From positions 1 through 64,000 of the forward strand of contig JANNVX010000109.1 in NCBI GenBank assembly GCA_031414595.1: a stretch of 64,000 bases of DNA, given 5' to 3'. The translations under genes were made by a program, and so were the position numbers. Below the pieces are notes generated by a model that was given only the letters and a program-made list of their open reading frames with translations, ran no database searches and was not told the DNA's origin. This DNA comes from Deinococcales bacterium (GTDB taxonomy: Bacteria; Deinococcota; Deinococci; Deinococcales; JAAFIG01). Shown in pieces: positions 1-64,000 of the stretch; position 1 is the stretch's first letter, and every line of letters begins with the position of its first letter.

Positions 1-205
1 TGCGAATACCCGCTAAGGTCAGAATTTGGTTTAAGATAGTCATGGAAGCCTTTTTGGAGCGTTGGTTTAGACACTCACAGCTTACAGTAGGGCTTCCACT
101 TTTAATTTCTTAAATTTAAAAAACGTTCCAGACTATTGTTACTTAGACCACACTTTAATTCAAGAAAAACCTTTTGCTAACGCCATAGATTTACAAGACC
201 AAGGG

Positions 206-565
206 ATGATTCTTGTCCCCAGTGCGTTTTTAAGTTCAAACGTCATGAGTATGTGTGTCGAACCGTGGCAACCGACGATGATTTATCCAGCAAGAGGCAG
301 CGCCAACCTTTGGAACACACCGCTCGAGCCAAACTTGGCACTCGAAGCGCTTTTGGGAAGTGGTTGTGCTTTAGTTCTCGAGGCTTTGCATGTACCGACT
401 GGAACACTCGAGTTGGCAGGGCGTTTACAGGTTGCGCCAAGCAACATCACACATCACTTAAAACGTCTTGCTCGAGCCGGACTGGTTGAATCGCACCGCC
501 AAGGCAGAATTGTCTACTACAGACACTCGAGCCGAGCCGAGGATATTCTGGCACTTTACCAATGA
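206..565 (+). CDS. ArsR/SmtB-type winged-HTH regulator, C-terminal part (DUF5937-ArsR-like architecture); 5' part possibly frameshifted
   Basis: C-terminal HTH motif ELAGRLQVAPSNITHHLKRLARAGLVESHRQGRIVYY preceded by GMILVPSAF; the frame is open from nt 71 but blocked by stops further upstream. Confidence 0.65.
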   Translation: MILVPSAFLSSNVMSMCVEPWQPTMIYPARGSANLWNTPLEPNLALEALLGSGCALVLEALHVPTGTLELAGRLQVAPSNITHHLKRLARAGLVESHRQGRIVYYRHSSRAEDILALYQ

Positions 566-2059
566 TTAACGCTTAGTCGAGACAGTTAATGCCTTGAGTT
601 TTGCCGCCAATCCGGGGCTTAAAACTTCGCTCGAGTAGCGCCAACCCCAGTTTGTGCCACCCAAGCTACCCGGTAAATTCATGCGTTTTTCGGTGTCTAA
701 CTCGAGTAAATCTTGTAAGGGTGCAAGCGCCATAACTGCCTTGGATTTCCAAGCCGCCCTGATTAAATCCCAAACGATGTCTTTGCCTGTTACGCCCAAG
801 TAGGTTTTGGCTTTACTTTTGACAGTTTCAGGCTCAGATTTCCACCAACCCAAAGTGGTGTCGTTGTCGTGTGTACCCGTGTAGACCACACAATTTTCGC
901 TGTACATATGCGGTAAGAACAGGTCGTTTTGATCGCCATAAAACGCAAATTGCAGAATTTTCATCCCCGGCAAATTAAACCCGTCTCGTAGCGCTTCAAC
1001 CTCTGGAGTAATCACCCCCAAGTCCTCGGCGATAATCGCCAAATCGCCAAATTTAGCACGAACTGCGTTAAATAGTTCTATGCCCGGGGCTTTGACCCAT
1101 TGCCCAGTAATGGCAGTTTCGGCACTGCCCGGAATCTCCCAGTAGGCTTCAAAACCCCTAAAATGATCGACCCGTACAATATCTACGGTCTTAAAGGTTT
1201 CTTCAAAACGCTGTAGCCACCAAGAAAAACCATCTTTTGCCATGACATCAAAGCGGTAATGTGGATTGCCCCAAAGTTGCCCTGTGGCACTAAAATAATC
1301 AGGTGGCACGCCCGCCACCACACTTGGGCTGCCATCTGGCTCGAGCGCAAACAGTCCTTGGTTTGCCCAGACATCCGAAGAGTCATGTGCCACAAAAATT
1401 GGAATATCGCCAACAATCCGAATACCTTTGGCATGAGCCACTTTTTGTACCATTGCCCATTGACTAAAAAACCAGTATTGGGTTAAAGCATATAGTGTGA
1501 TGTCGGCAGCGTACTCGAGACGAGCGGTGTTGAGGGCTTCTTCATCGCGGCGTACCAGTTCGGGTTTCCAAGTGTTCCACGGTTTACCACTGTGGGCATT
1601 TTTACATGCCATAAACAAGGCGTAATCCTCGAGCCAAGAAGCATTGGCGGTGCGCCAATTGGTAAAAGCAGTTCGTTCGGCACTCGAGGCTTTTTCTTGC
1701 CAAGTGCTGGCGGCTTGGCGCAGAATTTGCCATTTCCAAATGTAAATCCAGCCATAATCCACGGTATCTTGCGGAAAGTCTGGCACATTTTGAAGCGCTT
1801 CCAAAGACAAAAATCCGTCAGCCACCAACAATTCTAAATCAATTAACAAGGGATTCCCTGCAAACGCCCCAAAACTCTGGTACGGCGAATCTCCGTAACC
1901 CGTATGACCAAGCGGCAAAACTTGCCAGAGTTTTTGACCCGCAGCCTCGAGCCAATCTAGCCACTCAAAAGCTGATGCCCCAAGCGACCCAATCCCAAAA
2001 CGCCCTGGAAACGAAGAAGGGTGAAGCAGCACCCCAGACGAACGACTAAAAATTGACAT
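566..2059 (-). CDS. malQ: 4-alpha-glucanotransferase (amylomaltase, GH77)
   Basis: RSSGVLLHPSSFPG N-terminus, WQVLPL, RVDHFRGF, IAEDLG, YTGTHDNDT motifs. Confidence 0.97.
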   Translation of the reverse strand: MSIFSRSSGVLLHPSSFPGRFGIGSLGASAFEWLDWLEAAGQKLWQVLPLGHTGYGDSPYQSFGAFAGNPLLIDLELLVADGFLSLEALQNVPDFPQDTVDYGWIYIWKWQILRQAASTWQEKASSAERTAFTNWRTANASWLEDYALFMACKNAHSGKPWNTWKPELVRRDEEALNTARLEYAADITLYALTQYWFFSQWAMVQKVAHAKGIRIVGDIPIFVAHDSSDVWANQGLFALEPDGSPSVVAGVPPDYFSATGQLWGNPHYRFDVMAKDGFSWWLQRFEETFKTVDIVRVDHFRGFEAYWEIPGSAETAITGQWVKAPGIELFNAVRAKFGDLAIIAEDLGVITPEVEALRDGFNLPGMKILQFAFYGDQNDLFLPHMYSENCVVYTGTHDNDTTLGWWKSEPETVKSKAKTYLGVTGKDIVWDLIRAAWKSKAVMALAPLQDLLELDTEKRMNLPGSLGGTNWGWRYSSEVLSPGLAAKLKALTVSTKR

Positions 2060-2062
2060 GGG

Positions 2063-2449
2063 TTAGTCTAACAAACAAACCGCATCAACCTCAATCTCCA
2101 CCAACATTTCGGGGGAAATCAGTCTCGAGACCTCGAGCATCGTCGCGGCTGGCAAAATCGAACCAAACACCTCACCATGCGCTCGCCCAACCGCTTGCCA
2201 ATCTTCGATATTGGTCAAGAACATTCTGGTACGCACCACATCGGCTAAACTTGCGCCGACACCCTCCAGTGCCAAACGCACCGTCTCGAGGGTTTTGGTG
2301 GTCTGAGCATAAGCATCGCCAGAGACCACACCGTTTTTATCGGCAGCCGTACAGCCTGAGACAAAAATTTGATTGCCAACCCGCACCGCCCTCGAGTAGC
2401 CAATTAAAGGTTCCCATTTGCCGCCGCTCGAGAAATTGATTCGTTTCAT
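2063..2449 (-). CDS. RidA/YjgF family protein
   Basis: WEPLIGYSRAVRVG, DVVRTRMF, LVEIEVDA motifs. Confidence 0.92.
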   Translation of the reverse strand: MKRINFSSGGKWEPLIGYSRAVRVGNQIFVSGCTAADKNGVVSGDAYAQTTKTLETVRLALEGVGASLADVVRTRMFLTNIEDWQAVGRAHGEVFGSILPAATMLEVSRLISPEMLVEIEVDAVCLLD

Positions 2450-2530
2450 ACAACCTCCAATATTTTGTGTTCAGAACAAGATATTAAAACATGATCTAAG
2501 TGAATTTGAAGACTCGTGGTAAAATCTGGT

Positions 2531-3025
2531 GTGAAAAAACTTGTCCTTATTCTTGTACTTCTTTATGGATGGACAGCGGCGAATGCTCAAGACATTACCA
2601 TCAACGGAAATTTTGGGATTCGCTTTGACCTCCTAATTCCTGGAATTCATCTTGGAATCGAAGCTGGAATACCAGAATGGCAATTGGGGGTTCGTGGTGC
2701 GATTAACCTCTTAATTATTGTGAATCTTGTCTCTGTAGATGCGTACTTGCGCTACCACTTTGCCGAAAACTGGAGTCTTTACCTCGGTGGTGGAAAGCGC
2801 TGGTATATCAGCCCGATTACATTCCCATCAGACGAGTGGCATGGTTTACTTGGCGTTCAGTATTACACTTTTTTTATTGAAATACAGCCTGGAATCATCC
2901 GTGGTATAACTTGTGGACCAATTGAGCCAGCCGCAGCGCAAAATAAAACACCTGCTTGTGGCTCGAGCAAACCCTATGAAACATTCAGTTTTTTTGCCAC
3001 CCTTGGTTGGAGTTGGCGTTTCTAA
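2531..3025 (+). CDS. Secreted or outer-membrane beta-strand-rich hypothetical protein
   Basis: Signal-peptide-like [19 protein letters not shown] (GTG at 2531 after TAAAAT), alternating beta-strand pattern, C-terminal LGWSWRF. Confidence 0.55.
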
Positions 3026-3597
3026 CAAATTTCCAAAAAGTTCTTTATCATCGCATGTCCATGCTCGGTCAAAGCACTTTCGGGATGAAACTGCACCCCA
3101 TGAATCGGATATTCCTTGTGCCTCACACCCATAATCGTGCGCCCGTGTGCCTCAATTACCCACGCATTGACTTCTAAGCAATCTGGTAAATCTTCAATCA
3201 CCAAGCTGTGATAGCGGGTTGCGGTAAAATTTGGCTCGAGACCTGCAAAAATACCCGTGCCAGAATGGGCAATACTCGAGGTTTTACCGTGCATTAGGTT
3301 TTTGGCGCGTACCACTTTTGCACCAAATGCTTGTCCGATGCTTTGATGACCAAGGCAGACACCAAGGATTGGGATACTCGAACCGTAATACTCGATAACG
3401 GGTACAGACAAGCCAGCCTCGAGGGGGGTGCAGGGACCCGGTGAGATAAGAATGCCGTCTGGGGCAAGAATCGCCACGTCGTCGCGGCTGAATTGGTCGT
3501 TGCGCCAAACGATGGGTTCAGCGCCCAATTCGCCGAGGTACTGGACGAGGTTGTAGGTGAATGAATCGTAGTTGTCTATCACAAGTATTTTTTTCAT
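3022..3597 (-). CDS. trpG: Anthranilate synthase component II (glutamine amidotransferase)
   Basis: [36 protein letters not shown]; start set at MKKILV (3597). Confidence 0.95.
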
Positions 3598-3941
3598 AAT
3601 CTCTCCAATTCCTGATTCAAGAGCAACCAATGTATTGTCCCACAGTGAGGGCATGAGCCGACAAGAATCCAATTTTGATAATCTATACTGGTAATAAATG
3701 TCTTCTCGAGAACTGCATAATTGCGTCCCGATTGTATTTCCATACTAAATTTACTGGCTTCTATTTCTCTTTTTCGAGCATTCTCGGTACAGGTTAAACA
3801 AGGTGTATACCAAGCATTTGCTGGGATTTCTAAATGTTCAATCGTTCCATGAAAATACAAAGAATTATTGGGATAACCTCGGTCAGGTCGGTATACATGG
3901 TTTAGGGAAACTTCTCGCCAGTGACTTGGTGGAAACATCAA
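3594..3941 (-). CDS. Hypothetical protein with two CxxC pairs (possible Zn-binding)
   Basis: 115-aa ORF with CLTC and CPHC; its stop overlaps the trpG start and its start overlaps the upstream stop. Confidence 0.5.
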
Positions 3942-4189
3942 GTCACCTCCAAGTAATCAAGTTTCATGGCGCGTTTCACTCGTAATAAAGTTTCTCGAGC
4001 CACCGCTAAAACACTGCGGCGTACCAAATCGGGCTGATGAAAATGATCGGTTAGAGCTTGCACATCGGCAATCATCAAAAAAATATCGAAATCAGATTGC
4101 AACTGTGCAGTCTGCTCGAGCATCCCAAAAAAATGCCCAAGATGCAACGCACCCGTCGGACGGATACCCGTTAAAATACGTGGTTTCAT
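3938..4189 (-). pseudogene. trpS: Truncated tryptophanyl-tRNA synthetase (N-terminal ~83 aa only)
   Basis: ILTGIRPTGALHLGH (HIGH motif) and IADVQALTDH; ends before the KMSKS region and anticodon-binding domain. Confidence 0.8.
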
Positions 4190-4791
4190 AAATTCCCTCG
4201 AGCCTCGAGCCAACGACGTGGATTCTCGAGAATATATTTTTTGGTCTTCTCAAAATGAACTTCATCTCGAATAATTGAATCGTGAAAACTACTTTCCCAC
4301 AAACGTTTCTCGAACGATTCCCAACCTGAATCACGCACCCCGCGAATATACAAATTGGTGGTTAAACTCTTAAACCTTTGCATAACCTCAGACAACGATA
4401 AAACATCCACATCCGTAGGGACAGACCCCTGTGTCTGTCCTGACTCGCCAATGGCTAAATTGCCAATGCTATTTGCCTGTGCAGGGAGGACACGGGGGTC
4501 CTCCCCTACGGGTTTTTGGTGGGGTTCGATGATAATGATGCCGTGGATATGGTCTGGCATGATGATAAATGTGTCAATTTGAATTCTTGGATAGAATTGC
4601 GGGATTTCATTCCAAGTTTTAAGAATCATTTGTCCAGCCTCATTTAATTGCATTCCGTCTCGAGTGACTGTGCCGAACCAATTGGTATCCCTTATTTGGC
4701 TGCATATTGTCACAAAATAAGCTCCTGCACTCGAGTAATCATAATTCTCGAGTCGAATGCTTTTACGATTATTTTTGAAACGTATGTTCAT
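4186..4791 (-). mobile_element. REP-associated tyrosine transposase (RAYT, IS200/Y1 HUH family)
   Basis: RKSIRLENYDYSSAGAYFVTIC, IMPDHIHGII (HUH), LWESSFHDSIIRDE, YILENP. Confidence 0.9.
4415..4509. repeat. Inverted pair of GTAG-type REP hairpins (REPIN-like) inside the RAYT coding sequence
   Basis: gtagggacagacccctgtgtctgtcct at 4415-4441 and, on the opposite strand, gtaggggaggacccccgtgtcctccct at 4509-4483. Confidence 0.85.
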
Positions 4792-4845
4792 AAATAAAAT
4801 GGGTGATTTCCTGAATTAAATAGGTAATTTTTTCTTTGCAATGAG

Positions 4846-5097
4846 TCATTTAATTGTGTAATTTGGTGTTATTTCTTGGTACTTCACTTGCTCATTTAAT
4901 ACCCAAACCTCATCATATAAACCCCGTAATAAAGTTAAATCAATAACGCTTGATGTGGTTTTAAGTTTATTTGTTATGGCTTTTATACGCGCTATCCTTG
5001 AACGAAATTCTCTTTTGGTCGGATGCTGACTTGGTAATATAACTATTGTACTGTGTATTTGTCGGCATAAGTCTTCCACAAGGCTAAAAATTTTCAC
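4846..5097 (-). CDS. AT-rich hypothetical protein
   Basis: 83-aa ORF whose GTG start overlaps the trpE stop; no recognised motif. Confidence 0.4.
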   Translation of the reverse strand: MKIFSLVEDLCRQIHSTIVILPSQHPTKREFRSRIARIKAITNKLKTTSSVIDLTLLRGLYDEVWVLNEQVKYQEITPNYTIK

Positions 5098-6548
5098 AAC
5101 CCCGCTTCCGCCAATTCCACAGCCCGCCGCAAGGCTCGAGCCTTGGAAATACTTTCTTCATATTCAAAAGTCGGACTCGAGTCTGCCACCACCCCACCCG
5201 CCGCTTGAATATGAATTTTGCCGTCCTTAACCAGCGCTGTGCGAAGCGTCAACGCCATATTCATGCTGCCATCAAAGGCGATATACCCAAATGCCCCGCC
5301 GTACCATCCGCGTCGTGTGTTCTCGAGTTCTTCAATAATTTCCATACTGCGAATTTTCGGTGCGCCCGTCACCGTTCCCATTGGAAGCGTGGTGGCAAGT
5401 GCATCTAAGGGTGTTTTACCCTCCGCCAGTTCGCCGCGCACATCCGAAACAAGGTGCATCACATGGCTGTAGCGCTCGATAAACATCAGGTCGTGAATCC
5501 GAACTGTGCCGTATTTGGCAATCCGTCCGATGTCGTTACGCCCTAAATCCACCAACATAATGTGTTCAGCGCGTTCTTTAGGGTCGTTTTTCAGTTCATG
5601 CTCGAGACGCAAATCTTCTTCGGGTGTGTTGCCGCGCTTGCGTGTCCCAGCGATTGGGCGGGTAATTACGGTTGTCCCATCGGATTTGCACAAACTTTCT
5701 GGGCTGGCTGCCACAAAGGTGCAATTGCCAAACTCGAGGTAGCCCATGTGCGGACTTGGGTTGACATTGCGTAGTGCGCGGTACACGGCAAATGGGTGGG
5801 TATGAAGCTCGGCACTAAAACGCTGCGAAATCTGCACTTGAAAAATATCGCCAGCGCGGATGTAGTCGAGTGCTTTTTCAACTGCTGCTTCATAATTTTC
5901 TTGAGTCCAGTTGCTACTAAATTCGCTTTTGCGGCTGGGTCGGTCTCCGGGGACTCCGGGTAACGCACCGCGTAATTTGCGTTCCAAATCGGTGACGGTC
6001 TCTAAAGCGGTGGTGTAACTGCTTAAATCCCCGCCTGTGGCAACGCCAACCATAAAAATGCGGTGCTTAAGATGGTCAAAAATCACCATGCCTTCAGGGG
6101 CAATAAAATGCAAATCTGGTATGCCAAGCTCGTCTGGGTTACTCGAGGGTAGTTTCTCATAAACCCGCACAAGGTCGTAACTCGAGTAGCCAACTGCCCC
6201 ACCAAAAAAATCTGGGAGGTTTGGGTCGTGCGTAGCAGTCGCAATGGTTTTTTCGTACAGCACCCGAAGCGGATCATCAGTCTCGAGCGTGGTATTACCA
6301 AAACTCCCCGTTAAAGTTACGCTGCGTCCAAAGCCTTTAATGCTCCCCTGAACCCCCACACCAATAAAACTGTACCGCGCCCAACGCTCACCGCCCTCAA
6401 CACTCTCGAGCAGAAAACTAATCTGCTGACCAGCCGCGACTTTTAGGTACGCCGAAACGGGTGTCTCGAGGTCTGCCAGTACCTCACGGTAAACGGGTAC
6501 TCGAGTGCCATTTGCAATCTTTTGAAAATCTGCCATATTGATATTCAT
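5094..6548 (-). CDS. trpE: Anthranilate synthase component I
   Basis: DLETPVSAYLK, FLLESVEGGERWARYSF, GDIFQVQISQRF, RPIAGTRKRG, EHIMLVDLGRND, GAPKIRSM; start set at MNINMAD with AGGGG RBS. Confidence 0.96.
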   Translation of the reverse strand: MNINMADFQKIANGTRVPVYREVLADLETPVSAYLKVAAGQQISFLLESVEGGERWARYSFIGVGVQGSIKGFGRSVTLTGSFGNTTLETDDPLRVLYEKTIATATHDPNLPDFFGGAVGYSSYDLVRVYEKLPSSNPDELGIPDLHFIAPEGMVIFDHLKHRIFMVGVATGGDLSSYTTALETVTDLERKLRGALPGVPGDRPSRKSEFSSNWTQENYEAAVEKALDYIRAGDIFQVQISQRFSAELHTHPFAVYRALRNVNPSPHMGYLEFGNCTFVAASPESLCKSDGTTVITRPIAGTRKRGNTPEEDLRLEHELKNDPKERAEHIMLVDLGRNDIGRIAKYGTVRIHDLMFIERYSHVMHLVSDVRGELAEGKTPLDALATTLPMGTVTGAPKIRSMEIIEELENTRRGWYGGAFGYIAFDGSMNMALTLRTALVKDGKIHIQAAGGVVADSSPTFEYEESISKARALRRAVELAEAGL

Positions 6549-6572
6549 AATGCCCCTTGTTTGCTTTTGCGT

Positions 6573-6601
6573 GTTGGGCAAGGCATGCCTTGCCCAACTA
6601 C
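6573..6601 (-). repeat. GTAG-type REP palindrome in the trp leader
   Basis: Perfect palindrome gttgggcaaggcatgccttgcccaac (6573-6598) that reads gtagttgggcaaggc... on the minus strand. Confidence 0.7.
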
Positions 6602-6603
6602 GG

Positions 6604-6655
6604 TTTTCCCTTTTCCCTTTTCCCTTTGCCTTTTGCCCTTCGCCTTTTGCCTTCT
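6604..6655. repeat. Degenerate short tandem (about 7-mer) pyrimidine repeat
   Basis: ttttcccttttccctttccctttgccttttgcccttcgccttttgccttc. Confidence 0.7.
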
Positions 6656-6660
6656 TCTCC

Positions 6661-6695
6661 AAAAACAAAAACACCCGAAAAATCTTCTCGGGTGC
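6661..6695 (-). terminator. trp attenuator terminator hairpin
   Basis: Minus strand: cacccga-gaagatttt-tcgggtg followed by tttttgttttt, between trpL and trpE. Confidence 0.85.
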
Positions 6696-6722
6696 GTGTC
6701 TATGACAAAAAATAGCAGCCCG

Positions 6723-6764
6723 TTATCCGAGTTGCCACCACCAGTTTGTGCGGGTTTGCTTCAT
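6723..6764 (-). CDS. trpL: trp operon leader peptide MKQTRTNWWWQLG
   Basis: atg aag caa acc cgc aca aac tgg tgg tgg caa ctc gga taa; three tandem Trp codons upstream of a terminator and trpE. Confidence 0.92.
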   Translation of the reverse strand: MKQTRTNWWWQLG

Positions 6765-6914
6765 CGCTAAGAACCGTATCATTTCAGGCTGTGTTTTGTC
6801 TAGTTTGGGTTAGAATGTTCTTGAAGTTGTCTTAAGGTTGCGTTAAGTCATTTCAATTACATTGATATGATGGCACTCAGGTTTTATAATGCGTTATTCT
6901 TGGAGGAGATATTT

Positions 6915-9389
6915 ATGCCGCGACCTAAAAAAGTGAAAATTGAGGCAGTTACCAGTTCTAAAACCATTCGTGTTCCAGTCTGCCCCGTGCGTGGCAGTGT
7001 GATTTACCCAAGCATCGTTCAGAGCGTGGATGCTGGTCGTTCGATTTCTGTGGCAGCGATTCAGGCAGCAGCCGACGGCGATAAGAACATGTTTATTGTC
7101 TCGCAGCGAAGTAAGGATGTGGATGAACCAAAAAAAGATGACTTGTACGATGTTGGTACGCTAACCACAATTTTGCGGATGCGTCGCAACCCAGATGGCA
7201 CGGTTGGCACAATGATTCAGGCTTCGGCTCGAGCCAAAGTTCACGCCTATTATTTTGGCGACTCGTACATCGAAGCCGATGTTGAAATTTTAGAAGACAT
7301 CGAAGGGGATGCTGCCCAAACCATTGCTATGAAACGCGAGTTGGAGACCCGTTTTTCGGAAGTGGCTCGAGGTAAGAACTTACAGCAAGACACCTTGCAA
7401 CTGATTCAGACGCTCGAGAACCCCGGGCAACTCGCCGATCAAATTGCCTTTAACTTAGATTTTAAGCTCGAGGATCGCCAAGCACTGCTCGAGGAACTCA
7501 GTGTCCTTGACCGAATGAAACGAGTCTTGGTGTTGCTGGTTTCTGAACTCGAGTTAAGCCAAGCCCAACACCGCATTCAAGTCCAAGTCAAAGAAGAAAT
7601 AGACCGCAATCAACGCGAGTATTTTTTGCGTGAGCAGATGAAAGCAATTCAAAAAGAACTGCGTGGCGAAGAAGAGGGCGATGATGAAGTTGAAGCCTTC
7701 CGTGCCAAAATCGAAAAACTTGGGTTACACGAAGACACCAAAAAAGAAATTGATCGTGAACTCAACCGCTTAGCACGAATGCACCCCGACAGCGCCGAAG
7801 CCTCTGTGACCCGCACCTACCTGACTTGGATTACCGAGTTGCCGTGGAATACCCGCTCCGAGGACATGCTCGACTTAAAACAAGCCGAGAAAATTTTAGA
7901 AGAAGACCATTACGGCTTAGAAAAAGTCAAAGACAGGGTTCTCGAGTTTTTAGCGGTCAGGTCTTTGCGTAAATCCCGTGCCGAAAAAGGCGAGATGACG
8001 GTGGCGGATGTCAATAAAGGACCGATTCTGGTCTTTGTTGGACCTCCGGGGGTCGGTAAAACCAGTATTGCCAAGAGTATTGCTAAAGCCCTTGGGCGTA
8101 AGTATGTGCGGATTGCGCTGGGTGGCGCTCGGGACGAAGCCGATATTCGTGGGCATCGGCGTACCTACATTGGTTCGTTACCCGGGCGGATTATTCAGGG
8201 CTTAAAGACGGCTGGAACAAAGAATCCAGTCTTTTTGCTGGACGAAATTGATAAGCAAGGCTCGAGTTACCAAGGCGACCCAAGTTCGGCGCTGCTCGAG
8301 GTGCTTGACCCCTCGCAAAACGAATTTTTTACCGACCATTACTTAGGTGTGCCGTTTGACCTGTCCGAAGTGATGTTTATTGCCACGGCGAATTTCCCTG
8401 AGCAAATCCCCGCGCCGCTCCTTGACCGTATGGAATTTATTGATTTTAACAGTTATATCGAACAAGAAAAACTCGAGATTGCCAAGCGCTATATTTTGCC
8501 ACGTCAGACGCTCGAGAACGGCTTAAAGGACAATCAAGTTTTGGTCACAGATGCGGCACTGCTGCGTTTAATTCAGCATTACACCCGCGAAGCCGGAGTG
8601 CGTACCTTAGAGCGCGAAGTTGGGTCTTTGTTGCGAAAAGCCGCCCGTAAACTGGCGAACGGCGACCTTAAACGGGTGCGAATTGGCGATACTGACCTCG
8701 AAAAATACTTAGGTGGACAAAAGCACCAAGTCGAGCGCGAAAATCTCGAGAATCTGGTCGGTGTGGCAACAGGGATGTTTTATACGCCAGTCGGTGGCGA
8801 TATTCTCTTTATCGAAACCAATGTTATGCCCGGCAAAGGTTTAATTTTGACTGGGCAATTGGGTGATGTGATGAAAGAATCGGCTCGAGCCGCCCTGAGT
8901 TACGCCAAGAAAAATGCAGCCCGTTTTCACATTCCTTTAGAGCGAATAGATGAACGCGAGATTCACATCCATGTTCCAGCCGGCGGAATCCCCAAAGAAG
9001 GACCCAGCGCTGGTGTGACCATGACCACCAGTTTAATCAGTGCTTTAACCGGTGTTCCAGCCCGCCATGATGTTTCGATGACTGGTGAAATTACCCTGAC
9101 TGGGCGGGTGCTGCCTATAGGTGGACTTAAAGAAAAAGTGCTTGGAGCGCGTCGGGCGGGGATTAAACACATTATTATGCCCAAAGCCAACACTGCCGAC
9201 TTAGACGATATTCCAACCCACTTACGGCGCAGCATGACTTTTCATCCCTGCGAGAACCTAGACCAAGTTCTCGAGGTGGCGCTAGAAGGTGGCTTAGCGG
9301 CGCTCGAGCAACAAGCCATTGCCAACAATCTGCCCAAGAAATTGGTGCGAAAAACCCGAGCCAAGTTGCAAATCAGCGCCACAGCTTAA
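6915..9389 (+). CDS. lon: ATP-dependent Lon protease
   Basis: Walker [25 protein letters not shown], catalytic [25 protein letters not shown] before ATG 6915. Confidence 0.98.
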
Positions 9390-9400
9390 CCTTTTAACCA

Positions 9401-9428
9401 TCACCTCGAGACGTTTGTCTCGAGGTGA
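9401..9428. terminator. Hairpin between convergent lon and lptD-like genes (probable bidirectional terminator)
   Basis: tcacctcgagac-gttt-gtctcgaggtga, perfect 12-bp stem. Confidence 0.7.
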
Positions 9429-12371
9429 CTATTTTGGTAACACAATTGGGTTTGGTAACAGTGGTATGATTGGCAGTCGCAGGTTGTCACGGTCTAACTC
9501 GAGCAGACTTTGCTTACCGTATGGCAAACTCAGCACAATACTAAACAAATAATTGGCGCTCACACTGGTGGTAATTGGTTTAAGACTGATGATAAAACTG
9601 TAACAACATTGGTCATAAATAACCGTGAAGGCGGGTTGTAGTGCAGTTGTGGCATTAAATCCTTGGCTGTCCCTAAACTCAAATGTTTGTGCAACATTAG
9701 CGACAAAAAATAAATTAGGGCGCTCTGAACCACCAATTGCAAAGGCAAAGGCTAAGCCCAAGGAACGCACTGTGAATCTATCCGTAAAAACACCTGTGCT
9801 GCGGTCTACACTGCGATTATAGGTTAGATCAGCAAAAGCACTGACTCCCGCCCGAATATCCCAACCAAAACGCAGTGTCAAATTGCTCCAAATCCATTCA
9901 AAGCTATCTGGGTCTGGTAAACGCAAACTCAGTTCAACTCCAAATTCAAAGGTAGCGCCTTTTAGGGTGTCAAACCGAGCCGTCAACGTTGGTTCATAGG
10001 CTTGGTAACTTTGTAAGTCTAAGCGACTACGAAAAGTAAAAGCCAAGGGTGTTGTTCCCGAAAAGGTAGCTTGTAATTCGAGGCTGCTTAGCGGCAACAA
10101 GTTGCTTTGAGAATTGTATGGCGCATAATCAAAACTATTGGTAAAGCGAATATCCAAACCCGTAAAAAAAGGACGGTCAAATTCGCTGCTGGCAAAGGTA
10201 TAGCGCACCCCAAGACTTCCGCTTAACTTGCTCGAGGTTGTACCAATTGGTGGGGTGTAGGTCTGATTAAAACTGAGCGCCACAGGATTTTCTGGGCTAC
10301 CAATAATAAAGCTCGAGTTCAAAGCAATACTTTTAATACTGGCATCGTTTAGGCTTTGCAGCAAATTGAGGCTGACAGTAAAAGCACGGTTAGCACTGTT
10401 AAAACCAACTCCTAAATTTAAGTCCTGAAATGTCCCCACGGGGTTGCTTAGGTTTGGGAAGGTGTAGCCAAACGCTAGACTAAAGCTGGTACGGCTCGAG
10501 CCAGACGAGGCTAAACGCAGACTGTACGCCACGGGTTTAGCGGTTTCAAAATCGTATTGACCAGACAAAGAAAAACTGACCGACTTAGGACTGAGGCTTA
10601 ATGTGGCACTAAACGGCTCGAACAAACCATCAAAAGTGGTGATATTACGAAAATTAACGGTAAAGCCGTACTGTTGGGTAGCGGTTAGATTTAGCCAAGG
10701 CAACGGGCGCAGGGTAAGGTTTGCGCCAAAACTGCCATTGCCAGCCCGATTAGAACTAAAGCTCTGGTCAATTGCAAAAGGAGTTTCGCCCCTCGAGACG
10801 TTATAACGGCTGTTTAGCCCCAACTCAAACCAAGTTCCAATACTTTGTTGCGCCCCAAGATTGGCATTAAAAACAATGTTACGTTCATACTCGCCGTCAA
10901 AGACCAAAGGGGCATTCACGGGGTCGCTGCTGTTGCGGCTGCTATAGTAACGCCCAGCAAAATCTGTGCCGCCAAAAAGTTTAGCCCCAGTCCAAAGCGG
11001 CTGCTCGAGCGCTACAGCCACAGCAAAGGCAACACGAAAAGCTGCAATGTTGGTTTGTTTATTTGTACCATCTGGGTTGATGCTGAGTGTCGCACTGGGA
11101 TTTAATGGATTGACTGGGGTGCTTAAAAACCCCGCGCTCCAATTCCAACTCGAGATTTGAAAACCCCCAAGTTTTGGTAACAAAGGCTTACCGGGCGTAA
11201 ACTGCAATTCAAAGATAAACGGCTGACGAATTTCTTTTTGGGATTCTAAATCGCTTCGGGTCGCGTTGGCAGTTAAGGACAAATCAAAAAGCGGTTCACG
11301 AAAACTTTGGACGTTGATGTCAAAACGCGCTGCCGACCATTTTAAGGCAAAATCCAAACGGGTTTGCTGATTGCCCCCATTTGGCAATGCCCCACGTAAT
11401 TCGGCACTTGCCCCTGAATCGGCTCGAGTCAGACTGGCGTTTAGTAGCAAGTCCGCCCAACGATCCTCGGGGTCACGCCCACCAATTGGAATTCGCATTT
11501 CCTCGAGCGCAAAACGGTAGGCGAGTTGTAATTCTGTACCAGACTGCGGTGGCAGCAACAAAAAAGCGGCTCGGGCTTTATTTGAGTAACCAAATAAATT
11601 GACAAAATTGACATCAAAGCCAATCCCAAAAGCTGGGGTTCGCGCCGCATAATAGCGCAGTAGCCAGTAACCAAAACCATTTTCGCCAATTGTAAACGGT
11701 AAATCCAAACCGACGGTTGGGCGGCTGGTGGTCTGACCTAAATTTAACTCAAGTTTTGGGTAACGCGAAGGCTCAGACAAAAAGACCACCACAATCGGCA
11801 AGTACATGATCGGCGCACCTGCCAATAAAATCGTCACATCTCGAGCCACCAAGCGGTCTCCGGGGTAAAGCGTAATTTCACCCGCCTTAAAACCATACGC
11901 ATCTTGTGTTGTGCCGCATCTCGAGCAGGGCGAAAAATATCCATCTTGGACACTGACTTGCCCGGGCAGACGTTCACAATTTACGCCCTCGACATCTATT
12001 TCGGTGGTTGAAATAAACACATCGGCGGCACTCAAGCCTTCGGACTCGAGGTCAACTTCAAAGTCTCGTCCAGCGATGGTGTCGGATTTACCTTGGAAAA
12101 TCCCTTCGCCCACAATTCGCAGTTTTCGGGTGGTTTTGTTGTACTCAATTCGGTCTGCCGTGATTTCGTCGTCATCTATTTTGATAATCGCGGGGTCGCC
12201 AACAATCACAATGTACTCTTCGCTTGTGCCGCTTGGTGTGGTCACACTTGGACGCAATTCGACTTTGGTGGCTTGAATTATCGTGATTTTACGGGCTTGG
12301 GCGGTGGTTGCCAAGCAAAAAATCAACAACACGAGAAAGAATTTCAAATAGCCTTCCGAATCTCTTGCCAA
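9429..12371 (-). CDS. LptD-like outer-membrane assembly protein (OstA-like N-terminus plus large beta-barrel)
   Basis: Signal peptide, ITADRIEYN, GYFSPCSRC, ITLYPGDRLVARDV; long aromatic beta-strand C-terminal region; downstream of lptF/G-like genes. Confidence 0.7.
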   Translation of the reverse strand: MARDSEGYLKFFLVLLIFCLATTAQARKITIIQATKVELRPSVTTPSGTSEEYIVIVGDPAIIKIDDDEITADRIEYNKTTRKLRIVGEGIFQGKSDTIAGRDFEVDLESEGLSAADVFISTTEIDVEGVNCERLPGQVSVQDGYFSPCSRCGTTQDAYGFKAGEITLYPGDRLVARDVTILLAGAPIMYLPIVVVFLSEPSRYPKLELNLGQTTSRPTVGLDLPFTIGENGFGYWLLRYYAARTPAFGIGFDVNFVNLFGYSNKARAAFLLLPPQSGTELQLAYRFALEEMRIPIGGRDPEDRWADLLLNASLTRADSGASAELRGALPNGGNQQTRLDFALKWSAARFDINVQSFREPLFDLSLTANATRSDLESQKEIRQPFIFELQFTPGKPLLPKLGGFQISSWNWSAGFLSTPVNPLNPSATLSINPDGTNKQTNIAAFRVAFAVAVALEQPLWTGAKLFGGTDFAGRYYSSRNSSDPVNAPLVFDGEYERNIVFNANLGAQQSIGTWFELGLNSRYNVSRGETPFAIDQSFSSNRAGNGSFGANLTLRPLPWLNLTATQQYGFTVNFRNITTFDGLFEPFSATLSLSPKSVSFSLSGQYDFETAKPVAYSLRLASSGSSRTSFSLAFGYTFPNLSNPVGTFQDLNLGVGFNSANRAFTVSLNLLQSLNDASIKSIALNSSFIIGSPENPVALSFNQTYTPPIGTTSSKLSGSLGVRYTFASSEFDRPFFTGLDIRFTNSFDYAPYNSQSNLLPLSSLELQATFSGTTPLAFTFRSRLDLQSYQAYEPTLTARFDTLKGATFEFGVELSLRLPDPDSFEWIWSNLTLRFGWDIRAGVSAFADLTYNRSVDRSTGVFTDRFTVRSLGLAFAFAIGGSERPNLFFVANVAQTFEFRDSQGFNATTALQPAFTVIYDQCCYSFIISLKPITTSVSANYLFSIVLSLPYGKQSLLELDRDNLRLPIIPLLPNPIVLPK

Positions 12372-12428
12372 TTCATACTTAAATTTTACTGACTCGAGAT
12401 GAGACTCTTGCCCAATGAACCATGAGTT

Positions 12429-13568
12429 TTAACGCCGTCGAGCAAGCCATAAAAACACCATTCCAGCCCCAGCATAAATCACATTCGGCATCCATGCGGC
12501 TAAGAGTGGCATCAGCGCCCCGTTCTCACCCATGACCCTAAAAACCGTGCTGGTGGCGTAATAAAAAAAAGTAAAAAAGGCTGCGCCAGTAAAACCAAAA
12601 TTTTGATTACTGCGAAGCGCCCATAAGCTGACACCAATGCCAAATAACGCAAAGGCAATGGCGGCAATCGGTTCGGCAAATTTTCGGTGCAGCGCAGTCA
12701 ATTCATTATTTGGCACAAAACCTTGGGTGCGGTAAGTGTTAATCCGAGCCAGTAAATCAAAAACTGATAATTGCATCGCATCGGCACTTAAACCACTACC
12801 CTGACGCAATTGACGAATCGGAATGGTGGCTTGAGCAAACCGAATCACGGTCACAGGACGGGCATCGCCGCCCTTATAGGTGGTGCGTGTGCCATTCTCG
12901 AGTAGTATTGCCCCTTCTTCTTTGAGGATGCTGCCCGTTGGCGCTCGGGTGATGGTGCTTGGCACTTGCCCAGATTGTCCTTGCAGCACGGTAATATCGC
13001 TTAAGTTGCCATTGCTCGAGATTCCACCGGGGGCAATGTAAATCACTTGATTTTGCGAGTCCTTAAAAAATTGTCCATCGGCAACCACAATTTTTGGATT
13101 GGACAGCACAATGTCCTTAAAAACGCGCTGGGCTTCGGTAAATGCCCGAGGTTTAATCGTTTCGGCATTGATAAATGCCAGCATTGCCACAACTGTTCCC
13201 ATGCCAAGCACAGGAAAAACCAAGCGGGTCGGCGGAACACCACTGACTATCGCAGCTTTAAGTTCGCTGTCTTGGGTTAAACGACTTAGACCCATTAAAA
13301 CCGCAAAAAGCATGGCGAGCGGTAAAGCCCGCGACATCATGTCTGGGATGTTAAACGCCATAAATTGCAGTACAAGAAGCGGATTTGCACCCTTAGATAA
13401 AATTTCTCCAGCTTGGGCAAACATCGCCCCCATAATCAAAACCAGTACCACCACGGTTAAACCACTCAGCAACCACGGCAAAATCTCGTTCAGTAAATAC
13501 CAATCGAGTTTGGTAATCCGTGGCGGACGCGGCGCAGATTGCTTGGCAATGGCTCGAGCAGGGTTCAC
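12429..13568 (-). CDS. LptF/LptG family permease
   Basis: LDWYLLNEI, ALPLAMLFAVLMGLSRLTQDSELKA, LHRKFAEP, LAAWMPN; GTG start overlaps the upstream stop. Confidence 0.9.
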   Translation of the reverse strand: MNPARAIAKQSAPRPPRITKLDWYLLNEILPWLLSGLTVVVLVLIMGAMFAQAGEILSKGANPLLVLQFMAFNIPDMMSRALPLAMLFAVLMGLSRLTQDSELKAAIVSGVPPTRLVFPVLGMGTVVAMLAFINAETIKPRAFTEAQRVFKDIVLSNPKIVVADGQFFKDSQNQVIYIAPGGISSNGNLSDITVLQGQSGQVPSTITRAPTGSILKEEGAILLENGTRTTYKGGDARPVTVIRFAQATIPIRQLRQGSGLSADAMQLSVFDLLARINTYRTQGFVPNNELTALHRKFAEPIAAIAFALFGIGVSLWALRSNQNFGFTGAAFFTFFYYATSTVFRVMGENGALMPLLAAWMPNVIYAGAGMVFLWLARRR

Positions 13569-14623
13569 GATAGCCTCCGAAAAGCCACCAACGTACCAAC
13601 AGCAAAAAGCATGGTTGGAAGCCAAGCTGCAAACCAGAATGGCACAGCTTGCGAAGCAGCTAATTGTTGCCCCATAATCCACATTGCCCAGTACAATGCC
13701 AGCACCACAATTGTGGCTAAAAAGCCAGTGGCACGGCTCGAGATGCCTAAACCAACCGCCGCCCCAAGTAATGCCATCATCAGGGCAGCAAACGGGTCGG
13801 CAAAACGCCGTTGTAGTAGATAATTGGCGGTGTAACGTTCTTGTAGGCTTTGGGTGGTACTCGAGGCACGTTTAGCAAGGTCTGGTAAACTTAGATGCTC
13901 TGGTAATTTTGCGTCCGGCTCGAGGGCTGCTTGGAAGGCAAATTCTTTACGCACTTCGGGGACCCCCTCGAGTTTACCGTTTTTATCGGTGCGGTACACC
14001 GTGAATAACTGCCATGTTTTGGCTCGAGCATCCCAAGTCCCTCGGGTGGCGGTAAAAGTCCCTTCTTCGGTAATCACGGCTACGCCATACAAATCGGCGA
14101 CCTTTTTATCCTCGAGTTTAGGGGCGACTGTTCCCGCATGAAACAAGGTCTTGCCATCTGGACTGGCAAAACTTTTCAGTTCTTGGGTGGTGCTGGGTTC
14201 AGAATTAAAGAGCTTGGCAAAACTGGTTTTGAAACGTTCTTCGGCGGCTGGTTGCCAGACATTGGTGCTGTAAAACTGAAAACCTGTGACACACAAACCA
14301 AAACAAACAAACACCCAAAGCATCCAAGCTGGACGTACCCCAAGGGCATACAAGGCTTTGAGTTCTGAGTCCTTACCGAGCCGCCCTAAACCGACTGGAA
14401 TGGCAAACGCTAGGGCTGGGGCAATCATGTACGACAAAAAAAATGGGATTCGGTCTGCCACATTTTGCACAATTAAACCAACTGGCGAATTATTGCGAAT
14501 AAAAAACCCAATCAGGGTCGCAAAATAATCGAGTAACAGCAACACCAAAATGGTCAGCACACCAACAAAATACAAAGGCACAGACTCGCGCAATAAATAC
14601 AATGAGACACGACGAACGAGCAT
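13565..14623 (-). CDS. LptF/LptG family permease
   Basis: YLLRES, GRLGKDSELKALYALG, QRRFADP, FAAWLP. Confidence 0.9.
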   Translation of the reverse strand: MLVRRVSLYLLRESVPLYFVGVLTILVLLLLDYFATLIGFFIRNNSPVGLIVQNVADRIPFFLSYMIAPALAFAIPVGLGRLGKDSELKALYALGVRPAWMLWVFVCFGLCVTGFQFYSTNVWQPAAEERFKTSFAKLFNSEPSTTQELKSFASPDGKTLFHAGTVAPKLEDKKVADLYGVAVITEEGTFTATRGTWDARAKTWQLFTVYRTDKNGKLEGVPEVRKEFAFQAALEPDAKLPEHLSLPDLAKRASSTTQSLQERYTANYLLQRRFADPFAALMMALLGAAVGLGISSRATGFLATIVVLALYWAMWIMGQQLAASQAVPFWFAAWLPTMLFAVGTLVAFRRLS

Positions 14624-14713
14624 GTCCTAGAGGCTAACGGCTCGAGATGAGTATTTCGACAGGAATTCGATTAGGAATGTAGATTGTCTTATGTGCCACT
14701 GATTCCGTGTGAC

Positions 14714-17593
14714 TCATACAAGACTGATGCCACGTGACTCGAGGGCAGCTTCTAGTTCGGCTTGGGCATTTGGGTCTGGGCTTTTTTTGCCCAATACCAA
14801 CGGGAGTATCTGCTCGAGTTGCGCCTGCGAACCAAATTTTAGGACAGCAATACCAGCCCGTATCTGGGCAAATGGCACTTGGGTTTTTAGGGCATTATCA
14901 AAAGATTGGGTCACGGCTTCATCCCGATTTTCAATTTGACCCAAAATATCGTAGAGGTTAGCCAGTTTTCCCCAAGCTAAGGTTCGAGTGGTGGAATTGC
15001 CGTGCTGAGCATTGTGTTTGTATTGAATAATAGCTTCTTGAAAACGCCCCAAGCGCATTAGGCAAGCCGCTAAACCATTGCGTAAATACTCGGAGTTGCC
15101 AAATTCATCTAATTTCAAGGCTTCTTCAGCAATCAGTACGGCTTCTTGGTTGCGGTCGGCGTTTTGTAATGCCCACATGATTTGAATACTGGCGTTGACT
15201 TGGGCATAGCGGGCTTGACTGCGCTTGGCAATACTAAGGGCTTCAAAATGAAGTGGCAAGGCTTCAACTTCACGCCCTGTATCGTCGTAAACCGCCGCTA
15301 GACTCGAGACGATAATCGCTAAATCACCACTTTCGGACAACTGACTTAAACGAGTTCTGGCTTTTTGCAGCATCTCAATGCACTCGGGGTAACGCTGCTG
15401 GGCTTCAAAAATATCAAAGGCGACTTCCTCGAGTGTGGCATCAGTGCGCTCGAATTGCTCGGACAAGACCAAGGCTTCTTCGATTTGTTGGGCGGCATAT
15501 TCTAAATCTCCTGAATCATAGGCTTGGCTGGCAAGCACACTTAAGGCATTAGCACGGTTTTCTGTGGTGGTGCTTTGACCTAATACAATGTTGGCACAAT
15601 GCTTGGCGGCGCTTGGGTCGTTGAGTTGATTGTGCAGCACCGCCAAAGTTGCCAGAATATCCAAGCGCTCTGGCTCGAGTTGATGCGCTCGCAGTAAAAT
15701 TTCTCTGGATTCGTGCAGTAAACCAAGTTGACGTTTTGCCATGCCTTCGGCGGTTAATAACGGCAAGGCAGCTTTGGGCTGACCCGCCTTTAGGAAATGC
15801 TCGGCTTGTTGTAACCGTGGCAAGTCCAGATTTGCTGCCGCTTGATGCCAGTAGCTTCGGCGGTTTTGCGATAAATTGGCATATACACTCTGGCGCAGTA
15901 AATCATGCTCGAATCGTCCGAAGGTAATGAATTTGGCTTGCTCGAGAATTTCTAAGGCATCGAGCATTTTGGCAGCACTAAAACCAGTCATCTGACACAG
16001 CAGACTTAAATCCAAGCCTTCACCCAGCACACTGGCAGCCCCAAGAATAAGCTGTGTGGTTTTTGGCAGGCGCACGACTCGAGCCAGAATCACATCGGCA
16101 ACTCGAGTTGGCACAGCCAGTTCGTGATAATCGGTGCTGATTTCATCCAAAGCACTGCGCCAATGATGGTTTTCGACCCGTAAGAGACCTTTTTCAAACA
16201 AGGCTTTTAGTACCTCGAGCAGAAAAAAAGTGTTTCCTCCGGTGCGCTCCAGTAAAAACTGACTGAAAATCGGATAGTGTTCTTCCGTGCCAATTAAACT
16301 CGAGACAAGACGCTCTACACCCGTTAAATCAAAAGGTTGCAGGATAATTTTTTCGGCTCGCCAAGCGCTAAAATACTGCCCAAGTGTTTCAGAAATTTCG
16401 GTTGAACGCACTGTACCGTAAACCCGAATTCGTTCTCGAGCCAAAAAAAAAGTCATAAATTCTAGGGTAGCCGAGTCCGCCCATTGCAAATCATCAAACA
16501 ATAACGGCGTATTTTCTTGTTCACAAAAACGCGCCAAGGCTTCGAGCAGACGGGTTTTGGCGTTGTTTGCATCGGTGCTTTGTACCAAACCTAATTCTGG
16601 CAGCAATCTGGCTAAATCCTCGCGGTACACGCCCAGTGCCTCGGCTTTTTCGGGGGTGATGGTAAGCCTTAAATACCTTAAAAGCGGGGCGTAACTGATG
16701 CCTTCTAAACCCTCAAAGCAACCCAAGACCCGTGCTTCGGGCAGCACCTCGAGCGCAAAACGGCTCTTGCCGACCCCAGCCTCGCCAATAATCAAGACCA
16801 CATTGGCTTGACTGGCACGCAATTTAGCGGCTTCTAGGTCGCGCCCAATCAACTTTGGAGGACGCAGCACTGTCAGTGGAACTGGCTCTATCATTGGCTG
16901 TAGCTCGAGCGGTTGGGCGGCTAAAATCTGGGTGTGTAGTGCGATTGTGGCAGTATTGGGGACTGCGTTTAATTCTTTTAAGACCATTTCAAAACGCTTA
17001 AATGCACTCAGGGCAGCTTGGCGTTGCCCAGCCAAATACGCAGCCTTTAAGTAGGCATTCAAAACCATTTCATCAAATTCGTCGTTCTGCCATAATTGCA
17101 ATAACAATGTGCTGGCAGCCAAAAAATCTTGTTGCTCGAGACAACCTTGACTTTGGGCAAACATCGCTTCGCGCCAAGCCCCAGCCAATTTATCGCGTTC
17201 TAAACTCAGCCACTCCTCAAGGGCTGGACTTGCACTCCTGCCCTGCAAAAGTAAAGGCTGCTGATACAACTCGAGCGCCGTAACCCAGTCGCCAGCCCCA
17301 ATTGCTTCCTTAAAAAGTTGAACATCAGTTTGGATTAAAAAACGCACCCGACTTGTTTCTACCTCGAGATTTGCTGCCCACGGCAATGCCTTAGCACGGT
17401 TTAATAAAAGCCGCAAAGTATGCCGCGCCACGTCATCAGGTGCGTCTGGACGCAACAACAACGCCAAACTTGAGCGAGCCACCCAAGTGCCTTGGAGTGC
17501 CAAGTAGCAAAGTAAAAAGGCTGGTTTGGTCAGGGCAAAGTTTACCGCCATTGTTTCAATCACAGCTTGCGGTGAACGCAGTAAAAATAGCAT
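14714..17593 (-). CDS. SARP/BTAD-domain transcriptional regulator with AAA ATPase and TPR region
   Basis: N-terminal LLCYLAL...TDV BTAD pattern, Walker A GEAGVGKS, FDDLQWADSAT, TGGNTFFLLE, helical repeats. Confidence 0.85.
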   Translation of the reverse strand: MLFLLRSPQAVIETMAVNFALTKPAFLLCYLALQGTWVARSSLALLLRPDAPDDVARHTLRLLLNRAKALPWAANLEVETSRVRFLIQTDVQLFKEAIGAGDWVTALELYQQPLLLQGRSASPALEEWLSLERDKLAGAWREAMFAQSQGCLEQQDFLAASTLLLQLWQNDEFDEMVLNAYLKAAYLAGQRQAALSAFKRFEMVLKELNAVPNTATIALHTQILAAQPLELQPMIEPVPLTVLRPPKLIGRDLEAAKLRASQANVVLIIGEAGVGKSRFALEVLPEARVLGCFEGLEGISYAPLLRYLRLTITPEKAEALGVYREDLARLLPELGLVQSTDANNAKTRLLEALARFCEQENTPLLFDDLQWADSATLEFMTFFLARERIRVYGTVRSTEISETLGQYFSAWRAEKIILQPFDLTGVERLVSSLIGTEEHYPIFSQFLLERTGGNTFFLLEVLKALFEKGLLRVENHHWRSALDEISTDYHELAVPTRVADVILARVVRLPKTTQLILGAASVLGEGLDLSLLCQMTGFSAAKMLDALEILEQAKFITFGRFEHDLLRQSVYANLSQNRRSYWHQAAANLDLPRLQQAEHFLKAGQPKAALPLLTAEGMAKRQLGLLHESREILLRAHQLEPERLDILATLAVLHNQLNDPSAAKHCANIVLGQSTTTENRANALSVLASQAYDSGDLEYAAQQIEEALVLSEQFERTDATLEEVAFDIFEAQQRYPECIEMLQKARTRLSQLSESGDLAIIVSSLAAVYDDTGREVEALPLHFEALSIAKRSQARYAQVNASIQIMWALQNADRNQEAVLIAEEALKLDEFGNSEYLRNGLAACLMRLGRFQEAIIQYKHNAQHGNSTTRTLAWGKLANLYDILGQIENRDEAVTQSFDNALKTQVPFAQIRAGIAVLKFGSQAQLEQILPLVLGKKSPDPNAQAELEAALESRGISLV

Positions 17594-17650
17594 CGGTTCT
17601 TATTATGCCCATACTTTAGCTATTTCGGCTCGAGTTCAAATACTGAACAT

Positions 17651-17823
17651 AGAGCCTCCGAAAGAATTCCATTTCATCGTTGTAACAGGACAGACACAGG
17701 GGTCTGTCCCTACGGTCATGGAATAAAAAATGCGTGAGGTAGGGGCGAACCCCCGTGTTCGCCTTGTTTTTTCATTCATGCATTTGATGAAAAACCCTAA
17801 AAATCAAGACCTTTCGAGGCTCT
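17651..17823. mobile_element. Putative MITE-like element enclosing a REP pair
   Basis: Imperfect terminal inverted repeats agagcctccgaaag (17651-17664) and ctttcgaggctct (17811-17823). Confidence 0.45.
17687..17765. repeat. Pair of GTAG-type REPs
   Basis: 17687-17713 is the exact reverse complement of the REP at 4415-4441; second REP gtaggggcgaacccccgtgttcgcctt at 17739-17765. Confidence 0.85.
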
Positions 17824-17882
17824 GATACTGACCTAGCTTTGAACGATTCTGTACCAATCTGTCTGATAGAATCCCCAAGGTC

Positions 17883-18626
17883 ATGCCGCAACCTCATTTA
17901 ATTGCTCCAAGTTTATTGGCTTGTGATTTTTCACATTTAGCCGATGAAATCCTTGCCATCGAGCAAGCAGGAGCAGCTTGGGCGCATTTTGATGTCATGG
18001 ATGGCACATTTGTACCCAACATCAGCTTTGGTGTACCGATTCTCACAGCGTGCCGTAAAAGCACAACACTCCTGACTTTGGATGTCCATTTGATGGTACA
18101 AAACCCAGAGCGCTATGTCGAAGCCTTTGCTGCGGCTGGCGCTGACATCATCACGATTCATGCTGAAGCCACAAGCCATGCTCACCGAGCGGTACAAATG
18201 ATTAAGTCTTTTGGCAAACGGGCTGGACTGGCGATTAACCCCGGAACACCCATCGAGGCATTTAGACCACTGCTGCCCGATTTGGACTTGATTTTGCTGA
18301 TGAGTGTCAATCCCGGTTTTGGTGGTCAGCAATTTATCCCAAGCAGTTTAGAACGCCTGCGCCAAGCCGCACATTTACGCGACCAACTCAACCCACAGTG
18401 TTTGCTCGAGGTGGACGGCGGAGTCAATGCTAAAAACATTTTGAGTATCGCCCAAGCAGGAGCGGATGTTCTTGTGGCTGGCTCAGCCGTGTTTAGTCCA
18501 CCGAGTATTGCCTATAATTACGCCGTGCTAAAAGCCAAACTCGAGGGCAAAGAAGTGTTGGTGTCTCCGAATCTCGAGGCGGGCAATGAATCGCTGACTT
18601 TAGAATTTAACGAAGGTACACCATGA
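17883..18626 (+). CDS. rpe: Ribulose-phosphate 3-epimerase
   Basis: [49 protein letters not shown]. Confidence 0.97.
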
Positions 18627-19348
18627 TGCGTCTACGGGTGGATGTCCTACCCCGAAGCGCCCAAGACCTCGGTTTCCAACCCTTTGCTGATACGGTTCTG
18701 GTCGTGGACACGTTACGAGCCACCACCACTGCTATCACATATCTCGAGCAGGGTGCGGATAATTTATACCTCTGCCCAGACCTCGAGACTGCCTTGGCAT
18801 TCAAAGCTGAGGGAATCGTTCTGGCTGGCGAACGCAACTGCCTTCCGCCCGATGGTTTTGACCTTGGTAATAGCCCGGTTCAAGCCTTAGAGCATCGTTT
18901 TGACAAGCAAACCGTGGTGATGAGTACCACCAATGGCACGATTGCCGCCGCCGCCGCTTGCGACACTGGTAAAAACATCATTCTTGCTAGTCTTCGCAAT
19001 GCTCACGCGGCTGCCCGCAAAGCCAAAGAACTCGCCACCGAAGAAATTGCGATTTTGTGCGCTGGTTCAAACGGACGCATTGGGCTTGAAGATGTCTACA
19101 CGGCTGGGGTACTTTGCGAATACTTAATCAGCATGACCGAATGCAGCTTAGATGATGGGGCGCAAATTGCCCTGACTGTCCGCCGCCAATTTGCCGACCC
19201 ACTCGAGCCGCTCTCGAAATCTCGAGCTGCCGAAATCATCAGTAATGTTGGTTTAGAAGCCGATATTACTTACGCTGCCGAAGTCTCGAGAAGCACGATT
19301 GTACCGATTTTTATTGGACGGAGCGGTACAGCCCTGATTTTTAAGTAA
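18623..19348 (+). CDS. comB: 2-phosphosulfolactate phosphatase family protein
   Basis: [32 protein letters not shown]...LED. Confidence 0.92.
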
Positions 19349-19361
19349 GTCTGGTGAGCCA

Positions 19362-20411
19362 ATGCGAATCTTCAAACGAGTTTTGCTGACCACTATCGGA
19401 TTTTTTGCGGTAATAGCTGTAATCTGGACGGTCTTGCCGACACCTGCAACCAGTGTCGAAACGATTTACTCGAGAGGTGTTTTCCCAGTTGTGGCATGGC
19501 TGGTTGTTGGTGTTACCGATGTATTCCCGTTTTCTGTAGGTGGTGCGCTCTTAATCATCACTCCTATTTTCTTTATTTTCTTTTCAATCCAAATAATTCA
19601 ATTAATTCCAAAAAGACGTTTGCTTATCGCTTGGCTTTGGCAGTTACCACTGGCAGCCCTGACTTTGTATGGAATTTTTATTCTCGTTTGGGGCGCAAAT
19701 TACCGCCGCTTAGGAATAGAAGAACTCTGGCAACTCGAGACCAATAAAGTCAAAACCCAAGACCTAGAAATGTTAGCTGAGAACCTAATCATTATTTTGC
19801 AGCAAGAACAAAACTCCACTCGAGAGGCAGATGATGCGTTTACAGCCTTACGTGCGGCAGTACAAACACAAATTAAGCAAATCACTGGTGTTACCCCAAC
19901 GCTACCGAGCCGCATAAAAGGCACTCCTGCGGGATTACTGATGGTCTTACAAACCTCTGGGGTAGTTTCGCCTATCACCCTCGAGGCACACGTAGACAGT
20001 GGACTTCCAGAACCGCTTTTTCTAGCGGTTGCAACCCATGAATTGGTTCACACCGCAGGGTTTGCTGGCGAAGCCGACACCGACCTGATTGCGGCTGTGG
20101 CTGGCTTAGGCTCGAGCAACGCTTATGCACGGTACTGCGCTGCCCTAGCCTATTTTGGCAAAATTCTCGGCGATATTCCCAAAAAAAGCCAAAGTAAACT
20201 GATTCAGCAATTGCCGGTTCAAGCCAAAAACGATTATGTGGCGTTGCGAATAGCACAAGGACAATACTCAATCCCGTGGCTGGCAAGTCTTTCTCAAATT
20301 ACTTACAACCAATACTTAAAAAGCCAAGGGGTAAAAGCTGGGGTACAAGATTACTCGAGAATCGCATCTTTACTGGCAGCCGCCCAAAATAAAGGACTGA
20401 TTTTTCGGTAA
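19362..20411 (+). CDS. DUF3810-like membrane-anchored zincin-motif protein
   Basis: VETIYSRG, PFSVG, WGANYRR, SPITLEAHV, THELVHTAGFAGEAD (HExxH). Confidence 0.75.
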   Translation: MRIFKRVLLTTIGFFAVIAVIWTVLPTPATSVETIYSRGVFPVVAWLVVGVTDVFPFSVGGALLIITPIFFIFFSIQIIQLIPKRRLLIAWLWQLPLAALTLYGIFILVWGANYRRLGIEELWQLETNKVKTQDLEMLAENLIIILQQEQNSTREADDAFTALRAAVQTQIKQITGVTPTLPSRIKGTPAGLLMVLQTSGVVSPITLEAHVDSGLPEPLFLAVATHELVHTAGFAGEADTDLIAAVAGLGSSNAYARYCAALAYFGKILGDIPKKSQSKLIQQLPVQAKNDYVALRIAQGQYSIPWLASLSQITYNQYLKSQGVKAGVQDYSRIASLLAAAQNKGLIFR

Positions 20412-20532
20412 AAATCTTGTCTGGTACGGTCTCGAGTGCATAAATTTGACGAATAGAGAATACCATGCTACTATTACATTTATCAGCGCTCATGAGTGGC
20501 GCATTTTTTATGTCTACTCGAGATAGGATTAA

Positions 20533-20563
20533 AAACGCTTGGCTCTGAAAAAAGCCAAGCGTT
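20533..20563. terminator. Intrinsic terminator between convergent genes
   Basis: aaacgcttggct...agccaagcgttt stem. Confidence 0.7.
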
Positions 20564-20578
20564 TCACCGTATTGGGTT

Positions 20579-20950
20579 TTAGATCATCACCCCAAAAGTA
20601 TTTAACTGGTGGTTCTCTGTGTTCGGGATAAACTGAACATTCACCCGATAACCAAGTGCCTCAGCTATTTTAACCACAGTTTGCATTTCTAAGGTTTCAT
20701 TGGCTGATTCAATGGCTTGGATTCGTGTATGGCTTAAATCAACCTGTTTAGCCAAAGCTCGAGTGCTAAGCCCTTGTTGTTCTCGAGCCGCTTTTAGCGC
20801 TTCGCCGAGGCGCTTGTATGAAATCAGGTCGTCAAAAAATGCCATCATTTCGGCTCGAGAACCAGCTTGACTACTTGCTGGTGCTTTGATTTCCGATTTG
20901 GATGGTAACGAATCTATAAGGCTTTCAAGAGCCTTGTTAATCTTGGACAT
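20579..20950 (-). CDS. XRE-family HTH protein (HigA-like antitoxin candidate)
   Basis: LKAAREQQGLSTRALAKQVDLSHTRIQAIES...KIAEALGYRVNVQF. Confidence 0.85.
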   Translation of the reverse strand: MSKINKALESLIDSLPSKSEIKAPASSQAGSRAEMMAFFDDLISYKRLGEALKAAREQQGLSTRALAKQVDLSHTRIQAIESANETLEMQTVVKIAEALGYRVNVQFIPNTENHQLNTFGVMI

Positions 20951-21021
20951 GATTAAATCCTCTACTTCCTGTACCCAAATATATTGTCCCTCAAGCTATT
21001 CCCAGATTATGTTTTTGGGCT

Positions 21022-21393
21022 TCATAGGGTTTTAGCGATTTTTAATCCATCACTAAGTAAGACAATTGATGGAGACGCGGTTTTTTGCCGATTGGCATGG
21101 TAAATATGAATACCGTCTTGTTGGTCAATGAATGCGTATAAGGCTAAATTGCCTTGCATCACATCAAAAAATACAAACCAACTATCTTTTAATGGGCTTA
21201 CCGCGTGAGCATGAATTGATTTGATCCCATGCACTTCTATCTCTTGGAGCATTGAATTGAGGTCGTGTCTTAATTGTCGCTCGGTGTTTGCATCTGCTGC
21301 ATCAACCATCTGTTTGATGTCAAGTTTTAATTGTGATGTGTCGCTGTTCTTTCTTTTCGGGAAAAATATGCGTTTAAGGTTGATGTTTGACAT
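21022..21393 (-). CDS. Hypothetical protein, possibly a divergent RelE/Gp49-like toxin
   Basis: Upstream of an XRE gene; C-terminal LYAFID...IHIYHANRQKTASP resembles the Gp49-type llhaf.KKt.ktP pattern. Confidence 0.45.
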   Translation of the reverse strand: MSNINLKRIFFPKRKNSDTSQLKLDIKQMVDAADANTERQLRHDLNSMLQEIEVHGIKSIHAHAVSPLKDSWFVFFDVMQGNLALYAFIDQQDGIHIYHANRQKTASPSIVLLSDGLKIAKTL

Positions 21394-21608
21394 GAGCTTT
21401 ACCTCGCTTCAATTTGTTTTGTTTACATCCACCTGCCGAGTTGTGCGAGAATACCAAATTTCTTAAACCGCCAGACATAATTTTGCATAAGTTCCTCCTT
21501 GGTTTGCGAAGCATGGAAATACTAGCATTTCCATGCAAAATATGCAAGAAACCCCAAACGCAGGGCTTATGCAAATCAGGAAGTGTACAAAATAAGTCGT
21601 ATCTAACC

Positions 21609-21634
21609 GTAGTGGCGACCCTCATGGTCGCCCT
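21609..21634 (+). repeat. GTAG-type REP variant
   Basis: gtagtggcgaccctcatggtcgccct hairpin. Confidence 0.6.
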
Positions 21635-21826
21635 GCTGAGAATAAATTTTACTGGTTAAAGGCTTGATGCAGCAGCGTATCGTACAGGTGTTGAGCATGG
21701 CACAGCCCCTCAATTTGTTATCTGGGTAGGGGTTCATGGCGTTGCACAATCAAAACAAATTTTTGCTGAAGCTCGAGTGGCAGGGGTAAAATTATGGTCA
21801 TTCCTGACGAGAGTGTAGACTATCCC

Positions 21827-23623
21827 ATGAAAGCCGATGCCATTCCCCTGCGCTCACTACTCGAAGGCAAACAACAATTCGTTGTACCACTTTTTCAACG
21901 TCAATACGTTTGGAATCAAACCGAACATTGGGAACCACTTTGGGAAGATATTCTTCGTAAGTTCAAAGAACACCTGTCAGGGCGTACCAGCGCCCCAGTG
22001 CATTTTCTGGGCGCAATGGTTTTGCAGCAATTACCTACGCAAACAGGCAAGGTCACGCAACGCCAAGTGATTGATGGTCAGCAACGCCTGACCACATTGC
22101 AAATCGTCTTGGCAGTGTTTAGGGATTTTGCAGCCCAGCATAGCTTTACTAACCTTAGTGGCGATGCACAAGAGTACCTGATCAACTCCCGAAGAGAAGG
22201 CTCTGAGCTTCTAAAACTTATCCCAACCCAAGCAGACCGCGAACAATTCAAACAAGTCCTGACCCTAGGTTCACTCGAGTTACTGAATCAAAACTTTCTT
22301 TTGGTCAAGAAAAAAGGCGCTAAGAAATTTGACAAACGCCCAAGTATGGTCGAAGCCTATGCTTTTTTTTATCAGCAACTTACCGATTTTTTTGCCGAAA
22401 CAACCCACCTCGAGACTTGCTTTTCTATTTTGCTCGAGTCATTTCATGTCGTGGTGGTTGACCTCGATAAAACCGATGATGCCCAAGTCATCTTTGAAAC
22501 CTTGAATGCCAGAGGCGCACCACTTTCTCCTGCCGATCTGATTCGTAATTATGTGTTCTTACGAGTTGCCCAACAATCTAATAATCTCGATGCGCTTTAT
22601 GACCAATACTGGGCAGCCTTTGACCAACCTTTCTGGCGTGATTCGGTTTTGCAGGGGCGCTTAAAAAGACCACACTCCGATGTGTTTATGCAGTATTTTT
22701 TAACTGCCCAACGCGGCGCGGATATTTCGGTTAAGCATTTGTATGTCGAGTACAAAGATTGGATAGAACGCGATAAGCCTTTTACGACAATCGAAGCAGA
22801 ACTCCAGTTATTGGCGCAACAAGGCGTAAATTATCGAAACTTGGTTCTTGCACCGACCAGAAGCTCTTTTGGTCGTCTGGCTCAGTTTCTGCGTGCCTAT
22901 GATGTAACCACTTGCTACCCGCTCATGCTCGGATTCCTAAGCAGTGGCACAAACTTAGACGAACTGACTCGAGTTTCACGTACCATCGAGTCATATATTT
23001 TACGCCGTGCGGCTTGTGGTTATTCTACTAAAAACTACAATAATATTTTTCTGGCGGCATTGGTTGCCTGTAAAAATTTGGGTTTTTCGCATCAAACCTT
23101 GCTTGGTTTTCTCAAGAGTCTACGCAGTGAGTCTGCTGTTTTCCCATCTGACGATGAATTTGAATCGGCATTTTTGACCGCTTCAGCCTATTACTGGGGA
23201 CAGAAGCTCAGGTATATTCTGATTGAAATTAACCGCTCGTTGTTTACAGGTAAAACCGAAGAAATTGAGTTTCCTGTTCTCACCATCGAACACCTGATGC
23301 CACAAAGATGGTCAGCCAATTGGTTATTGCCGGACGGTTCAAAAGCCAACAGTCCAATGGCTGAAGATGACCCACGTTTTGACCTTTACCGTCAACGAGA
23401 GAAGCACATTCATACCATTGGTAATTTGACGCTCATCACAGGGAATTTGAACGGCAGCATTTCAAATGCTTCGTGGGATGTTAAGCGCCCTGAAATCCTC
23501 AATAACTCGAGCTTGCCAATCAATCAGACACTTCGGCAATACGATAACTGGGACGAAAAAACTATTGAAGAACGAGGGCAATGGCTTTTTGAACAAGCCA
23601 AGAAAATCTGGTCTCGAGCTTAG
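21827..23623 (+). CDS. DUF262-DUF1524 protein (GmrSD-like, putative modification-dependent restriction endonuclease)
   Basis: VPLFQRQYVW, IDGQQRLTT, IFETLNARG; HNH-like IEHLMPQ...IGNLTLITGNLNGSISN. Confidence 0.9.
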   Translation: MKADAIPLRSLLEGKQQFVVPLFQRQYVWNQTEHWEPLWEDILRKFKEHLSGRTSAPVHFLGAMVLQQLPTQTGKVTQRQVIDGQQRLTTLQIVLAVFRDFAAQHSFTNLSGDAQEYLINSRREGSELLKLIPTQADREQFKQVLTLGSLELLNQNFLLVKKKGAKKFDKRPSMVEAYAFFYQQLTDFFAETTHLETCFSILLESFHVVVVDLDKTDDAQVIFETLNARGAPLSPADLIRNYVFLRVAQQSNNLDALYDQYWAAFDQPFWRDSVLQGRLKRPHSDVFMQYFLTAQRGADISVKHLYVEYKDWIERDKPFTTIEAELQLLAQQGVNYRNLVLAPTRSSFGRLAQFLRAYDVTTCYPLMLGFLSSGTNLDELTRVSRTIESYILRRAACGYSTKNYNNIFLAALVACKNLGFSHQTLLGFLKSLRSESAVFPSDDEFESAFLTASAYYWGQKLRYILIEINRSLFTGKTEEIEFPVLTIEHLMPQRWSANWLLPDGSKANSPMAEDDPRFDLYRQREKHIHTIGNLTLITGNLNGSISNASWDVKRPEILNNSSLPINQTLRQYDNWDEKTIEERGQWLFEQAKKIWSRA

Positions 23624-23651
23624 AGTAGGTCAAACTGGTACACTGCCCGTC

Positions 23652-25478
23652 ATGTCGGACTTAAAAACACTCCTTAAACTTGCCCTCGAGAAAATTGTTC
23701 CCCCCGAAATCGAAGTGGTGATTCAGGACACACCCGCAGATAAACCCGGAGACTACGGTTCGCCTGTGGCGTTTTTATTGGCAAAAGCCTTAAAGCAAAA
23801 CCCAGTTCAAATTGCCAAAGAATTAGCTGCAAAAGTCGAATTGCCAGTTGGTGTAGCTCGAGCCGAAGCGGTTGGTCCTTATTTGAATTTTTTTGTTGAC
23901 CAGAGTGCATTTGTGCAAAGTGTTATCTTGAGTGTCTACACGCCCGAACCCAAGAACCAAAAAGTAATTGTTGAACACACCAGTGTCAACCCGAATAAAG
24001 AATGGCACGTTGGACATATTCGCGGGGCGCTGATTGGCGATGCACTGGGCAGAATTTACCGTGCGGCTGGGTACAATGTCGAAATTCAAAACTATATAGA
24101 CGATACGGGCAGACAAGCCGCCGAGAGTCAATTTGCCGTGAAGCATTACAATGCAGTTTGGGATGGAACGCAAAAATATGACCACTGGCTTGGCGAGTTA
24201 TATGTGCGGCTGCATAAAGATTTTGACTTTAAGAAAAAAACCCCAGAAGCCCTTGCTCTCGAGCCAGCCATTGCGGAAGTGATTCATGCTTTAGAGCGCG
24301 GTGAACTGCGCCAAGAAATTGCTCGGGTGGTCAGTTCACAACTCGAGACAGCGTACAGCCTCGGAATCGAATACGACTTGCTGGTCTGGGAATCGGATGT
24401 GGTTCGGGCTGGGATTGTTGAAAAAGCCCTCGAGATTTTTGGCAGTCATTTAATCGCTCCAAGTGAAGGCAAATACGCAGGTGCAAAAGGTGTGGATTTA
24501 AGCCCGTTTGTCCCCGGACTTGAAGAACCTTTTAAGGTCTTGGTGCGCGGAAACGGCACATATGTTTACGAAACCAAAGACATTGCCTATCACTACTGGA
24601 AATTTGGGCTTTTTGAAGGACTCGAGTATCAAAAATTTGAGATTCAAAAAGTCAGTGGTAAACAACTCTGGACTTCAAGCCCAACGGGAGAACACGAGCC
24701 AGAAGGTCATCAATTTGCCCACGCTCAGCAAGTCATAAACGTGATTGACTCGAGACAAGCCTTAGCGCAAGTGGTGGTCAAAGCTGGACTTGGTTTAATT
24801 GCCGATGGGGTGTATGTCAAAGCTCATCATCATTTAGCCAATGAAACAGTATTGCTCGAGGGTCAAACCATGTCTGGACGCAAAGGCATTACTGTCAGTG
24901 CCGATGAAGTGATTGCCCAAGCTAAAGCTCGAGCGCTCGAGACGGTAAAAACAATTAGCCCAAATCATTCAAACTCTGAGCGTGTAGCTACCCAAATTGG
25001 CTTGGGCGCACTCAAATTTGCTTTTGTGAAAACCACCCCAGAACGCCAAATAGATTTTCGTTGGGATGCGGCTTTGGCGTTGCAAGGGGATACGGCTGTG
25101 GTGGTGCAGTACGCCCATGCCCGTGCCAGAAAAATTGCTCGAGAATACGTGGCTAAAGGCTTAAGCGGTACAGCCGATTTCTCGAGTTTAGGCGAACTCG
25201 AGCTTGGTGTTCTGAAAACTGTGGCAAAATACCCTGAAGTCTTGGCGCTTTGTACTCGAGATAAATCGGCGCATCCGATGTGTGCGTATGCCCTCGAGTT
25301 AGCTGGGGCTTTTAATGGCTATTACAATCATAAGGATGCCAATAATAAATCAGACACCAGTGTACTTCACGCCCCCGAAGGCTTACGCGAAGCACGGTTG
25401 GCGGTGGTCACTAGGGTAGCCGAGGCGATAAAAGAAGCGCTATTGGTACTTGGCATTGATGCACCAGACGAAATGTAG
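23652..25478 (+). CDS. argS: Arginyl-tRNA synthetase
   Basis: EHTSVNPNKEWHVGHIR, NYIDDTGRQ, MSGRKG, QYAHAR, C-terminal APDEM. Confidence 0.97.
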   Translation: MSDLKTLLKLALEKIVPPEIEVVIQDTPADKPGDYGSPVAFLLAKALKQNPVQIAKELAAKVELPVGVARAEAVGPYLNFFVDQSAFVQSVILSVYTPEPKNQKVIVEHTSVNPNKEWHVGHIRGALIGDALGRIYRAAGYNVEIQNYIDDTGRQAAESQFAVKHYNAVWDGTQKYDHWLGELYVRLHKDFDFKKKTPEALALEPAIAEVIHALERGELRQEIARVVSSQLETAYSLGIEYDLLVWESDVVRAGIVEKALEIFGSHLIAPSEGKYAGAKGVDLSPFVPGLEEPFKVLVRGNGTYVYETKDIAYHYWKFGLFEGLEYQKFEIQKVSGKQLWTSSPTGEHEPEGHQFAHAQQVINVIDSRQALAQVVVKAGLGLIADGVYVKAHHHLANETVLLEGQTMSGRKGITVSADEVIAQAKARALETVKTISPNHSNSERVATQIGLGALKFAFVKTTPERQIDFRWDAALALQGDTAVVVQYAHARARKIAREYVAKGLSGTADFSSLGELELGVLKTVAKYPEVLALCTRDKSAHPMCAYALELAGAFNGYYNHKDANNKSDTSVLHAPEGLREARLAVVTRVAEAIKEALLVLGIDAPDEM

Positions 25479-25599
25479 GCTATTTTTTTGCTTGGGTCTC
25501 GAGATTTTATCTTTATTCCCACAAAACTCTAGGGCTTGATGTTTTGCAAACGGCGCTCATTGGGTTTACCTTTTCCACCAAAATCTCGTAGAATACAAT

Positions 25600-28467
25600 G
25601 TGCTTCGGCTTTTAGGAACTGCCACTTATGACCACAAGCCCGTCACGCTTGAACGGTCTTTGTATCTGGTGGCTTTGTTGGTCTGTCAAAATTCTTGGAT
25701 GTCTCGAGAAGAGATGATTTTGCTTTTATGGGCAGAAGATGATTCGGGTAATATGGTCAAACAACGCCTTCGTCAGTTGCTTTACCGCGCTAAACAAATG
25801 CCTTATGCTGCCGAACTTGAAGTCAGTAGTACCCATTTACGCTTTAATGCCACCACCGATGTGCAATTATTCAGAAACGCGATTCAACAGCGCCATTGGT
25901 CAGAAGCGATTGCCTTATACCAAGGTGAATTCCTGCGTCATGCGGTTGTAGACTTGTCCGAACTTGACGAATGGTTTGCTTTAGAACGAGCCACCTTAAG
26001 TGCTGATTTTCGCTTGGCGGTCTTAGAACAGGCTTCTAAACTGCCCGCCCAAGAAGCGGCTTTATTGCTGGAGCAAGCCATGACCCATGACCCGCTCAAT
26101 GAGGAGTTGCTAAAAACACTGCTTGGTTACGCCAGCCAAGACCCCGAAATTGGACTTCGCGCCTATACACAATATGCCTTAGAATTGGCGCAAACTTTAC
26201 AACTTGAACCTTCTAAAGAAGTACGTGTCTTGGTGAGAGCCTTACCTGAAAAAAGCACACAAGTAACACCCAAACCACAATTTAAGTTACCAACCCCGAG
26301 CAGTGCCTTTGTGGGTCGTCAAGCCGAACTTGACCAAATCATGCAACGTTTAAGCGACCCCCGTTGTCGAATCCTGAGCTTGGTTGGGGTCGGGGGAATC
26401 GGTAAAACTCGGCTGGCGCTCGAGGTTGCCACTCGTATGCAAGCCGATGGAAGCACTCGTATGCAAGCCGATGGAAGCACTGGTATCTCTGAAGATGTGG
26501 TGTTTGTGGACCTTGCTCGGCTGAGCAACCATGAATTTGTCCCCCATGCAATCCTTGAAGCGATTGGCGAACGCCCTACCGAAAACCCACTTGAACACCT
26601 TAAAGAAGTCTTGGCTAGTAAAAAACTGCTTTTGATTTTGGATAACTTTGAACATCTGATGCAAGCCAGAGAAGTCGTGACTGGTTTACTTCAGCACACC
26701 ACCATGACCAGATTTATCGTCACTTCTCGAGAAAGCCTAGGACTTTTGCAGGAACAAGTCATAGAACTCCGAGGTTTACCTGCCCCAGATACTGTTTTTC
26801 CACTCGAGACTCAAGATGCGGCTCGGTTGTTTTTACGGGCTGCCCAACACAGTCAACTTGATTTTACTTTTGCCCAAGACTTTAAGGCTTTTGAGCGAAT
26901 TTATAAAGCGGTCGAAGGCACGCCGCTCGGTTTAGAATTGGCTGCCAGTTGGGTCAGAACCCTCAGCCTAAGCCAAATTGCCAGCGAACTCGAACGTAGC
27001 CTCGATATGCTGAGTCTCGACGCGCCAGATATGCCTAGCCGTCACCGCAGTTTTGCGGCTGTCTTTGCTTCAAGCTGGACACTACTCAATAAAGCCGAAC
27101 AAGCAGTCCTCACTAAACTTTCAGTTTTTCAAGGCGGATTTGATAAGGATATGGCAATCCAAGTGGCTGGCACAAATCTGACTTTGCTGCTGCGCTTGGT
27201 CAATAAATCTTTAATCTCGAGACGTGATCAACGCTTTGTGATGCACGAAATGATCCGCCAGTACAGCCAAGAAAATCATCTGCCTGAAAGCCAATATCAA
27301 ACCCTTCAAGCCCTGTGTAAAGTCGCCCTAGATTTAAGCGGCAAATGGTATGCCCACCGCAATGGCGAACAGATTGGCGAATGGAGTAAACGTCTCGAGC
27401 AAGACCATGACAACATCCGTACTGCTTTAGCTTGGGCGCTGCAACACGATACCTTGACTGGGACAACTATTTGTGGGCAATTAGAACACTTTTGGTATAT
27501 CCGAGGTCATCACCGCGAAGGGCTGAACTGGGCAAGGCAGTTTGAACCGCTTTACCAAGACCTAGACCAAAAGCGTGTGCTTTTACTATGGACAATCATT
27601 AGTCTGTCTAAAGAACTTGGCGAATACGATTTGGCAAAGGCAACCCTAGAAACCTACCGCCAACTGGCAATTACACTTCAGGATAAGCGATTGATTGCCA
27701 ATTACGAAAAATTAGTTGGATTTATAGCCCATGAACAAGGTCATTTGGATTTAGCCAAAATACATTTGGAAAATTCTTTGCAAATTCATATTGAATTTAA
27801 CAACCAGTATTCTATTGCCACCTGCCACAACAGTTTAGGGGTCATTGCTGCCAAACAAGGACTTTACGCAGCAGCCAAACATCACGCCGAGGAAGCCTTG
27901 CGCTTAAAACGCATCATCGGAGATAAACATGGTGTTGCTTATGCCATTGAAAATCTTGGGATAATTGCTGGTCAACAAGGCGATTATGCTTTAGAAAAAG
28001 TCATGATGGAAGAAGCCTTGCGCTTAAACCGTGAACTTGGCGATCAACAAGGGATCGCCAAAAGTATTTATGCGCTTGGAAAAAATGCACTCGAGCAGAA
28101 TCAAATTCAAAATGCAATCCAGTTTTGCCTTGAAGCCTTTGACATATGTTGTCGTTTGGAACGCCGTTATTTAATGATTCAACTGATTCATACCTTTGCC
28201 CAGATTGCCAGTCGGCTCGGGCAACCGCTAACAGCTTGGCGCTTTATTACCCTAAGCATTCACCTTTCAAACCAATTGCACAGTCTGCCACCACAATCAT
28301 GGTTTACTGAACAGCGTGACTGGCAAAAAGAAAGTAACTTAACGGCGACACAACTGGCAAAACTCGAGTTTGAACTAGAAAAACAACCACAGTTTGAGCG
28401 AATCCAAGAGATTTTTTTGTGGTTATCACAATCCCAAGTTTTGGTTCAAACACTGGTAAACAGCTAA
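25600..28467 (+). CDS. SARP/BTAD regulator with NB-ARC-like ATPase and TPR repeats
   Basis: FVGRQAEL, GVGGIGKTRLA, LILDNFEHL, TSRESL, GTPLGLELAA, C-terminal TPRs. Confidence 0.88.
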   Translation: MLRLLGTATYDHKPVTLERSLYLVALLVCQNSWMSREEMILLLWAEDDSGNMVKQRLRQLLYRAKQMPYAAELEVSSTHLRFNATTDVQLFRNAIQQRHWSEAIALYQGEFLRHAVVDLSELDEWFALERATLSADFRLAVLEQASKLPAQEAALLLEQAMTHDPLNEELLKTLLGYASQDPEIGLRAYTQYALELAQTLQLEPSKEVRVLVRALPEKSTQVTPKPQFKLPTPSSAFVGRQAELDQIMQRLSDPRCRILSLVGVGGIGKTRLALEVATRMQADGSTRMQADGSTGISEDVVFVDLARLSNHEFVPHAILEAIGERPTENPLEHLKEVLASKKLLLILDNFEHLMQAREVVTGLLQHTTMTRFIVTSRESLGLLQEQVIELRGLPAPDTVFPLETQDAARLFLRAAQHSQLDFTFAQDFKAFERIYKAVEGTPLGLELAASWVRTLSLSQIASELERSLDMLSLDAPDMPSRHRSFAAVFASSWTLLNKAEQAVLTKLSVFQGGFDKDMAIQVAGTNLTLLLRLVNKSLISRRDQRFVMHEMIRQYSQENHLPESQYQTLQALCKVALDLSGKWYAHRNGEQIGEWSKRLEQDHDNIRTALAWALQHDTLTGTTICGQLEHFWYIRGHHREGLNWARQFEPLYQDLDQKRVLLLWTIISLSKELGEYDLAKATLETYRQLAITLQDKRLIANYEKLVGFIAHEQGHLDLAKIHLENSLQIHIEFNNQYSIATCHNSLGVIAAKQGLYAAAKHHAEEALRLKRIIGDKHGVAYAIENLGIIAGQQGDYALEKVMMEEALRLNRELGDQQGIAKSIYALGKNALEQNQIQNAIQFCLEAFDICCRLERRYLMIQLIHTFAQIASRLGQPLTAWRFITLSIHLSNQLHSLPPQSWFTEQRDWQKESNLTATQLAKLEFELEKQPQFERIQEIFLWLSQSQVLVQTLVNS
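26431..26478 (+). repeat. In-frame 24-nt tandem duplication
   Basis: actcgtatgcaagccgatggaagc x2 (TRMQADGS x2). Confidence 0.9.
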
Positions 28468-28474
28468 AACAAGT

Positions 28475-29467
28475 CTATACGCCTTTTAGAATTGTTTCGA
28501 TTTGCTCGAGTTCGGCACTGCTAAAACCTAAGTTGTTCAATGCACCAACTGCATCTTCGATTTGCGATACCTTACTTGCGCCAATCAGTGCCGAATTGAC
28601 TTCGGGTAGGCGCAGCACCCAAGCCAATGCCATTTGTGCCAGTGTTTGCCCTCGAGTCTCTGCTAAGGCGTTTAAGCGCCTGACCTTCTCGAGTTTGTCA
28701 TCGGTCAAGTGTTCTGGTCTTAAAAAACCGTGGGCTTTGCTGGCGCGTGAACCTTCAGGTAAGCCTTTTAAGTATTTATCCGAAAGTAAACCCTGTGCGA
28801 GTGGCGAAAACACGATTGAACCAATGCCTTTTTCGTGTAGCACATCGGTTAATCCATTTTCAATCCAACGGTCAAACATATGGTAATTCGGTTGGTGAAT
28901 TAAGCACGGTGTACCAAGTTGACCCAAAATTTTAGCAGCTTCTTTGGTTTGTTCTGGGTTGTAACTCGAGATTCCAGCGTACAAAGCCCGACCACTGCGA
29001 ACAATAAAGTCAAGCGCTTGCATCGTTTCCTCGAGCGGTGTGTTTGGGTCAAAGCGGTGCGAATAAAAAATATCCACATATGGGACATTCATGCGTTTGA
29101 GGCTTTGGTCACAACTGGCAACCAAGTATTTGCGGCTGCCCCATTCACCGTAAGGTCCTGACCACATGAAGTAACCAGCCTTACTCGAGAGAATTAACTC
29201 ATCACGGTACGGCTTAAAGTCATCTTGGTAAATTCGTCCAAAGTTCTCTTCGGCGCTGCCCGGAGGAGGACCATAATTATTAGCCAAGTCAAAATGGTTA
29301 ATCCCAAGGTCAAAAGCACGGCGTAGCATCGCACGGCTGTTTTCAAAATTATCCACCCCACCAAAGTTATGCCACAAACCGAGTGAAATCGCGGGCAGTT
29401 GCAGTCCGCTTTTGCCGACCCGATTGTATTTCATGGTGTCATACCGATTGTCTGAAGCTAAATACAT
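28475..29467 (-). CDS. Aldo/keto reductase, L-glyceraldehyde 3-phosphate reductase (YghZ/Gpr-like)
   Basis: SGLQLPAISLGLWHNFG, FDLANNYGPPPGSAEENFG, YVDIFYSHR; start set at MYLASDNRY. Confidence 0.93.
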   Translation of the reverse strand: MYLASDNRYDTMKYNRVGKSGLQLPAISLGLWHNFGGVDNFENSRAMLRRAFDLGINHFDLANNYGPPPGSAEENFGRIYQDDFKPYRDELILSSKAGYFMWSGPYGEWGSRKYLVASCDQSLKRMNVPYVDIFYSHRFDPNTPLEETMQALDFIVRSGRALYAGISSYNPEQTKEAAKILGQLGTPCLIHQPNYHMFDRWIENGLTDVLHEKGIGSIVFSPLAQGLLSDKYLKGLPEGSRASKAHGFLRPEHLTDDKLEKVRRLNALAETRGQTLAQMALAWVLRLPEVNSALIGASKVSQIEDAVGALNNLGFSSAELEQIETILKGV

Positions 29468-29491
29468 GATTTGAAATTGTAACAGGTTTTC

Positions 29492-29554
29492 GTAGGGGTG
29501 AACCTTCTTGACCATAAACACGCACCTGACGGGCATGGTCGCTTGTGTTCATCC
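29492..29554 (+). repeat. REP interrupted by a 38-nt small hairpin element (29505-29542)
   Basis: gtaggggtgaacc[ttcttgaccataaacacgcacctgacgggcatggtcgc]ttgtgttcatcc. Confidence 0.75.
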
Positions 29555-29640
29555 TGTGAGACAAAGTAATTTGGAATTGCCCTATCCTCTAAGCTGTTTA
29601 CCCAATATCCCTGAAAGCTCAGAACAATTAGAATTTTTAC

Positions 29641-29802
29641 ATGGCACGTCAGAAAGTTAAAAAAACCGATCTTGAAAAACTAAAAATTGTCCTCGAGAAA
29701 CCCAAATCAATTCTTGGTCACATCGTCTCGAGACCTGTGCAAACCCACGACAACGAACGCCGCTATAACCGTAAGCGCGATAAGAAAGTTGCCGAGGAAT
29801 GA
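29641..29802 (+). CDS. Small basic protein (53 aa) missing from the ORF track
   Basis: MARQKVKKTDLEKLKIVLEKPKSILGHIVSRPVQTHDNERRYNRKRDKKVAEE; TAGAAT 6 nt before ATG; stop overlaps the MFS start (ATGA). Confidence 0.65.
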   Translation: MARQKVKKTDLEKLKIVLEKPKSILGHIVSRPVQTHDNERRYNRKRDKKVAEE

Positions 29803-31100
29803 AAGAACTCCTTGCTACGGCGGGTGGTCGCACCTTTTTAACGATGTGGCTTGGACAGAGCATTTCTGGTTTTGGCTCGAGACTGACGATTTTTGCCTTT
29901 GGCATTTGGTTGTACAAAGAAACGGGTTTGGCGACACCGCTTTATTTAACGGCTTTGGCGGGTTTTTTACCGGGCGTGCTGCTCGCGCCTATTGCTGGGG
30001 TGATTGTTGATCGTACCGACCGCCGTACTGTGATGATTTTGGTTAATTGTGTTCATACCGTGGTGACACTGGCACAGTTTTTTGTCATCTCGAGTGGACA
30101 GACCAATTTGCCAATTATTCTTGGGCTGCTGGCAATTTCTAGTGCCGCCGAAACGTTTCAGTGGCCAGCCGAATCCTCGAGCATGAGTGTGCTTGTGCCA
30201 CCAAGTCAACTTGGTCAAGCCAATGGTCTGTACGCAATGATGGGCGGAGCAGGGGATTTAATCGCCCCGATTGCTGGGGCGTTACTGGTCTCGAGTATTG
30301 GTATCGCTGGGATTTTACTGATTGACCTTGCCAGTTTTGCATTTGAGTTCTTGACGCTGTTTGTGATTCGGATTCCACCTCCAACTCAGTCGGTTATCGG
30401 CTCAAAGATGCAGGGCGGGGTGTTGGCTCAAGCCAGAGATGGTTTTAAGTTCATCACCTCGAGACCGGGGTTATTTAGTTTGCTGATTACTTTTTCGGGC
30501 GTGAATTTTCTGCTTGGAATTATCCAAAATCTTCAAGTGCCTCTGATTTTATCGCGAAGCACTGACCCAAGTGCGGTTGGTGTTATCGCCTCGAGTTTTG
30601 GCGTGGGGGTCTTGTTGGGGGGATTTTACATGACCAGCACGGGCGGTTTGCGTCCTCGAGTCCATGGGGTTTTTGCTGGGATTGGTTTTTCTGGCTTGCT
30701 TGGTACGGCTTTATTTGGTGTGGCGCAGAGTATTCCAATTTGGATGTTGGCTAATTTCTTTTTTGGTTTTCTGATGCCTGTCTTAAACGGCTCGAGTCAG
30801 AGTATTTGGCAGTCTAAAACTCCACCAGATATTCAAGGCAGGGTTTTTGCGGCGCGGCGGCAAATCGCCCAGATTACCAGTCCAATGGCATTTATTATTG
30901 CGGGTCCACTGGCAGATTTGGTTTTTAAGCCGTATTTTGCCACAGCCGATGCTTGGACTTGGTTGCTTGGTGGCTCGAGCGGACGTGGTTACGCAGCGAT
31001 GTTCCTCATTTTTGGTTTTCTGACTTGCGCTTGGGGTTTTGCTGGGTATTTTCGTCCTGCGGCTCGCAATGTCGAACGTGATATTCCAGATGCGGTTTGA
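29799..31100 (+). CDS. MFS transporter (MefA/DHA3-like)
   Basis: WLGQSISGFGS, AGVIVDRTDRR, WQSKTPPDIQGRVFA; about 12 hydrophobic segments. Confidence 0.9.
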   Translation: MKELLATAGGRTFLTMWLGQSISGFGSRLTIFAFGIWLYKETGLATPLYLTALAGFLPGVLLAPIAGVIVDRTDRRTVMILVNCVHTVVTLAQFFVISSGQTNLPIILGLLAISSAAETFQWPAESSSMSVLVPPSQLGQANGLYAMMGGAGDLIAPIAGALLVSSIGIAGILLIDLASFAFEFLTLFVIRIPPPTQSVIGSKMQGGVLAQARDGFKFITSRPGLFSLLITFSGVNFLLGIIQNLQVPLILSRSTDPSAVGVIASSFGVGVLLGGFYMTSTGGLRPRVHGVFAGIGFSGLLGTALFGVAQSIPIWMLANFFFGFLMPVLNGSSQSIWQSKTPPDIQGRVFAARRQIAQITSPMAFIIAGPLADLVFKPYFATADAWTWLLGGSSGRGYAAMFLIFGFLTCAWGFAGYFRPAARNVERDIPDAV

Positions 31101-31136
31101 AATGTATTCATCATTTTGATTGTGTAGACTTTGCGT

Positions 31137-31774
31137 ATGGCATACAGCAATTTTACACTACAAGAAGTGCTGAAAAAATTTGACCTTAAACTCGAGGAAA
31201 GCCGTAATTTGTTTGCAGATGTCACACCTCGAGTACCCACGGCACTTTTGACTGCATGGCTCGAGCAAAAAATTCCTTTGGCATTGACACTTTCTACCGA
31301 AAAAGCCCGTAGTGAATTTATTATTGCCCCAATTCTCGCGAGGTTCGTGAATTGTTGGGTAAACGATTTTCGTTGTTTTCGGGAATAGATTTTACGGTTG
31401 ACTCGAGTCTAGGCTTAAATGGCGAGTGTGATTTTTTGTTTTCTAAGTCGCCAGAGCAATTGGTTTTACTTGCACCTGTGGTTAGTGTGGTTGAGGCGAT
31501 TCCGCCCGAAGGTGCGTCTTGGAATCAAGAAGCTAAAAATGAGAGTTTTAGGAACGGTTTAGCTCAGGCTTGCGCCGAAATGCTGGCGGCTCGGGTTTTT
31601 AATGAACGCGAAGAGCATCCACTCGAGCGGGTTTTTGGAGCAGTGACCACAGGTGATGATTGGCAATTTTTAATCCTCGAGGGAAATACATTATTTGTGG
31701 GTAGTAAACGCTACCACCTAGAAGAACTCCCACAAATTCTAGGAATTTTTTGCCATATGCTCGAGACAGCTTGA
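31137..31774 (+). pseudogene. Frameshifted conserved hypothetical protein (MAYSNFTL... family, PD-(D/E)xK-like) with a 36-nt insertion
   Basis: ORFs 31131-31388 and 31352-31774 join as EKARSEFIIAPIL / EVRELLGKRFSLFSG...GECDF...VEAK...GAVTTGDDWQF if one base is restored near 31339. Confidence 0.7.
31496..31531 (+). mobile_element. 36-nt small hairpin element inserted in frame
   Basis: gcgattccgcccgaaggtgcgtcttggaatcaagaa; same GCGA...GCCCG..AGGTGC...TCAAGAA frame as the copies at 29505 and 33545. Confidence 0.7.
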
Positions 31775-31970
31775 CGCGCTTTTGCTTATGACGTTTGTTA
31801 TTCTCGAGACTTCACTTTTTTCTAATTTTTTTTACATAAAATCCTCATGCTGTATACTTATTGCCTTTTGAAGTAAAACTGTGTTGTATGGGACATTCTG
31901 GGTTTGACCTTAGCGGCTTACACCACTAAAATGAGACGCTTATCGTTATTATCTTAGAGGAGGCTGGAAA

Positions 31971-32363
31971 GTGGATTACACAACAGAGGTGACAGGTGCG
32001 TTGTACATTGGTCTGTTTGCGTTGATTGGGGCGGGAATTGTTTATATCACGCTCGAGATTGCAAAGTTGGCGTTTTTTTATGCAGGGTCGCGGCGATTCG
32101 GCGGCAATAAAGCTAAGGATTCGGTTTACGAATGTGGTATGGAAACCATTGGCGATACCAATGTGCAATTCAATTTGAATTACTACTTGTTTGCCATGCT
32201 TTTTGTGATTTTTGATGTCGAAGCTGCACTGCTCTATCCGTGGGCTGTGGCATTCGATACTCTTGGGGTCGGTGGTTTACTTGCCGTGCTGTCTTTCTTG
32301 GTGATTTTGTTCCTTGGGTTTTTATACGCACTTCGTAAAGGAGCATTAAAATGGGTTTACTAG
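31971..32363 (+). CDS. nuoA: NADH-quinone oxidoreductase subunit A
   Basis: [30 protein letters not shown]. Confidence 0.95.
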
Positions 32364-32902
32364 GCACGCAAGCTCGTCCGGATAACGTTATTCTTGGTTC
32401 GCTTGATGATTTAATTAACCTCTCTCGTTCGAGAAGTTTATGGCCCTTAACTTTTGGTATTGCTTGCTGTGCCATCGAAATGATGAACTCGAGCGCCACC
32501 CGTTACGACATGGATCGTTTTGGCGTTTTTTACCGCAATACGCCGCGTCAAGCCGATGTGATGATTGTCTCGGGGACGGTTAATAAAAAAATGGGTAAGG
32601 TCGTGCGTCAACTTTGGGAGCAAATGTCCGAGCCTAAATGGGTCATCAGCATGGGCGCATGTGCCAACCAAGGTGGACCATTTCGCCAAGGCTATAGCGT
32701 GGTTGAAGGGGTAGACAAAATTATCCCCGTAGATATTTATGTTCCCGGTTGCCCGCCGCGTCCCGAAGCCCTGATGCAAGCCCTGCTTTTGCTGCGAGAC
32801 AAAATCGCTGACCCTGCGGCGCGTTATGTGCCGGGGACAATGATGGATGCTGATTTTGACCCACTCGCTGAACCCGGTCATGATGGACGGGTGTTGTTGT
32901 GA
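32351..32902 (+). CDS. nuoB: NADH-quinone oxidoreductase subunit B
   Basis: [30 protein letters not shown]. Confidence 0.97.
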
Positions 32903-33873
32903 GCCAACCCTCATCCGCTCCAATTGCTCCAGCTAAAATCTGGCATATCCCACTGCTCGAGTCCGACAAGATAGAAAATCTGATAGCTGGCTTAAAAGCT
33001 CGAGCCGAAACACTGTTTGACACGATTCAAATTACTGTTGCTCTCGAGGATTACCGCACCCTATGTGAACGCCTCTTCAAAGCTGGTTTTGATTTTCCGC
33101 AAAGCATGAGCGGTACAGATTTTGAATGGGGTTTAGGGGTTGCGTTGCAACTGCAACAACTCGAGTCCAAACGCAAAGTCACGGTGCGGACGTACTGCAC
33201 CTATCAAAATGCCCATGTCCCAACTGTTTCTGACCTTTGGGGAGGCGTAGATTGGCACGAACGCGAAGCCTATGACCTTGTGGGCATTATTTTTGATGGT
33301 CATGAAGACTCGATAAATGGTCATCCACGCCGAATTCTGCTCGAGGATCATTGGACGATTCACCCACTGCAAAAGCGCTATAACACCCGTGGCTACTTAA
33401 TCCATGGCTGGACAGAAAAACCATTCCCAACTCCAGCCCCGTGGGAAGAAGGTTTCCAATCCTTCTCTAGCGCTCCTGTGGCTGTTGCTCACGTTGCCCC
33501 ACCCGCGCCGAAAATTGTTCCTGTCGTTGCCGTAGGGGCGAGGCTTCTTGACCCTAAAGCAGCACCTGACGGGCTTGGGTCGCACGCCTCGCCCGACCCC
33601 GCCGAAGCCCCCGCTCCTAAAGCCGAAGCTGCCCCAGTCGTCTCGAGTGACCCACCAAAGAAAGTCGCTAAAAAATGGGTTCCAAAAGGCGAAGCCGCGC
33701 CAATTGTTACCGAAGCCGCCCCTGAAGCTGCCTCGAGTGAACCCGTGCCTGTTGTCTCGAGTGAACCTGCGCCCGTCGTTTCGAGTCCAGAAGTTGTTGC
33801 CGTCTCGAGTCCAGAAGCCGCCCCAGAAGAAAAACCCCGCAATCCTAAAATTAAGCGTTGGGAACCCAGATAA
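32899..33873 (+). CDS. nuoC: NADH-quinone oxidoreductase subunit C with long Pro/Ala/Glu-rich tail
   Basis: [26 protein letters not shown]...RRILL...HPL. Confidence 0.93.
33532..33594 (+). repeat. REP inside nuoC, interrupted by a 39-nt small hairpin element (33545-33583)
   Basis: gtaggggcgaggc[ttcttgaccctaaagcagcacctgacgggcttgggtcgc]acgcctcgccc. Confidence 0.85.
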
Positions 33874-33885
33874 AGGAGGGATGAT

Positions 33886-35067
33886 ATGACCGCAGTCGCA
33901 GATAAACCGAATAATGCTCGTAATACGTCCGGTTCTGTCATGAACCCGACGACAGTTGAACGGGTCGCGGGTCGCTCGGACGAGATGCTTCTCAACCTTG
34001 GACCACAACACCCAGCCACCCACGGTGTACTTCGAGTTCTTATGGGTGTGGATGGCGAACGTGTCACCAAGGCAATTCCACACATTGGGTACTTGCATCG
34101 CAACCATGAAAAACTCGAGGAAGTGCGTACTTATCCGATGTGTATTCCCTATACCGACCGCATGGATTACGTGTCGGGAATGCAGAACGAATTGCCATTG
34201 TGTTTGGCGGTAGAGGAGATGCTAGGTATCGAAGTCCCAGAACGCGCCAAATATGTGCGAACGATTTTATTTGAACTAAGCCGTATTGCGAGTCACATGG
34301 TCTGGATTGGCACATACATGCTCGACCTTGGGGCAATTACTCCGTTTTTATATGCGTTTCGTGACCGCGAAATGATTCTCGACATCATCGAAGAAACGGC
34401 TGGGGCGCGGTTATTACCAAATTATTTCACCTATGGCGGTGTGCGCCGTGACCATCATCCGCGCATGATGCAGGACATTCTCGAGTTCCTGACGTGGTTT
34501 GAGCGTAAGCTCCCAGAGTACGAAGCCCTGACCATTGATGCACCAGTCTTCCAAGCCCGTACCGTTGGTGTTGGTGTGCTAGACCCGCAATTGGCGCTCA
34601 ATCATGGTGTGACCGGACCAAACCTGCGTGGTAGCGGTATCGGCTGGGATTTACGCCGCGACGACCCATATGATGCCTACCCACATTTGGATTTCGAGGT
34701 CTGTGTGGAGTACGGCTGCGATGCCTACTCAAGAAGCCGCGCTCGTTTTCGTGAATTCCGCGAGAGCATTAAAATTATTCGTCAAGCTGTTAATCAGTGT
34801 CCAAAAGGCGGCGCGTACTTACCAAAACTGCCGCGTCTTAAACCCGTGGCTGGTATGGAACGTTACCGCGCTGTGGAAATCTCGAGGGGACATCTTGGGG
34901 TGCATATTGTGGCCGACGGTTCAGAAAAACCGTGGCGTGTTAAGCACCGCAGCCCGAGTTTCTGCACCTTGCAAGCCTTAGCGGACATGGCTGTGGGTTC
35001 TAAATTCTCGGATGCAATCGCTATTCTTGGCAGCATTGACATTGTTCTAGGGGAGATTGACCGATGA
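33886..35067 (+). CDS. nuoD: NADH-quinone oxidoreductase subunit D
   Basis: NLGPQHPATHGVLR, GYLHR, DRMDY, GSIDIVLGEIDR. Confidence 0.97.
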   Translation: MTAVADKPNNARNTSGSVMNPTTVERVAGRSDEMLLNLGPQHPATHGVLRVLMGVDGERVTKAIPHIGYLHRNHEKLEEVRTYPMCIPYTDRMDYVSGMQNELPLCLAVEEMLGIEVPERAKYVRTILFELSRIASHMVWIGTYMLDLGAITPFLYAFRDREMILDIIEETAGARLLPNYFTYGGVRRDHHPRMMQDILEFLTWFERKLPEYEALTIDAPVFQARTVGVGVLDPQLALNHGVTGPNLRGSGIGWDLRRDDPYDAYPHLDFEVCVEYGCDAYSRSRARFREFRESIKIIRQAVNQCPKGGAYLPKLPRLKPVAGMERYRAVEISRGHLGVHIVADGSEKPWRVKHRSPSFCTLQALADMAVGSKFSDAIAILGSIDIVLGEIDR

Positions 35068-36689
35068 GTATTTATGAAAACAAAGAAGCTCGGTTGCCGC
35101 TCGAGCGTGTCTCTGTGCCTACCGATAAGCATTACAGAATGCGAATGAAGCATCACGGGTTACTGAACGCCAATCCGCGTAAATCGGGTTTGTTGGCGGC
35201 GATTATTGGTTATGCGCTCTTGTTTGGCGCTGCCCACGGTGTGTTAATTCTGGCATTTCAAGTCATTCCAGCACTTTTGACCAACGGCTTACCGTTCCCA
35301 TGGACTGGTTTTGGTCTCGAGAAGAACAGTTTTTGGTTTAACGTCATTTACGGGCTGCTTGCCCCAGTCTTGGCGTTTTTATTTATCGCTGTGGTGGCAT
35401 TGATTAACATCCTCATGCTGCGTAAGTACCTCGCTAAAGTTCAGAACCGTTATGGACCTCTGCACAACGGACCCTCGGGCAGTTTACAAACGGTTTACGA
35501 CGCGCTCAAACTGGTTTCTAAAGAAGATTACACCCCCAAAATGGTTGAGGAAACAATTTTCACCCTTGCCCCAGTCCTCGTTTTTGTTTCTGCCTTTTTA
35601 CTGATGGCAGTGATACCATTTGCCCCCGGTTGGGTCTTTGCCAATGTCGAAGCTGGCGCAATTTTTATTATTGCGGCGGGTACGCTCGGCGGGTACGGTG
35701 TGCTGCTGGCGGGTTGGAGCATGAACAACAAGTACGGTTTGATGGGTGGCTTACGAGCCGCAGCGCAGCTTGTCAGTTACGAAGTGCCGCTTTCGATTAG
35801 CTTGCTTTCGGTCTGTGTCTACGCGGGCAGCATGAACCTTAGTAAAATTGTCGAAGCCCAACAAAGCCTGTGGTTTGCGATTCCGCTCTTTATTCCTTTC
35901 GTAATTTATTTAATCGCAGGTCTTGCCGAACTTAAAATGACTCCGTTTGACCTCCCAGAAGCCGAATCTGAACTTGTGGCTGGTTTTAACACCGAGTACG
36001 GCGGAATGCGTTTCGGATTTTTCTTTGTGGCAGAATTTGCCGAACTTTACCTTCTTCCAGCGTTGATGGCGGTGTTCTTTTTAGGTGGTTGGAATGCTCC
36101 TTCTATTCCAGCACCAACAGGGACTTTTCTTAACACTTGGTCTGGAGGTGCGCCTACCCTAGAACTTGTACTAAAGGCAAATCCAATGGCGGGTGACTTA
36201 AATGCTGATTATATTGTCAATCAAGAAGATTTGACTGCTTTCTCGGCAGCAGAGGTAGATGGCAAAAAGTTACCCAAGTGGCGATTGGATATTACTCGAG
36301 ATGGTTCAGTTGATTCCAAAGATAGTGAATTTATTTCACGCGAAATTGCCACCAATCCCAAGCCAACCTTATGGCAGCTACTATTTGGACCCGGAAGTTT
36401 AATTCTCAATAGTATTTATGCTCTGATTTTTCTAGTTAAAGGCGCAGCAGGAGTCTATTTCTACATGTGGATTCGTGCCACACTGCCCCGTTTCCGTGAT
36501 GACCAGTTAATGGAACTCTGCTGGAAGGGTTTAATCCCACTTTCTTTAGTTGGATTGTTGCTGGCAGCCGTCTCGAGACTGATTCCAGCCGTTGGGATTA
36601 CTATTTCGATATTGGTGGGCGGAACATTCATTGTGATGATTGCACGCGGGGCATTCTTCCCCACCTCGAGTAAGCAGGTGAAAGCATGA
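35064..36689 (+). CDS. nuoH: NADH-quinone oxidoreductase subunit H with N-terminal extension and internal dockerin-like insert
   Basis: QNRYGP, DALKLVSKE, GGLRAAAQLVSYE, PFDLPEAESELVAGFNTEY, WIRATLPRFRDDQLM. Confidence 0.95.
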   Translation: MSIYENKEARLPLERVSVPTDKHYRMRMKHHGLLNANPRKSGLLAAIIGYALLFGAAHGVLILAFQVIPALLTNGLPFPWTGFGLEKNSFWFNVIYGLLAPVLAFLFIAVVALINILMLRKYLAKVQNRYGPLHNGPSGSLQTVYDALKLVSKEDYTPKMVEETIFTLAPVLVFVSAFLLMAVIPFAPGWVFANVEAGAIFIIAAGTLGGYGVLLAGWSMNNKYGLMGGLRAAAQLVSYEVPLSISLLSVCVYAGSMNLSKIVEAQQSLWFAIPLFIPFVIYLIAGLAELKMTPFDLPEAESELVAGFNTEYGGMRFGFFFVAEFAELYLLPALMAVFFLGGWNAPSIPAPTGTFLNTWSGGAPTLELVLKANPMAGDLNADYIVNQEDLTAFSAAEVDGKKLPKWRLDITRDGSVDSKDSEFISREIATNPKPTLWQLLFGPGSLILNSIYALIFLVKGAAGVYFYMWIRATLPRFRDDQLMELCWKGLIPLSLVGLLLAAVSRLIPAVGITISILVGGTFIVMIARGAFFPTSSKQVKA

Positions 36690-37741
36690 GTCTCTTAAAA
36701 GATATTTGGAATGCGGTATCTGGTGTTGGTAAGGGCATGGAAAAGGTCTACGATGAACAATTCGATCCGATTTTCACCGAAATGTACCCATTTGACATGC
36801 CAAAACTGCCGCCAACCAGTGTCCAGAGTTTGGCACTGATTAAAAACGAGGATGGCTCAGACAGGTGCGTGTCTTGCTTAGCCTGTGAAAAAGTCTGCCC
36901 AAGCCAAGTGATTACCATTGAGCGCAAGAAAAACCCTGCTGGTAAAGGCTTTGTTCTCGAGCGTTTCGACATTGATTTGGTCAACTGCATGTACTGCGCG
37001 GCTTGTGTCGAATCCTGCCCAGCCTCGGCAATTGTCACGATTCAAGACTTTGAATTGTCTACCCCGAATCTGCAAACCCTAAAAGCCGATAAGGACTTCC
37101 TCGATTTCCAAGGCATTCGCGCTCAGCAGTGGTACAGCCCGAAAATTGGGGTCGAGTACCGCGAAAATGTCACCTCGAGTAATGTCCACGGAGCAATTGT
37201 TAAAGCCCCATTGATTGACCAACCCGGCGGCGCTGCTGAATATGAAAAATTAAAAGCGGCTGGCACAGAAATCCCTGTCAATAATGCCCGTCGTCCGGCT
37301 AACGCCATGTCTGAGCTTTCCATTCTCGAGTACAAACAATTAAAGCATGAGCCAATCAGTGCCACAGCCGCCAAACTCGAGTCAAAACCAGTTTCAGTCA
37401 ATATCCCTGTCAACATCCCCGCCCCAGTCCTCGAGACTGTGGCTGTGTTATCTGCATCTGTCGCCTCATCTGCCCCAAAATCCAAGAAAATCAAACGTTG
37501 GGGAGAACCTGCTTCCGAAGAATCCACCCTACCCGCCGTTGCCCCCGAACCCGTAGGGGCGAGGCATGCCTCGCCCGACCCCGCCGAAGCCCCCCTGCCG
37601 AAAGCCGAAGCTGTTGCCGTTGCCCCAGTCTCGAGTCCAGAACCAGCCGTCTCGAGTGCCGAAGTCCCAGTCTCGAGTGCCGAACCAGCCGAAGAAAAAC
37701 CAAAAAATCCCAAAATTAAGCGTTGGGAGCCTAAATCATGA
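36686..37741 (+). CDS. nuoI: NADH-quinone oxidoreductase subunit I with long C-terminal tail
   Basis: Two 4Fe-4S motifs CVSCLACEKVCP and CMYCAACVESCP; position between nuoH and nuoJ. Confidence 0.93.
   Translation: MSLLKDIWNAVSGVGKGMEKVYDEQFDPIFTEMYPFDMPKLPPTSVQSLALIKNEDGSDRCVSCLACEKVCPSQVITIERKKNPAGKGFVLERFDIDLVNCMYCAACVESCPASAIVTIQDFELSTPNLQTLKADKDFLDFQGIRAQQWYSPKIGVEYRENVTSSNVHGAIVKAPLIDQPGGAAEYEKLKAAGTEIPVNNARRPANAMSELSILEYKQLKHEPISATAAKLESKPVSVNIPVNIPAPVLETVAVLSASVASSAPKSKKIKRWGEPASEESTLPAVAPEPVGARHASPDPAEAPLPKAEAVAVAPVSSPEPAVSSAEVPVSSAEPAEEKPKNPKIKRWEPKS
37553..37576 (+). repeat. Intact REP inside nuoI (translated as VGARHASP)
   Basis: gtaggggcgaggcatgcctcgccc. Confidence 0.85.
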
Positions 37742-38358
37742 CCGAAGTCAATACTGTTTTCTTTTATTTGGTTGCCCTTGGCATTTTATCCACGGCAATC
37801 TACGCGGTGGCGAGTCCTAAGCTACTAAACGCGGCTGTTTCCCTTGCCTTGTCATTTTTTGCCGTTGGTGGTTTGTATTTCATGCTCGGGAACGGTTTCT
37901 TGGGCATGTTGCAAATTTTAATTAACGCTGGTGCAATTCCAATCGTCACGGTTTTTATTATCATGATGACCCAATCGCGGCGTATCCGCTTGCGTTCTAA
38001 TTTGAATGTCGCCGCAGCCCTTCTAGCAATTGTGGTCTTGGCAGGTAGCCTCTGGTCATTTTGGAATAGATACCAAGGTTCGGCAGCCACCCAAGGTAAG
38101 CAGATAACGTCAACGCCAACTTCTGAACTGGGTGTGAAGTTGCTCAGTGCCGATGGTACATTACTCGCCTTTGAACTTGCTTCGGTGCTGCTGCTTCTAG
38201 CCATGGTTGGTGCAATTGTCCTGACCAAGCGTGACGGCGAAACGATTAAAGGTGATGTCGGTGTGTTGTCCGATGTCGCTTTACCTGTGACGGGTGGAGA
38301 GCTTTCTCGTCCAGCCGCAACCATCGAACGAGCCTCAAAACAGGAGGTGGTTTCGTGA
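37738..38358 (+). CDS. nuoJ: NADH-quinone oxidoreductase subunit J
   Basis: LQILINAGAI, AFELASVLLLLAMVGAIVL. Confidence 0.92.
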   Translation: MTEVNTVFFYLVALGILSTAIYAVASPKLLNAAVSLALSFFAVGGLYFMLGNGFLGMLQILINAGAIPIVTVFIIMMTQSRRIRLRSNLNVAAALLAIVVLAGSLWSFWNRYQGSAATQGKQITSTPTSELGVKLLSADGTLLAFELASVLLLLAMVGAIVLTKRDGETIKGDVGVLSDVALPVTGGELSRPAATIERASKQEVVS

Positions 38359-38711
38359 ATCTCGAGTCAATTCTTGCCCCAATTCGTTCCTTTGCTAATT
38401 CTGGTATTTCAGTCAATCACTTTATTGCCCTTGCGATGCTGCTGTTCTTGGTTGGTTTATATGGTGTTTTAACCCGTCGCAATATCGTGGCAATTTTAAT
38501 GAGTGTTGAAATTATGCTCAACGCCGCCATGCTGGTGTTTGTAGCGGCGGCTGCTTACAGCGGTGATGCCACCAAAACGGGTCCACTATTTGCGCTTTTT
38601 ATCGTTGCCATTGCTGCCGCCGAGGTTGCTGTGGGTCTCGCCATTTTTATCAATGTCTTTAGAAGTAAGGGTGGCGTAACCACCGAAGACTTGATGGAAA
38701 TGAAGAATTAA
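38355..38711 (+). CDS. nuoK: NADH-quinone oxidoreductase subunit K
   Basis: RRNIVAILMSVEIMLNA, IAAAEVAVGLA. Confidence 0.95.
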   Translation: MNLESILAPIRSFANSGISVNHFIALAMLLFLVGLYGVLTRRNIVAILMSVEIMLNAAMLVFVAAAAYSGDATKTGPLFALFIVAIAAAEVAVGLAIFINVFRSKGGVTTEDLMEMKN

Positions 38712-38722
38712 AGGAGGGGAAA

Positions 38723-40924
38723 ATGTTTATTGATTACGCTTTGTTGATTCCCCTGCTTCCCGCGTTCGGCTGGCTGATCATTTCCTTGTTCAGCAAATCG
38801 CTGGGCGGCAAGGGTAGTGCGTGGTTGGCAACAACCATGATTGGCTTGAGTGCAGTGATTGCCATTGGTCTGTTCGCCGATTCGTTCTCGAGTGCGCCAG
38901 TCTGGAAAGCCGATACGCTGGGTAAAATTTATAAACTCGAGAAGGAAATTAAGGTTCTCGAGAAGGCAGAAAAAGCTGGGAAGCCAGAAACCGCCACAAT
39001 TGAACCGGGTTCTGAAGTCCCTAAAACTGAGGGCGAACACACCGCCAGCCCTGAGCTTTTAGCACTCGAGGAGAAGTTAAGTGAGTACAAAACCGAAGCC
39101 CTCGAGTCTCGAGCCGTTGGCGGTTTTCCGTTTACCAGAGACTGGACTTGGTTAGCCATTAAAGGCGAAGCAGGTTTACCATTTGGTTTATATGTAGACC
39201 AGTTAGCTGCAATTATGCTTTTAATGGTGACAATTGTTTGTTTTTTAATTCATTTGTTCAGCATTGGCTACATGGCGCACGAAGAACGCTATCCGACCTT
39301 TTTTAGTTATATCAATTTGTTTGCCGCCGCCATGCTTGCGATGGTGCTGGCGAAGAACTTATTCCATGTCTTGTTGTTCTGGGAAATCATGGGCTTAATG
39401 TCGTACCTTTTGATTGGCTTTTTCTATAAGAAGAAAAGCGCTCAACAAGCTCAGAAGAAGGCTTTTTTAACCGTGCGTATCGGCGACTTGGCGTTTATGG
39501 CTGGGTTGTTCTGGTTGTACAGTGTCTTTGGGACACTGGATATTCCAACCCTTCTTGCCACATCTCACAGCGACCTCGAGACCAAACTTGGTGGGGCAGC
39601 TTTTGGCATTGGCTTACTGCTCTTTATTGCTGCGGTTGGTAAATCGGCTCAGTTCCCGCTTCATGTCTGGTTGCCAGATGCAATGGAAGGTCCTACACCA
39701 GTAAGCGCCATGATTCACGCCGCGACAATGGTGGCGGCGGGTGTGTACTTGGTGGCTCGAGTTTACCCAATTATGGATGTTGGTGGAGTCCTACCAATTA
39801 TTGCATGGCTTGGGGGCTTTACGGCGCTGTTTGCAGCCAGTCTTGCGCCAGCCCAAGCCGATGCCAAGAAGATTATGGCGTTTAGTACGCTTTCACAATT
39901 GGGCTTGATGTTCATGGGCTTAGGTCTGTTCGGGTACGCAGCAGCGCTGTTTCACTTGCTGACTCACGCGTTTTTCAAAGCCCTCTTGTTCCTTGGTTCG
40001 GGTAGCATGATTCATGGTGCAGGTACGCAAGACATCTTTGAAATGGATAATTTATCCAAGTACCAAAAATACACTTGGGCGACGGTTCTGATTGGTTCAC
40101 TTAGCTTAATGGGTTTCCCACTCACGGCTGGTTTCTGGTCTAAAGACGAAATTCTGCATGTGGCTCAGAGTGCAAACCCAGCCCTGTACATCGTTGGTTG
40201 TGCAGTGGCGATTTTGACCGCGTTTTACACTACACGGATGTTTATTATTGCCTTCCACAAGCCCAAACAAGTTTCCCCGTGGGGCTTAGCCGCTTGGAAC
40301 AACGAGGGCGAACCAAGCCTAAACATGACCCAAGCCGAAGTTGAAGAACAAAAAAAGCACGAACATGGTCATGGTCATAGCGATCATCCGCACGAATCTG
40401 GTTCTGAAATGCTCATCCCATTGGTTAGCCTTGCAACCCTTGCGACGGTCATGGGTTTTGTTGGCAGTCCATTCGCTAATTTCTGGCTGCAACGCTTTGT
40501 CTATCACGGTGATGTGCCGCATGTCGCGCCGCTCGAGTCACTTTGGGCTGGGTTTATCATCAGTGCGATTTTGGTGGTGATTGGCGCAGGAGCATCTTAT
40601 GCCCTGTACTGGAATTCTGATGTGACCAAGGCTCGAGCGCCCGAATGGTTGACTCGAGTGTTGCAACGCCGTTATTACATTGATGATTACTTCTACGCGG
40701 GTCCTGCTAAAATTTCTAACGATATTCAATGGCTGTTTGCTTGGTTTGATAAGAATGTCGTGGACAAAATCGTTGACTTCGTTGGTGGGCTGGTGGTGGT
40801 GCTTGGCGATGCCTCGAGACGGATTCAAACAGGGGCTTTAGGTTGGTACGCAGGTCTGACTGTAATTGGTGGCTTGGCACTGATTCTTGCCTTTGCTGTT
40901 GCCTTTGCTGGAGGTGGCAAATGA
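38723..40924 (+). CDS. nuoL: NADH-quinone oxidoreductase subunit L
   Basis: WEIMGLMSYLLIGF, GKSAQFPLHVWLPDAMEGPTPVSAMIHAATMV, HAFFKALLFL. Confidence 0.97.
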   Translation: MFIDYALLIPLLPAFGWLIISLFSKSLGGKGSAWLATTMIGLSAVIAIGLFADSFSSAPVWKADTLGKIYKLEKEIKVLEKAEKAGKPETATIEPGSEVPKTEGEHTASPELLALEEKLSEYKTEALESRAVGGFPFTRDWTWLAIKGEAGLPFGLYVDQLAAIMLLMVTIVCFLIHLFSIGYMAHEERYPTFFSYINLFAAAMLAMVLAKNLFHVLLFWEIMGLMSYLLIGFFYKKKSAQQAQKKAFLTVRIGDLAFMAGLFWLYSVFGTLDIPTLLATSHSDLETKLGGAAFGIGLLLFIAAVGKSAQFPLHVWLPDAMEGPTPVSAMIHAATMVAAGVYLVARVYPIMDVGGVLPIIAWLGGFTALFAASLAPAQADAKKIMAFSTLSQLGLMFMGLGLFGYAAALFHLLTHAFFKALLFLGSGSMIHGAGTQDIFEMDNLSKYQKYTWATVLIGSLSLMGFPLTAGFWSKDEILHVAQSANPALYIVGCAVAILTAFYTTRMFIIAFHKPKQVSPWGLAAWNNEGEPSLNMTQAEVEEQKKHEHGHGHSDHPHESGSEMLIPLVSLATLATVMGFVGSPFANFWLQRFVYHGDVPHVAPLESLWAGFIISAILVVIGAGASYALYWNSDVTKARAPEWLTRVLQRRYYIDDYFYAGPAKISNDIQWLFAWFDKNVVDKIVDFVGGLVVVLGDASRRIQTGALGWYAGLTVIGGLALILAFAVAFAGGGK

Positions 40925-42456
40925 TTACGGCTTTAATTCTGATTCCGATTCTGGCGGCGATTCTGGCGGCGGTCTCGAGTACCGCCATTGCAAAACGTGT
41001 GGCAGTGGCTGCAAGTTTAATCACCACAATTGTCAGTGCGATCATGTACTTTTCGTATAACACAAGCGGCGGACAATTGGCGTTTGTTGAAAAAGTGCCT
41101 TGGATTCCTCAAGCTGGGATTGGCTACTTTGTTGGTTTAGACGGACTTTCCTTGCCATTTGTGTTTTTAACCGCACTGCTGACCTTGGTTTCGGTGCTGG
41201 CTTCTTGGGACGAAGAAAAAAAGAGTTTCTATGCGCTTTTTCTGGTCATGCAAGCTGGTGTGACAGGTGTTTTTGCCTCGCTTGACTTAATACTGTACTT
41301 CTTGTTCTGGGAAGTGGTCTTAATCCCGATGTTCTTTATTATTCTGGTTTGGGGTTACGAGAATCGCCGTTATGCGGGTATTAAATTTGTGATTTATAGC
41401 CTGACTGGTTCGGTGTTGATGCTGATTTCAATGCTGGCATTAGCCTTTGGTGTAGCCAGTGCCACAGGTAAACCACTTTCCTTTGACTATGAAGTGCTGC
41501 TTGCGAACCTCGAGACGATTAAATCCCTGCCGGGGATTGCCCTGATTTTCTGGGGCTTTATGATTGCCTTTTTGATTAAACTTCCCGCTTTTCCATTCCA
41601 TACATGGTTGCCTCATGCCCACACTGAAGCCCCAACGGGCGGTTCGATTATGCTGGCGGGAGTGCTACTCAAAATGGGTGGGTACGGCATTTTGCGTTTT
41701 AACCTTGGTTTAATGCCAGAGCAAATGCAGCAATTCCAGACGATTTTGGCAATTCTAGCCACGATTGGCGTAATTTACGGGGCGTATTGTGCAATGGCAC
41801 AAAAAGACTTAAAGCGGATGGTCGCGTACTCGAGTGTCAATCACATGGGTTATGTGCTGCTTGGGATTGTGAGCATGACCGCTATGGGCATTCACGGTGC
41901 GGTTTACCAGATGGTGGCGCACGGGATTATCACTGGCTTAATGTTTATGATGGTTGGCTTTTTAAGTCACCGCACCCACACAAGGGAAATCGCCAAGATG
42001 ACGGGTATGTACAATGCCATGCCAGTCTTGGGTGCAATTATGTGGATGGCATTTTTAGGCGGGCTTGGCTTACCGGGCATGGCTGGGTTTATTGGCGAGT
42101 ACACAGCGTTGTCTGGGGCGATTCAAAATCCTGCCACGGCAATTTATGGGTACATCAGTTTAATCGGCATTATTGTCACGGCTGGATTTATTCTCTATGC
42201 CGTGCAGCGTGTGTTGCTTGGGCGTAACCCTGCGGCAACCGACGACCATCACGGTCACGATGTACCCTCGAGCCACGGCGAACAAAAAGGGCATCACGAC
42301 CTCTCACCGCTTGAGATTGCGGCGGCTGCGCCTTTGGTGATTCTTGGGGTGGTACTTGGTTTGTACCCTGCGCTGCTCACGCCTTGGATTGATGGCAGCA
42401 CACAATTACTGCTCGAGACCGCCAAACGAGTCATGGCACTGGGAGGTGGACAATGA
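40921..42456 (+). CDS. nuoM: NADH-quinone oxidoreductase subunit M
   Basis: GLDGLS, FWEVVLIPM, FPFHTWLPHAHTEAPT, AYSSVNHMG; ATG overlaps the nuoL stop. Confidence 0.96.
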   Translation: MITALILIPILAAILAAVSSTAIAKRVAVAASLITTIVSAIMYFSYNTSGGQLAFVEKVPWIPQAGIGYFVGLDGLSLPFVFLTALLTLVSVLASWDEEKKSFYALFLVMQAGVTGVFASLDLILYFLFWEVVLIPMFFIILVWGYENRRYAGIKFVIYSLTGSVLMLISMLALAFGVASATGKPLSFDYEVLLANLETIKSLPGIALIFWGFMIAFLIKLPAFPFHTWLPHAHTEAPTGGSIMLAGVLLKMGGYGILRFNLGLMPEQMQQFQTILAILATIGVIYGAYCAMAQKDLKRMVAYSSVNHMGYVLLGIVSMTAMGIHGAVYQMVAHGIITGLMFMMVGFLSHRTHTREIAKMTGMYNAMPVLGAIMWMAFLGGLGLPGMAGFIGEYTALSGAIQNPATAIYGYISLIGIIVTAGFILYAVQRVLLGRNPAATDDHHGHDVPSSHGEQKGHHDLSPLEIAAAAPLVILGVVLGLYPALLTPWIDGSTQLLLETAKRVMALGGGQ

Positions 42457-43919
42457 TTTTTGTGGCATTGGTGTTCTTGATGATTTCGGCAATGGCAATG
42501 TTTATTGCAGCAACTTTTAAGGGCGCAGAGGAAAAACATGCGGGGCAGATTTTTGGTGGTATCAGCTTAGTGGTGTACGGCATCACGGCGTTGTTGGCAG
42601 CGATGGCTTGGAATGACACAACCGTACATTACGGGGTGATTAAGTCTGGTGGCTTGGCGACCCTTGGCACAATTATCATGTGCGGTATCGGGGCTTTAAC
42701 GGTCGGTGGTGTAATGGCTAACCCCGAAAAGTACAAGGCTGGTGTCGGTGAATTCTTTGGTTTTATTGCCTTTGTGGTTTTTGGTGGGGCAATTATGGTC
42801 AGCACCAATCATCTACTCGTGCTGCTGCTTGGTATTGAACTCTCGAGTTATGCGACTTATATTCTAGTGGGATATTACCGCGATGACCGCTTCAGCAATG
42901 AGGCTGCCAGCAAATACTTTTTATTAGGTGCAGTCGCCAGTGGCTTTCTGATTTTTGGCATGAGCCTTGTCTATGCCAGTGTGGTTTTTGTCAATGGCTC
43001 ACTCAGTTATGCTGACATTGGCAATACTTTGGCGGGTCTGGTCGGGCAGACGGTTGGTATTCCAGCCCTGATTTACCCCGGTATCGCCATGCTGCTGGTT
43101 GGCTTTGGCTTCAAACTCGCGCTTGCACCGTTTCACTCTTGGACTCCAGATGCCTACCAAGGCGCTCCGACGATGGTGGCGGCAATTCTTAGCGTTGGAC
43201 CTAAAGCGGCGGTTGTGATTGCGCTCTCGAGCTTACTGACCACAGCTTTTCCGGTGCCAGAACTCTCGAGTGCTTGGAAGAACGCCATTGCTGTCCTAGC
43301 GATTTTATCCATGACCATCGGCAACTTAATGGCATTACAACAAACCAACCTCAAGCGTCTGCTTGGCTTCTCGAGTATCGCCCAATTGGGTTATGTGGTG
43401 ATTGGTGTGGCAGTTGGCAGTTTAGACGGCACAAGTGCGGTTATTTTGTATATGGTTGGTTATGCTGTCACCAATATCGGTGCATTTATGATTATTGCTA
43501 CGCTGCGCGATTCTGGGGTCGGCGAAAACATCGAAGACATTGCGGGCTTGGTTAAACGCAATTCATTTGCTGCCGTGATGCTGGCTGGTTTCTTTATGGG
43601 TTTAGCTGGTGTACCTGTGCTGGCTGGTTTCCTCGGCAAGTTACTGCTTTTTAAGAGCGCTGTGGATGTTGGGATGGTGGCGCTTGCGGTGATTGCTGTC
43701 CTGAATGTTGTGCCAAGTTACTACTATTACTTTAGGGTGATTATCAGTGCAATTTTTAGTGAACCCAAAGACTCGAGAACCTTTGAACTGAATCCAACTG
43801 CCACGACGACGCTTGCGATAGCACTTGGGGCGGTGGTGTTGCTGGGCGTTTTTCCAACGCCATTACTAAACATCATCAACGAAGCCGTTAAAGTCCTACC
43901 ACTTTTTGCCGCTCGCTAA
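42453..43919 (+). CDS. nuoN: NADH-quinone oxidoreductase subunit N
   Basis: EAASKYFLLG, FKLALAPFHSWTPDAYQGAP, KRLLGFSSIAQLGY. Confidence 0.96.
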   Translation: MIFVALVFLMISAMAMFIAATFKGAEEKHAGQIFGGISLVVYGITALLAAMAWNDTTVHYGVIKSGGLATLGTIIMCGIGALTVGGVMANPEKYKAGVGEFFGFIAFVVFGGAIMVSTNHLLVLLLGIELSSYATYILVGYYRDDRFSNEAASKYFLLGAVASGFLIFGMSLVYASVVFVNGSLSYADIGNTLAGLVGQTVGIPALIYPGIAMLLVGFGFKLALAPFHSWTPDAYQGAPTMVAAILSVGPKAAVVIALSSLLTTAFPVPELSSAWKNAIAVLAILSMTIGNLMALQQTNLKRLLGFSSIAQLGYVVIGVAVGSLDGTSAVILYMVGYAVTNIGAFMIIATLRDSGVGENIEDIAGLVKRNSFAAVMLAGFFMGLAGVPVLAGFLGKLLLFKSAVDVGMVALAVIAVLNVVPSYYYYFRVIISAIFSEPKDSRTFELNPTATTTLAIALGAVVLLGVFPTPLLNIINEAVKVLPLFAAR

Positions 43920-43927
43920 GTAACCAT

Positions 43928-43959
43928 AAAAACACCCGTCTCAAGACGGGTGTTTTTTT
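43928..43959. terminator. Bidirectional intrinsic terminator after the nuo operon
   Basis: aaaaacacccgtc-tcaa-gacgggtgttttttt. Confidence 0.9.
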
Positions 43960-43972
43960 ATCGGGGCTACCT

Positions 43973-44605
43973 TTATTTTTTCTTACTGACAATATAAACC
44001 TTGGTCATTTTAGACGGCACGGCGGGTGGTTCGCCTTTGTTCAGGGCATTTAAGGCTTTTTCGCCCTCAAGTAAACGCCCAAAAATCGTGTGCTTGCCGT
44101 TTAAGTGCGGCGTTGGCACAAAGGTGATAAAGAATTGGCTGCCATTGGTGGCAGGTCCAGAATTTGCCATGGCGAGCAAATTTTTCTTATCAAAGGTCAG
44201 TTTGCTACGGAATTCATCACCAAATTGGTAGCCAGGTCCGCCAGTCCCAAGCCCAAGTGGGTCGCCAGTCTGTGCCATAAAATCTGGGATGATACGATGG
44301 AAAATAATGCCATCAAAAAATTTACTGCGGGCTAAAAACACAAAGTTGTTGACCGTCACGGGGGTGTCGTCCTCGAATAAATCCACCACAATTCTGCCTT
44401 TGTCGGTTTCGATGACAGCGCGGTAATCGGTGTTATCGGCTAGAACGTACTTGGAGGACTTAAAGGTGGTGATTCGGGTTTTACTCAAATCTGGCTCGAG
44501 CTTAAAGCCGGCTGGAACGTATGGCTTGGCGGTTTGCGCCAAAACCCCAGAGACTGCGACTGTTGCGACTGCCAAACCGAGTAACCAAGCATAGGATGTT
44601 TTCAT
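43973..44605 (-). CDS. Exported cyclophilin-type peptidyl-prolyl isomerase
   Basis: [42 protein letters not shown]; signal peptide. Confidence 0.95.
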
Positions 44606-44774
44606 CGCTCCTATTCTAAACTTCAAAAGCCTAGAATGTTGCAAGCCAAGATGAGGAAAAGTTTAAGGATTCTTTGCATTGCGGCAATTGGGTGTGGCAG
44701 ACTGTTCGAGAAGTAAAGGTTATGATATATTTAACCTAGTTAAATAATTTTTAGAGCTGGCTTTCGGAGGTTTT

Positions 44775-45158
44775 ATGTACAAAGGTCGAGAAGGACAATG
44801 GGCATTTTTTCTGCATCGCTTGTCTGGCGTTGCTATTTTGTTGTATCTGATTCTGCACACCGTTTCAATCGGTTCAACCATGTTAGGGGAAGGCGTTTAC
44901 AACACGGTTCACAAGATTTATGAATGGATGCCTTTTCGTCTTGGGCTAATCGGTGTGGCTGGGGCAGTGGCATACCATGCGTTTAATGGTTTACGAATTG
45001 TCTTAATGGATTTTACTGAATGGGGCGTGAAATACCAACGCCAACTTTGGTACGGTTCGTTGGTACTGGCAGGGTTGTTTATGCTTCTCACCCTTTATGC
45101 CAACCTGCCGCGTTTATTTTCGGAAGTCTTTACCTACACCACCATTTGGGGGCAATGA
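44775..45158 (+). CDS. sdhC: Succinate dehydrogenase cytochrome b subunit
   Basis: MYKGREGQWAFFLHRLSG, YHAFNGLRIVLMDF. Confidence 0.92.
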   Translation: MYKGREGQWAFFLHRLSGVAILLYLILHTVSIGSTMLGEGVYNTVHKIYEWMPFRLGLIGVAGAVAYHAFNGLRIVLMDFTEWGVKYQRQLWYGSLVLAGLFMLLTLYANLPRLFSEVFTYTTIWGQ

Positions 45159-45568
45159 TTATGGCAATTAAAGCAAGAAGATTTAAGGACGCAAAAGCCC
45201 AAGCCAAATCGAATCCCGAACTGGTCTGGTGGGTGTTTATGCGCCTTTCCGGGTCGGCTCTGGTGATACTGACTTTGTTTCATTTGTTCAAAAACCATAT
45301 TTCGGTAGACGAAGCCAGTTGGGATTATGAAAAAATCGCCTCGAGTTATGCCGATGGTTGGAACAAGTTGTACTTAGGGGCAATGCTCAGTTTAGGCTTA
45401 CTACACGGCGGCAACGGTATTCGTTATGTGATTGAAGACCTAACTGCCAAAAACCCTATGGCTCGAGTCTGGGCAAAGGGTATTGCTTTTGCTTTAATCG
45501 GTGCGGTACTGGTCTTTGGCTTACTGGCATTGATTGTAAAAATACCCATTCCGGGCGTGGATAATTAA
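45155..45568 (+). CDS. sdhD: Succinate dehydrogenase membrane anchor
   Basis: WWVFMRLSG, LHGGNGIRYVIED; between sdhC and sdhA (start 45155 or 45161). Confidence 0.88.
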   Translation: MIMAIKARRFKDAKAQAKSNPELVWWVFMRLSGSALVILTLFHLFKNHISVDEASWDYEKIASSYADGWNKLYLGAMLSLGLLHGGNGIRYVIEDLTAKNPMARVWAKGIAFALIGAVLVFGLLALIVKIPIPGVDN

Positions 45569-45667
45569 CTGGCTATTAGCGACTAGCTGCTAGTTATTAG
45601 CTAAAACCAAAAGCTAAAGCTCGAGACCAAGAGCTAGAAGCTAAAAGCTAGTCGCTAGAAGCTAAAA
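45566..45667. repeat. Short tandem heptamer-like repeats in inverted arrangement
   Basis: (tagc/gcta)-rich arms: ggctattagcgactagctgctagttattagct ... aagagctagaagctaaaagctagtcgctagaagct. Confidence 0.6.
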
Positions 45668-45676
45668 AGGAGTTTC

Positions 45677-47431
45677 ATGGAAGTTCATACACACGACGTA
45701 ATTGTTGTTGGCGCAGGTGGAAGCGGCTTAATGGCGGCGCTGTACGCCAAGAAAAACGCAACTGGCAGCGTTGCCGTTATCTCTAAACTTTACCCGACCC
45801 GTTCACACACGGGCGCAGCCCAAGGTGGTGTCGGGGCAGCCCTAGGCAACGTAGACGAGGACAGTTGGGAATGGCATATGTTTGATACGGTTAAGGGTGG
45901 CGATTACTTGACCGACCAAGACGCAGCCGAAATTTTTGCCAAAGATGTGATTGAAGCGGTGCTTGAACTCGAGCATATGGGGCTGCCTTTTAGCCGTTTG
46001 CCGAATGGGAAAATTGCCCAGCGCCGCTTTGGTGGGCATACCAGAGAATTTGGTAAAGCCCCAGTTCATCGCGCTTGTTATGCGGCTGACCGCACAGGGC
46101 ATATGATTTTACAAACCTTGTATCAGCAAAGCATCAAAGAAAGAGTCACTTTTTTTAATGAATTTGTGGTGCTGGATTTAATTCTCGAGGATGATTCAAG
46201 TGGCAAAGTCTGCAAAGGCGTGGTTGCTTATGAACTGGCTACGGGTAAACTCCATACCTTTCATGCCAAAAGCGTGGTCTTGGCTTCAGGTGGCAACGGA
46301 CGGATGTTCAAAGTCACCAGCAACGCCCATGCGCTGACTGGCGACCTGACCAGCATTGCCTACCGCCGAGGCATCCCACTCGAGGACATGGAATTTTATC
46401 AGTTTCACCCGACTGGGTTGTATAAACTTGGGGTACTCCTGACCGAAGGTGTGCGCGGTGAAGGTGGCATCCTTCGTAACTCGAGCGGTGAGCGCTTTAT
46501 GGAACGCTACGCTCCAACCATCAAAGACCTTGCGCCCCGCGATATTGTTTCGCGCAGTATGTATTTTGAAATTCGTGAGGGACGCGGTTGTGGACCGAAC
46601 AAAGATTACATTCACTTGGATGTGACCCATATAGACCCGAAAATTCTCGAGGAACGCCTACCTGACATCATGGATTTTAGCCGTACCTATTTAAGAGTTG
46701 AACCAACCAAAGAACCAGTACCGATTCAACCGACTGCCCATTACACGATGGGTGGAATTCCGACCACTTTGGATGGCGAAGTGATTTTCGGCACAACCAA
46801 TGACACCAAGGTACGCGGTTTATACGCGGCTGGCGAAGTGGCTTGTGTTAGCTTGCACGGCGCGAATCGCCTTGGTACAAACAGCTTAGGCGATTTAATT
46901 GTCTTCGGCAGACGGGCTGGTGTAGCTGCCGCCAAGTACGCCAACACCGCCGCCCTCGAGCCATTACCCAGCAATGCTGCTGGACGAGCCTCTGATTTGG
47001 TCAACAACACCAAAAATTCCAATGGTACAGAAAGTGTGGCTAAAATCCGCCTCGAGATGCAGCAAACTATGCAGGACAACGCCAGTGTCTTTCGCACCGA
47101 AGAAACCCTAAGTACCCAGGTCGAAATTTTACGCGGCTTAAACCAGCGCTACAAAAACATTGGAGTTTCTGACAAGGGTGAGCGCTTCAACACCGAACTT
47201 TTAGAAGCCATCGAACTTGGCTTTTTGCTCGATAACGCCGAAGCCCTTGTTCACAGCGCCCTAAACCGCCGTGAATCGCGTGGCGCACATGCGCGAGAAG
47301 ACCACACCGAACGCAACGATACGACTTTCTTAAAACACACGATGTGCTATCAGCTCGAGCCGGGCAGAACCGAAATCAAATGGAAAGATGTGGTACTGGG
47401 TAAATACGAACCAAAACCGAGAACGTATTAA
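45677..47431 (+). CDS. sdhA: Succinate dehydrogenase flavoprotein
   Basis: [18 protein letters not shown] (FAD-His), [22 protein letters not shown]. Confidence 0.98.
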
Positions 47432-47495
47432 GCTATGAGCCTTGAGCTATGAGCTAAAATTCTCAAAGCTCAAAGCCCATAGCTCATAGCCTCTC
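47431..47495. repeat. Inverted heptamer tandem repeats
   Basis: agctatg agccttg agctatg agct ... agctcaa agcccat agctcat agc. Confidence 0.7.
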
Positions 47496-47509
47496 AAAAA
47501 GGAGTCTCC

Positions 47510-48211
47510 ATGCAAGCAATTTTTAAGATTCATCGTTATAACCCTGAAAAAGACAAAAAACCGTACTGGGCAGAATATACCCTCGAGGTTGACCCCAAAG
47601 ACCGAATTCTCGATATTCTTAATCAAATTAAATGGGAACTTGATGGTAGCTTATCGTTTCGGCGTTCTTGCGCCCATGGGATTTGTGGTTCGGATGCGAT
47701 GCTGATTAACGGCAAAAATCGTTTGGCTTGTAAGGTATTGATGATGGATTTAGGTGGGAATACGGTTACGGTAGAACCGATTCGCGGACTGAGTGTCGAA
47801 AAGGACTTAATTGTTGACATGACTCCGTTCTTTGAGAGTTACGAAGCGGTGATGCCGTTTTTTATCAACGACCAACAGATGCCAGAACGCGAACATATTC
47901 AAAGCCATGAAGACCGCGAGATTTATGATGCCAGTACCAAGTGTATTCTTTGTGCTTGCTGCACCACTTCCTGCCCGATTTTCTGGGTCAATGGAACGTA
48001 TTTGGGACCAGCGGCAATCGTTCAAGCTCACCGTTTTATCTTTGACTCGAGAGACACAGGTGGGGCAGAGCGCTTGGCTAAACTCAATCAAAACACAGGG
48101 GTTTGGCGTTGCCGCACCGCCTACAACTGCACCGAAGCCTGCCCGAGGGATATTCCGATTACTGATGTGATTGGGCAAGTCAAACGCGCTATTCTGTACA
48201 GCAGCATCTGA
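47510..48211 (+). CDS. sdhB: Succinate dehydrogenase iron-sulfur subunit
   Basis: RSCAHGICGSD, CILCACCTTSCP, CRTAYNCTEACP. Confidence 0.98.
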   Translation: MQAIFKIHRYNPEKDKKPYWAEYTLEVDPKDRILDILNQIKWELDGSLSFRRSCAHGICGSDAMLINGKNRLACKVLMMDLGGNTVTVEPIRGLSVEKDLIVDMTPFFESYEAVMPFFINDQQMPEREHIQSHEDREIYDASTKCILCACCTTSCPIFWVNGTYLGPAAIVQAHRFIFDSRDTGGAERLAKLNQNTGVWRCRTAYNCTEACPRDIPITDVIGQVKRAILYSSI

Positions 48212-48225
48212 TACTTAAGATAGGG

Positions 48226-48257
48226 GAGAGGAGCGTAACTTAATCTGCGCTCCTCTT
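48226..48257. terminator. Terminator-like hairpin between convergent genes
   Basis: agaggagcg...cgctcctct followed by tgttgttt. Confidence 0.6.
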
Positions 48258-48273
48258 GTTGTTTATAGACCAC

Positions 48274-49302
48274 TTAGCCTTCAAAGCCCAATAAAACATT
48301 GACCGCATTAACTCCAATTTCTTCAACTGCATACCCGCCTTCCATCACAAACAGGGTTGGTATACCAAGTTTTGCGATTCTCGAGCCAATTTTTAGGTAA
48401 TCGTTACTCTCGAGTAAAAACTGTGAAATCGGGTCGCCTTTGAAGGTATCCACACCCAATGACACCAGCACAACTTCTGGTGTGTACTGCTCGAGTTTCG
48501 CACAAGCAAGCTCTAAACTCGAGAACCAAGTTGTAAAATTTGTTCCGTGCGGCATTGGGTAATTAACATTAAATCCTTCGCCAGCGCCAATGCCAGTTTC
48601 ATCGACATAACCCAAAAAGTACGGATATTCGACACTTGGGTCGCCGTGCAAGTTCAGCACCAATACATCCGAACGGTCATAAAAAATACTTTGTGTGCCG
48701 TTGCCGTGGTGATAATCAATGTCCAGAATGGCGACTCGAGCCGCGCCAGAATCTAAAAAATACTGGGCTGCCACTGCCACATTATTAAAAAAGCAGTATC
48801 CGCCCATATAATCGGCTGCCGCATGATGCCCCGGCGGGCGACACAAAGCAAAAGCACTTCTCGCACCGTTTTTAATCAGTTCTGCACCGCTTAACGCCAC
48901 ATTGACACTGCTGGTAATGGCTGTCCAAGTCGTCGGTGTAATCGGTGCAGCCGCATCAAAGCTGTAAAACCCCAGTTTCGCCTCAATCGCCACGGGTTCT
49001 CGAGTCTGATTCATACCCCGTCCAGCCCAAGTGTACGGCAGCGCGTGCTTAGCATGACCAGCCGCACGCCATTCCATCCAAGCATTCTCGAGGAAATGCA
49101 CATAAGCGGGTGAATGAATGCGTTTGATTGGTTCAAGCCCAAAATCTTTAGGTGCGACAATCTCGCCTAAGTTTATGCTCTTAACTCGAGCCAGAATAAT
49201 CTCTGCCCGACGCGGCATTTCAAAAACGGGTACAAGCCCGTCTGCGATTAACTCAAAATCGCCGTGATGCAGTTTATGGTTTTCAGAGTAAATGGTTTTC
49301 AT
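48274..49302 (-). CDS. Acetylpolyamine amidohydrolase (histone deacetylase family)
   Basis: RPPGHHA, GGYCFFNN, LDIDYHHGNGTQ, EGGY; in a polyamine ABC cluster. Confidence 0.92.
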   Translation of the reverse strand: MKTIYSENHKLHHGDFELIADGLVPVFEMPRRAEIILARVKSINLGEIVAPKDFGLEPIKRIHSPAYVHFLENAWMEWRAAGHAKHALPYTWAGRGMNQTREPVAIEAKLGFYSFDAAAPITPTTWTAITSSVNVALSGAELIKNGARSAFALCRPPGHHAAADYMGGYCFFNNVAVAAQYFLDSGAARVAILDIDYHHGNGTQSIFYDRSDVLVLNLHGDPSVEYPYFLGYVDETGIGAGEGFNVNYPMPHGTNFTTWFSSLELACAKLEQYTPEVVLVSLGVDTFKGDPISQFLLESNDYLKIGSRIAKLGIPTLFVMEGGYAVEEIGVNAVNVLLGFEG

Positions 49303-49361
49303 AAATTAATGAAAGGAGGAAAGACAAAGGCGAAGGATTTTTCTTCTTTCCTCCTAAGCAC

Positions 49362-50405
49362 TTACCTTTTCAAACGAGTCCAAACCTTGTCACGCAACGC
49401 AATATTGGCACTCGAGCAGAGTTTGTTGGCACGGAAACGACTGGTCATATTGGCAGGAGTGTTGACCGCAGGGTCGGTCTTTAAGGCAGCATCAAAGAAT
49501 TTATCTGCGCCTTTGATGCTGTTGTTGTAGCCCGTGTAATTGCTGGCAATGGCAATGGCTTCGGGAGACATCATCCAGTTGATGAATTTAATCGCTTCGG
49601 CTTTGTTCTTGGCGGTCTTTGGTACGGCAAAATTATCATTCCAGAACGGAATGCCTTCGCGTGGGTAGACAAAAACCCCAGTTTTGAGCTTTTCTTTGGT
49701 GCGGTGCGCCGCGCCGTTCCATTGGTGGTGCATAATCACTTCGCCAGCCTGCATTCGCTCAATCGTGCCATCGGAGTTATAGGCTGCCAAAAATGGTTTT
49801 TGTTTCTCGAGCAGCGCCAAAACCCGTTCGGCATTGGAAGCCACAGTGGTGCATTGGTCTATTTTTAAGTAAATCGTGGCAGCGTTCCACATTTCGGTGG
49901 GGTCATTCAGTGCCACAATCTGTCCACGCAGGGCTTCAGGGGGTTCAAAGAACGATTTCCAAGAATCATCGAGTTTGCCGCCTGGGACTCGTGCTGAATC
50001 GTAGGTAAAACCAGTCACGCCCCACATATACGGGGCAGAGTAGGCTCGAGCCACATCAAAAGGTGGTTTGGTCGAAAACCCTTGGACATTTTTCCAGTTG
50101 CTTAATTTACTGGCATTGATTGGCTCGAGAATTTTTTCATCAATCATGATTTTAACCATGTAGTCTGATGGCACAATCACGTCGTAACCTGTTGCCCCTG
50201 CTTGGAGTTTTGCCAATAACGATTCGTTGGAATCATAGACATCCAAGTTGACCCGCACACCCGTATCGGCTTCATATTTTTTAAGTAAATCTGGTGGAAT
50301 GTAATTTGACCAGTTGTACAAATTGATTGTGGCTTTTGGCGTTTGAGCGTATGCCACCACTGCCAGAGCGCTAATACCGAATGTAACGAGTAACTTCTTA
50401 TTCAT
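49362..50405 (-). CDS. Polyamine ABC transporter substrate-binding protein (PotD/PotF family)
   Basis: LYNWSNYI, YDSNESLLAKL, GYDVIVPSDYMV, PYMWG; start at MNKKLLV with GGAGG RBS. Confidence 0.92.
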   Translation of the reverse strand: MNKKLLVTFGISALAVVAYAQTPKATINLYNWSNYIPPDLLKKYEADTGVRVNLDVYDSNESLLAKLQAGATGYDVIVPSDYMVKIMIDEKILEPINASKLSNWKNVQGFSTKPPFDVARAYSAPYMWGVTGFTYDSARVPGGKLDDSWKSFFEPPEALRGQIVALNDPTEMWNAATIYLKIDQCTTVASNAERVLALLEKQKPFLAAYNSDGTIERMQAGEVIMHHQWNGAAHRTKEKLKTGVFVYPREGIPFWNDNFAVPKTAKNKAEAIKFINWMMSPEAIAIASNYTGYNNSIKGADKFFDAALKTDPAVNTPANMTSRFRANKLCSSANIALRDKVWTRLKR

Positions 50406-50420
50406 ACGACCTCCAAAGAA

Positions 50421-50462
50421 CAGGTAAAAAGGTGAAAGGGTAAAAAGGTAAAAAGGTAAAAG
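50421..50462. repeat. Octamer tandem repeat
   Basis: aggtaaaa aggtgaaa gggtaaaa aggtaaaa aggtaaaa. Confidence 0.7.
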
Positions 50463-50495
50463 CAGAGCCTCGAGCATTGCATTTTTTGTTTGACC

Positions 50496-50519
50496 GTAGG
50501 GGCGAGGCACGCCTCGCCT
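50496..50519 (+). repeat. Intergenic GTAG-type REP
   Basis: gtaggggcgaggcacgcctcgcct, same type as the REPs in nuoC and nuoI. Confidence 0.85.
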
Positions 50520-50529
50520 TTGCACCACG

Positions 50530-51318
50530 TTATTTTTTCTGCCCGATAAAAAACGATAACAACACAATCACCAGCGAAGCCGCAAATAAAAGGGTAGAAA
50601 TAGCATTGACTTCTGGGGATATTCCCGTGCGTATCATACCGAAAATATAGACAGGTAGGGTAGTCGCGCCAGCCCCAGCCACAAAAAAGGTAATTACAAA
50701 ATCGTCCATGCTGGTGATAAAGGCAAGCATTGCCCCTGAAATAATTCCAGGCATTAAAAGCGGTAAGGTCACTCGAGTAAAGGCTTGAAGTGGTTGGGCA
50801 TAGAGGTCTGAGGCTGCTTCGAGCAGTTTGGGGTCTAATCCCTCGAGTCGAGCCCGAATTGGTAAGTAAGCAAAAGGGATACAGAAAATAATATGGGCGA
50901 GGATAACCGTGGTTAAGCCTAACTCGAGTCCGATGGCAAGAAAGAACAGCAAACTAGCAACAGCCGTGACAATTTCGGGAACAAGCAAGGGCAGTCCAAT
51001 TAAGCCATTAAAAGCGGCTTGTCCTTTGAAAGTTTTTCCTGCCATACCAAGGGCAGCAAGTGTGGCAATGGTGGTAGCAACAATCGTCGAGAAACTGGCA
51101 ACGATTAAGGAATTTTGCGTTGCCCGAATAATATTGGGGTTCTCGAGGACAACTTTGTACCAATCCAAACTAAAATTTGTCCAAATCGTGGCGGTTTGAT
51201 TTTGATTGAACGATAAAACAATTAAAACCAGTATTGGCAAGTACAAGAAAATAAAGAACAGCCCCATCAAAACGCTTAGACTGGGATAGCGCCAAAGTGG
51301 GTTGCTCGAGTTCATCAT
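50530..51318 (-). CDS. potC: Polyamine ABC transporter permease
   Basis: FLYLPILVLIVLSFN, LEAASDL, SMDDFVITFF, TTLPVYIF. Confidence 0.9.
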   Translation of the reverse strand: MMNSSNPLWRYPSLSVLMGLFFIFLYLPILVLIVLSFNQNQTATIWTNFSLDWYKVVLENPNIIRATQNSLIVASFSTIVATTIATLAALGMAGKTFKGQAAFNGLIGLPLLVPEIVTAVASLLFFLAIGLELGLTTVILAHIIFCIPFAYLPIRARLEGLDPKLLEAASDLYAQPLQAFTRVTLPLLMPGIISGAMLAFITSMDDFVITFFVAGAGATTLPVYIFGMIRTGISPEVNAISTLLFAASLVIVLLSFFIGQKK

Positions 51319-52199
51319 GTGGTTAAGCTCCCTTTACCCTTAAAACGCAGGGCATAAATCAGCATAAAAATGAGTACCACCGCCAGCAACGCAAACGATA
51401 ACGCCGCCCCAAAAGACCAATTTCTGGATGTGCCAAATTGTTGTTGGATTAAATTGCCAATCATCAAAGTCTTAGACCCGCCCAGTAATTCGGGAATAAA
51501 GTATGTACCAAGCGCGGGAACAAAGACCAAAATGCAGCCCGCCACCATACCGGGGGCGGATAAGGGCAGCACAATGCGGTACAAAGTTTGCCAACGGTTG
51601 GCATAGAGGTCGTAAGCCGCCTCGAGCAGTCGCCAATCGAGTTTTTCAAGACTGGTGTAAATCGGTAAGACCATAAACGGCAAAAAGGCATAAACCAAAC
51701 CTATTTGTACCGCCAAAGGTGTGTACATGATGTTTAAGGGGCTGTTCAGTAATCCAAGTCCGCTCAGGCTCGAGTCTATCAGTCCACCATTGCGTAAGAG
51801 CAGAATCCAAGCGTAGGTACGAACCAGTAAGTTAGTCCAGAATGGAATGGTAATCAGTAGCATCAGCCAAGTGCGGCGTTTTGGTGATTGCAGGGCAATA
51901 TAAAACGAGACTGGAAAAGCCACCAACAAGGTAATAGCAGTTGTGACAAACGCCAATTGGAACGACCTCGAGAAAATCGAGAGGTAATCGGTGTTTAAGA
52001 CCAAAGCATCATTAAAATCGCGTTCAAAAAGAAATTTAATATATGAATCGGGGGTGTACTGTCCCCATTTGACCCCGCCAAATTGTCCCGGCTCGAGCCA
52101 CGACATTAAGCCCATCAAGAGCATCGGCAAGACCATAAAAACCAGAATCAGCAGTCCAGCTGGAGCAATAAATGCCCAGCGACCAAGATTATTTTTCAT
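51315..52199 (-). CDS. potB: Polyamine ABC transporter permease
   Basis: [36 protein letters not shown]. Confidence 0.9.
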
Positions 52200-53319
52200 G
52201 TTCACTCTCGAGCGTCCCCAATGCCTCGGATGGTTCATGCGTCCCCAATGCCTCGGATGGTTCAAGAATTCGCACTGCATCGGCTGGAATCTGCAATTTG
52301 ATCATCTCGCCGACCGAAACAATTTTTGTTGCCCCACCTGAGTTTTGCATCCGTACTCTAAAAACCTCAGAAGCCAACTCGAGGTACACCACCGTATCCG
52401 TACCAACATAGACCACTTCGCGCACCTTAGCGCTTAGCCCCGTGCCTTCTCGAGCAATCAGCGCCCGTTCCGGACGGACTGCCACATCCACCTTTGAGCC
52501 TAGGTTGCGGTTGTGTGTGGTTTTGATCAATTGCCCATCGGTCAAGCGCAGACCGCCAGCCTCGGCAATACCAGTTAAAAAATTGGTCTCACCAATAAAA
52601 TCTGCCACATAGCGTGTGCGCGGAAAATCATAAATTTCGGTGGGCGTGCCAATCTGCTCGAGTTTGCCGTGTTTCATGACTGCAATTCGGTCAGACATGG
52701 TAAGCGCTTCTTCTTGGTCGTGGGTCACAAACACAAAAGTAATTCCAGTCTCGAGTTGCAAACGTTTTAATTCGAGCTGCATTTCTTTGCGGAGTTTGGC
52801 ATCGAGTGCCGAAAGCGATTCATCGAGTAACAAGACCTTGGGACGATTCGCCAAAGCCCGAGCCAGTGCCACCCGTTGCTGTTGTCCACCGCTTAACTGA
52901 CTAGGTAAACGATTTGCCAAGTTTGGCAATTGTACTAACTCGAGCATCTGCGTGACGATTTTTTTGGTCTCGGGTTTTGAAGTGCGCTGCATCTCTAAAC
53001 CAAACGCGATATTTTGTTCTACGGTCATGTGTGGAAAAAGGGCGTAACTTTGAAAAACCGTATTGACTGGGCGCTTAAAAGGCGGTAAACCCTTGAGAGG
53101 CTGCCCGTATAGACTGATTGAACCGCTTGTCGGTTGCTCGAAGCCAGCAATTAAACGCAATAAGGTAGTTTTGCCACATCCGCTTGGACCGAGCAGCGTA
53201 AAGAATTCATTAGAGGTAATCTCGAGACTGACCCCAACCAGGGCAGTGACTGCCTCCACGCCAGAACCGAAGACCATTCCAATGTTTTCAATTACAATGG
53301 CGCTGCTCGAGTTTGTCAT
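52189..53319 (-). CDS. potA: Polyamine ABC transporter ATP-binding protein
   Basis: [44 protein letters not shown]; start at MTNSSS. Confidence 0.93.
52212..52264. repeat. 27-nt tandem duplication at the potA 3' end
   Basis: gcgtccccaatgcctcggatggttca(t) x2 (EPSEALGT x2). Confidence 0.9.
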
Positions 53320-53385
53320 CTTGAAGGCGGATTCTAACCTAAAAATTAGCGACAAAACTATCCAGCTATCCCTTAAACTAGGCAG

Positions 53386-54129
53386 ATGCAATTTAATCAG
53401 CAAGTGGTTTTGGTCACTGGCGGAGCAAGCGGGATGGGTGCAGCTTGTGTGCGGGCTTTTGCAGCATCTGGGGCAGAAGTCGTGATAATTGACCGCAATC
53501 AGGCACTTGGCGAGGTTGTGGCAGCCCAAACAAATTCTCATCTCGAGCTTGGTGATATTTCTGACTCGAGTTTTTGTGACGCGACTGTGCAAAAAAGTCT
53601 CGAGAAATTTGGTAAAATTGATGTGCTGGTCAATGCAGCCGGAATTATTGTGCGCTCAAACGGCATGGACACCACCGATGAGGCATGGCATAAAATCATG
53701 AATGTCAATGTTTCTGGGTCATTTTTTATGGCTCGAGCTGCCCTGCGAATCATGAAAGCCCAGCAGCGCGGAGCAATTGTCAATTTTGGCAGTATTTGGG
53801 GCGACTTAGGGGCATCTGGAGTGGCAGCATATTGCGCTAGTAAAGGCGCAATCCATAATTTAACACGGGCATTAGCGCTTGAACACGCCCAAGATGGCAT
53901 ACGGATTAACGCCGTTTGCCCCGGTGAGGTCAACACCCCAATGCTTCAAGCCGAACGCAATGAAACCGTGAACGAAGCTCTGCTCAAGAAATTAGCCCAA
54001 ACTGTGCCAATGGGCAGATTAGCCGAACCCGAAGAAATTGCTCGAGTAGTCCTATTTTTAGCATCTACCGACGCGAGTTATATGACAGGTTCGTTGGTGA
54101 CTGTAGACGCTGGTTTCACAGCACGTTGA
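53386..54129 (+). CDS. Short-chain dehydrogenase/reductase
   Basis: [25 protein letters not shown]. Confidence 0.95.
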
Positions 54130-54176
54130 CGATGCGACCATCACAGCACGTTGACGATGCGACTTCACAGCACGTT
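54116..54176 (+). repeat. 24-25 nt tandem repeat (2.5 copies) covering the SDR stop codon
   Basis: tcacagcacgttgacgatgcgac x2 plus partial tcacagcacgtt. Confidence 0.9.
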
Positions 54177-54192
54177 AATGTTAATCTGTTGC

Positions 54193-54663
54193 ATGGACAA
54201 GGATTATCAAACATGGGATGGAATTGCCGATCAGGTCAGTATCTTAGCCACAAAACTCAAAGATGAAAAATTTGACCTGATGATGGTGATTACTCGCGGC
54301 GGCATGATTCCGGGGTCTATTCTTGGGTATCGGCTTGGAATTCGCAACATTGTGGTGGCAGCCGTCGAATTTTACGATGACCGCACAGGCTTACGAGCCG
54401 TTCAACCGACCTTTTTGCAGTTTCCAGCCGACCCAATTTTAACGGGTAAACGGGTCTTAATTGTGGATGAAGTTTGGGATTCTGGACGCACCATTCAGGC
54501 TGTGGCAACAAGGGTTCATCAGGCTGGAGGCACACCGATTACGGCGGTACTGCATTACAAACCACGCATGTCTGAAACAGCTTTAGAACCCGATTATTAT
54601 GTGTTAGCAACCAACGCTTGGATTGTCTATCCGTGGTCTAAACACGATAAACTCGATGCCTAG
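54193..54663 (+). CDS. Type I phosphoribosyltransferase (purine salvage-like)
   Basis: ITRGGMIPG, VLIVDEVWDSGRT, WIVYPW. Confidence 0.9.
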   Translation: MDKDYQTWDGIADQVSILATKLKDEKFDLMMVITRGGMIPGSILGYRLGIRNIVVAAVEFYDDRTGLRAVQPTFLQFPADPILTGKRVLIVDEVWDSGRTIQAVATRVHQAGGTPITAVLHYKPRMSETALEPDYYVLATNAWIVYPWSKHDKLDA

Positions 54664-54714
54664 TCCTCACTCTAAAAGCATCTGATTCCCATTAAAGATA
54701 GGAAAAATAAACCA

Positions 54715-55710
54715 ATGTCAGACTTAACCACATGGACAGCCTTTACTCGGAGCAGTTTAATCAATGCCAAGTTAAATGGCGTGACCCTCGAGAACACACA
54801 AAATCTTCTGGTCACAGGGACAGGTTCACTCGAGACACAGCCTTTGGAACGTCCTTTTAAGCGTTGTATTGTTTCTTGGAATGCGCTTACCCCAAATGGT
54901 TCTGGTCTTTTAATCGAGGTTCGGGTGCGTTTTGGTTCGCGTTGGTCAAGGTATTTACGGCTTGCCCAATGGAGCGCTAATCCGCTTAACAACACCTCTT
55001 TTGATGATGCCGACGAGGAAGTTTTTCTCGAGACCGACACGATTATTTGTAAATCCCAAGCCGATGCAGTGCAAATCCGTGTGAGGCAAGACGGACAAGC
55101 CCAATTGACAGGATTAGCCGCGACTTTCTCGAGCGACGAAGATGTGGTTTTGCCGTTGCCATCAGTTGTATCTCAGGAAATCGAATTAGACGTGCCAATG
55201 CGCTCACAAATGATTTACCCAAAAGGTGGACGGGTCTGGTGCAGTCCGACCAGCACAACGATGTTGCTTGAGTATTGGAGCAACAAACTGGGCTTAAACC
55301 TAGCCGAATCTGTACCAGAAACCGCAAAAGCCGTCTGGGATGTCAAGTATAACGGGGCTGGCAATTGGGCGTTTAACATGGCATATGTGGGTAGCAAGGG
55401 TTTGCAGGGCTTTATTTCGCACCTGAGCAGTTTTAGCGAAGCCCAAGACTATTTGGCTCGAGGCGTGCCGATTGCCCTGTCTATTGGCTGGAAAGAAGGC
55501 GAATTACAAGGCGCTCCAATTGGGCATTCGGGGGGGCATTTGGTGGTGCTGCGCGGTTTTACCAAAAATGGCGACCCAATTGTCAATGACCCAGCTTACC
55601 CAAGCGACGAAACAGTCCGAGTCATTTACAAGCGTTCCGAACTCGAGCGGGCTTGGCTTGGGCATAGTGGCGGAATTGTGTACATTGTCCAGCCAAACGC
55701 ATATACTTAA
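54715..55710 (+). CDS. Peptidase C39-like family protein
   Basis: VPMRSQM, WCSPTSTTM, GNWAFN, GHLVVLRGF, VNDPA. Confidence 0.85.
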   Translation: MSDLTTWTAFTRSSLINAKLNGVTLENTQNLLVTGTGSLETQPLERPFKRCIVSWNALTPNGSGLLIEVRVRFGSRWSRYLRLAQWSANPLNNTSFDDADEEVFLETDTIICKSQADAVQIRVRQDGQAQLTGLAATFSSDEDVVLPLPSVVSQEIELDVPMRSQMIYPKGGRVWCSPTSTTMLLEYWSNKLGLNLAESVPETAKAVWDVKYNGAGNWAFNMAYVGSKGLQGFISHLSSFSEAQDYLARGVPIALSIGWKEGELQGAPIGHSGGHLVVLRGFTKNGDPIVNDPAYPSDETVRVIYKRSELERAWLGHSGGIVYIVQPNAYT

Positions 55711-55714
55711 ATTG

Positions 55715-56038
55715 ATGATAGAACCTCTCAATTCACCACTCGAGCAGATTAAAGCCCTTGGTCATGATTTGCGCTTTGAACTCGTTTCGATTTTGGCTGA
55801 GCGCGAGCATTGTGTCTGTGAACTCGAGGTGTTGCTTTCGCTATCTCAAAGTAAAGTTTCGTATCATTTGGCGGCTTTACGAGATGTTGGCTTGGTCTCG
55901 AGTGAACAGCGTGGTAAAAATGTTTTTTATCGTCTCGAGCGCGAAGTGCTGTATTTACTTGGTGGGCGTTTATTGGAAACATTACTTAAACCCCGACCTG
56001 ACACAGCCCTGACATATCAAACAGAATTGATATGTTAA
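55715..56038 (+). CDS. arsR: ArsR family metalloregulator
   Basis: KALGHDLR, EHCVCEL, SQSKVSYHL; upstream of arsC. Confidence 0.9.
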   Translation: MIEPLNSPLEQIKALGHDLRFELVSILAEREHCVCELEVLLSLSQSKVSYHLAALRDVGLVSSEQRGKNVFYRLEREVLYLLGGRLLETLLKPRPDTALTYQTELIC

Positions 56039-56048
56039 TCTTTTTGGG

Positions 56049-56504
56049 ATGCGATTTCTAATCCTTTGTACCCACAACAGCGCTCGAAGCCAAATGGCAG
56101 AAGGTTGGGCGCGTTTTTATGCCAATCATCTTGGTCTCGAGTGTCAAATTTTTAGCGCTGGCACCCAAAGCACCTTTGTTAAACCCGACGCGATTAAAAC
56201 CATGCAAGACGTTGGTATTGACCTGACTTCTCACTCGAGCAAAACTTTATTTGACCTACCCGACCCGTGGAGTTTTGACTATGTAATTACGGTTTGTGAT
56301 AGTGCCGCAGAAAATTGCCCAGTCTACCCCGCCAAAACCACACGCTTGCACTACCCGTTCAGAGACCCAAGTGGGGCTTCACTCGAGACTTGGGCGGTGG
56401 TTCGTGACCAAATTGGCACAAAAATGAATGCCTTTATATCGGCTCTAAAAGACAATCTAACCACCCCGCCAAATTATGAAGAAACTCCGAGTACCACACT
56501 ATGA
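56049..56504 (+). CDS. arsC: Arsenate reductase (LMW-PTP fold)
   Basis: LCTHNSARSQMAEG, VITVCDSAAENCPVYP, DP. Confidence 0.9.
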   Translation: MRFLILCTHNSARSQMAEGWARFYANHLGLECQIFSAGTQSTFVKPDAIKTMQDVGIDLTSHSSKTLFDLPDPWSFDYVITVCDSAAENCPVYPAKTTRLHYPFRDPSGASLETWAVVRDQIGTKMNAFISALKDNLTTPPNYEETPSTTL

Positions 56505-57154
56505 TTCGGCGTTTAATGGCTGAATTTATCGGCACACTGGCAATAGTCTACTGTGGTGTTGGTGCGATTGCCTTAACCCAAACTGGTTTATTAAACGGTG
56601 GACTGCTGGCAATTGCTGTGGGTCATGGTTTTGCCGTGATGGTCATGATTTACGCGGTTGGGAATGTATCTGGCGCACATTTTAACCCTGCGATTACCAT
56701 TGCTTTAAGTCTCACCAAACGATTTTCTTGGACAGAAGCCCTGCCCTACATTGGCGCACAATTACTTGGCAGCCTGAGCGCGGTCAGCATCTTGACTTTA
56801 ACCCATGGAGCAGCCCTCGAGAAAGTACAGTACGGAGCGACTTTACTTGCCCCAAATGTTTCACCAATAGCAGGGTTTATCGTTGAATTACTGCTGACTT
56901 TTTTCTTGGCTTTTATTATTTTTCGTGTTGCAGTGCTAAAAAACAATCCTGCGGCTGGCGCAATCATTGGTGCAACTGTAATGATGTGTATTGTGGCAGC
57001 CGGACCCTTAACTGGTGTGGCGCTCAATCCCGCTCGGGCTTTTGGACCCGCTATTTTTGGCAATTGGTCAGACCATTGGATAATGTGGGCAGCCCCAATC
57101 CTTGGGGCTGCTCTTGGTGCTTTTACGGCAGAAGCCCTCGAGACAAAGGCGTGA
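56501..57154 (+). CDS. MIP/aquaporin family channel
   Basis: AEFIGT, SGAHFNPA, LNPARAFGP. Confidence 0.93.
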   Translation: MIRRLMAEFIGTLAIVYCGVGAIALTQTGLLNGGLLAIAVGHGFAVMVMIYAVGNVSGAHFNPAITIALSLTKRFSWTEALPYIGAQLLGSLSAVSILTLTHGAALEKVQYGATLLAPNVSPIAGFIVELLLTFFLAFIIFRVAVLKNNPAAGAIIGATVMMCIVAAGPLTGVALNPARAFGPAIFGNWSDHWIMWAAPILGAALGAFTAEALETKA

Positions 57155-57185
57155 ACGACCCTCGTAGGTCAAAGGAAGTGAAAAC

Positions 57186-57614
57186 ATGAAAAAACCGTCA
57201 GTCCTGTTTTTATGCACTGGCAACACGGCTCGTAGCCAAATGGCAGATGCTTTACTGCGCTACCATGCCCCAGATGAATTTGCTGTGACCAGTGCTGGAC
57301 TCGAGCCGGGAGTCTTAAACCCGTACACTGTGCGGGTACTCGAGGAAATGGGAATTAGCACCGAAGGGATGTTTGCCAAAGGTGTGATTCCAATGCTTGG
57401 GCATCATCACTTTAATTACATCATTACCGTTTGCTCGAGAGCCGAAGCCAATTGCCCGATTTTTCCGGGTGTTTCGTACCGTTTATCGTGGGCATTTGAA
57501 GACCCTGCCGCGTTTGTGGGCAGTGACGAAGACACGATGACCAAATTTAGGGAAATTCGTGATGCAATTTCCACCAGAATTCTCGAGTGGAAAGCGAGTG
57601 GTTACAAAGTTTAG
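57186..57614 (+). CDS. arsC: Second arsenate reductase (LMW-PTP fold)
   Basis: FLCTGNTARSQMA, ITVCSRAEANCPIFPG, WAFEDPA. Confidence 0.9.
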   Translation: MKKPSVLFLCTGNTARSQMADALLRYHAPDEFAVTSAGLEPGVLNPYTVRVLEEMGISTEGMFAKGVIPMLGHHHFNYIITVCSRAEANCPIFPGVSYRLSWAFEDPAAFVGSDEDTMTKFREIRDAISTRILEWKASGYKV

Positions 57615-58201
57615 TCCTTAAACAAATCTTTTAAGGCAGCAAACGGGTTCTCGCGCTTATCTGCTCGCTCACCAAACACAGGGCAATCGGCTCGAGTTTG
57701 GTTACAGGAAGTGGTGCGGTTCAGATTTGCGCCGCACTGGGCGCATAAGCCTTTGCATTTGGATTTACATTTGACCATCGCGGGAATCTCTAAGCTCAGG
57801 GCTTCGGCAAAAAGCGCCGTTAAATCTATCATCGGATTACCAAAAACAATCACTTCTTCGTCATTGTCCACCAACCTTGTTGGTGCTTCGATTTTAGAAT
57901 CAAAACGCAACAAGCTCTCCAAGCGAGCCTCGAGGTCATACGATACAGGGTCTAAACAACGCCCACAATCAAGGTTTAAGGTAGCCCGAATTGTCCCAGC
58001 CAGCCAGTATTCGTTGTCGCCAACATGCGAAGCAATGGCTCGCCAGTCTGCAGAACCAAGCAAGGGAATAACATTGGTCTGGAGTCCGTGGGTGGTTGGT
58101 ACAGTGTACTCGAGCAGACTGGTTTCACCTTCGCTAGAAACATCAGAGCCACCACGAAGAATTTTTGTTAAATCTAAATTAGGTACTTCATTCACAATCA
58201 C
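57611..58201 (-). CDS. DUF177/YceD family metal-binding protein
   Basis: CGRCLDP, CKSKCKGLCAQCGANLN, NPFAALKDL. Confidence 0.9.
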   Translation of the reverse strand: MIVNEVPNLDLTKILRGGSDVSSEGETSLLEYTVPTTHGLQTNVIPLLGSADWRAIASHVGDNEYWLAGTIRATLNLDCGRCLDPVSYDLEARLESLLRFDSKIEAPTRLVDNDEEVIVFGNPMIDLTALFAEALSLEIPAMVKCKSKCKGLCAQCGANLNRTTSCNQTRADCPVFGERADKRENPFAALKDLFKD

Positions 58202-58472
58202 AGTCTACACGAGTTTGCACGGCTCGAGATACGCAAAATGGCGAGTAAGTTTTATCTAACCTTATACAAAATTGCTTGGTTTAGTATTTTGAATCGCATT
58301 TCAATAGGTTCGCATGTATAAATTTAATCGTAGCCATTTTGACTGTGCCTACCAAGTCTCAAGGATTAGGATTCTAAGGGTCCAGAGGGTATGACTTTAG
58401 TCGATTAAACCTTAAAAAAAGGTTTGGTCTACTCGGTTCTCACCTGTGGTCTCTTATTGTCGAAGGAGACAT

Positions 58473-59324
58473 ATGAAGAAAATAATTCCATTCGTCGTCG
58501 GCACTTTATTTATCGGTGGTGCGGCACTTGCTGCCCCTTTGGAACTCAGTTCAGGTGAATTCGGTTTGGTGTATCAATTGCTTTCTATCGCTATTGCATC
58601 CATGGGTGCATCATTCATTTTCTTTGTCTTGGGTAAGCAAAACCTAGGTATAAAATACCAACCTGCCATGCTGGTTTCGGCATTGGTCGTGGCGGTGGCT
58701 TGTTACCATTACGTGCGTATTTTTGATTCTTGGAAAGAAGCCTACGTGTTTGCTGATGGGGTTTACAAAGCCACTGGTATTCCTTTCAACGATGCTTATC
58801 GTTACGCCGATTGGGTCTTGACCGTACCACTCTTATTGGTCGAAGCTGTGGCAGTATTAGCACTGGCAAGTAGTGTTGCCTCGGGCATGATTTGGCGATT
58901 GGTTGTGGCTGCCTTAGCAATGATTGCACTGGGTTATCCAGGCGAAATCTCGAGTGATACTGGCACACGTTTACTCTGGGGTACACTCAGCACCATTCCA
59001 TTTTTGTACATTATCTATACCTTGTTTGTCGAGCTTGGCAAGTCCTTAGCAACCCAACCACCTCGAGTTCAACTTCTGATGGGCAACTTGCGGTTATTGC
59101 TGTTCGGGTCATGGGGTTTCTATCCAATCGCCTATTTGCTTCCCTTGATATTTGGTAGCTTATCTTCTAGCGGAATTGTAGCGCTGCAAGTAGGGTATAG
59201 CCTTGCCGACATTATTGCCAAAGCAGGTTTCGGTACACTAATTTACTTTATCGCCCTCGAGAAAACCAAAGTAGACAACGAGAATAAGGCAAAAGTAGGC
59301 AATCTCGCAACGGCAGGAGACTAA
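58473..59324 (+). CDS. Microbial rhodopsin, xanthorhodopsin/Gloeobacter-rhodopsin-like DTE proton pump
   Basis: FNDAYRYADWVLTVPLLLVE (D-T-E), GYPGE, WGTLSTIPF, WGFYPIAY, DIIAKAGFG (retinal Lys); AAGGAG RBS. Confidence 0.95.
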   Translation: MKKIIPFVVGTLFIGGAALAAPLELSSGEFGLVYQLLSIAIASMGASFIFFVLGKQNLGIKYQPAMLVSALVVAVACYHYVRIFDSWKEAYVFADGVYKATGIPFNDAYRYADWVLTVPLLLVEAVAVLALASSVASGMIWRLVVAALAMIALGYPGEISSDTGTRLLWGTLSTIPFLYIIYTLFVELGKSLATQPPRVQLLMGNLRLLLFGSWGFYPIAYLLPLIFGSLSSSGIVALQVGYSLADIIAKAGFGTLIYFIALEKTKVDNENKAKVGNLATAGD

Positions 59325-59326
59325 TC

Positions 59327-59533
59327 ATGAGCCGTGTTGCTACGCGCCAATATGTGGTTCAGCATCAAAGTCCAATTGGTTTTCTGCTAGGCGCTTTGGT
59401 TTTTTTAACAATAGCTTTTGATTATTTTTTTGGCTTTGGTGGAGTCAACCTAATTGGCTTGCGCTTGGTGTACTTTGTTTTGATGTCATCATTAGTTGGG
59501 TACGTTTACATCGTTAGTACCCAAGAAAAGTAG
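59327..59533 (+). CDS. Small two-helix membrane protein
   Basis: 68 aa, two hydrophobic segments, AGGAG RBS within the rhodopsin 3' end. Confidence 0.6.
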   Translation: MSRVATRQYVVQHQSPIGFLLGALVFLTIAFDYFFGFGGVNLIGLRLVYFVLMSSLVGYVYIVSTQEK

Positions 59534-59543
59534 TGCCAAGAAG

Positions 59544-59577
59544 AAGCCGATGCAAGACATATGTCTTGCATCGGCTT
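59544..59577. terminator. Perfect 34-bp palindrome between convergent genes
   Basis: aagccgatgcaagacat-atgtcttgcatcggctt. Confidence 0.6.
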
Positions 59578-59585
59578 AATCGTTG

Positions 59586-60515
59586 TTACTTAATAAACCC
59601 TTTGCTTTTTAAGTACGCCTTGGCGACCTCGAGTGGGGGTTTGCCGTCTACATCTATTTGCCGGTTAAGGTTTTGCAACACAGGCAAGGTCAAGCCCTTA
59701 AAGACTGGGTTTAGCAGTCCAGCGATTTCTGGGTATTGCTTCAAAAGTGCGCCACGAATGGTTGGGGCGGGTTGGTAAACAGGTTGTGCGCCTTTGGGGT
59801 CGGTCATGGCGATTAAACCCAAAGCATCGAGTGTGCCATCTGTACCGTATGCCATAGCCGCATTTGCGCCGCCCGTGCCTTGAGCAACGGCTTGTTGGGT
59901 TTGGGCTGGGGTGGCATTGGCAAGCGTGATTTTTTGGTCGGGTTTTAGCTTAAAACCGTAAACCTTTTCAAAACTAGGCAGGGCATCGTCGCGTTCAAAG
60001 AATTCTTGGCTGGCAACCAGTTTAACTGCGCCACCGCCATTGACGTATTTCGAGAAATCAATCAGCGACTTAATTTTTTCTTTATTCGCCAGCCCACTCG
60101 GAATCGCAATCGCAAAGGTGTTATTGGCTGGGGCGCGTTCGAGCCAGATGATGTTGTTTAAGCGTTGGTCAAAGATTTTAACCGCAGCATACGAACGGCT
60201 GGCATTCTGAGCAGTATCGGCGGCGATTTTTTGTCCCTTAAAGAAATTGCCAATTGCGCTACCCGTGTATTCTGGGTAGACATCAATCGCGTTCTCGAGA
60301 AGGGCTTTACGGGTCACAAAAGTATTGCCCGTGGGAATTTGGCGTTTGACTTGAAAACCGGAATTCTCGAGGACAAGGCTAATCATTTGCCCAAGCACTT
60401 GCCCTTCGCTGTCGAGTTTACTGCCGACTGTAACCTGTCCTTTTTGGGCTAAGGCAAGGCTAACCAATGCCAATGCCATCAGTGCGCCGAAGGCTTGTAA
60501 CCGTTGTTTTTTCAT
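59586..60515 (-). CDS. Glycine betaine/osmoprotectant ABC substrate-binding protein (OsmF-like)
   Basis: VGSKLDSEG, IDVYPEYTG, PANNTFAIA, QPVYQPAP. Confidence 0.9.
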   Translation of the reverse strand: MKKQRLQAFGALMALALVSLALAQKGQVTVGSKLDSEGQVLGQMISLVLENSGFQVKRQIPTGNTFVTRKALLENAIDVYPEYTGSAIGNFFKGQKIAADTAQNASRSYAAVKIFDQRLNNIIWLERAPANNTFAIAIPSGLANKEKIKSLIDFSKYVNGGGAVKLVASQEFFERDDALPSFEKVYGFKLKPDQKITLANATPAQTQQAVAQGTGGANAAMAYGTDGTLDALGLIAMTDPKGAQPVYQPAPTIRGALLKQYPEIAGLLNPVFKGLTLPVLQNLNRQIDVDGKPPLEVAKAYLKSKGFIK

Positions 60516-60658
60516 GATTTTTCTCCTTAAAATAAGTACGCATTAGCTTACTTGAAAGGTTCAATCAGTTTGTGTTCTGCAAGTGACAAAAGGCAAAAGG
60601 CGAAAGGTAAAAGTCTTCCTCTTTCCTCCTTCATCAGCTTTTAGCGTAGACTCGAGCG

Positions 60659-61165
60659 GTGATTGTCATGGGCATAGACCCCGGATTAGCCAACCTTGGG
60701 ATTGGGATTGTGCGTGAGGACGGCAAAACGCCAGTCTACTTGCACAGCGAACTTGTACGCACCTCGAGCAGCGCCACTGCCCCGAACCGCTTGGCGTTTA
60801 TTTACAAGGCAGTGAAATTGCAGCTTGAATTGCACCAACCCGAAGCTCTGGCGCTCGAGGGACAGTTTTTTCAAGCCCAACACGCCATGACTGCTTTTAA
60901 GGTCGGTGAAGCGGTGGGGGTGGTGCTGCTGGCTTGTGCTGAACTGGGTGTACCAGTCTTTGAATACAGCCCTAAAGCCGTTAAACTAGCGTTGGTAGGC
61001 ACGGGTAACGCCAGCAAAGACCAAATTATTTTTATGGTTCGAGCCACTTTACAGCTTCGTGAAAATCCCAACTCGAGCCACAGCGCTGATGCTTTGGCAT
61101 TGGCTTTAACCCATCTTGCCTCGCGGCGGGTCAAACAATTTGCTGGAGTCTCGAGGATGATTTAA
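60659..61165 (+). CDS. ruvC: Holliday junction resolvase
   Basis: MGIDPGLANLG, ALEGQFF, EYSPKAVKLALVGTGNASKDQ, ADALALALTH. Confidence 0.96.
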   Translation: MIVMGIDPGLANLGIGIVREDGKTPVYLHSELVRTSSSATAPNRLAFIYKAVKLQLELHQPEALALEGQFFQAQHAMTAFKVGEAVGVVLLACAELGVPVFEYSPKAVKLALVGTGNASKDQIIFMVRATLQLRENPNSSHSADALALALTHLASRRVKQFAGVSRMI

Positions 61166-61261
61166 TTTTTGATTCATCTTGTCCCCACATTTGTAGGCTT
61201 GTCTTGGTGCTACAATCCGCTTTAGATGCTAAATCATACTCTCAAACTCTAGGTGGTAAAA

Positions 61262-62413
61262 ATGACAACCATGCCCGCCAATGCCGCCCCAAAAGCCTCC
61301 AACCGAGGTCTTTGGCTCGTCTCCCCAGCCTACGACCTGACCCTGATTATCTTCTCGAGTGTACTGCTGGTGCTGCCTCATATTGGTTCTTTGCTGGCAG
61401 GGCAGTACAAATTTGATGGTGCGTTTACGCCAAATGTGGTGATTGATTTGGTGGTGACAGCCCTGATTGGTGGTCCGCACTTATTTGCCACCTACACCAT
61501 GACTTTTATGGAACCGCGTTTTACCCAGCGTTACAAAAAATACACTTGGGGGGCGCTTTTAATGCCCGTTTTTGTGATTACTTTGGCACTGTGGAATTTA
61601 ACGCTTTTGGTTAGTTTGTTTTTCTTTTGGGCAAGCGCTCATATCATCCATCAAGCCGCTTATATTGCCGATTCCTACCGTTTCAAAGACCCGCGTTTTG
61701 AAATTTTTAAGCACCTGAAACGCGCTCAGGTCATCTCGAGAATTATAGATTACGGGCTTTTAATGACCTGCTTGTACCCAATTGCAACCTTTCGGATTAC
61801 GGGTACACCACTTGTTCTTAACGGGCAGAACGTGTCTTTGCCGTTTGAAACCGGCGGACGGGCATTATTGTTTCCAGAATTCCTCAAAAGTCCGTGGGTG
61901 GCTTATGCTGCCAGTGCTGCCTTTGCGGTTTTTTTGGTGGCTTTTATTGTTAAAACCATTTGGGAATTGCGGGTTGGACTGTTTCATGGTCCTAAAACTT
62001 TACACATGAGTGTGGCGGCGGTGTTGTTTTTCCTGACTCCATTTTTAGCCAATTTAGATGTGGCATTCCAAGGCTTAAATGTCTGGCATTCTTTCCAATA
62101 CTTAGCCGTGGTGTTGTACTTAAACCGTGTGCGTGCCGAACGAGGTTTAATCGGCTCTGAGTTTGTGGCAAAAGTCTCCAAAAGCGGACGCAGTTTATAC
62201 TGGCTGTGTTTTTTATTCACCCTTGGGGCTGGCGTGGCTTACGTGCTGGTACGGGTAATTTTGCATTTTACAGGTGCGTTTGGGGCAGACTTAGCGCAAC
62301 AACATTACTTTGCATTTTACAGTGTGGTTTTAAGTGCGCTTTTAATTCATTATTACTTTGATCATTTCTTGTTTTTACAAGTTGATGATGTGATTACTCC
62401 AAAATGGACATGA
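61262..62413 (+). CDS. Multi-pass membrane protein with four His-containing motifs
   Basis: GPHLFATY, AHIIHQ, WHSFQY, IHYYFDH in or near hydrophobic segments. Confidence 0.7.
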   Translation: MTTMPANAAPKASNRGLWLVSPAYDLTLIIFSSVLLVLPHIGSLLAGQYKFDGAFTPNVVIDLVVTALIGGPHLFATYTMTFMEPRFTQRYKKYTWGALLMPVFVITLALWNLTLLVSLFFFWASAHIIHQAAYIADSYRFKDPRFEIFKHLKRAQVISRIIDYGLLMTCLYPIATFRITGTPLVLNGQNVSLPFETGGRALLFPEFLKSPWVAYAASAAFAVFLVAFIVKTIWELRVGLFHGPKTLHMSVAAVLFFLTPFLANLDVAFQGLNVWHSFQYLAVVLYLNRVRAERGLIGSEFVAKVSKSGRSLYWLCFLFTLGAGVAYVLVRVILHFTGAFGADLAQQHYFAFYSVVLSALLIHYYFDHFLFLQVDDVITPKWT

Positions 62414-62937
62414 TGCAAGAAGAATTCCTCAAAAGCAGCCGCAAATTCTTTTTGTACTACAAAGAATTAGGCGAGAAAGCCATGCTTCAACTCGAGGAGG
62501 CACAACTTTTTCTCACACCAAGCGCTGGCAGCAACAGCATTGCCGTGATTGTGCAGCACATGGCGGGCAATATGCACTCGAGATGGACTGGTTTTCCAGA
62601 CACAGACGGTGAAAGTGCCAGCCGCAACCGTGATGCCGAATTTGAACTGCATTTAGACACTCGAGAAGAACTGCACAAGACTTGGGAATCTGGTTGGGCA
62701 GTTGTTTTTGCGGCACTCGAGCGGATAGATGATGTGCTGAAAACTGTCACGATTCGCGGTCAACAAATCACGGTTCTCGAGGCAATACAACGCCAAGTTG
62801 CCCATTACGCGCATCATGCTGGACAAATTGTATTCTCGGCAAAAATCATGCGCGGACAAGAATTTATCAGCCTGAGTGTTCCGCGTGGCGGTTCGGCGGC
62901 TTTTAATGCCGCCATGCTCGAGAAAACCAAGCCTTGA
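62404..62937 (+). CDS. DUF1572/DinB-like protein
   Basis: SNSIAVIVQHMAGNMHSRWT, RNRDAEF, HYAHHAGQI. Confidence 0.88.
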   Translation: MDMMQEEFLKSSRKFFLYYKELGEKAMLQLEEAQLFLTPSAGSNSIAVIVQHMAGNMHSRWTGFPDTDGESASRNRDAEFELHLDTREELHKTWESGWAVVFAALERIDDVLKTVTIRGQQITVLEAIQRQVAHYAHHAGQIVFSAKIMRGQEFISLSVPRGGSAAFNAAMLEKTKP

Positions 62938-63001
62938 GGACATCAGCCAAGTGGTGAGCGTGTTACAATCTTGCCTTGTGACCAATGGTCACGGAGGTTT
63001 T

Positions 63002-64000
63002 ATGACAGAACTACAAGAAAAACTAGAAAACCTTCGGGGGTATCTTTGACATCGCTGGTAAAACAGCCCGTTTAGATGTTCTCGAAGTTAGCCTAAACGA
63101 CCCAAACCTGTGGAACGACGCGAGTAACGCCCGCAATGTCACTAAAGAAAGCACAGCCTTGCGCCGTGTGGTAGATGATTTTATGCGCCTCGAGTCGGAT
63201 GTGCTGGGTCTTGGCGAAATGCTCGAAGTGGCTTCCGAAGAAGAACGTGCCGAACTCGAGCCAGATTTACTCGAGGCAACCACTCGGGTGGATGCGCTCT
63301 ATAAAGAAACACTTTTTAATGTCCATCACGCCGATTCTGCCGCGATTCTGGTGATTAAACCCGGTGCTGGTGGCACAGAAAGCCAAGACTGGGCAGAAAT
63401 GCTGCTGCGAATGATTACGCGCTATGCCGAACGCCATGAATTTGCGGTTGAACTGATGGATGTTACGGCTGGCGACCAAGCGGGGATTACGTATGCCGAA
63501 TTGATTGTCCGAGGTGAACGGGCGTATGGGTTACTGCGCTCAGAGGCTGGGGTACATCGTTTGGTGCGTGTTTCACCATTTAATGCCCAAGGTAAACGTC
63601 AAACCAGTTTCTCAAGTATCGAAATCATGCCCGAAATCGAGGATGCCTCGGAAGTTGAAATTAACCAAGCCGATGTTCGGATAGATGTCTTTAGGGCTGG
63701 CGGACACGGCGGACAGGGAGTCAACACCACCGACAGTGCAGTGCGCTTAACCTATAAAGCTGGAACACCCGACATGATTGTGGTGATTTGCCAAGACGGA
63801 CGCAGCCAACTCAAAAATAAAGACAAAGCCTTTACCGTCTTGCGCTCGAGACTCTATGAAATGGAAATGCGTAAAAAACGCGAAATCGAAGACAAAGCCC
63901 GTGGACAACAAAAGAGCATCGAATGGGGCAGTCAGATTCGCAGTTATGTGCTGGATAAGCAATATGTCAAAGACCACCGAACTGGTGTGATGCAGCACAA
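63002..64000 (+). CDS. prfB: Peptide chain release factor 2 (programmed +1 frameshift; 3' end beyond the window)
   Basis: MTELQEKLENLRGYL then CTT TGA C; the +1 frame gives DIAGK...GVHRLVRVSPF...GGHGGQGVNTTDSAVR...WGSQIRSYVL. Confidence 0.97.
63035..63050 (+). promoter_or_regulatory. RF2 autoregulatory frameshift site
   Basis: cggggg-tat-ctt-tga-c: internal SD-like GGGGG plus CTTTGAC. Confidence 0.95.

Follow-up and report, generated by a model that had tools for sequence, protein, structure and literature searches.

HIP1, the highly iterated palindrome of cyanobacteria, has resisted explanation for three decades; to our knowledge, it has been described only in cyanobacteria. The DUS of Neisseriaceae and the USS of Pasteurellaceae are 9–12 bp long, are not palindromic and occur about once per kb. 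Their uptake bias has been shown experimentally, and the receptor is known for DUS; both are thought to spread via biased uptake and recombination and are rarer in recently acquired DNA. In E. coli, VSP repair at Dcm sites (CCWGG) needs Vsr and a C5 methyltransferase and has a small effect.

Here we analyzed a window of 64,000 nt, the whole stretch C109:1-64000 of genome G000 (4,488,778 bases, 120 contigs), together with the remainder of that genome and its relatives. CTCGAG is almost certainly a palindrome of the HIP kind, held at about 5 per kb by a weak, pervasive and directional force at the DNA level in one uncultured family of Deinococcales. Like DUS and USS, it is a family-wide short word scattered chromosome-wide, within genes as well as spacers, with as many as several copies per kb, mild enrichment near gene ends and lower frequency in recently acquired DNA; unlike them, it is a 6-bp palindrome without an extended consensus. 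It shares with the VSP case a process tied to a word that shifts word frequencies genome-wide, which in VSP acts by repair at the methylated word.

In the available text of Elhai (2015; PMC4390886), HIP1 (GCGATCGC) is, like CTCGAG, a short palindrome in tens-fold excess genome-wide, in genes and spacers; according to that text and the available part of PMC5861425, it is also conserved between relatives, spans a large clade and has an unsettled function. CTCGAG differs in phylum, word and length (6 bp vs 8 bp) and reaches ~5,200 copies per Mb, compared with 300–2,700 per Mb for HIP1 (Elhai's Table 2, PMC4390886). A 10–90 kb periodicity is reported for HIP1 (Elhai, 2015; Xu et al., 2018). The alternate cyanobacterial HIPs (GGCGCC, GCsGC, rCCGGy, GGGATCCC) resemble CTCGAG as palindromes, some of them 6 bp long, that fill the HIP role in single lineages, but in the same partial source they are 75–100% G+C, occur at ~1,000–2,000 per Mb and each have a matching methyltransferase (PMC4390886); at 67% G+C (4/6), CTCGAG lies below the minimum of 75% that Elhai gives for them. 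CTCGAG occurs 0 times in the available text of Elhai (2015; PMC4390886), and our literature search found no published report of its hyper-abundance. The features of the HIP class that CTCGAG displays are a tens-fold excess, occurrence both inside and outside coding DNA with no longer repeat unit, and conservation beyond background. It is an independent counterpart of HIP1 in Deinococcota, in which another, shorter word reaches several times the density.

Abundance and placement of CTCGAG

The window (1..64000) contains 318 CTCGAG sites, with no strand of their own, in all three gene frames, on both strands and in spacers, whereas 7.34 are expected (mean of 100 dinucleotide-preserving shuffles; sd 2.98, maximum 16). 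Each 4-kb bin holds 13–27 sites. An earlier note on this DNA, made from the letters alone, had called the word HIP-like across the window, estimated about 30 sites in the first 5 kb and placed them in all reading frames and intergenic DNA. The first 5 kb hold exactly 30, and the frames relative to ORF calls are 148 CTC-GAG, 47 xCT-CGA-Gxx and 79 xxC-TCG-AGx, with 44 sites outside ORF calls; the observation holds. Density is 5.08 per kb in coding and 4.40 per kb in non-coding DNA of the window, the remaining NTCGAN words have 0–24 copies each, and no Rfam family matched the window.

The hexamer count that the earlier note had asked for gives the same picture genome-wide. CTCGAG is the most frequent hexamer of G000, with 23,235 copies vs 972 expected from base composition (23.9-fold), about one per 190 bases, and it accounts for 69% of the 33,474 TCGA occurrences. 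All 105 contigs longer than 5 kb carry it (2.55–8.59 per kb), none of the 1,058 4-kb windows has fewer than five sites, and their counts show over-dispersion (mean 20.7, variance 30.7). The reversed word GAGCTC has 6 copies, and the other 63 palindromic hexamers, pooled, stand at 0.33 times expectation. The maximal-order Markov ratio of observed to expected CTCGAG is only 1.16 because the pentamers CTCGA and TCGAG nearly always sit inside CTCGAG; the excess itself is not explained thereby. The earlier note had also considered that the excess might vanish once codon and dipeptide usage were controlled for, or be equalled by other TCGA hexamers. Neither is the case: synonymous-codon shuffling of 3,865 ORF-called genes leaves 2,009 sites (sd 12, 5 replicates) vs 20,418 observed, an approximately 10-fold excess, and the next TCGA hexamer tops out at 1,421 copies, with none enriched.

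Across G000, sites are as dense in coding (5.15 per kb) as in non-coding DNA (5.35 per kb), and 88% are intragenic, in all frames. The profile at gene starts and stops is flat (3.6–7.2 per kb in 20-bp bins), with a slight increase past stop codons, and spacers between convergent genes hold 6.57 sites per kb vs 4.82 between divergent genes. The equal densities and the flat profile argue for a force that targets DNA rather than genes. Gaps between sites are almost Poisson-distributed (mean 191, CV 0.99), and even spacing or phasing is rejected by that CV. The 16 NCTCGAGN contexts are almost even apart from a deficit of CCTCGAGG; CTCGAG is a bare 6-bp word without an extended consensus. A role as the center of longer hairpins was also rejected, as the palindrome extends outward no more than expected by chance. 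Among 4-kb windows, the fewest sites fall in an O-antigen cluster and an RHS/SIR2/GASH locus, in which G+C is lower and the otherwise avoided palindromes are commoner; DNA of an often horizontally exchanged kind thus holds fewer sites. A Terminase_6N search of G000 gave no match and no prophage was identified. A scan of viral contigs for three CTCGAG within 78 bp returned at least 126 loci, the densest with G+C of 0.52–0.78 and several with GAGCTC and GGCC; being unlike this family, these loci are uninformative on phages of these hosts.

All 18 other genomes of the family carry CTCGAG at 4.3–6.8 per kb, compared with 0.03–2.9 per kb in 22 genomes of four sister families; the family genomes are fragmented metagenome bins, 57–94% complete, except for the closed genome G013. 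The trait is present in all five genera and over a G+C range of 47–62%, and 20-kb samples from family genomes with G+C of 0.55–0.62 have observed/expected ratios of 11–22. G019, a near-complete relative, has an intermediate level.

Turnover of sites and effect on proteins

CTCGAG sites are conserved above background. Between positions 32 and 52 kb of the window, 88% are conserved in G001 vs 59% of control hexamers, and 79% vs 34% in G003. Of 451 ancestral sites in the window, 40 (8.9%) changed along terminal branches, compared with 20.8% of control hexamers, and along longer branches 54 of 395 (13.7%) did, compared with 41–52% of controls; with 64 kb of sequence the numbers behind these figures are small, and hexamer windows that overlap do not count as independent. 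At each position of the word, changes were 2–4 times rarer than in the same context away from sites. In a matched control on terminal branches, Leu-Glu pairs encoded by CTCGAG changed in 10.3% of cases (n=224) vs 15.7% for other encodings (n=89), so by this measure protection is modest. Among 185 site positions covered in four lineages at ~20% divergence, 54 are shared by all four, 43 by three and 28 by two, and 60 occur in one only. Gains from one-mismatch precursors numbered 4 of 159 on terminal branches, which by a rough estimate is close to the neutral rate.

Many of the changes involve several letters at once. On longer branches, 6 of 10 gains and 25 of 54 losses altered at least three letters of the word, compared with 6.3% of controls; five of six clean terminal gains did so, compared with 4.4% of controls. 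At 46678..46683 (+), G000 reads TAGCCG where G005, a 92% identical relative, has CTCGAG: five of six letters differ, Phe-Ser-Arg is unchanged and the flanks are ordinary; an identical 18-nt patch is found there in G005 and in G013, a member of another genus, with differing flanks. In nuoD, AAGCCG at 34278..34283 (+) corresponds to CTCGAG in G005, with Leu-Ser-Arg kept. A lost site at 33099..33104 (+) reads GCAAAG (Pro-Gln-Ser) in G000 and G001 and CTCGAG (Pro-Ser-Ser) in G003, G006 and G007, and at 14023 CTCTGG is common to G001, G005 and G007, in conflict with the tree. Between G000 and G001, Ser codons switch between TCN and AGY at 8 of 829 positions, none at a CTCGAG site. Multi-letter synonymous switches are common in these genomes away from sites, and patchy changes alone therefore do not show imports; the same Ser switches temper the idea of a dedicated 'writer' enzyme, suggested by the synonymous 5–6-letter rewrites.

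The proteome bears the imprint of the word, as the earlier note had anticipated. Leu-Glu is the most over-used dipeptide of G000 (20,173 observed vs 9,075 expected, 2.2-fold), whereas the opposite order, Glu-Leu, occurs 8,898 times. CTCGAG encodes 60% of Leu-Glu pairs, compared with 5.1% expected from codon frequencies, and CTC makes up 64.8% of Leu codons before Glu vs 7.9% elsewhere. We aligned sdhA (succinate dehydrogenase flavoprotein; 45677..47431, +, eight sites) from 14 family and 16 outside genomes. At site 46646 (alignment column 979), 11 of the 14 family genomes have CTCGAG, while all 16 outside genomes encode Ile-Glu (ATCGAG, ATTGAG or ATCGAA), so that an Ile-to-Leu change accompanies the family's CTCGAG (Leu-Glu). 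Site 46955 (column 1288) is CTCGAG in 12 of 14 family genomes and 0 of 16 outside it. CTCGAG gains override codon choice and some amino acids, and the ~11,000 extra Leu-Glu pairs amount to a reshaping of the proteome by a weak DNA-level force.

Forces that may hold the word in place

That codon, dipeptide or base usage produces the word as a by-product, or that it is a CTC-GAG relic of a G+C-rich ancestor, has points in its favor: G+C-rich relatives such as G021 (G+C 0.70) reach an observed/expected ratio of ~5 in a 20-kb sample, some sites are common to such relatives (sdhA column 292 is CTCGAG in 9 of 16 outside genomes), and the CTC-GAG frame holds 59% of genic sites in G000. It is nonetheless highly improbable given the excess left by synonymous shuffling, the preference for CTC specifically before Glu, the equal density in non-coding DNA, the scarcity of GAGCTC and the 60 lineage-specific sites, which indicate that new ones are still arising. 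The probability that CTCGAG travels as part of a small dispersed repeat or mobile element of the REP or MITE type is negligible. Small dispersed repeats are present in these genomes, but those read in the window lack CTCGAG, and the even flanks, the chance-level palindrome extension and the intragenic location in all frames speak against such copies. Selection on each site for a cellular function, e.g., binding of a nucleoid or chromosome-organizing protein or a self-mark for defense or repair, is a more serious, if doubtful, alternative. Conservation of the sites exceeds background, the trait is old, spans the family and includes shared sites confined to it, a scaled advantage near 3 for each site would suffice, and Xu et al., in the available part of their paper, infer selection on HIP1 and a role in nucleoid structure from conservation (PMC5861425). 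However, near-Poisson spacing and over-dispersed 4-kb counts reveal no spacing or dosage rule, only 54 of the 185 positions are common to the four lineages, we found no candidate reader protein, and conservation cannot tell selection from a restoring bias.

The earlier note had proposed a DNA-level process fixing CTCGAG, such as methylation-directed repair, recombination or a DNA-binding protein. A DNA-level process is supported and recombination or a DNA-binding protein may be involved, whereas the link to a methyltransferase or to methylation-directed repair found no support in the tests made. In Elhai's model for HIP1, applied here, CTCGAG or TCGA would be marked by a methyltransferase and mismatch repair would resolve towards the full word. 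We consider this unlikely, despite several favorable points: G000 is rich in methyltransferases (~25 matches over five Pfam families), the avoidance of almost every other palindrome implies strong restriction-modification pressure, and protection extends to all six positions, with sites being restored as well as gained. Moreover, in the available text of PMC4390886 the cyanobacterial HIP genomes all have a matching methyltransferase. For CTCGAG, in contrast, searches with seven DNA methyltransferase Pfam families revealed no enzyme common to the family genomes examined, a negative to be read knowing that unrelated enzymes can share a specificity and that the bins are 57–94% complete. At E<=1e-8, PF01555 matched nothing in the closed genome G013, in G014 or in G002; PF00145 has none in G010; the D12 enzymes of G000 are only 26–28% identical to those of G013 and G011; and repertoires differ among G000, G006, G009, G010, G011 and G013. 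MT-A70 was found in 1 of 19 family genomes and T4-type Dam in 0 of 19. Two candidate enzymes were rejected: the C89 TaqI/CamA-like methyltransferase, present in 3 of 18 family genomes and thus not universal, and the C32 enzyme, the most widely shared among the repertoires compared, which occurs in 7 of 18 and also outside the family. The XhoI endonuclease family PF04555 had no match in G000, but its positive control matched in no genome either.

Vsr (PF03852) matched in 0 of 19 family genomes and 2 of 22 others, with the E. coli control matched. The site's central C shows no hypermutability (C>T 2.4% vs 5.1% at other TCG), and the deamination neighbors are not depleted in G000 (observed/expected 1.06 for CTTGAG, 1.08 for CTCAAG). 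In the missing Vsr and the undepleted CTTGAG, CTCGAG departs from the VSP case. Since neither a shared methyltransferase nor Vsr nor a deamination signature was found, the methylation-repair reading is unsupported; that the methyltransferase link, the main cyanobacterial clue, did not emerge is informative in itself.

The mechanism we tentatively favor is a transformation-linked drive, which seems possible to us. Uptake, or recombination into the chromosome, would favor DNA bearing CTCGAG; CTCGAG alleles would then spread in naturally competent-type bacteria, often as short patches, and the word would serve as a family-wide tag of self DNA. To reach an enrichment of ~24-fold, the perfect word would need no more than a scaled advantage of about ln 24 (roughly 3), which would be of the order of strong codon bias. 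The competence channel ComEC is present in 18 of 19 family genomes and also in all 22 sister-family genomes, which lack the trait, and is permissive only. According to the available part of PMC13756078, HIP1 raises transformation in a way that depends on methylation and has been proposed as an uptake sequence. Several observations run against a drive: non-coding DNA is no denser than coding DNA, though it should be denser under a pure drive held back by protein constraint alone; one-mismatch gains are few and the matched-control protection modest; and known uptake sequences are longer and lack a palindrome, whereas a 6-mer discriminates poorly.

The multi-letter changes, the shared 18-nt patch and the tree conflicts agree with short-tract replacement. 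That sites come and go in very short patches (<=20 nt) rather than letter by letter, via transformation micro-imports or a dedicated template-directed conversion activity, is quite unlikely in our estimation. Along the micro-import route, resolution would favor the CTCGAG-bearing strand during natural transformation. If the short-patch reading were true, the word would propagate itself as a DNA tag, and a single process would underlie both HIP palindromes and uptake sequences.

The family allows comparative tests of methylation-linked repair, nucleoid selection and uptake or transformation, and G019 may give an experimental entry if it is in culture. Within the family, CTCGAG is also a sharp compositional marker, useful in binning and in recognizing foreign DNA. 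Finally, the word recurs within two tandem repeats. The C-terminal extension of nuoC carries 2.3 units of a 24-bp repeat (33732..33786, +), with perfect CTCGAG at 33732 and 33756 and TTCGAG at the third position, 33780, in G000. The nuoI extension carries a 21-bp repeat (37628..37691, +) with CTCGAG at 37630, 37651 and 37672.

Abundance of CTCGAG in the genome and its proteins

CTCGAG occurs 318 times in the window, against a mean of 7.34 and a maximum of 16 in 100 dinucleotide-preserving shuffles. G+C ranges from 0.44 to 0.51 along the window, and the excess is therefore unexplained by base composition. In the assembly of the source genome (G000; 4,488,778 bases in 120 contigs, with the window as C109:1-64000) we counted 23,235 copies against 972 expected from base frequencies, a 23.9-fold excess that makes CTCGAG the top-ranking hexamer by count. 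Every one of the 105 contigs longer than 5 kb carries 2.55-8.59 copies per kb, and none of the 1,058 4-kb windows has fewer than five. The word contains 69% of all TCGA tetramers; the other NTCGAN words all have at most 1,421 copies and are not equally enriched, and the reversed word, GAGCTC, is present six times. The maximal-order Markov ratio is only 1.16 because CTCGA and TCGAG come nearly always from CTCGAG itself, so that the signal is absorbed and not explained.

We modeled 3,865 genes of G000 as non-overlapping long ORFs, a rough set in which starts are uncertain and stops and frames are sound. Permutation of synonymous codons within each gene, which preserves its protein and codon usage, yields 2,009 CTCGAG (sd 12, five replicates) vs 20,418 observed. 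A ten-fold excess thus remains, and a codon artefact is excluded as its source. Together with the TCGA-word counts, this residual shows that neither finding named in an earlier note as speaking against a highly iterated palindrome, an excess that vanishes under codon control or that other TCGA words share, is present. The same note had suggested that the sites shape proteins. Leu-Glu is indeed the most over-used dipeptide (20,173 vs 9,075 expected; Glu-Leu, 8,898), and 60% of it is encoded by CTCGAG, where codon frequencies predict 5.1%. The codon CTC accounts for 64.8% of Leu preceding Glu and for 7.9% of other Leu. Genic sites fall in all reading frames (12,087 CTC-GAG, 3,988 xCT-CGA-G, and 4,299 xxC-TCG-AGx), and density in non-coding DNA matches that in coding DNA (5.35 and 5.15 per kb). 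The description of CTCGAG as similar to HIP1, the highly iterated palindrome of cyanobacteria, is thereby borne out across the genome, in genes and spacers and in every frame, as is the estimate of ~30 sites in the first 5 kb, which a recount reproduces exactly.

Anatomy and placement of the site

CTCGAG is a bare hexamer that stands alone. Its 16 NCTCGAGN contexts in G000 are close to even, with the exception of CCTCGAGG, which is short at 178 copies. Outward extension of the palindrome does not exceed chance in genes or in spacers, and the top octamers are CTCGAG plus adjoining bases. No gene-related or spacing-related pattern is seen in the placement of the sites. The mean gap from one site to the next is 191, with a coefficient of variation of 0.99; gaps below 50 bp are somewhat rarer than Poisson, a tail of long gaps is present, and a gap of 6, which would make GAGCTC, is never found in G000. 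Site numbers in 4-kb windows show over-dispersion, with a mean of 20.7 and a variance of 30.7. The profile at start and stop codons is flat, with a dip directly after starts and a slight increase near and beyond stops; site density is 6.57 per kb in convergent spacers vs 4.82 in divergent ones. A regulatory motif, a repeat element, and a phased array are each rejected as the nature of the word, and a mobile repeat is excluded as its source.

The tRNA genes contain 7 sites vs 27.5 predicted from the genome density. Five of the seven tRNA genes that bear CTCGAG form one cluster (C56:144-2945; Ser, Ser, Cys, Thr, and Glu), each member of which has the word. Short dispersed repeats at 33530-33610 and 47431-47512 of the window, the latter a hairpin-forming spacer at the sdhA/sdhB junction, recur on many contigs in each of the five same-genus genomes; neither contains CTCGAG.

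Palindromes are otherwise very strongly avoided, and CTCGAG is the sole G+C-containing one to escape and reverse this avoidance. In G000, the 63 other palindromic hexamers stand jointly at 0.33 of expectation, 34 of them below 0.1, and for GGCC 152 copies compare with 13,951 expected. RTCGAY is also nearly absent (ATCGAT 89, ATCGAC 63, GTCGAT 59, and GTCGAC 26 copies, ~1,000 expected each); because ATCGAC and GTCGAT are not palindromic, this scarcity suggests that a degenerate site is avoided.

Distribution among relatives and turnover

All 18 other genomes of the family (five genera; completeness 57-94%, one closed) contain 12,028-35,442 CTCGAG, or 4.3-6.8 per kb on the basis of rounded genome sizes, vs 128-7,001, or 0.03-2.9 per kb, in 22 genomes from four other families of the order. 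The family is not uniformly A+T-rich: four other genera have a G+C of 0.55-0.62 and, in 20-kb samples, observed/expected (O/E) ratios of 11-22. The sister-family genome G019 (99% complete, 4 contigs, G+C 0.56) is intermediate, with an O/E of 5-8 in a 20-kb sample, 6,990 CTCGAG, only 62 GAGCTC, and avoidance of other palindromes too. An O/E of 5.5 in a 20-kb sample of G021, a relative with a G+C of 0.70, is consistent with codon usage. The Deinococcus-like family strongly avoids the word (128-942 per genome; O/E 0.1 in a 20-kb sample of the Deinococcus-like genome G020). The sdhA gene carries 3-11 sites in 14 family genomes, compared with 0-4 in 16 others; the sites at window positions 46646 and 46955 are found in 11 and 12 of the 14, respectively, and in none of the 16, and one of the two accompanies an Ile-Glu to Leu-Glu change. 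From these shared sites it follows that the force was already active in the ancestor of the family.

We mapped the orthologous sequence from five genomes of the same genus onto the window. Identity to G000 is 91-92% for G001 and G005; G003, G006, and G007 each share 79-81% with all other genomes. Of 451 ancestral CTCGAG on the three short terminal branches, 40 changed (8.9%) vs 20.8% of control hexamers; the four longer branches give 54 of 395 (13.7%) vs 41-52% of controls. Change at each of the three folded positions is 1.1-3.2% in CTCGAG vs about 2-7% in the same contexts elsewhere. In a matched control, Leu-Glu written as CTCGAG changed in 10.3% of 224 cases vs 15.7% of 89 other encodings on the short branches, and in 15.6% of 211 vs 47.8% of 23 on the longer ones. 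Sites are clearly protected over long times and modestly so over short ones, a contrast that fits loss variants arising freely and being later removed or reverted. Among 185 positions covered in four lineages, the site is common to all four at 54; at 43 it occurs in three, at 28 in two, and at 60 in a single lineage. Gains and losses are in rough balance; one-mismatch precursors became CTCGAG in 4 of 159 cases, a rate that, roughly estimated, does not clearly exceed the neutral one.

The changes are patchy. On the longer branches, 25 of 54 losses and 6 of 10 gains involve three or more of the six letters, vs 6.3% of changed control hexamers, and among the six clean short-branch gains, five differ at 3-5 letters vs 4.4% of controls. 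In two cases, G005 alone has C-TCG-AGr where every other genome has x-AGC-CGy, with Ser-Arg retained. The flanks of both show ordinary divergence of 7-10%; one of these positions lies in an 18-nt patch identical in G013, the closed genome from another genus, with different flanks. Some patterns of gain and loss conflict with the tree. The case for a word-writing process drawn from multi-letter changes is weakened, since Ser TCN<->AGY switches that preserve Ser are frequent in these genomes in any case, with 8 of 829 for the pair G000 and G001 (none at CTCGAG sites) and 26-42 per pair at ~20% divergence (3-5 of them at CTCGAG sites). The patches do not require a special enzyme and fit short-tract allele replacement or a loss of constraint that follows the first hit.

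Possible sources of the force

A directional force at the DNA level, old and family-wide, keeps a bare hexamer at random positions; per site it would be weak (ln 24, ~3 in scaled units). The regions of G000 poorest in CTCGAG are an O-antigen/polysaccharide cluster (C46) and an RHS-repeat/SIR2-like/GASH locus (C14), in which an RHS-repeat protein of 3,646 aa that carries a PT-HINT domain (C14:27188-38128) adjoins SIR2-like and GASH-domain genes. Horizontal exchange is common at loci of these types. Both are lower in G+C and richer in the palindromes avoided elsewhere, and across the 1,058 windows CTCGAG counts correlate negatively with avoided words (Spearman -0.28). The word is still more than five-fold enriched there, and the process therefore works on resident DNA over time.

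Methyltransferase-linked repair, one of the processes suggested in the earlier note, was not supported by the tests made here. G000 has ~25 matches to DNA methyltransferase families, yet none common to the family was found among genomes that are mostly incomplete bins. G013, G014, and G002 all lack a PF01555 match at E<=1e-8, and G010 lacks one to PF00145; repertoires of PF02384, PF07669, and PF02086 vary from genome to genome, and pairwise comparison yields methyltransferase orthologues between subsets of genomes only. The two best candidates, present in 3 and 7 of 18 family genomes, are rejected as a family-wide factor. Of the 19 genomes of the family, one has MT-A70, and T4-type Dam was found in none. 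Unrelated methyltransferases can share a specificity. Vsr was found in none of the 19 family genomes; 2 of the 22 genomes from other families have it, as does the E. coli control. The central C of CTCGAG changes to T in 2.4% of cases vs 5.1% at other TCG, and the deamination product CTTGAG is at expectation in G000; neither measure bears a 5-methylcytosine signature. We consider such repair unlikely.

We tentatively favor a drive linked to transformation, which would maintain CTCGAG, because the distribution is uniform, unphased, and shared by the family, exchange-prone foreign DNA is deficient in the word, allele replacements are patchy, and the methyltransferase and Vsr tests failed. Competence of the family is plausible; ComEC, present in 18 of 19 family genomes and in all those of other families, does not discriminate. 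Passages of one HIP1 study report that HIP1 enhances transformation, an effect dependent on methylation, and propose a role in uptake (PMC13756078), which by analogy would point the same way. Selection for a binding function is somewhat doubtful as the source; for HIP1, selection and a nucleoid role are argued in the abstract of another study (PMC5861425). Methylation-linked mismatch repair is argued in sections of Elhai 2015 (PMC4390886), in which CTCGAG does not appear. CTCGAG is a word of the HIP type, but it belongs to another phylum, is shorter and denser than HIP1, and shows, in the genomes examined, no methyltransferase link of the kind found for HIP1. Subscription-only papers aside, we found no published report that joins CTCGAG with 'highly iterated palindrome' and, in broader searches, nothing relevant among the matches listed, and provisionally regard the phenomenon as unreported.

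Several neighbors in the window deserve mention. Its lowest-G+C part encodes a GmrSD-type type IV restriction endonuclease with N- and C-terminal domains (21794-23623, + strand). An ORF of 980 aa that Pfam leaves unmatched at 1e-5 (9429-12371, - strand) is faster-evolving, at 68-73% nucleotide identity to G007 and G003 vs ~80% for flanking genes. Two large STAND-type NTPases with TPR repeats (14714-17593, - strand; 25600-28467, + strand) have a BTAD domain in one and an NB-ARC match in the other, and a bacteriorhodopsin-like protein is encoded at 58446-59324 (+ strand; Pfam PF01036, E 1e-36).

Follow-up and report, generated by a model that had tools for sequence, protein, structure and literature searches.

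A putatively mobile hairpin element of 36–40 nt, present in more than 100 copies in a relative of Deinococcus

The 64,000 nt of DNA analysed here (hereafter the window), positions 1 to 64,000 of contig JANNVX010000109.1 in assembly GCA_031414595.1 of a Deinococcales bacterium, carries a nuoABCD operon, and in and near that operon lie three copies of a short element, which covariance model R1 recovers exactly at the coordinates and on the strands that an earlier note on this DNA had given. Copy 1 (29505..29542, minus strand; 38 nt, running GCGACCAT..ATGGTCAAGAA on that strand; 53.9 bits) occupies the loop of a GTAG-headed REP (29492..29554, plus strand) that has the arms GTAGGGGTGAAC(C) and (TTGT)GTTCATCC and lies upstream of an aldo/keto reductase gene. 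Copy 2 (31496..31531, plus strand; 36 nt; 45.7 bits) is in frame in an ORF of 140 aa (31352..31774, plus strand) – occupying a variable slot between an MFS gene and nuoA, and without a match to any Pfam or NCBIfam family – where it adds 12 residues (AIPPEGASWNQE) between VE and AKN. Copy 3 (33545..33583, minus strand; 39 nt, GCGACCCAA..GGGTCAAGAA on that strand), whose 61.6 bits are the top score of the model genome-wide, lies, as had been claimed, in a REP inside nuoC (32899..33873, plus strand; 324 aa). The Complex1_30kDa domain of NuoC covers residues 45–166 only, and the long, variable and open tail beyond it contains this REP (33532..33594, plus strand; GTAGGGGCGAGGC ... ACGCCTCGCCC), with copy 3 in its loop, the REP being in frame within a C-terminal extension rich in Pro and Ala.

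Relatives preserve empty counterparts of all three sites. For copy 1, one genome of the same genus (G004) has the REP without the element, in the form gtaggggtgaac-cttgt-gttcacc, and another (G001) has neither; for copy 2, the orthologue in a different genus (G011) reads gtcgaggcg|aaaaac, the element being absent; for copy 3, G001, 89% identical over the query, keeps the REP and lacks the element. Two REPs at 37553 and 50496, proposed earlier as empty equivalents of the one in nuoC, proved to be genuine REPs of that type, GTAG-headed and free of the element: behind the first (37553..37576, plus strand; GTAGGGGCGAGGCATGCCTCGCCC) comes a sequence paralogous to the nuoC tail, and the second (50496..50518, plus strand) has the loop CACG. 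The outer stems of copies 1, 2 and 3 are gaccat/atggtc, gattcc/ggaatc and gaccc/gggtc, respectively. In the window alone, the short core motif has three matches at one mismatch (one of them spurious) against 1.2 expected, a count not beyond chance; genome-wide, there is no doubt.

Across the 4.49 Mb of this genome – a draft, 94% complete – the covariance-model scan that the earlier note had proposed finds 125 copies at E<=0.001, so further copies do exist; the core motif search gives 125 matches, and 107 copies have the full form. Of 18 other genomes from this uncultured Deinococcales family, 17 have strict-pattern matches, 6–232 in each, as does one of 22 genomes from four sister families (0/6, 0/6, 0/5 and 1/5); the reversed pattern, serving as a control, has none across 41 genomes. 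The 13-nt core is very strongly conserved between genera. The named records whose stems are complementary come from MAGs of Deinococcales or Truepera; matches in other phyla pair at 2–4 of six stem positions, consistent with chance. Judging from these assemblies, the element appears confined to one family and a few Truepera MAGs, and the cyanobacterial framing of the earlier note has to be given up, since its carriers among the relatives are MAGs of Deinococcales and the operon here is nuoABCD. One genome of the same genus (G002) lacks the element, the REP type seen here and RAYT genes all together.

On one strand, the element is predicted to fold into a single hairpin, with a covarying outer stem of 6–7 bp and an invariant inner helix. 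It runs from 5'-GCG to CAAGA(N)A-3' over 36–40 nt: two unpaired 5' bases lead into the outer stem, whose sequence is free to vary if pairing is kept; the inner helix, GCCC/GG-T-GC with the T bulged, is closed by a G-N-N-A or a G-N-A loop (52 and 24 of 76 distinct copies, respectively); the 3' side has an unpaired stretch of 5–7 nt, mostly T-rich; and the tail AAGA(N)A is unpaired. The covariation suspected from the three window copies holds in a larger alignment, with a score of 0.269 versus 0.094 in shuffled alignments (reached in 0 of 500 shuffles), 138 double-change cells versus 47.7 in shuffles, and 88.1% of cells paired versus at most 54% when the structure is slid; outer-stem pairs are Watson–Crick in 592 of 620 cases, with three to four pair types per position. 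This formal result speaks for the notion of a family of non-autonomous mobile elements that are tiny and are recognised through their structure. It is covariation, rather than stability, that supports the fold, the energies predicted for single-stranded DNA being modest (-5 to -6 kcal/mol, z about -1.1). The inner helix and loop are predicted by RNAalifold, and because this helix never varies, covariation neither supports nor refutes it. At position 9–23, a T.G juxtaposition is found 33 times versus 7 for C.A. Neither a GTAG nor a CGTC tag is present in any of the 58 aligned copies, whose ends are GCG and CAAGA(N)A throughout, and Rfam has no match at E<=1 over 29000–34200.

Evidence for movement comes from seven orthologous loci in relatives – the three window sites and four others – that are precisely empty, bearing out the claims of insertion into REP loops and, in frame, into genes. 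They define an insertion of 36–39 nt, GCG...CAAGA(N)A, usually at A^G (^ marking the junction), and target-site duplication is absent from all seven; two of them have no A before the cut and one no G after it. In 89 unique contexts, A stands directly ahead of the insertion in 56 and at position -2 in 54; CAAGA is followed by A in 61, and the position after that is G in 48, giving a loose target (C/G)AA^G. The 3' end is fuzzy (CAAGAA, CAAGACA or CAAGAGA), with CAAGAC at one REP type. The element inserts as a unit without target duplication, mostly between A and G. In the contigs analysed, neither an excision circle nor an empty allele within one population was seen.

The contexts of 106 copies point to preferred places as well. 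A flanking hairpin of at least 6 bp accompanies 26 of them, compared with 1% of random positions; about 16 further copies lie in one REP type, 16 are nested in or abut other copies, and the remainder are in genes, purine-rich short repeats and other contexts. The one REP type exists in this genome as 72 empty and 16 filled copies, the latter with common flanks and therefore probably spread as a composite; at three sites, orthologous REPs differ between genomes in whether they hold the element. Nested insertions number ten in this genome, with others in relatives, and taking out the inner copy leaves the host copy intact; six of the ten are at the loop A^G, gcccgNNa^ggtgc, and one insertion is within the tail of its host at tcaa^gaa. 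Head-to-tail tandems are also present, including two different subfamilies that abut in this way. Orphan right halves beside elements all start exactly at GGTGC after A, the very point that is the hot spot of nested insertion, and the same pattern recurs in a relative (G003). Among the contexts listed, copies are single, nested or in head-to-tail tandem, and inverted doublets are absent. The element prefers places where DNA is probably single-stranded: hairpin loops on their 3' side, in REPs and elsewhere, its own G-N-N-A loop, its own ends and tail, and purine repeats rich in A. Calling the element a parasite of REPs, as the earlier note did, captures a favoured target and is too narrow, REP loops not being the sole one: in a relative with 218 copies, the REP head of the type seen here is not enriched. 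Similarly, the observation that coding copies are multiples of three in length is true of the three window copies and genome-wide remains a weak trend, with 9 of 15 copies in long open frames divisible by three versus 32 of 91 others. Copies lie inside genes in both orientations. Element orientation relative to GC skew (40 versus 49) reveals no bias, the skew being too weak to inform.

Nesting at A^G, tandems and half-elements with a common start together indicate a site-specific single-strand DNA cut-and-join enzyme. We consider it rather probable that these copies form a family of 36–40 nt non-autonomous mobile DNA elements moved in this way by an enzyme acting in trans. Such an enzyme would recognise the invariant loop and the fold, cleave single strands of DNA behind an A at three places (left junction, right end and target) and rejoin the ends in the manner of IS200/IS605 peel-and-paste transposition, with frame-keeping insertions persisting in genes as 12–13 added residues. 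The most speculative step is to equate this enzyme with a RAYT-like HUH tyrosine transposase that the host encodes.

This genome carries two RAYT-like genes, one in the window (4189..4776, minus strand) with two REPs within its own reading frame, the other, 43% identical to it, at C98:106767-107468; the Pfam Y1_Tnp model has one match and a RAYT protein query two, all RAYT-like. There is also one TnpB gene. No autonomous partner with the same ends was found in the 94%-complete draft, and no gene stands between separated halves. The joint absence of element, REP type and RAYT from G002 speaks for such an enzyme. In relatives, RAYT-like counts do not track copy number: one genome (G013) has five matches and six copies, another (G017) two matches and 185 copies, and a third (G005), 84% complete, has 42 copies and no RAYT found. 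The element lies inside or within 50 nt of 4 of 22 RAYT genes, always alongside GTAG REPs, which can themselves explain its presence there; GTAGGG occurs inside 20 of the 22. According to PMC3479197, the RAYT of E. coli acts as a monomer, cleaves at a dinucleotide to either side of one REP hairpin and is capable of strand transfer. A RAYT-like mobiliser is the leading guess, though one we would put somewhat below even chances; it is a reasonable guess and unproven. The element has no GTAG tag, the mark that defines RAYT substrates and directs their cleavage.

A bolder and rather doubtful reading is that the element founds a class of mobile DNA of its own, as a transposon of ~38 nt made up of one self-contained hairpin. 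A single fold would unite the loop that is recognised, the two cleavage sites and perhaps also a guide, the candidate for which is the unpaired YTT, complementary to the AAG of tail and targets. The enzyme would then not be a classical GTAG-reading RAYT, and the element would home to the 3' side of exposed DNA hairpin loops. Were this true, no transposon whose ends and target rule have been mapped would be smaller, and the element would report naturally on single-stranded hairpin formation in a living genome.

The DNA cut-and-join enzyme might also be of another kind altogether – a tyrosine or serine recombinase acting on folded single strands, much as an integron integrase acts on attC, or an unknown family-specific nuclease-ligase. 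The attC sites are recognised by structure over sequence, and the conserved loop and variable stem of the element resemble this; its restricted distribution, set beside RAYT-like genes that occur also in sister families without it, and its lack of the GTAG tag point the same way. Yet no candidate gene was found, the orphan halves include no autonomous partner with the same ends, and insertion without duplication into single-strand-like targets suits HUH chemistry well; we regard an enzyme other than a RAYT or HUH protein as unlikely.

Movement through RNA – the element being transcribed, folded into an RNA hairpin with a GNRA-like loop and copied back by a host reverse transcriptase – is the route that Elhai et al. 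reportedly favoured for small dispersed repeats (SDRs) of cyanobacteria. Two reverse-transcriptase genes in this genome, copies in transcribed genes in both orientations, and the G-N-N-A loops and excess of T.G, which fit one-strand folding and could be RNA, are consistent with it. However, this strand asymmetry is equally compatible with single-stranded DNA, the half-elements share one exact start (A^GGTGC) instead of scattered 5' truncations, and the empty sites reveal exact ends without A-tails or retroelement-type variable 3' ends. Moreover, one third of the distinct copies have G-N-A triloops closed by C-G, a classic motif of DNA mini-hairpins rather than of RNA. The RNA route accordingly strikes us as quite improbable.

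Far less plausible is that the element is not independently mobile but a long-loop variant of local REPs, spread passively with them and through recombination among its copies. PMC3733652 describes REP families whose loops are large and self-complementary, about 40% of copies are in REP-type palindromes, and the filled copies of one REP type probably spread as a composite. Against it stand the orthologous REPs filled or empty at three sites, the ten self-nested copies and the relative without REP-head enrichment, and the copies in genes and non-palindromic contexts with precise empty orthologues appear already to have largely refuted it. A selected functional motif – a protein-binding site, terminator, small-RNA module or stray CRISPR repeat, and not selfish DNA – is scarcely credible, because, despite the strength of core conservation across genera, a CRISPR-repeat-like size and one copy near a CRISPR array, copies occur in both orientations in coding frames, self-nested and in tandem, close relatives differ in presence at the same locus, Rfam offers no match, and the CRISPR arrays of this genome consist of 35–36 nt repeats unrelated in sequence, the element tandems having no spacers.

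The suggestion that the family is undescribed agrees with the literature searched, in which we found no published description and no occurrence of the core 13-mer. At 36–40 bases and with over 100 copies in a Deinococcus relative, this hairpin element would rank with the smallest known mobile elements and would be the first such element from outside the cyanobacteria. Its closest analogues appear to be the cyanobacterial SDRs and the REPs. Elhai et al. are said to have described, in 2008, SDR1–8 of Nostocaceae, small dispersed repeats of 21–27 nt. The SDRs are reportedly very small, keep their hairpin by compensatory changes, as covariation indicates here, and insert into copies of themselves, as the present element does. 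Of two later papers that cite this work (PMC5861425 and PMC3116915), the former reports that no SDR-like repeat was found outside Nostocaceae. Both SDRs and the present element are embedded in short tandem purine-rich repeats and other small repeats, and both are judged mobile from comparisons of relatives. The element differs in its length of 36–40 nt, its host phylum, Deinococcota, and the lack of a link to HIP1, and its ends, absence of target duplication and A^G rule are defined by seven empty sites, the comparison with SDRs being one of description.

With REPs and REPINs – single hairpins of 20–40 nt, high in copy number and sometimes intragenic – the element shares its size, copy number and covarying stem, and this genome has RAYT genes, the monomeric RAYT cut geometry outlined in the accessible text of PMC3479197 being the one that the element would need. 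Unlike REPs, it has no GTAG/CGTC tag and no inverted doublets, does not seem to flank RAYT genes in its own right, and inserts into REPs, the true GTAG REPs of this genome forming a separate, coexisting family. Like IS200/IS605 elements (IS608, ISDra2) and PATEs, it makes no target duplication and has hairpin-defined ends, and it would insert beside a short single-stranded DNA sequence and follow a logic of cutting after a short motif at left flank, right end and target; in contrast, one hairpin spans its whole length in place of separate left and right end hairpins, it measures ~38 nt versus more than 100 nt, its target is a loose A^G where theirs is a tetra- or pentanucleotide of fixed sequence, and an autonomous partner sharing its ends was not found. 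Rickettsia palindromic elements (RPEs), about 100–150 bp long, and intragenic REPs are likewise palindromic selfish DNA tolerated in frame in genes, often in linkers or tails. As far as the accessible text of PMC3733652 goes, RPEs carry the CGTC tag, and no loop nesting of the kind seen here is reported for them.

A last resemblance concerns structure, not mobility. The element's invariant apex, C-G-N(N)-A-G, is exactly the motif of certain DNA mini-hairpins, with the triloop in one third of distinct copies, and hints at a reason why the active form may be single-stranded DNA. Hirao and colleagues reportedly found such mini-hairpins, d(GCGAAGC)/d(GCGAAAGC) with C-GNA-G and C-GNNA-G loops, to be extra-stable.

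The three copies of the element that the earlier note had read in the window stand as it gave them in sequence, coordinates and strand, both by direct reading and by a covariance model based on 58 distinct copies: copy 1 at 29505–29542 on the minus strand (GCGACCATGCCCGTCAGGTGCGTGTTTATGGTCAAGAA, element strand), copy 2 at 31496–31531 on the plus strand (GCGATTCCGCCCGAAGGTGCGTCTTGGAATCAAGAA, element strand) and copy 3 at 33545–33583, again on the minus strand (GCGACCCAAGCCCGTCAGGTGCTGCTTTAGGGTCAAGAA, element strand). These three, at exactly these coordinates, are also the only matches of the model inside the window. Taken by itself, the window gives three matches to a short core pattern – one of them spurious – against 1.2 expected, which is not beyond chance, and the reality of the element is therefore settled by the genome-wide counts rather than by the window alone. 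In the 4.49 Mb draft genome of which the window is C109:1-64000 (120 contigs, here numbered with a C; 47% G+C), a core regular expression occurs at 125 places, a full-form expression recovers 107 copies of 35–39 nt (counted to CAAGA) and the covariance model returns 125 matches at E ≤ 0.001. The main claim of the earlier note, a tiny structured mobile element, was right, and the observation is confirmed. An Rfam scan of 29000–34200 at E ≤ 1 gave no match, and identity with a CRISPR repeat was dismissed, as the three arrays of this genome use unrelated repeats.

What is mobile can be read from a tabulation of target sites and empty alleles, which yielded 89 unique contexts and seven empty orthologous sites. 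Site 1 (29505) is filled here and in the relative G005; G004, of the same genus, keeps the REP with a cttgt loop and no element, and the congener G001 has neither REP nor element. Site 2 (31496), filled in the present genome, is empty in G011, a member of another genus, which reads gtcgag gcg aaaaac (V E A K N); relative to it, the window allele has 36 bases, or 12 codons, extra between VE and AKN. Site 3 (33545), filled here, is empty in G001 (89% identical), where the REP in the nuoC tail is present and the 39-nt element absent; in the relatives G007 and G003 a different repeat occupies the position, that of G003 holding two element copies. The remaining four sites lie on other contigs: C105:20921, within a repeat of a third palindromic type, and C105:24169, in the loop of another hairpin and filled also in G005, are both empty in G001, and C42:2724 and C42:3419 – 39 nt each, in non-palindromic contexts, the former copy inside a long open frame – are filled here and empty in G005 and G003.

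At all seven loci the inserted unit is GCG...CAAGA(N)A, and at none of them is there a target duplication beyond a 1–2 base ambiguity. In the order given, the insertion is preceded by a, g, t, a, a, a, a and followed by g, g, g, g, a, g, g; a duplication of 1–2 nt (G, AG or AA) fits some of these sites, fails at site 3, at the REP2 sites and at C42:2724, and was rejected. Logan contigs, from four near-identical freshwater-sediment runs and one distant run, are uninformative on excision or expression because they stop at element copies and no contig spans an empty site.

The fold is clear. In a 58-row alignment the columns GCCCG, the A preceding GGTGC, GGTGC itself and AAGA are invariant, and the stem arms vary between subfamilies. 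The covariation that had been claimed for the outer stem holds: in 119 copies (113 distinct) from this genome and named MAGs, aligned by the covariance model and so biased toward structure, 88.1% of cells are paired against at most 54% with the partner slid, both sides have changed in 138 cells against 47.7 ± 5.2 in shuffles, and the covariation score is 0.269 against 0.094 shuffled (0 of 500 shuffles) and at most 0.067 slid, with double changes in five of the six outer pairs. Counted without the model over 124 copies, kept from 154 distinct ones, the first five positions of the outer stem hold Watson–Crick combinations in 592 of 620 cases; the 30 dropped comprise, among others, chance matches and the GCGCGA(N)3 subfamily, in whose stem a tandem G.A/A.G replaces two C-G pairs.

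RNAalifold draws the inner helix as G-C, C-G, a bulged T, C-G and C-G, closed by G-N(N)-A, with one additional pair seen as A-U, U-G, C-G and U-A; because its four pairs never vary, covariation neither supports nor contradicts this helix. The loop is of the type G-N-N-A in 52 of 76 distinct copies and G-N-A in the other 24, and C-GNA-G and C-GNNA-G are the classic apices of extra-stable mini-hairpins in DNA. Folding energy was rejected as support: the nearest-neighbour values for DNA reach only −5 to −6 kcal/mol (z about −1.1). An unpaired YTT stretch, complementary to the AAG of the element tail and of the targets, could speculatively be imagined as a guide; the idea was dropped, as YTT is found in only 55 of the 76 distinct copies and the internal-loop sequence showed no link to the type of end.

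The target rule is simple. Of the 89 unique contexts, 56 have A at position −1, 16 have T, 14 have G and 3 have C; A stands at position −2 in 54 and C at position −3 in 43. On the other side, 61 contexts have A directly after CAAGA and 18 have C, and G comes next in 48. A perfect hairpin of at least 6 bp directly flanks 26 of 106 copies, compared with 1% of 5000 random positions, by a strict test that scored 16 filled copies of the GTAGGGACAGACCCCTGTGTCTGTCC REP type as having no hairpin; another 16 of the 106 are nested in, or abut, another copy. The GTAGGGACAGACCCCTGTGTCTGTCC type is present in this genome as 72 empty and 16 filled copies, and since the filled ones have their flanks in common they are likely to have multiplied as one composite unit. 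The empty REPs that the earlier note had named at 37553 and 50496 are real, and palindromic REP loops host the element in both orientations. Its description as a parasite of REPs captures these loops but is too narrow, as insertions also occur in purine-rich runs of short units (ggcgaaa, ggcaaaa, gaggaaa), in the element's own copies and at non-palindromic sites; a few longer repeats offer two slots. Orientation relative to GC skew (40 versus 49 overall, 9 versus 18 at |skew| > 0.02) is not significant, the skew being too weak to inform.

The element also inserts into itself. Ten nested cases are found in the genome, in each of which removal of the inner copy leaves the host copy intact; six of the ten insertion points lie between A and G of gcccgNNa^ggtgc, two between the stem and gcccg, one at aggt^gc and one at ttta^tggtc. 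Relatives add spacer-free head-to-tail tandems, two different subfamilies that abut, tandem dimers within one host loop, an insertion in the host tail at tcaa^gaa and one copy with 40 nt of other sequence in its loop. Left halves (137) are as common as right halves (140). An autonomous parent, in which separated halves would enclose a gene, was discounted: point mutation of a copy, nesting or chance accounts for the orphan halves. The orphan right halves that adjoin elements all start exactly at GGTGC following an A, here and in G003, which is the hot spot of nested insertion. Such exact starts would suit an enzyme that cuts at A^G, and do not fit the scattered 5′ truncations expected from reverse transcription. 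At C42:3570-3640 (locus L257; L292 in G003) an array of right halves only, GGTGC..CAAGA units, follows acttacaa; the locus is conserved in three genomes, with units that differ in each.

The genome encodes two RAYT-like genes – RAYTs being the HUH tyrosine transposases of REP elements – besides one TnpB gene and two reverse transcriptases. One RAYT-like gene lies in the window (4189–4776, minus strand) and is 43% identical to the other, at C98:106767-107468, which scores 62.9 bits, below the cut-off of 80, against the NCBIfam model of the REP-associated tyrosine transposase. The E. coli RAYT is described in PMC3479197 as a monomer that, with two bases of GTAG as its guide, cuts at a CT dinucleotide on either flank of one REP hairpin, strand transfer being possible. 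By analogy, this geometry would suit a one-hairpin element; unlike the E. coli substrate, the element has no GTAG. Numbers of RAYT-like matches do not track element copy number across relatives, sister families without the element also carry RAYT-like genes, and of 22 RAYT genes only 4 have the element within them or close by, which the GTAG REPs there, a separate palindrome family, can explain. In G002 the element, the GTAGGGACAGACCCCTGTGTCTGTCC REP type (5 matches against 7 in the control) and the RAYT are all absent, which is compatible with dependence and also with genome reduction. As a separate observation, 20 of these 22 genes (loci L034 and L237–L256) contain GTAG REPs inside their own ORF, between the HUH and tyrosine motifs – usually as an inverted pair; those in the gene of the window lie at 4413–4440 and 4483–4510 – and several also have REPs 17–42 nt from each end.

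A strict pattern that ignores the stem, run over 41 genomes, gives 57 matches in this genome and 6 to 232 in each of 17 of the 18 other genomes of its family, G014 and G016 exceeding 200 copies; in four sister families 0 of 6, 0 of 6, 0 of 5 and 1 of 5 genomes are positive, and a reversed-pattern control gives 0 in each of the 41. The sole family member without matches is G002, which belongs to the same genus and whose 2.3 Mb assembly is 82% complete. Outside the family, the covariance model finds single matches of 24–25 bits in 5 of 150 high-quality genomes of the phylum, two of them the same conserved gene and one element-like, with none above one copy. Of the 80 matches listed from a scan of 185,579 species genomes, those outside Deinococcota pair 2–4 of the six stem positions, as would be consistent with chance. 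The organism is not a cyanobacterium: among the matches listed, almost every named public record whose stem arms are complementary is a 'Deinococcales bacterium' MAG, the others being a few Truepera or Trueperaceae MAGs that carry a 35-nt form, and the copies in the window adjoin nuoA-B-C-D, an MFS transporter and an aldo/keto reductase.

To our knowledge, work on Nostocaceae has supplied essentially the only earlier description of very small mobile repeats, for which no mechanism is established. Judged by descriptions rather than sequences, these SDR families appear to be the nearest analogue. The account in PMC5861425 reports no SDR-like repeats outside Nostocaceae, and the families are also cited in PMC3116915; PMC3733652 describes REPs within genes and REP families whose long loops are self-complementary, and these, unlike the element, are not presented there as separate mobile units. 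Within the open-access literature searched, the core 13-mer and its complement are absent and no description of a similar element in Deinococcota was found. The element belongs with the very small structured mobile repeats, as a second family unrelated to that of Nostocaceae and of unusually clean anatomy. Its ends are exact, its target rule is simple and its fold clear; together with seven empty sites and hundreds of copies over about twenty genomes, this makes the mechanism directly testable, with oligonucleotides and the two candidate enzymes. Were the enzyme found, it would offer a compact tool for placing a 38-nt tag at hairpin loops. For these MAGs, there are consequences for gene calling, repeat annotation and assembly, as contigs break at copies.

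Selfish DNA of 12–13 codons can evidently enter proteins – NuoC and others – as well as other repeats. Long open frames contain 15 of the 106 copies, eight sense and seven antisense; by inspection, the commonest copy reads open in five of its six frames. The proposal that coding copies are multiples of three survives genome-wide as a weak trend (9 of 15 in long open frames versus 32 of 91 elsewhere), of the kind that selection would produce. The C-terminal extension of NuoC (33400–33873) is a Pro/Ala/Glu-rich tail of roughly 150 residues that varies among close relatives by whole repeats: the REP, a second palindromic repeat, element copies and CTCGAG-containing units. A paralogue of this sequence, with an empty REP, lies in another gene at about 37.55 kb (37553–37731), and CTCGAG is very frequent within and between genes throughout the window (e.g. 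31403, 31623, 33647).

The stretch that separates the MFS gene from nuoA (31100–31870) is likewise variable, with a 140-aa ORF (31352–31774) hosting copy 2 in this genome, an unrelated 256-aa ORF on the other strand, at the same total length, in the two closest relatives, and almost nothing in G007. The 140-aa product has no family match; it carries a D...E-x-K-like pattern (GECDF ... VVEAK), from which a nuclease fold can only be guessed. Copy 2 divides VE|AK, and its final codons (CAA GAA) restore Q-E ahead of AK.

On C105:23000-24300 (L258 4000–5300; L289 in G001), paralogous hairpins with covarying stems and a conserved 11-nt loop (agggatgaagt) stand immediately upstream of a ribosome-binding site, two of them hosting element copies; they may form a cis-regulatory family. 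The context ..ttgactgattaaccgactaa^..^aaaggagt.., seen at C11:13870-13907 about 250 nt upstream of a CRISPR array (C11:14152 onward), may be part of a CRISPR leader, and is found also on C55, C86 and L004 and in the relative G006.

Follow-up and report, generated by a model that had tools for sequence, protein, structure and literature searches.

A second complex I operon without nuoEFG beside the canonical one in a Deinococcales genome: a probable ferredoxin:menaquinone oxidoreductase

Which molecule donates electrons to a complex I whose operon carries no NADH-input genes? The question is raised by the window, a 64-kb stretch of DNA from a Deinococcales bacterium. A preliminary description, made from the letters of the window, had claimed an 11-subunit nuo operon without nuoEFG. 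The claim was borne out: 11 same-strand open reading frames between positions 31971 and 43919, in the order nuoABCDHIJKLMN, each match their Nuo subunit in profile comparisons, and no nuoE, nuoF or nuoG was found within the 64-kb window. The genes and the end of the operon are as follows:

31971..32363, + strand: nuoA (PF00507; NCBIfam NuoA)
32351..32902, + strand: nuoB (TIGR01957 above cut-off; cluster N2 Cys motifs in the sequence)
32899..33873, + strand: nuoC (PF00329 over residues 45-166)
33886..35067, + strand: nuoD (quinone-site His and Tyr kept)
35064..36689, + strand: nuoH (PF00146; fold match to NuoH/NdhA)
36686..37741, + strand: nuoI (two 4Fe-4S motifs, N6a and N6b)
37738..38358, + strand: nuoJ (PF00499)
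38355..38711, + strand: nuoK (both conserved Glu motifs present)
38723..40924, + strand: nuoL (about 75 additional residues close to the N-terminus; TIGR01974 position 64 is residue 141)
40921..42456, + strand: nuoM (TIGR01972; charged motifs)
42453..43919, + strand: nuoN (TIGR01770; charged motifs)
43928..43957, strand not assigned: intrinsic terminator with an A-run and a T-run (folding)

The start of nuoM is most likely the ATG at 40921, which overlaps the nuoL stop, rather than the TTG at 40843 given by the ORF lister. A direct overlap of nuoD and nuoH had also been described and is real: the two genes share 4 nt, which leaves no space for nuoEFG between them. The same is true of the terminator, as the hairpin and T-run at 43928-43957 fold at -20 kcal/mol (z -5.4), with none of 200 shuffles equally stable; this hairpin is absent from the list of a simple terminator scan. 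It likely serves both nuoN and a convergent peptidyl-prolyl isomerase gene, past which sdhCDAB starts at 44775.

The nearness of sdh, which had been pointed out, is thus confirmed, while a functional link is weak. The terminator and the convergent gene rule out co-transcription with sdh here; sdh adjoins the operon in this genome and in G170, and follows it in one of the 17 relatives whose compared DNA includes nuoN. Across families, conservation of neighbouring genes is limited to one for a cell-wall amidase. Two genomes, G165 and G226, carry genes between nuoH and nuoI that read as methyltransferase-, HicB- and peptidase-like and are not shared with other genomes.

The catalytic core appears complete. 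The ligands of clusters N2, N6a and N6b and the quinone-site His and Tyr are intact in the sequence of the window operon, and the three antiporter-like subunits NuoL, NuoM and NuoN, together with NuoK, keep the conserved charged motifs. A profile search of the genome gave no NiFe-hydrogenase match. Fpo models scored far under their cut-offs on the window subunits, and the genome (94% complete) gave no match to an FrhB/FpoF-family input subunit (PF04432); F420H2 is thus not supported as a donor.

Both nuoEFG and a second nuo operon, which the preliminary description had raised as points to check, are present in the genome. They lie together on contig C98, in a complete nuoA-N operon that holds the genome's only nuoE, nuoF and nuoG; the orphan nuoEFG imagined as a counter-case are therefore not what the genome contains. 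Because the C98 operon is full and has its own nuoEFG, the window operon is an additional enzyme and not a reduced Thermus-type form: it is a second complex I next to the normal one. The window operon has no nuoEFG of its own to make a 14-subunit enzyme. Its NuoD is also without the long C-terminal loop of the Thermus/mitochondrial type (19 vs 43 residues), and the segment of about 25 residues missing from it, which 14-subunit enzymes keep, presumably contacts NuoG. These observations bear on the idea that the window operon borrows NuoEFG from C98 and acts as a second NADH dehydrogenase. The three genes do exist in the genome, and for Syntrophobacter it has been suggested that a single nuoEFG set serves two isozymes (table footnote of PMC4453560). 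We consider borrowing distinctly improbable, given the shortened NuoD, the mere 28-52% identity per subunit between the two copies, and two genomes in which a canonical partner is not seen: G009 (91% complete) has the operon but neither nuoF nor a match to canonical nuoD, and G218 (94% complete) shows only the second-operon nuoD. The absences in G009 and G218 may, however, be assembly gaps.

When NuoD relationships were examined, the window NuoD fell in a single Deinococcales clade, present in 31 of 301 genomes and maintained in three families. These figures come from a NuoD search; a search with NuoH at E<=1e-95 missed part of genus g8 (24/301) and was set aside. The next-best NuoD matches reach at most 54%, with labels including Bacillota, Armatimonadota and Poribacteria. 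One protein of the clade bears the label Oceanithermus, a cultured, thermophilic genus, so purification and a look by cryo-EM seem feasible.

The distribution of the operon follows that of another enzyme. Operon NuoD occurs in 21 of the 27 genomes without an E1-level match for 2-oxoglutarate dehydrogenase, as against 10 of the 274 with one. Fisher's test gives p ~1e-19, a value not relied on because related genomes are not independent; the pattern amounts to two lineage-level events, one in family f1 and one in genera g8 and g15. Individual genomes add detail. The only f4 genome with E1, G025, has no operon; ten f2 genomes hold both; the operon is scattered across genus g31; and six E1-less genomes (G002, G192, G205, G212, G238 and G256, 82-96% complete) are without it. 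In the genome studied here, neither HMMs nor tblastn with the E1 proteins of three relatives detected a 2-oxoglutarate dehydrogenase E1, and only one E2 subunit was found; succinyl-CoA synthetase, sdh and a cbb3-type oxidase cluster are present.

What could take the place of the missing step? The genome has a single 2-oxoacid:ferredoxin oxidoreductase (C12:23133-26005). Its best structural match is PDB 6N2N, presumably a reductive-cycle enzyme, and the residues equivalent to Lys49b and Leu123b in Sulfolobus StOFOR1 are conserved in it. Excerpts of PMC5020499 report that replacement of Lys49b by Ile ends the 2-oxoglutarate activity of StOFOR1, and that the latter works with a 7Fe ferredoxin. 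An acidic ferredoxin (C101:14405-14641, net charge -11) and menaquinone-pathway genes (PF02621) are also encoded. Neither redox partner discriminates carriers: a POR_N gene is found in all 31 of them and in 184 of 301 genomes, ferredoxin occurs in 40 of 41 genomes, and Thermus-type genomes have both without the second operon. A ferredoxin paralogue follows nuoN by 104 bp, on the same strand, in G016 and precedes nuoA by 313 bp in G014; in G003 and G007 it is close to the canonical operon, and six further genomes have it at other places. None was found when this genome was compared.

Docking sites for such a carrier were sought by alignment with the cyanobacterial/chloroplast enzyme NDH-1, and two features came out:

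34807..34863, + strand: short NuoD loop of basic character (net +3 over residues 308-326; position of NdhH Lys315/Lys321)
36911..36955, + strand: NuoI hairpin ERKKNPAGKG, basic (as long as the hairpin by which NdhI binds ferredoxin)

In NdhH, Lys315 and Lys321 contact ferredoxin, according to section 8 of PMC7021789; Lys314 of the window NuoD aligns with the former, and Lys319 adjoins the latter. In each of the 56 clade rows the loop has 18-19 residues and a net charge between +2 and +6, while that of the genome's canonical NuoD has 43 residues and a net charge of -2. Most outgroup NuoDs also have a short loop, which is thus not special to this clade. NuoI residues 61-113 equal NdhI 63-115 in length, and the NuoI hairpin is basic where mitochondrial hairpins begin acidic; the NdhI hairpin binds ferredoxin (excerpts of PMC6992706). 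NuoI Lys87 aligns with NdhI Lys89, and NdhI Lys86 and Lys91 correspond to NuoI Pro84 and Phe89, so that two of the five named NDH-1 lysines map exactly, one within one residue, and two are unmatched.

Appendages had been noticed on several subunits, and they proved real on NuoC, NuoH, NuoI and, as listed above, NuoL:

33454..33870, + strand: Pro-, Ala-, Val- and Ser-rich NuoC tail (KKVAKKWVP inside it, a further motif at its end)
35190..35279, + strand: extra NuoH N-terminal membrane helix, residues 43-72 (hydropathy; model helix 43-72)
36198..36347, + strand: in-frame NuoH insert of 150 nt (two EF-hand-like loops, dockerin-like)
37262..37738, + strand: low-complexity NuoI tail carrying KIKRW twice (part of its DNA duplicates that of the NuoC tail)

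By hydropathy, the extra NuoH helix is present in 21 of 22 clade sequences (the remaining one was not parsed) and absent from this genome's canonical NuoH. The NuoH insert, in turn, is found by alignment in this genome only. Both of its Ca-binding loops are present, and its match to PF00404 (E=0.0012) scores 19.4 bits, under the cut-off of 22.9; the NuoH model has a pLDDT of 62, falling below 50 in the insert. An assembly artefact is unlikely, as a single contig spans the insert and two of four sequencing runs show no difference there, though these may be source samples. In family f1 the NuoC and NuoI tails are floppy and end in K-x-K-R-W. The NuoC tail holds a copy of the repeat GTAGGGGCG at 33532. 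The NuoI model was poor (mean pLDDT 52, tail below 50), and the tail had no usable match in the ESM Atlas. The tails possibly catch the acidic ferredoxin.

The tails take in repeat elements and vary greatly, a trait that, like the scattering in g31, might be expected of a decaying or silent relic. Decay is hardly credible, however: all 11 frames are open with their motifs intact, NuoB and NuoD are 92-99% and 82-99% identical within family f1, and three families have kept the clade.

Altogether, the second operon probably encodes a proton-pumping ferredoxin:menaquinone oxidoreductase. The alternative-donor pump of the preliminary description is supported, with ferredoxin, and not F420H2, as the best candidate. 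In the presumably expressed enzyme, reduced ferredoxin would give electrons to the NuoEFG-less complex I, from which they would cross three iron-sulfur clusters to menaquinone while protons are pumped. The C12 enzyme would reduce the C101 ferredoxin and likely replaces the absent 2-oxoglutarate dehydrogenase in the citric acid cycle, and the C98 complex I would handle NADH. In this way the cell would conserve energy from a cycle step for which its genome lacks the customary NADH-forming enzyme. The link between operon retention and loss of an NADH-making cycle step makes this donor chain concrete. A fuller scenario is possible, and we offer it tentatively: an ancient Deinococcales ferredoxin:menaquinone pump would have made it possible for two lineages to lose 2-oxoglutarate dehydrogenase and to respire by a ferredoxin-based cycle beside the NADH-based one; in family f1, NuoC and NuoI would have acquired four tethered K-x-K-R-W arms for capturing ferredoxin, a built-in counterpart of cyanobacterial helper subunits, and a helix would have been fused to NuoH close to where quinone enters.

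The basic patches admit another explanation, as they fit any acidic carrier. The enzyme might be a platform for another low-potential donor (flavodoxin, a protein caught by the tails, or several), ferredoxin being reoxidised elsewhere, for instance by the cytochrome b-ferredoxin/FlpD module on C32, another possible ferredoxin sink in family f1. A multi-partner platform has been suggested for 11-subunit enzymes (excerpts of PMC11238625), and the genome has two flavodoxin genes. We regard this as unlikely. The flavodoxins lie among iron/haem-uptake-like genes, searches of the genome for a hydrogenase, an aldehyde:ferredoxin oxidoreductase and an FrhB/FpoF-family protein found none of them, and the amidase is the sole cross-family neighbour. 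The FlpD module, present in eight of nine f1 genomes, occurs in none of 14 f4 and two of 103 f2 genomes; it does not track the operon and is ruled out as a universal partner.

The enzyme class is reversible, and pmf and menaquinol could drive formation of reduced ferredoxin for biosynthesis or reductive carboxylation; the likeness of the C12 enzyme to 6N2N and the adjoining sdh genes here and in G170 would suit such a role. That the enzyme works mainly in reverse is nevertheless very improbable: E1 loss with succinyl-CoA synthetase, sdh and the cbb3-type oxidase kept fits oxidative flow, electron transfer from menaquinol to ferredoxin needs a larger span than NAD reduction, and the strongly positive pocket of NDH-1L has been tied to taking electrons from ferredoxin (excerpts of PMC7021789).

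How does the ferredoxin:menaquinone oxidoreductase proposed here compare with known systems? Eleven-subunit enzymes and 11+14 pairs are already in print, and one survey found the former encoded by 11.9% of genomes (excerpts of PMC3144371). Published 11-subunit enzymes have the same ABCDHIJKLMN set and order and no N-module; PFOR and ferredoxin were proposed as donor for that of Desulfitobacterium, and NuoC extensions were noted in Bacillaceae. The published list of phyla with such enzymes does not include Deinococcus-Thermus. The enzyme described here differs from those in print in its own extra NuoH helix, in NuoC and NuoI tails that are C-terminal and not N-terminal, and in a clade that tracks 2-oxoglutarate dehydrogenase loss. 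Among the freely readable main texts covered by the literature search, none dealt with this clade or with a second complex I of Deinococcota.

NDH-1 is similar in its headless core, its equal-length basic NuoI hairpin and its basic NuoD loop at the contact positions (excerpts of PMC7021789 and PMC6992706). In contrast with NDH-1, the window operon has no ndhL-V-type genes, the quinone would be menaquinone and not plastoquinone, there is no photosystem, the ferredoxin is likely of 7Fe type and not 2Fe-2S, and one of three NdhI lysines is exact. In haloarchaea, oxidative decarboxylation by KorAB/PorAB likewise reduces ferredoxin, and an EFG-less Nuo is its suspected but unproven reoxidant (excerpts of PMC8305020). 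Haloarchaea have no 14-subunit partner, whereas both types coexist here, so related genomes offer a natural comparison with and without the second enzyme. Ignavibacterium album also has an 11-gene operon and a distant 14-gene set, with ferredoxin suggested as donor; it belongs to a different phylum, and excerpts of PMC3362086 do not describe tails or a link to E1 loss.

Outside cyanobacteria and methanogens, the donor of 11-subunit enzymes has yet to be settled, and excerpts of PMC8305020 say so for haloarchaea. Here such an enzyme accompanies a normal complex I in the order to which the structural model Thermus belongs, and its retention tracks the loss of an NADH-making step in the citric acid cycle. 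The C98 operon is of the type of Thermus thermophilus complex I (PDB 2FUG and related), from the same bacterial order; the window operon, unlike it, is a separate lineage.

The preliminary description of an eleven-gene nuo operon devoid of nuoEFG was confirmed: 11 ORFs lie on one strand in the order A-B-C-D-H-I-J-K-L-M-N, as assigned by profile and sequence matches.

31971-43919, + strand: nuoA, nuoB, nuoC, nuoD, nuoH, nuoI, nuoJ, nuoK, nuoL, nuoM and nuoN

The overlap between nuoD and nuoH is 4 nt. Folding analysis detected a strong hairpin with an A-run and a T-run 3' of nuoN, which is not among the calls of a simple terminator scan of the window; downstream lie a convergent peptidyl-prolyl isomerase gene and then sdhCDAB. 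Upstream of nuoA (31131-31774), two short ORFs of 85 and 140 aa without a Pfam match look like a single gene broken by a frameshift, and the relative G003 holds other genes there. The GC content of this "headless" operon is the same as in the remainder of the window. No iron-sulfur cluster ligand has been lost, His and Tyr of the quinone site are in place, and NuoK, L, M and N retain their charged motifs. We regard the possibility that the operon is a relic as extremely improbable.

The search for nuoEFG or a second nuo operon suggested in the preliminary description was successful in the genome that holds the window (G000, 94% complete), but the genes were found inside a complete nuoA-N operon (contig C98:67030-93646), whose nuoE, nuoF and nuoG are the only ones in the genome. 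Identity between headless and canonical subunits is 28-52% per subunit. The headless operon encodes a second complex I of this genome. That it works with borrowed NuoEFG, for which these sole copies are the ones to be considered, seems quite improbable. The canonical operon (L005, L006) is broken up by many inserted genes that, as read from their sequence, resemble Uma2-type nucleases, restriction-modification genes and PIN toxins. In two other genomes, G009 (91% complete) and G218 (94%), only headless-type nuoD was seen, and G009 also lacks a nuoF match; these two may really have lost the NADH enzyme, or their assemblies may have a gap at that place.

Candidate electron donors were then considered. 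No match was found in G000 for NiFe hydrogenase, aldehyde:ferredoxin oxidoreductase or FrhB/FpoF. The genome encodes one two-subunit 2-oxoacid:ferredoxin oxidoreductase, one ferredoxin (net charge -11) and two flavodoxins. Use of another donor, or of several, is rather unlikely in our judgment. The 2-oxoglutarate dehydrogenase E1 gave no match either by HMM or by tblastn with E1 proteins from three relatives, and succinyl-CoA synthetase, sdh and a single E1a/E1b/E2 dehydrogenase cluster are retained. The oxidoreductase keeps residues equivalent to Lys49b and Leu123b of the Sulfolobus enzyme StOFOR1, whose activity on 2-oxoglutarate is reported to require Lys49b (PMC5020499). Two genes of the menaquinone pathway and a cbb3/Rieske/cytochrome b cluster are also present. 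Operation of the headless complex in reverse is considered very improbable. Judging from gene content and sequence, the headless complex I is probably a ferredoxin-fed proton pump to menaquinone, sustained by 2-oxoglutarate oxidation. The oxidoreductase would oxidise 2-oxoglutarate and reduce ferredoxin, which would dock at a basic NuoI/NuoD surface; electrons would follow the path N6a-N6b-N2 to menaquinone, proton pumping would fall to L, M, N and H/A/J/K, and NADH would be handled by the canonical enzyme.

An operon at C32:11262-19463 (L059) encodes cbb3-like oxidase subunits, a Rieske protein, two cytochrome b proteins, one of which carries a fused 2x4Fe-4S domain, and FlpD/MvhD. Of the f1 genomes (the family of G000), 8/9 have FlpD, which is rare elsewhere. 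This operon is a possible second ferredoxin sink.

A survey of 301 genomes for E1 gave no match in 24 (4 of them identified from tallies) and only a weak one in three (G010, G033, G291). Of these 27, 21 carry the headless operon, compared with 10 of the 274 others. The sole f4 genome with E1 lacks the operon. On the opposing side, the association reduces to two lineage events, the operon is missing from six E1-less genomes, and E1 and the operon coexist in ten f2 genomes. The POR_N domain, which marks 2-oxoacid:ferredoxin oxidoreductase, occurs in 31/31 carriers but in 184/301 genomes overall, and ferredoxin in 40/41 genomes checked; because both are so widespread, neither discriminates carriers.

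Headless-type NuoD was detected in 31/301 genomes of the phylum: G000, 8/9 of f1 (15/18 in a larger sample), 12/14 of f4, 10/103 of f2 (one count depends on the unpublished G265), 0/112 of f3 and 0/62 of f5. Families f2 to f5 appear to be those of Truepera, Deinococcus, Marinithermus/Oceanithermus and Thermus, respectively. Among 5.8 billion proteins, NuoD matches range from 97% down to 60% identity, with a gap to 54% or less; by their source labels, the clade belongs to Deinococcales. The NuoD phylogeny that had been proposed, a quick tree of 96/134 rows (2 fragments, 3 long-loop rows and about half of the outgroup removed) with SH-aLRT as sole support measure, yielded a single headless clade (SH-aLRT 100) dividing into f4, f1 and f2 groups. 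A cell-wall amidase gene lies near the operon in 11/24 relatives, with all three families represented. Both observations fit one early acquisition followed by losses. No partner gene co-travelling with the operon was found among relatives. In genus g31 (G186, G188, G211; L117, L064, L119) the operon is scattered, with a second, solitary nuoH 70 kb-1.5 Mb from its nuoD.

The unusual subunit appendages claimed initially do exist, at three depths: clade, family f1 and G000 alone. Clade-wide, an additional membrane helix precedes NuoH helix 1 in 21/22 sequences and in the predicted NuoH model, and a NuoI extension (WYSPKxG...QPGG) is conserved. In f1, NuoC and NuoI bear long Pro/Ala/Glu/Ser tails that end in K-[IV]-K-R-W (13/13 complete NuoC, 10/10 complete NuoI), with a second, internal copy; no such tails were seen in the f2/f4 sequences examined, and elsewhere in G000 ORFs the motif occurs in one short spurious ORF only. 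Since f4 members lack tails, these are not essential to core function. The linkers are freely variable, share duplicated DNA between NuoC and NuoI, contain copies of a 224-fold genomic repeat and, in some genomes, include a helix-hairpin-helix-like module. The repeat, GTAGGGGCG, is REP-like, with window copies at 17739, 33532, 37553 and 50496; within the tails it is read in frame as VGAR... In genus g27, NuoC (537-549 aa; L063:14111-15724, L118:6994-8643) has several tandem helix-hairpin-helix-like modules replacing the basic tail. Restricted to G000 is a dockerin-like in-frame insert of 150 nt, located in a loop of NuoH that is variable; none of the 12 other f1 NuoH sequences compared has it. 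A secreted-looking protein of 249 aa (C17:41359-42108) holds the only other pair of dockerin-like loops in the genome and is a possible source type for the insert.

Genome-wide, CTCGAG is a highly iterated palindrome in G000 (23,235 occurrences, 5.2 per kb, versus about 1,000 expected), and GGCGCC, TGCGCA and GTGCAC, with 3-6 occurrences, are strongly avoided.

A ferredoxin paralogue lies directly 3' of nuoN in G016 and divergently 5' of nuoA in G014. In G003 and G007, by contrast, it is close to the canonical operon, and six further genomes have it at other sites. Its placement is a weak hint of a link to the headless operon.

A literature search found no paper that describes the headless clade of Deinococcales, the tails of its subunits or an association with E1 loss. 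Eleven-subunit complex I enzymes are described as common (PMC3144371), and 11+14 pairs have been reported (PMC3362086). Chains ending in a headless Nuo have been proposed, as yet unproven, for haloarchaea (Kor-ferredoxin; PMC8305020) and Desulfitobacterium (PFOR-ferredoxin; PMC11238625). In cyanobacterial NDH-1, ferredoxin is bound by NdhI Lys86/89/91 and NdhH Lys315/321 (PMC7021789, PMC6992706). By mappings derived from alignment ranges, headless NuoI 61-113 has the same length as NdhI 63-115, and Lys87 would correspond to Lys89, the remaining two lysines being unmatched; the NuoI hairpin is basic through Arg80, Lys81 and Lys82, and Lys/Arg87 is found in 14/14 clade rows. The NuoD loop has 18-19 residues and a net charge of +2 to +6 in 56/56 clade rows, and is also short in most outgroup rows; in the canonical NuoD it has 43 residues and a net charge of -2. 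By a mapping of the same kind, counted from the C-terminal alignment, headless NuoD Lys314 would correspond to NdhH Lys315, and Lys319 would adjoin Lys321.

What the first reader, a model, noticed from the sequence alone, without database searches (positions are those of the whole stretch)
36192..36350. Dockerin-like double Ca2+-loop inserted in NuoH
Seen: after FLGGW, in a loop that is usually short, NuoH has about 100 extra residues including GDLNADYIVNQEDL and LDITRDGSVDSKDS, two DxN/TxDxxVxxxD repeats about 30 aa apart. Established: this is the pattern of dockerin/EF-hand-like duplicated Ca2+-binding loops. Inference: an outward-facing Ca2+-dependent docking module on complex I that may tether a partner or an envelope protein. 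I know of no described example.
Basis: partly seen in the sequence, partly recalled or inferred. Interest (0 to 1): 0.8.

Follow-up and report, generated by a model that had tools for sequence, protein, structure and literature searches.

The report
Dockerin module inside complex I NuoH
A small calcium-binding "dockerin" module, normally found on secreted proteins that plug into scaffolds, sits inside an outward-facing loop of a core membrane subunit of a respiratory complex I variant in an uncultured freshwater bacterium, and appears to have arrived as a swapped-in gene segment.

Summary
NuoH (window 35064-36689, 541 aa) carries about 105 residues where E. coli NuoH has about 3. Residues 376-428 match Pfam Dockerin_1 over the whole profile: 23.3 bits for the insert alone, 19.4 in the whole protein, cut-off 22.9. 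A profile of four such loops hits 13 solved dockerins (E 1e-5 to 4e-3). In an AlphaFold model, residues 371-433 superpose on five solved dockerins (Z 6.8-7.2, rmsd 2.2-2.8 Å).

The loop follows TMH6, so by complex I topology it faces the periplasm (inference). The host operon is a second, NuoEFG-less, 11-subunit nuo set with its Fe-S ligands intact.

The module is rare: 1 of 364 Deinococcota species genomes, plus three metagenomic loop types. Each carrier has a dockerin-less sister. In this genome codons 344-458 form a sharp mosaic block (third-position G+C, GC3, 0.28 against 0.52), so the block was probably imported by recombination. Three per-run assemblies reproduce it.

No Pfam cohesin is found in the genome. 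A cohesin-like lipoprotein elsewhere in the genome is only a weak lead. A docking function is plausible but not shown. I found no published description.

The parts
31971..43919 (+). 11-gene nuo operon, nuoA-B-C-D-H-I-J-K-L-M-N, with no nuoE/F/G. It is the genome's second complex I gene set.
   Evidence: Pfam assignments. NuoF and a second NuoD and NuoH lie on contig C98. The NuoB cluster N2 cysteines and both NuoI CxxCxxCxxxCP motifs are present.
35064..36689 (+). nuoH, 541 aa. It has an extra N-terminal helix, 8 core transmembrane helices, a C-terminal extra helix and an enlarged TMH6-7 loop.
   Evidence: AlphaFold2 model: mean pLDDT 82.4, pTM 0.83. Best structural matches are ND1/NuoH chains.
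36003..36077 (+). TMH6 (residues 314-338), ending in FLGGW. It runs from the cytoplasmic quinone-site loop (EAESELVAGF) to the periplasm.
   Evidence: Helix in the model. The membrane side is inferred from known complex I structures.
36093..36437 (+). Mosaic loop cassette, codons 344-458: left flank, dockerin, right flank.
   Evidence: Against the closest relatives the gene is about 92% identical in nucleotides outside the block and 61-64% inside. The boundaries are sharp, at codons ~344 and ~458. GC3 is 33/116 = 0.28 against 0.52 in the rest of nuoH, binomial p 3.4e-7. The loops of 12 of 12 relatives match the GC3 of their own genes.
36096..36188 (+). Pre-dockerin periplasmic element (residues 345-375; motif xLxxWxGGxxxLELxLKAN). 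The dockerin-less alleles of the closer relatives, including all 7 other genomes of the genus, share it in a diverged form; more distant family members have unrelated short loops.
   Evidence: Alignments. Two short strands and a helix in the model.
36189..36353 (+). Dockerin module (residues 376-430).
   Evidence: Pfam Dockerin_1, residues 376-428. Profile hits to 13 solved dockerins. Model residues 371-433 superpose on 2vn5_B, 6kg9, 2ccl_B, 4dh2_D and 2ozn_B.
36195..36230 (+). Ca2+ loop 1, D378-L-N-A-D-Y-I-V-N-Q-E-D389.
   Evidence: Positions 1, 3, 5 and 12 are invariant in the 4 loop types. Position 6 is Tyr or Trp instead of the usual Gly. A helix (387-399) starts at loop position 10.
36288..36323 (+). 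Ca2+ loop 2, D409-I-T-R-D-G-S-V-D-S-K-D420.
   Evidence: Positions 1, 5, 6, 8 and 12 are invariant. Position 3 is Thr here and Asn in the other three loop types. A helix (418-430) starts at loop position 10.
36399..36482 (+). TMH7 (residues 446-473), returning to the cytoplasmic RATLPRFRDDQ motif.
   Evidence: It aligns to E. coli NuoH residues 271-318.

Best explanation
SHOWN. A true dockerin-family module of about 55 aa, made of two F-hand Ca2+ loops each followed by a helix, is nested in the TMH6-TMH7 loop of NuoH. This NuoH belongs to a second, NuoEFG-less, 11-subunit complex I paralogue of an uncultured Deinococcota bacterium from freshwater sediment. In this genome the whole loop (codons 344-458) is a compositionally foreign block with sharp boundaries.

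INFERRED. (1) The loop is periplasmic, so the module can fold around two Ca2+ ions outside the cytoplasm. A dockerin's two ends meet, which lets it sit in a loop. (2) The block came in by homologous recombination from a lower-GC nuoH allele that already carried the dockerin. (3) The most likely function is the family's usual one: a Ca2+-dependent protein-protein attachment point. It would tether the heel of the membrane arm to a periplasmic or envelope protein that is still unidentified. One weak candidate is a cohesin-like lipoprotein on contig C17.

I put the dockerin identity and the periplasmic placement at about 0.85. The docking function, which the confidence figure refers to, I put at about 0.4.
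For: - Pfam Dockerin_1 covers the full profile and scores 23.3 bits for the insert alone.
- The relative P0001 scores 25.4 bits, over the cut-off, in the whole protein.
- The four-loop profile hits 13 solved dockerins (E 9.8e-6 to 4.2e-3) out of 24 chains at E<=10.
- The same profile finds 557 library proteins. All 19 of the 19 I sampled are Dockerin_1 surface or secreted proteins.
- The AlphaFold2 model has pLDDT 68-85 across the insert, and a helix starts at position 10 of each loop.
- 5 of the 50 rows of the fold search are dockerins. Among the rows confined to a single small region of the model, these five are the only ones that fall on residues 371-433; the NuoH and antiporter-like rows span across the insert. 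They reach Z 6.8-7.2, rmsd 2.2-2.8 Å and 21-29% identity, with up to 56 of 56 residues aligned.
- 9 of the 11 invariant columns of the dockerin region lie in the two Ca2+ loops (Fisher p 0.0056), while the rest of the module is 42-67% identical.
- Topology: the insert follows the single helix after the conserved cytoplasmic loop EAESELVAGF. The insert is net acidic (13 D+E against 9 K+R), and the N-terminus has 9 K+R.
- Dockerin termini touch each other (PMC3821032, passages read).
- Recombination.
- Assembly: the same 12,765-bp contig, with 0 differences, appears in three per-run assemblies.
- Candidate partner: the lipoprotein's residues 110-235 have cohesin clusters as their three nearest protein-atlas neighbours, scores 0.90, 0.89 and 0.89. 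Its gene lies in the same three-gene operon as the genome's only other dockerin gene.
Against: - No Pfam cohesin is found in this genome (94% complete) or in any of the 8 genomes of the genus at E<=10.
- The lipoprotein family profile hits no solved cohesin. It shares 169 atlas features, just under the 170 the tool gives as typical of true family members.
- The module is dispensable. It is absent from the other 18 genomes of the family and from the sister sequences, which are 100% identical in the core.
- The residues on the two helices, which in dockerins contact the cohesin, differ among the four loop types.
- Repeat 1 has an aromatic residue where Gly is usual at position 6. Repeat 2 has Thr at position 3.
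- In the whole protein the Pfam score (19.4 bits) is under the cut-off. P0012 has no Pfam hit at E<=0.01.
- The insert folded alone gave pLDDT 39.9, so the fold evidence rests on one model, and only 4 sequences fill the insert columns.
- The tool notes that Z about 7 is a range where unrelated helical matches also occur.
Confidence: 0.4

Rival explanations
1. Passenger or structural cap. The module is a real dockerin-fold Ca2+-binding insert but has no partner. It sits in a loop that tolerates variation. It either just stiffens the periplasmic face of NuoH or is nearly neutral, and it spreads only because the loop region recombines among related lineages.
For: - The loop is the most variable part of the protein: 42-64 aa in the other members of the family.
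- The module is absent from near-identical sisters, and the core tree needs 4 gains or losses.
- No cohesin is detected.
- The helix surfaces are not conserved.
- Dockerin-like modules occur widely without an obvious cohesin partner or known role (PMC9012536, section 32, passages read; it cites Peer et al. 2009, which I could not read).
Against: The Ca2+-ligand columns stay invariant while the rest of the module drifts to 42% identity. The frame is intact in four diverged types found in independent contigs. A purely neutral 55-aa module in a core respiratory subunit would be expected to decay or be lost.
Confidence: 0.33
2. Ca2+ sensor. Ca2+ binding in the periplasmic module changes the conformation of TMH6 and TMH7 and so tunes the activity of this complex I paralogue according to external Ca2+.
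For: The module is directly connected to TMH6, which follows the quinone-site loop. Dockerins fold on Ca2+ binding (PMC3821032, passages).
Against: Nothing in my calls points to regulation. The dockerin is flanked by about 30 and about 15 further loop residues, which would buffer any pull on the helices. Sisters without the module presumably work.
Confidence: 0.1
3. Chance or convergent Ca2+-loop resemblance. The segment is not homologous to dockerins but is a generic pair of DxDxDG-type loops, of the thrombospondin type 3, FG-GAP or EF-hand kind.
For: The whole-protein Pfam score is below the cut-off. The motifs are short and rich in Asp. Many library hits also match EF-hand or FG-GAP models weakly.
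Against: The Pfam match covers profile positions 1-56 of 57, including both helices. No EF-hand, TSP_3 or FG-GAP model matched the insert at E<=10. All 13 best solved-structure hits are dockerins. The predicted fold superposes on whole dockerin chains.
Confidence: 0.07
4. Assembly chimera. The low-GC loop belongs to another co-occurring population and was joined into this contig by the assembler.
For: The block has sharp boundaries in conserved sequence and a foreign GC3. The genome is a metagenome-assembled genome of 120 contigs.
Against: Three separately assembled runs each give one 12,765-bp contig that covers 35400-36900 with 0 differences, at an even depth of 24-41. These runs come from one study and may be the source samples, so they are not independent samples. 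The pair P0001/P0003 shows the same pattern in other data. Even if this contig were chimeric, the dockerin-NuoH gene itself would still exist.
Confidence: 0.03

Closest known systems
Type I dockerin modules of cellulosomal enzymes (Pfam PF00404; e.g. PDB 1OHZ/2CCL, 2VN5, 4FL4, 6KG9)
   Same: About 55-60 aa. Two 12-residue Ca2+ loops, each followed by a helix. Asp/Asn at the ligand positions. The predicted fold superposes on them at rmsd 2.2-2.8 Å. The location is outside the cytoplasm.
   Different: Those modules sit at the end of soluble secreted enzymes and bind a cohesin on a scaffoldin. This one is nested inside a loop of a polytopic inner-membrane subunit. Its genome has no recognisable cohesin. 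It has an aromatic residue at position 6 of repeat 1. The Ser-Thr recognition pair of the C. thermocellum type (recalled, not taken from a call) is absent.
Non-cellulosomal dockerin-like modules of bacteria and archaea (Peer et al. 2009, known to me only through PMC9012536 section 32; ANME archaea in PMC9012536)
   Same: Dockerin modules in organisms that do not degrade cellulose, often without scaffoldins and with unknown partners. They are proposed to attach proteins in the cell envelope.
   Different: The carriers named in the passages I read are substrate-binding proteins, S-layer proteins and scaffoldin-like proteins. None is an integral subunit of a respiratory complex. I did not open S4 Data of that paper, which lists all its dockerin proteins.
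NuoH / ND1 / Nqo8 of respiratory complex I (Pfam PF00146; PDB 7NYH_H, 4HEA_H, 7A23_H)
   Same: The core of 8 helices, the quinone-site loop and the RxxLPRxRxDQ motif are conserved. Z 32.2 to 7a23_H.
   Different: The TMH6-7 loop is about 105 aa here and about 3 aa in E. coli. There is an extra N-terminal helix. The protein belongs to an operon without NuoEFG.
Other enlarged NuoH proteins noted earlier in this scan (e1-3077517, e1-1892221)
   Same: A lineage-specific insertion in NuoH of a reduced, NuoEFG-less complex I relative.
   Different: Those insertions are extra membrane helices in the TM1-2 loop of complexes that have lost their Fe-S sites. Here the insert is a soluble periplasmic dockerin, and the Fe-S ligands of NuoB and NuoI are intact.

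Membership tests
Dockerin_1 (PF00404) | Match to the family HMM at or above the gathering score (22.9 bits) | tested here: met
   Borderline. The insert alone scores 23.3 bits (E 7.3e-5) and the genome scan gives 22.9 bits, but the whole protein scores only 19.4 bits. Relatives: P0001 25.4 bits, P0014 16.6 bits, P0012 no hit at E<=0.01.
Dockerin_1 (PF00404) | Two tandem F-hand repeats: a 12-residue Ca2+ loop with Asp/Asn at positions 1, 3, 5, 9 and 12, followed by a helix | tested here: met
   Loops at 378-389 and 409-420. Positions 1, 3, 5, 12 (loop 1) and 1, 5, 6, 8, 12 (loop 2) are invariant in 4 loop types. Helices 387-399 and 418-430. Departures: Tyr/Trp at position 6 of loop 1, and Thr at position 3 of loop 2 in the window.
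Dockerin_1 (PF00404) | Dockerin three-dimensional fold | tested here: met
   On a predicted model only. Residues 371-433 align to 2vn5_B (Z 7.2, rmsd 2.2 Å, 56 of 56 residues), 6kg9, 2ccl_B, 4dh2_D and 2ozn_B. The insert folded alone gave an unusable model (pLDDT 39.9).
Dockerin_1 (PF00404) | Binds two Ca2+ ions and folds on binding | not testable with these tools
   Needs CD, ITC or NMR on the isolated loop.
Dockerin_1 (PF00404) | Located outside the cytoplasm | tested here: met
   By inference. The insert lies one helix after the cytoplasmic quinone-site loop, the charge counts fit, and it aligns to the loop between E. coli NuoH residues 267 and 271.
Cohesin-dockerin system | A cohesin (PF00963) partner encoded in the same genome | tested here: not met
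   0 matches in G000 (94% complete) at E<=0.001. 0 of the 8 genomes of the genus match at E<=10.
Cohesin-dockerin system | Ca2+-dependent binding of the module to a partner | not testable with these tools
A bench test is needed.
Cohesin (for the C17 lipoprotein, L048 8588-9349, minus strand) | Sequence or profile match to cohesins | tested here: inconclusive
   Pfam finds only He_PIG at E<=10. The family profile A4 finds no solved cohesin. The three nearest protein-atlas clusters are cohesin, at 0.90, 0.89 and 0.89.
EF-hand (Pfam EF-hand_1, _5, _6, _7) | Match to an EF-hand HMM (helix-loop-helix pair) | tested here: not met
   No EF-hand family is listed for the protein or the insert at E<=10.
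NuoH/ND1 (PF00146) | HMM match, conserved quinone-site loop and C-terminal RxxLPRxRxDQ motif | tested here: met
   347.5 bits. Invariant columns. Z 32.2 to 7a23_H.
11-subunit complex I (without the NADH-oxidising module) | nuoA, B, C, D, H, I, J, K, L, M, N present, nuoE, F, G absent from the operon, Fe-S ligands kept | tested here: met
   NuoF is found only on contig C98.

The most novel reading that the evidence does not exclude
A respiratory complex I variant carries its own plug. The dockerin in NuoH would tether the complex, in a Ca2+-dependent way, to a cohesin-like lipoprotein or another envelope or redox partner in the periplasm. This would be a cellulosome-style assembly principle applied to the respiratory chain. 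The plug would be a mobile cassette that related lineages pass between nuoH alleles by homologous recombination.
Probability: 0.2. Interest if true: 0.8.

Novelty: new variant of a known kind. Interest (0 to 1): 0.6.

Why it matters
Dockerins are known as terminal modules of secreted proteins. To my knowledge, one nested in a loop of a polytopic membrane protein, and moreover in a conserved core subunit of complex I, has not been described. Four full-text searches found nothing.

If it docks a partner, that would be a new way for bacteria to place or organise a respiratory enzyme from the periplasmic side. The test is direct: isolated loop, Ca2+, pull-down.

Whatever the function, the locus is a clean natural example of domain insertion into an essential membrane enzyme that spreads as a recombination cassette. 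Matched with-dockerin and without-dockerin alleles already exist in near-identical backgrounds, which makes a ready-made natural experiment.

Tried and rejected
- **Insert folded alone** (4-sequence alignment A2): pLDDT 39.9, unusable.
- **Foldseek with the whole NuoH model:** the 50 rows shown were all complex I or NDH-1 chains, so it says nothing about the insert.
- **Word-indexed search with the loop region:** only P0001.
- **The search for related loci with the loop alignment:** Genome contigs gave 169 pattern matches and none confirmed. Metagenome contigs gave two loci that match only 20 residues behind the dockerin; I did not follow them. I therefore could not get DNA for P0001, P0012 or P0014, and I have no dN/dS, GC3 or breakpoint analysis for them.
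- **Phylum scan:** the 7 matches other than G000 are weak. Two are the NuoH loop flank of G003 and G004, and five are other proteins. I opened one of these, a lipoprotein with a dockerin-like N-terminus, a long unexamined remainder and no NuoH.
- **Representative search:** it returned no NuoH. This is probably because clustering at 50% identity merges dockerin-bearing and dockerin-less NuoH. Even at 90% identity the window's protein is clustered under a dockerin-less representative.
- **Complex prediction** (NuoH + 2 Ca + lipoprotein residues 108-238): never ran. The queue was full and the tool was then declared unavailable. It gives no evidence either way.
- **Lipoprotein profile against solved structures:** one chance-level hit, E 2.4.
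- **Run X5** (another study): holds only 209 bp of the conserved core. It says nothing about the dockerin or about habitat.
- **Peer et al. 2009:** not held.
- **Earlier notes of this scan:** nothing at this place or for this sequence.
Full report
**The observation**

The ORF at 35064..36689 (+) encodes a 541-aa NuoH (Pfam NADHdh, E 8.4e-104). The flagged coordinates 36192-36350 are residues 377-429 and contain both quoted motifs. E. coli NuoH (7nyh_H) aligns query residue 350 to its residue 267 and query 456 to its residue 271. About 105 residues therefore stand where E. coli has about 3. From FLGGW to RATLPR the window has 138 aa. The Thermus-like relatives of the order have 47 aa, and the other members of the family have 65-87 aa.

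**Is it a dockerin?**

- Pfam Dockerin_1 matches residues 376-428 over profile positions 1-56 of 57. The score is 19.4 bits in the whole protein, below the 22.9 cut-off, and 23.3 bits (E 7.3e-5) when the insert is scanned alone. No EF-hand, TSP_3 or FG-GAP model was listed at E<=10.
- Three metagenomic NuoH proteins (P0001, P0012, P0014) carry a homologous insert at the same place.
- A profile of the four loops (alignment A2) hits 24 solved chains at E<=10. The 13 best (E 9.8e-6 to 4.2e-3) are all dockerins or dockerin-bearing cellulosomal enzymes.
- The same profile hits 557 proteins at E<=0.001 among 1.84 billion representatives. I sampled 19 of the 150 listed. All 19 carry Dockerin_1 on secreted or surface proteins, and none carries NADHdh.
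- An AlphaFold2 model of the whole protein (93-row alignment, mean pLDDT 82.4) gives pLDDT 68-85 across residues 370-440. Helices 387-399 and 418-430 each start at position 10 of a 12-residue loop.
- A fold search that does not rely on Foldseek placed five dockerins among its 50 rows: 2vn5_B (Z 7.2, rmsd 2.2 Å, 56 of 56 residues), 6kg9, 2ccl_B, 4dh2_D and 2ozn_B. Among the rows confined to a single small region of the model, these five are the only ones that fall on residues 371-433.

Three caveats apply. Z about 7 is a range the tool calls middling. Only four sequences fill the insert columns. The insert folded alone failed (pLDDT 39.9).

**Conservation**

Of the 11 invariant columns in the dockerin region of the four loop types, 9 lie in the two Ca2+ loops (Fisher p 0.0056). 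The loop types are otherwise 42-67% identical. There are two departures from the canonical loop. Position 6 of repeat 1 is Tyr or Trp in all four types. Position 3 of repeat 2 is Thr in the window.

**Where it sits**

The insert follows TMH6, the single helix after the conserved loop EAESELVAGF. In solved complex I structures that loop lines the quinone cavity on the cytoplasmic side; this rests on my own knowledge of complex I structures, not on a call (the passages of PMC8357420 that I read do not give the side of this loop). The insert should therefore be periplasmic. Charge counts agree: the N-terminus has 9 K+R, and the insert has 13 D+E against 9 K+R. Dockerin termini contact each other (PMC3821032, passages read), which makes insertion into a loop geometrically easy.

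**Context**

The gene lies in an operon nuoABCDHIJKLMN without nuoEFG, followed by sdhCDAB. The cluster N2 cysteines of NuoB and both 4Fe-4S motifs of NuoI are present. A canonical set with NuoF lies on contig C98. Source names given to homologues place the organism in the Deinococcota.

**Distribution**

Among 41 related genomes, and among all 19 species genomes of the family, only G000 has the insert. Among 364 Deinococcota genomes, only G000 gives a full-length match. In the protein database I found four loop types: the window's protein (P0314), P0001/P0300, P0012, and P0014/P0303/P0302.

On a tree built from the core columns (42 rows, loop and N-terminus removed), the dockerin label needs 4 changes. 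Each carrier has a dockerin-less sister.

**Mosaic structure**

- Against P0002 the window's protein is identical at 242 of 243 and 81 of 81 core positions. In the two loop flanks it matches only 17 of 35 and 9 of 26.
- Against P0001 the flanks match 29 of 35 and 24 of 28. P0001 and P0003 show the same contrast.
- At the DNA level, identity to the closest relatives (L004, L005) is about 92% outside the block and falls to 61-64% inside it. The boundaries are sharp, at codons about 344 and about 458.
- GC3 of the block is 33/116 = 0.28, against 0.52 for the rest of nuoH (binomial p 3.4e-7). Both flanks and the dockerin are equally low.
- In 12 of 12 relatives the loop's GC3 matches that of its own gene.

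Import of a whole loop cassette from a lower-GC nuoH allele is the simplest reading.

A chimeric assembly is unlikely. Three runs, each assembled on its own, give one 12,765-bp contig that covers 35400-36900 with no differences. These runs come from one study and may be the source samples.

**Partner**

G000 has only one other Dockerin_1 match. It is a 249-aa secreted protein on contig C17. G000 has no Pfam cohesin, and none of the 8 genomes of the genus has one even at E<=10.

The C17 dockerin gene lies in a three-gene operon. The other two genes encode a 161-aa secreted protein and a 253-aa lipoprotein made of a He_PIG domain, a beta-rich domain and a Pro/Thr-rich tail. The operon is syntenic in another genus. 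The beta-rich domain has cohesin clusters as its three nearest protein-atlas neighbours (0.90, 0.89, 0.89; 169 shared features). Neither Pfam nor a 28-row family profile searched against solved structures supports this. The complex prediction that would have tested this pair was never available.

**Reading**

That the insert is a periplasmic dockerin-family module is well supported; I put it at about 0.85. The family's usual role, Ca2+-dependent protein attachment, is the most likely function at about 0.4. A partner-less structural or near-neutral passenger is nearly as likely, at about 0.33. The reasons for the second reading are that the module is dispensable in sister lineages, its helix surfaces vary, and no cohesin is recognisable.

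**Novelty**

Four full-text searches found no paper that links a dockerin to NuoH, complex I or another respiratory membrane subunit (listings only). PMC9012536 (passages read) describes non-cellulosomal dockerins on soluble and S-layer proteins. I did not open its S4 Data, which could list other carriers.

Noticed in passing
window 33400-33873 (NuoC tail) and 37262-37741 (NuoI tail): NuoC (324 aa) and NuoI (351 aa) both end in Pro/Ala/Glu/Val-rich extensions of about 150 aa. The two tails are alike (40% identity over 108 columns, E 7e-12). Both contain [10 protein letters not shown] and both end in NPKIKRWEP. NuoI has a further KKIKRW copy inside. So two peripheral-arm subunits of the same complex share a tail of unknown role.
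   Followed up: partly
window 38723-40924 (NuoL, 733 aa): The Pfam N-terminal domain of NuoL starts only at residue 143. It is preceded by a charged, coil-like stretch (KIYKLEKEIKVLEKAEKAGKPE...), so NuoL also carries an insertion near its N-terminus.
   Followed up: no
window 35064-35360 (NuoH residues 1-99): NuoH has an N-terminal extension: a basic cytoplasmic head and one extra transmembrane helix (model helix 43-74). It is conserved across the family's copies of this paralogue.
   Followed up: partly
G000 contig C17, L048 7360-9349 (minus strand): A three-gene operon, conserved in another genus of the family (L035). It encodes a lipoprotein (He_PIG domain, possibly cohesin-like beta domain, Pro/Thr tail), a 161-aa secreted protein, and a 249-aa secreted protein with the genome's only other dockerin. 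Some homologues of the lipoprotein carry a Pro/Thr-rich insert of about 100 aa in the middle of the beta domain.
   Followed up: partly
window 33397-34107 (-) and 37123-37713 (-): Long antisense ORFs (236 and 196 aa) of low-complexity sequence lie opposite the NuoC and NuoI tails. They are most likely a by-product of the repetitive composition and not genes. Short tandem repeats of 24 and 21 bp lie in the same places.
   Followed up: no
window 25600-28467 (+): A 955-aa protein with BTAD, STAND-type NTPase (AAA_16/NB-ARC) and TPR domains lies upstream of the nuo operon.
   Followed up: no
window 35778-35986: A run from a different study holds a 209-bp contig identical to this conserved core part of nuoH. 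It is too short to say anything about distribution.
   Followed up: no
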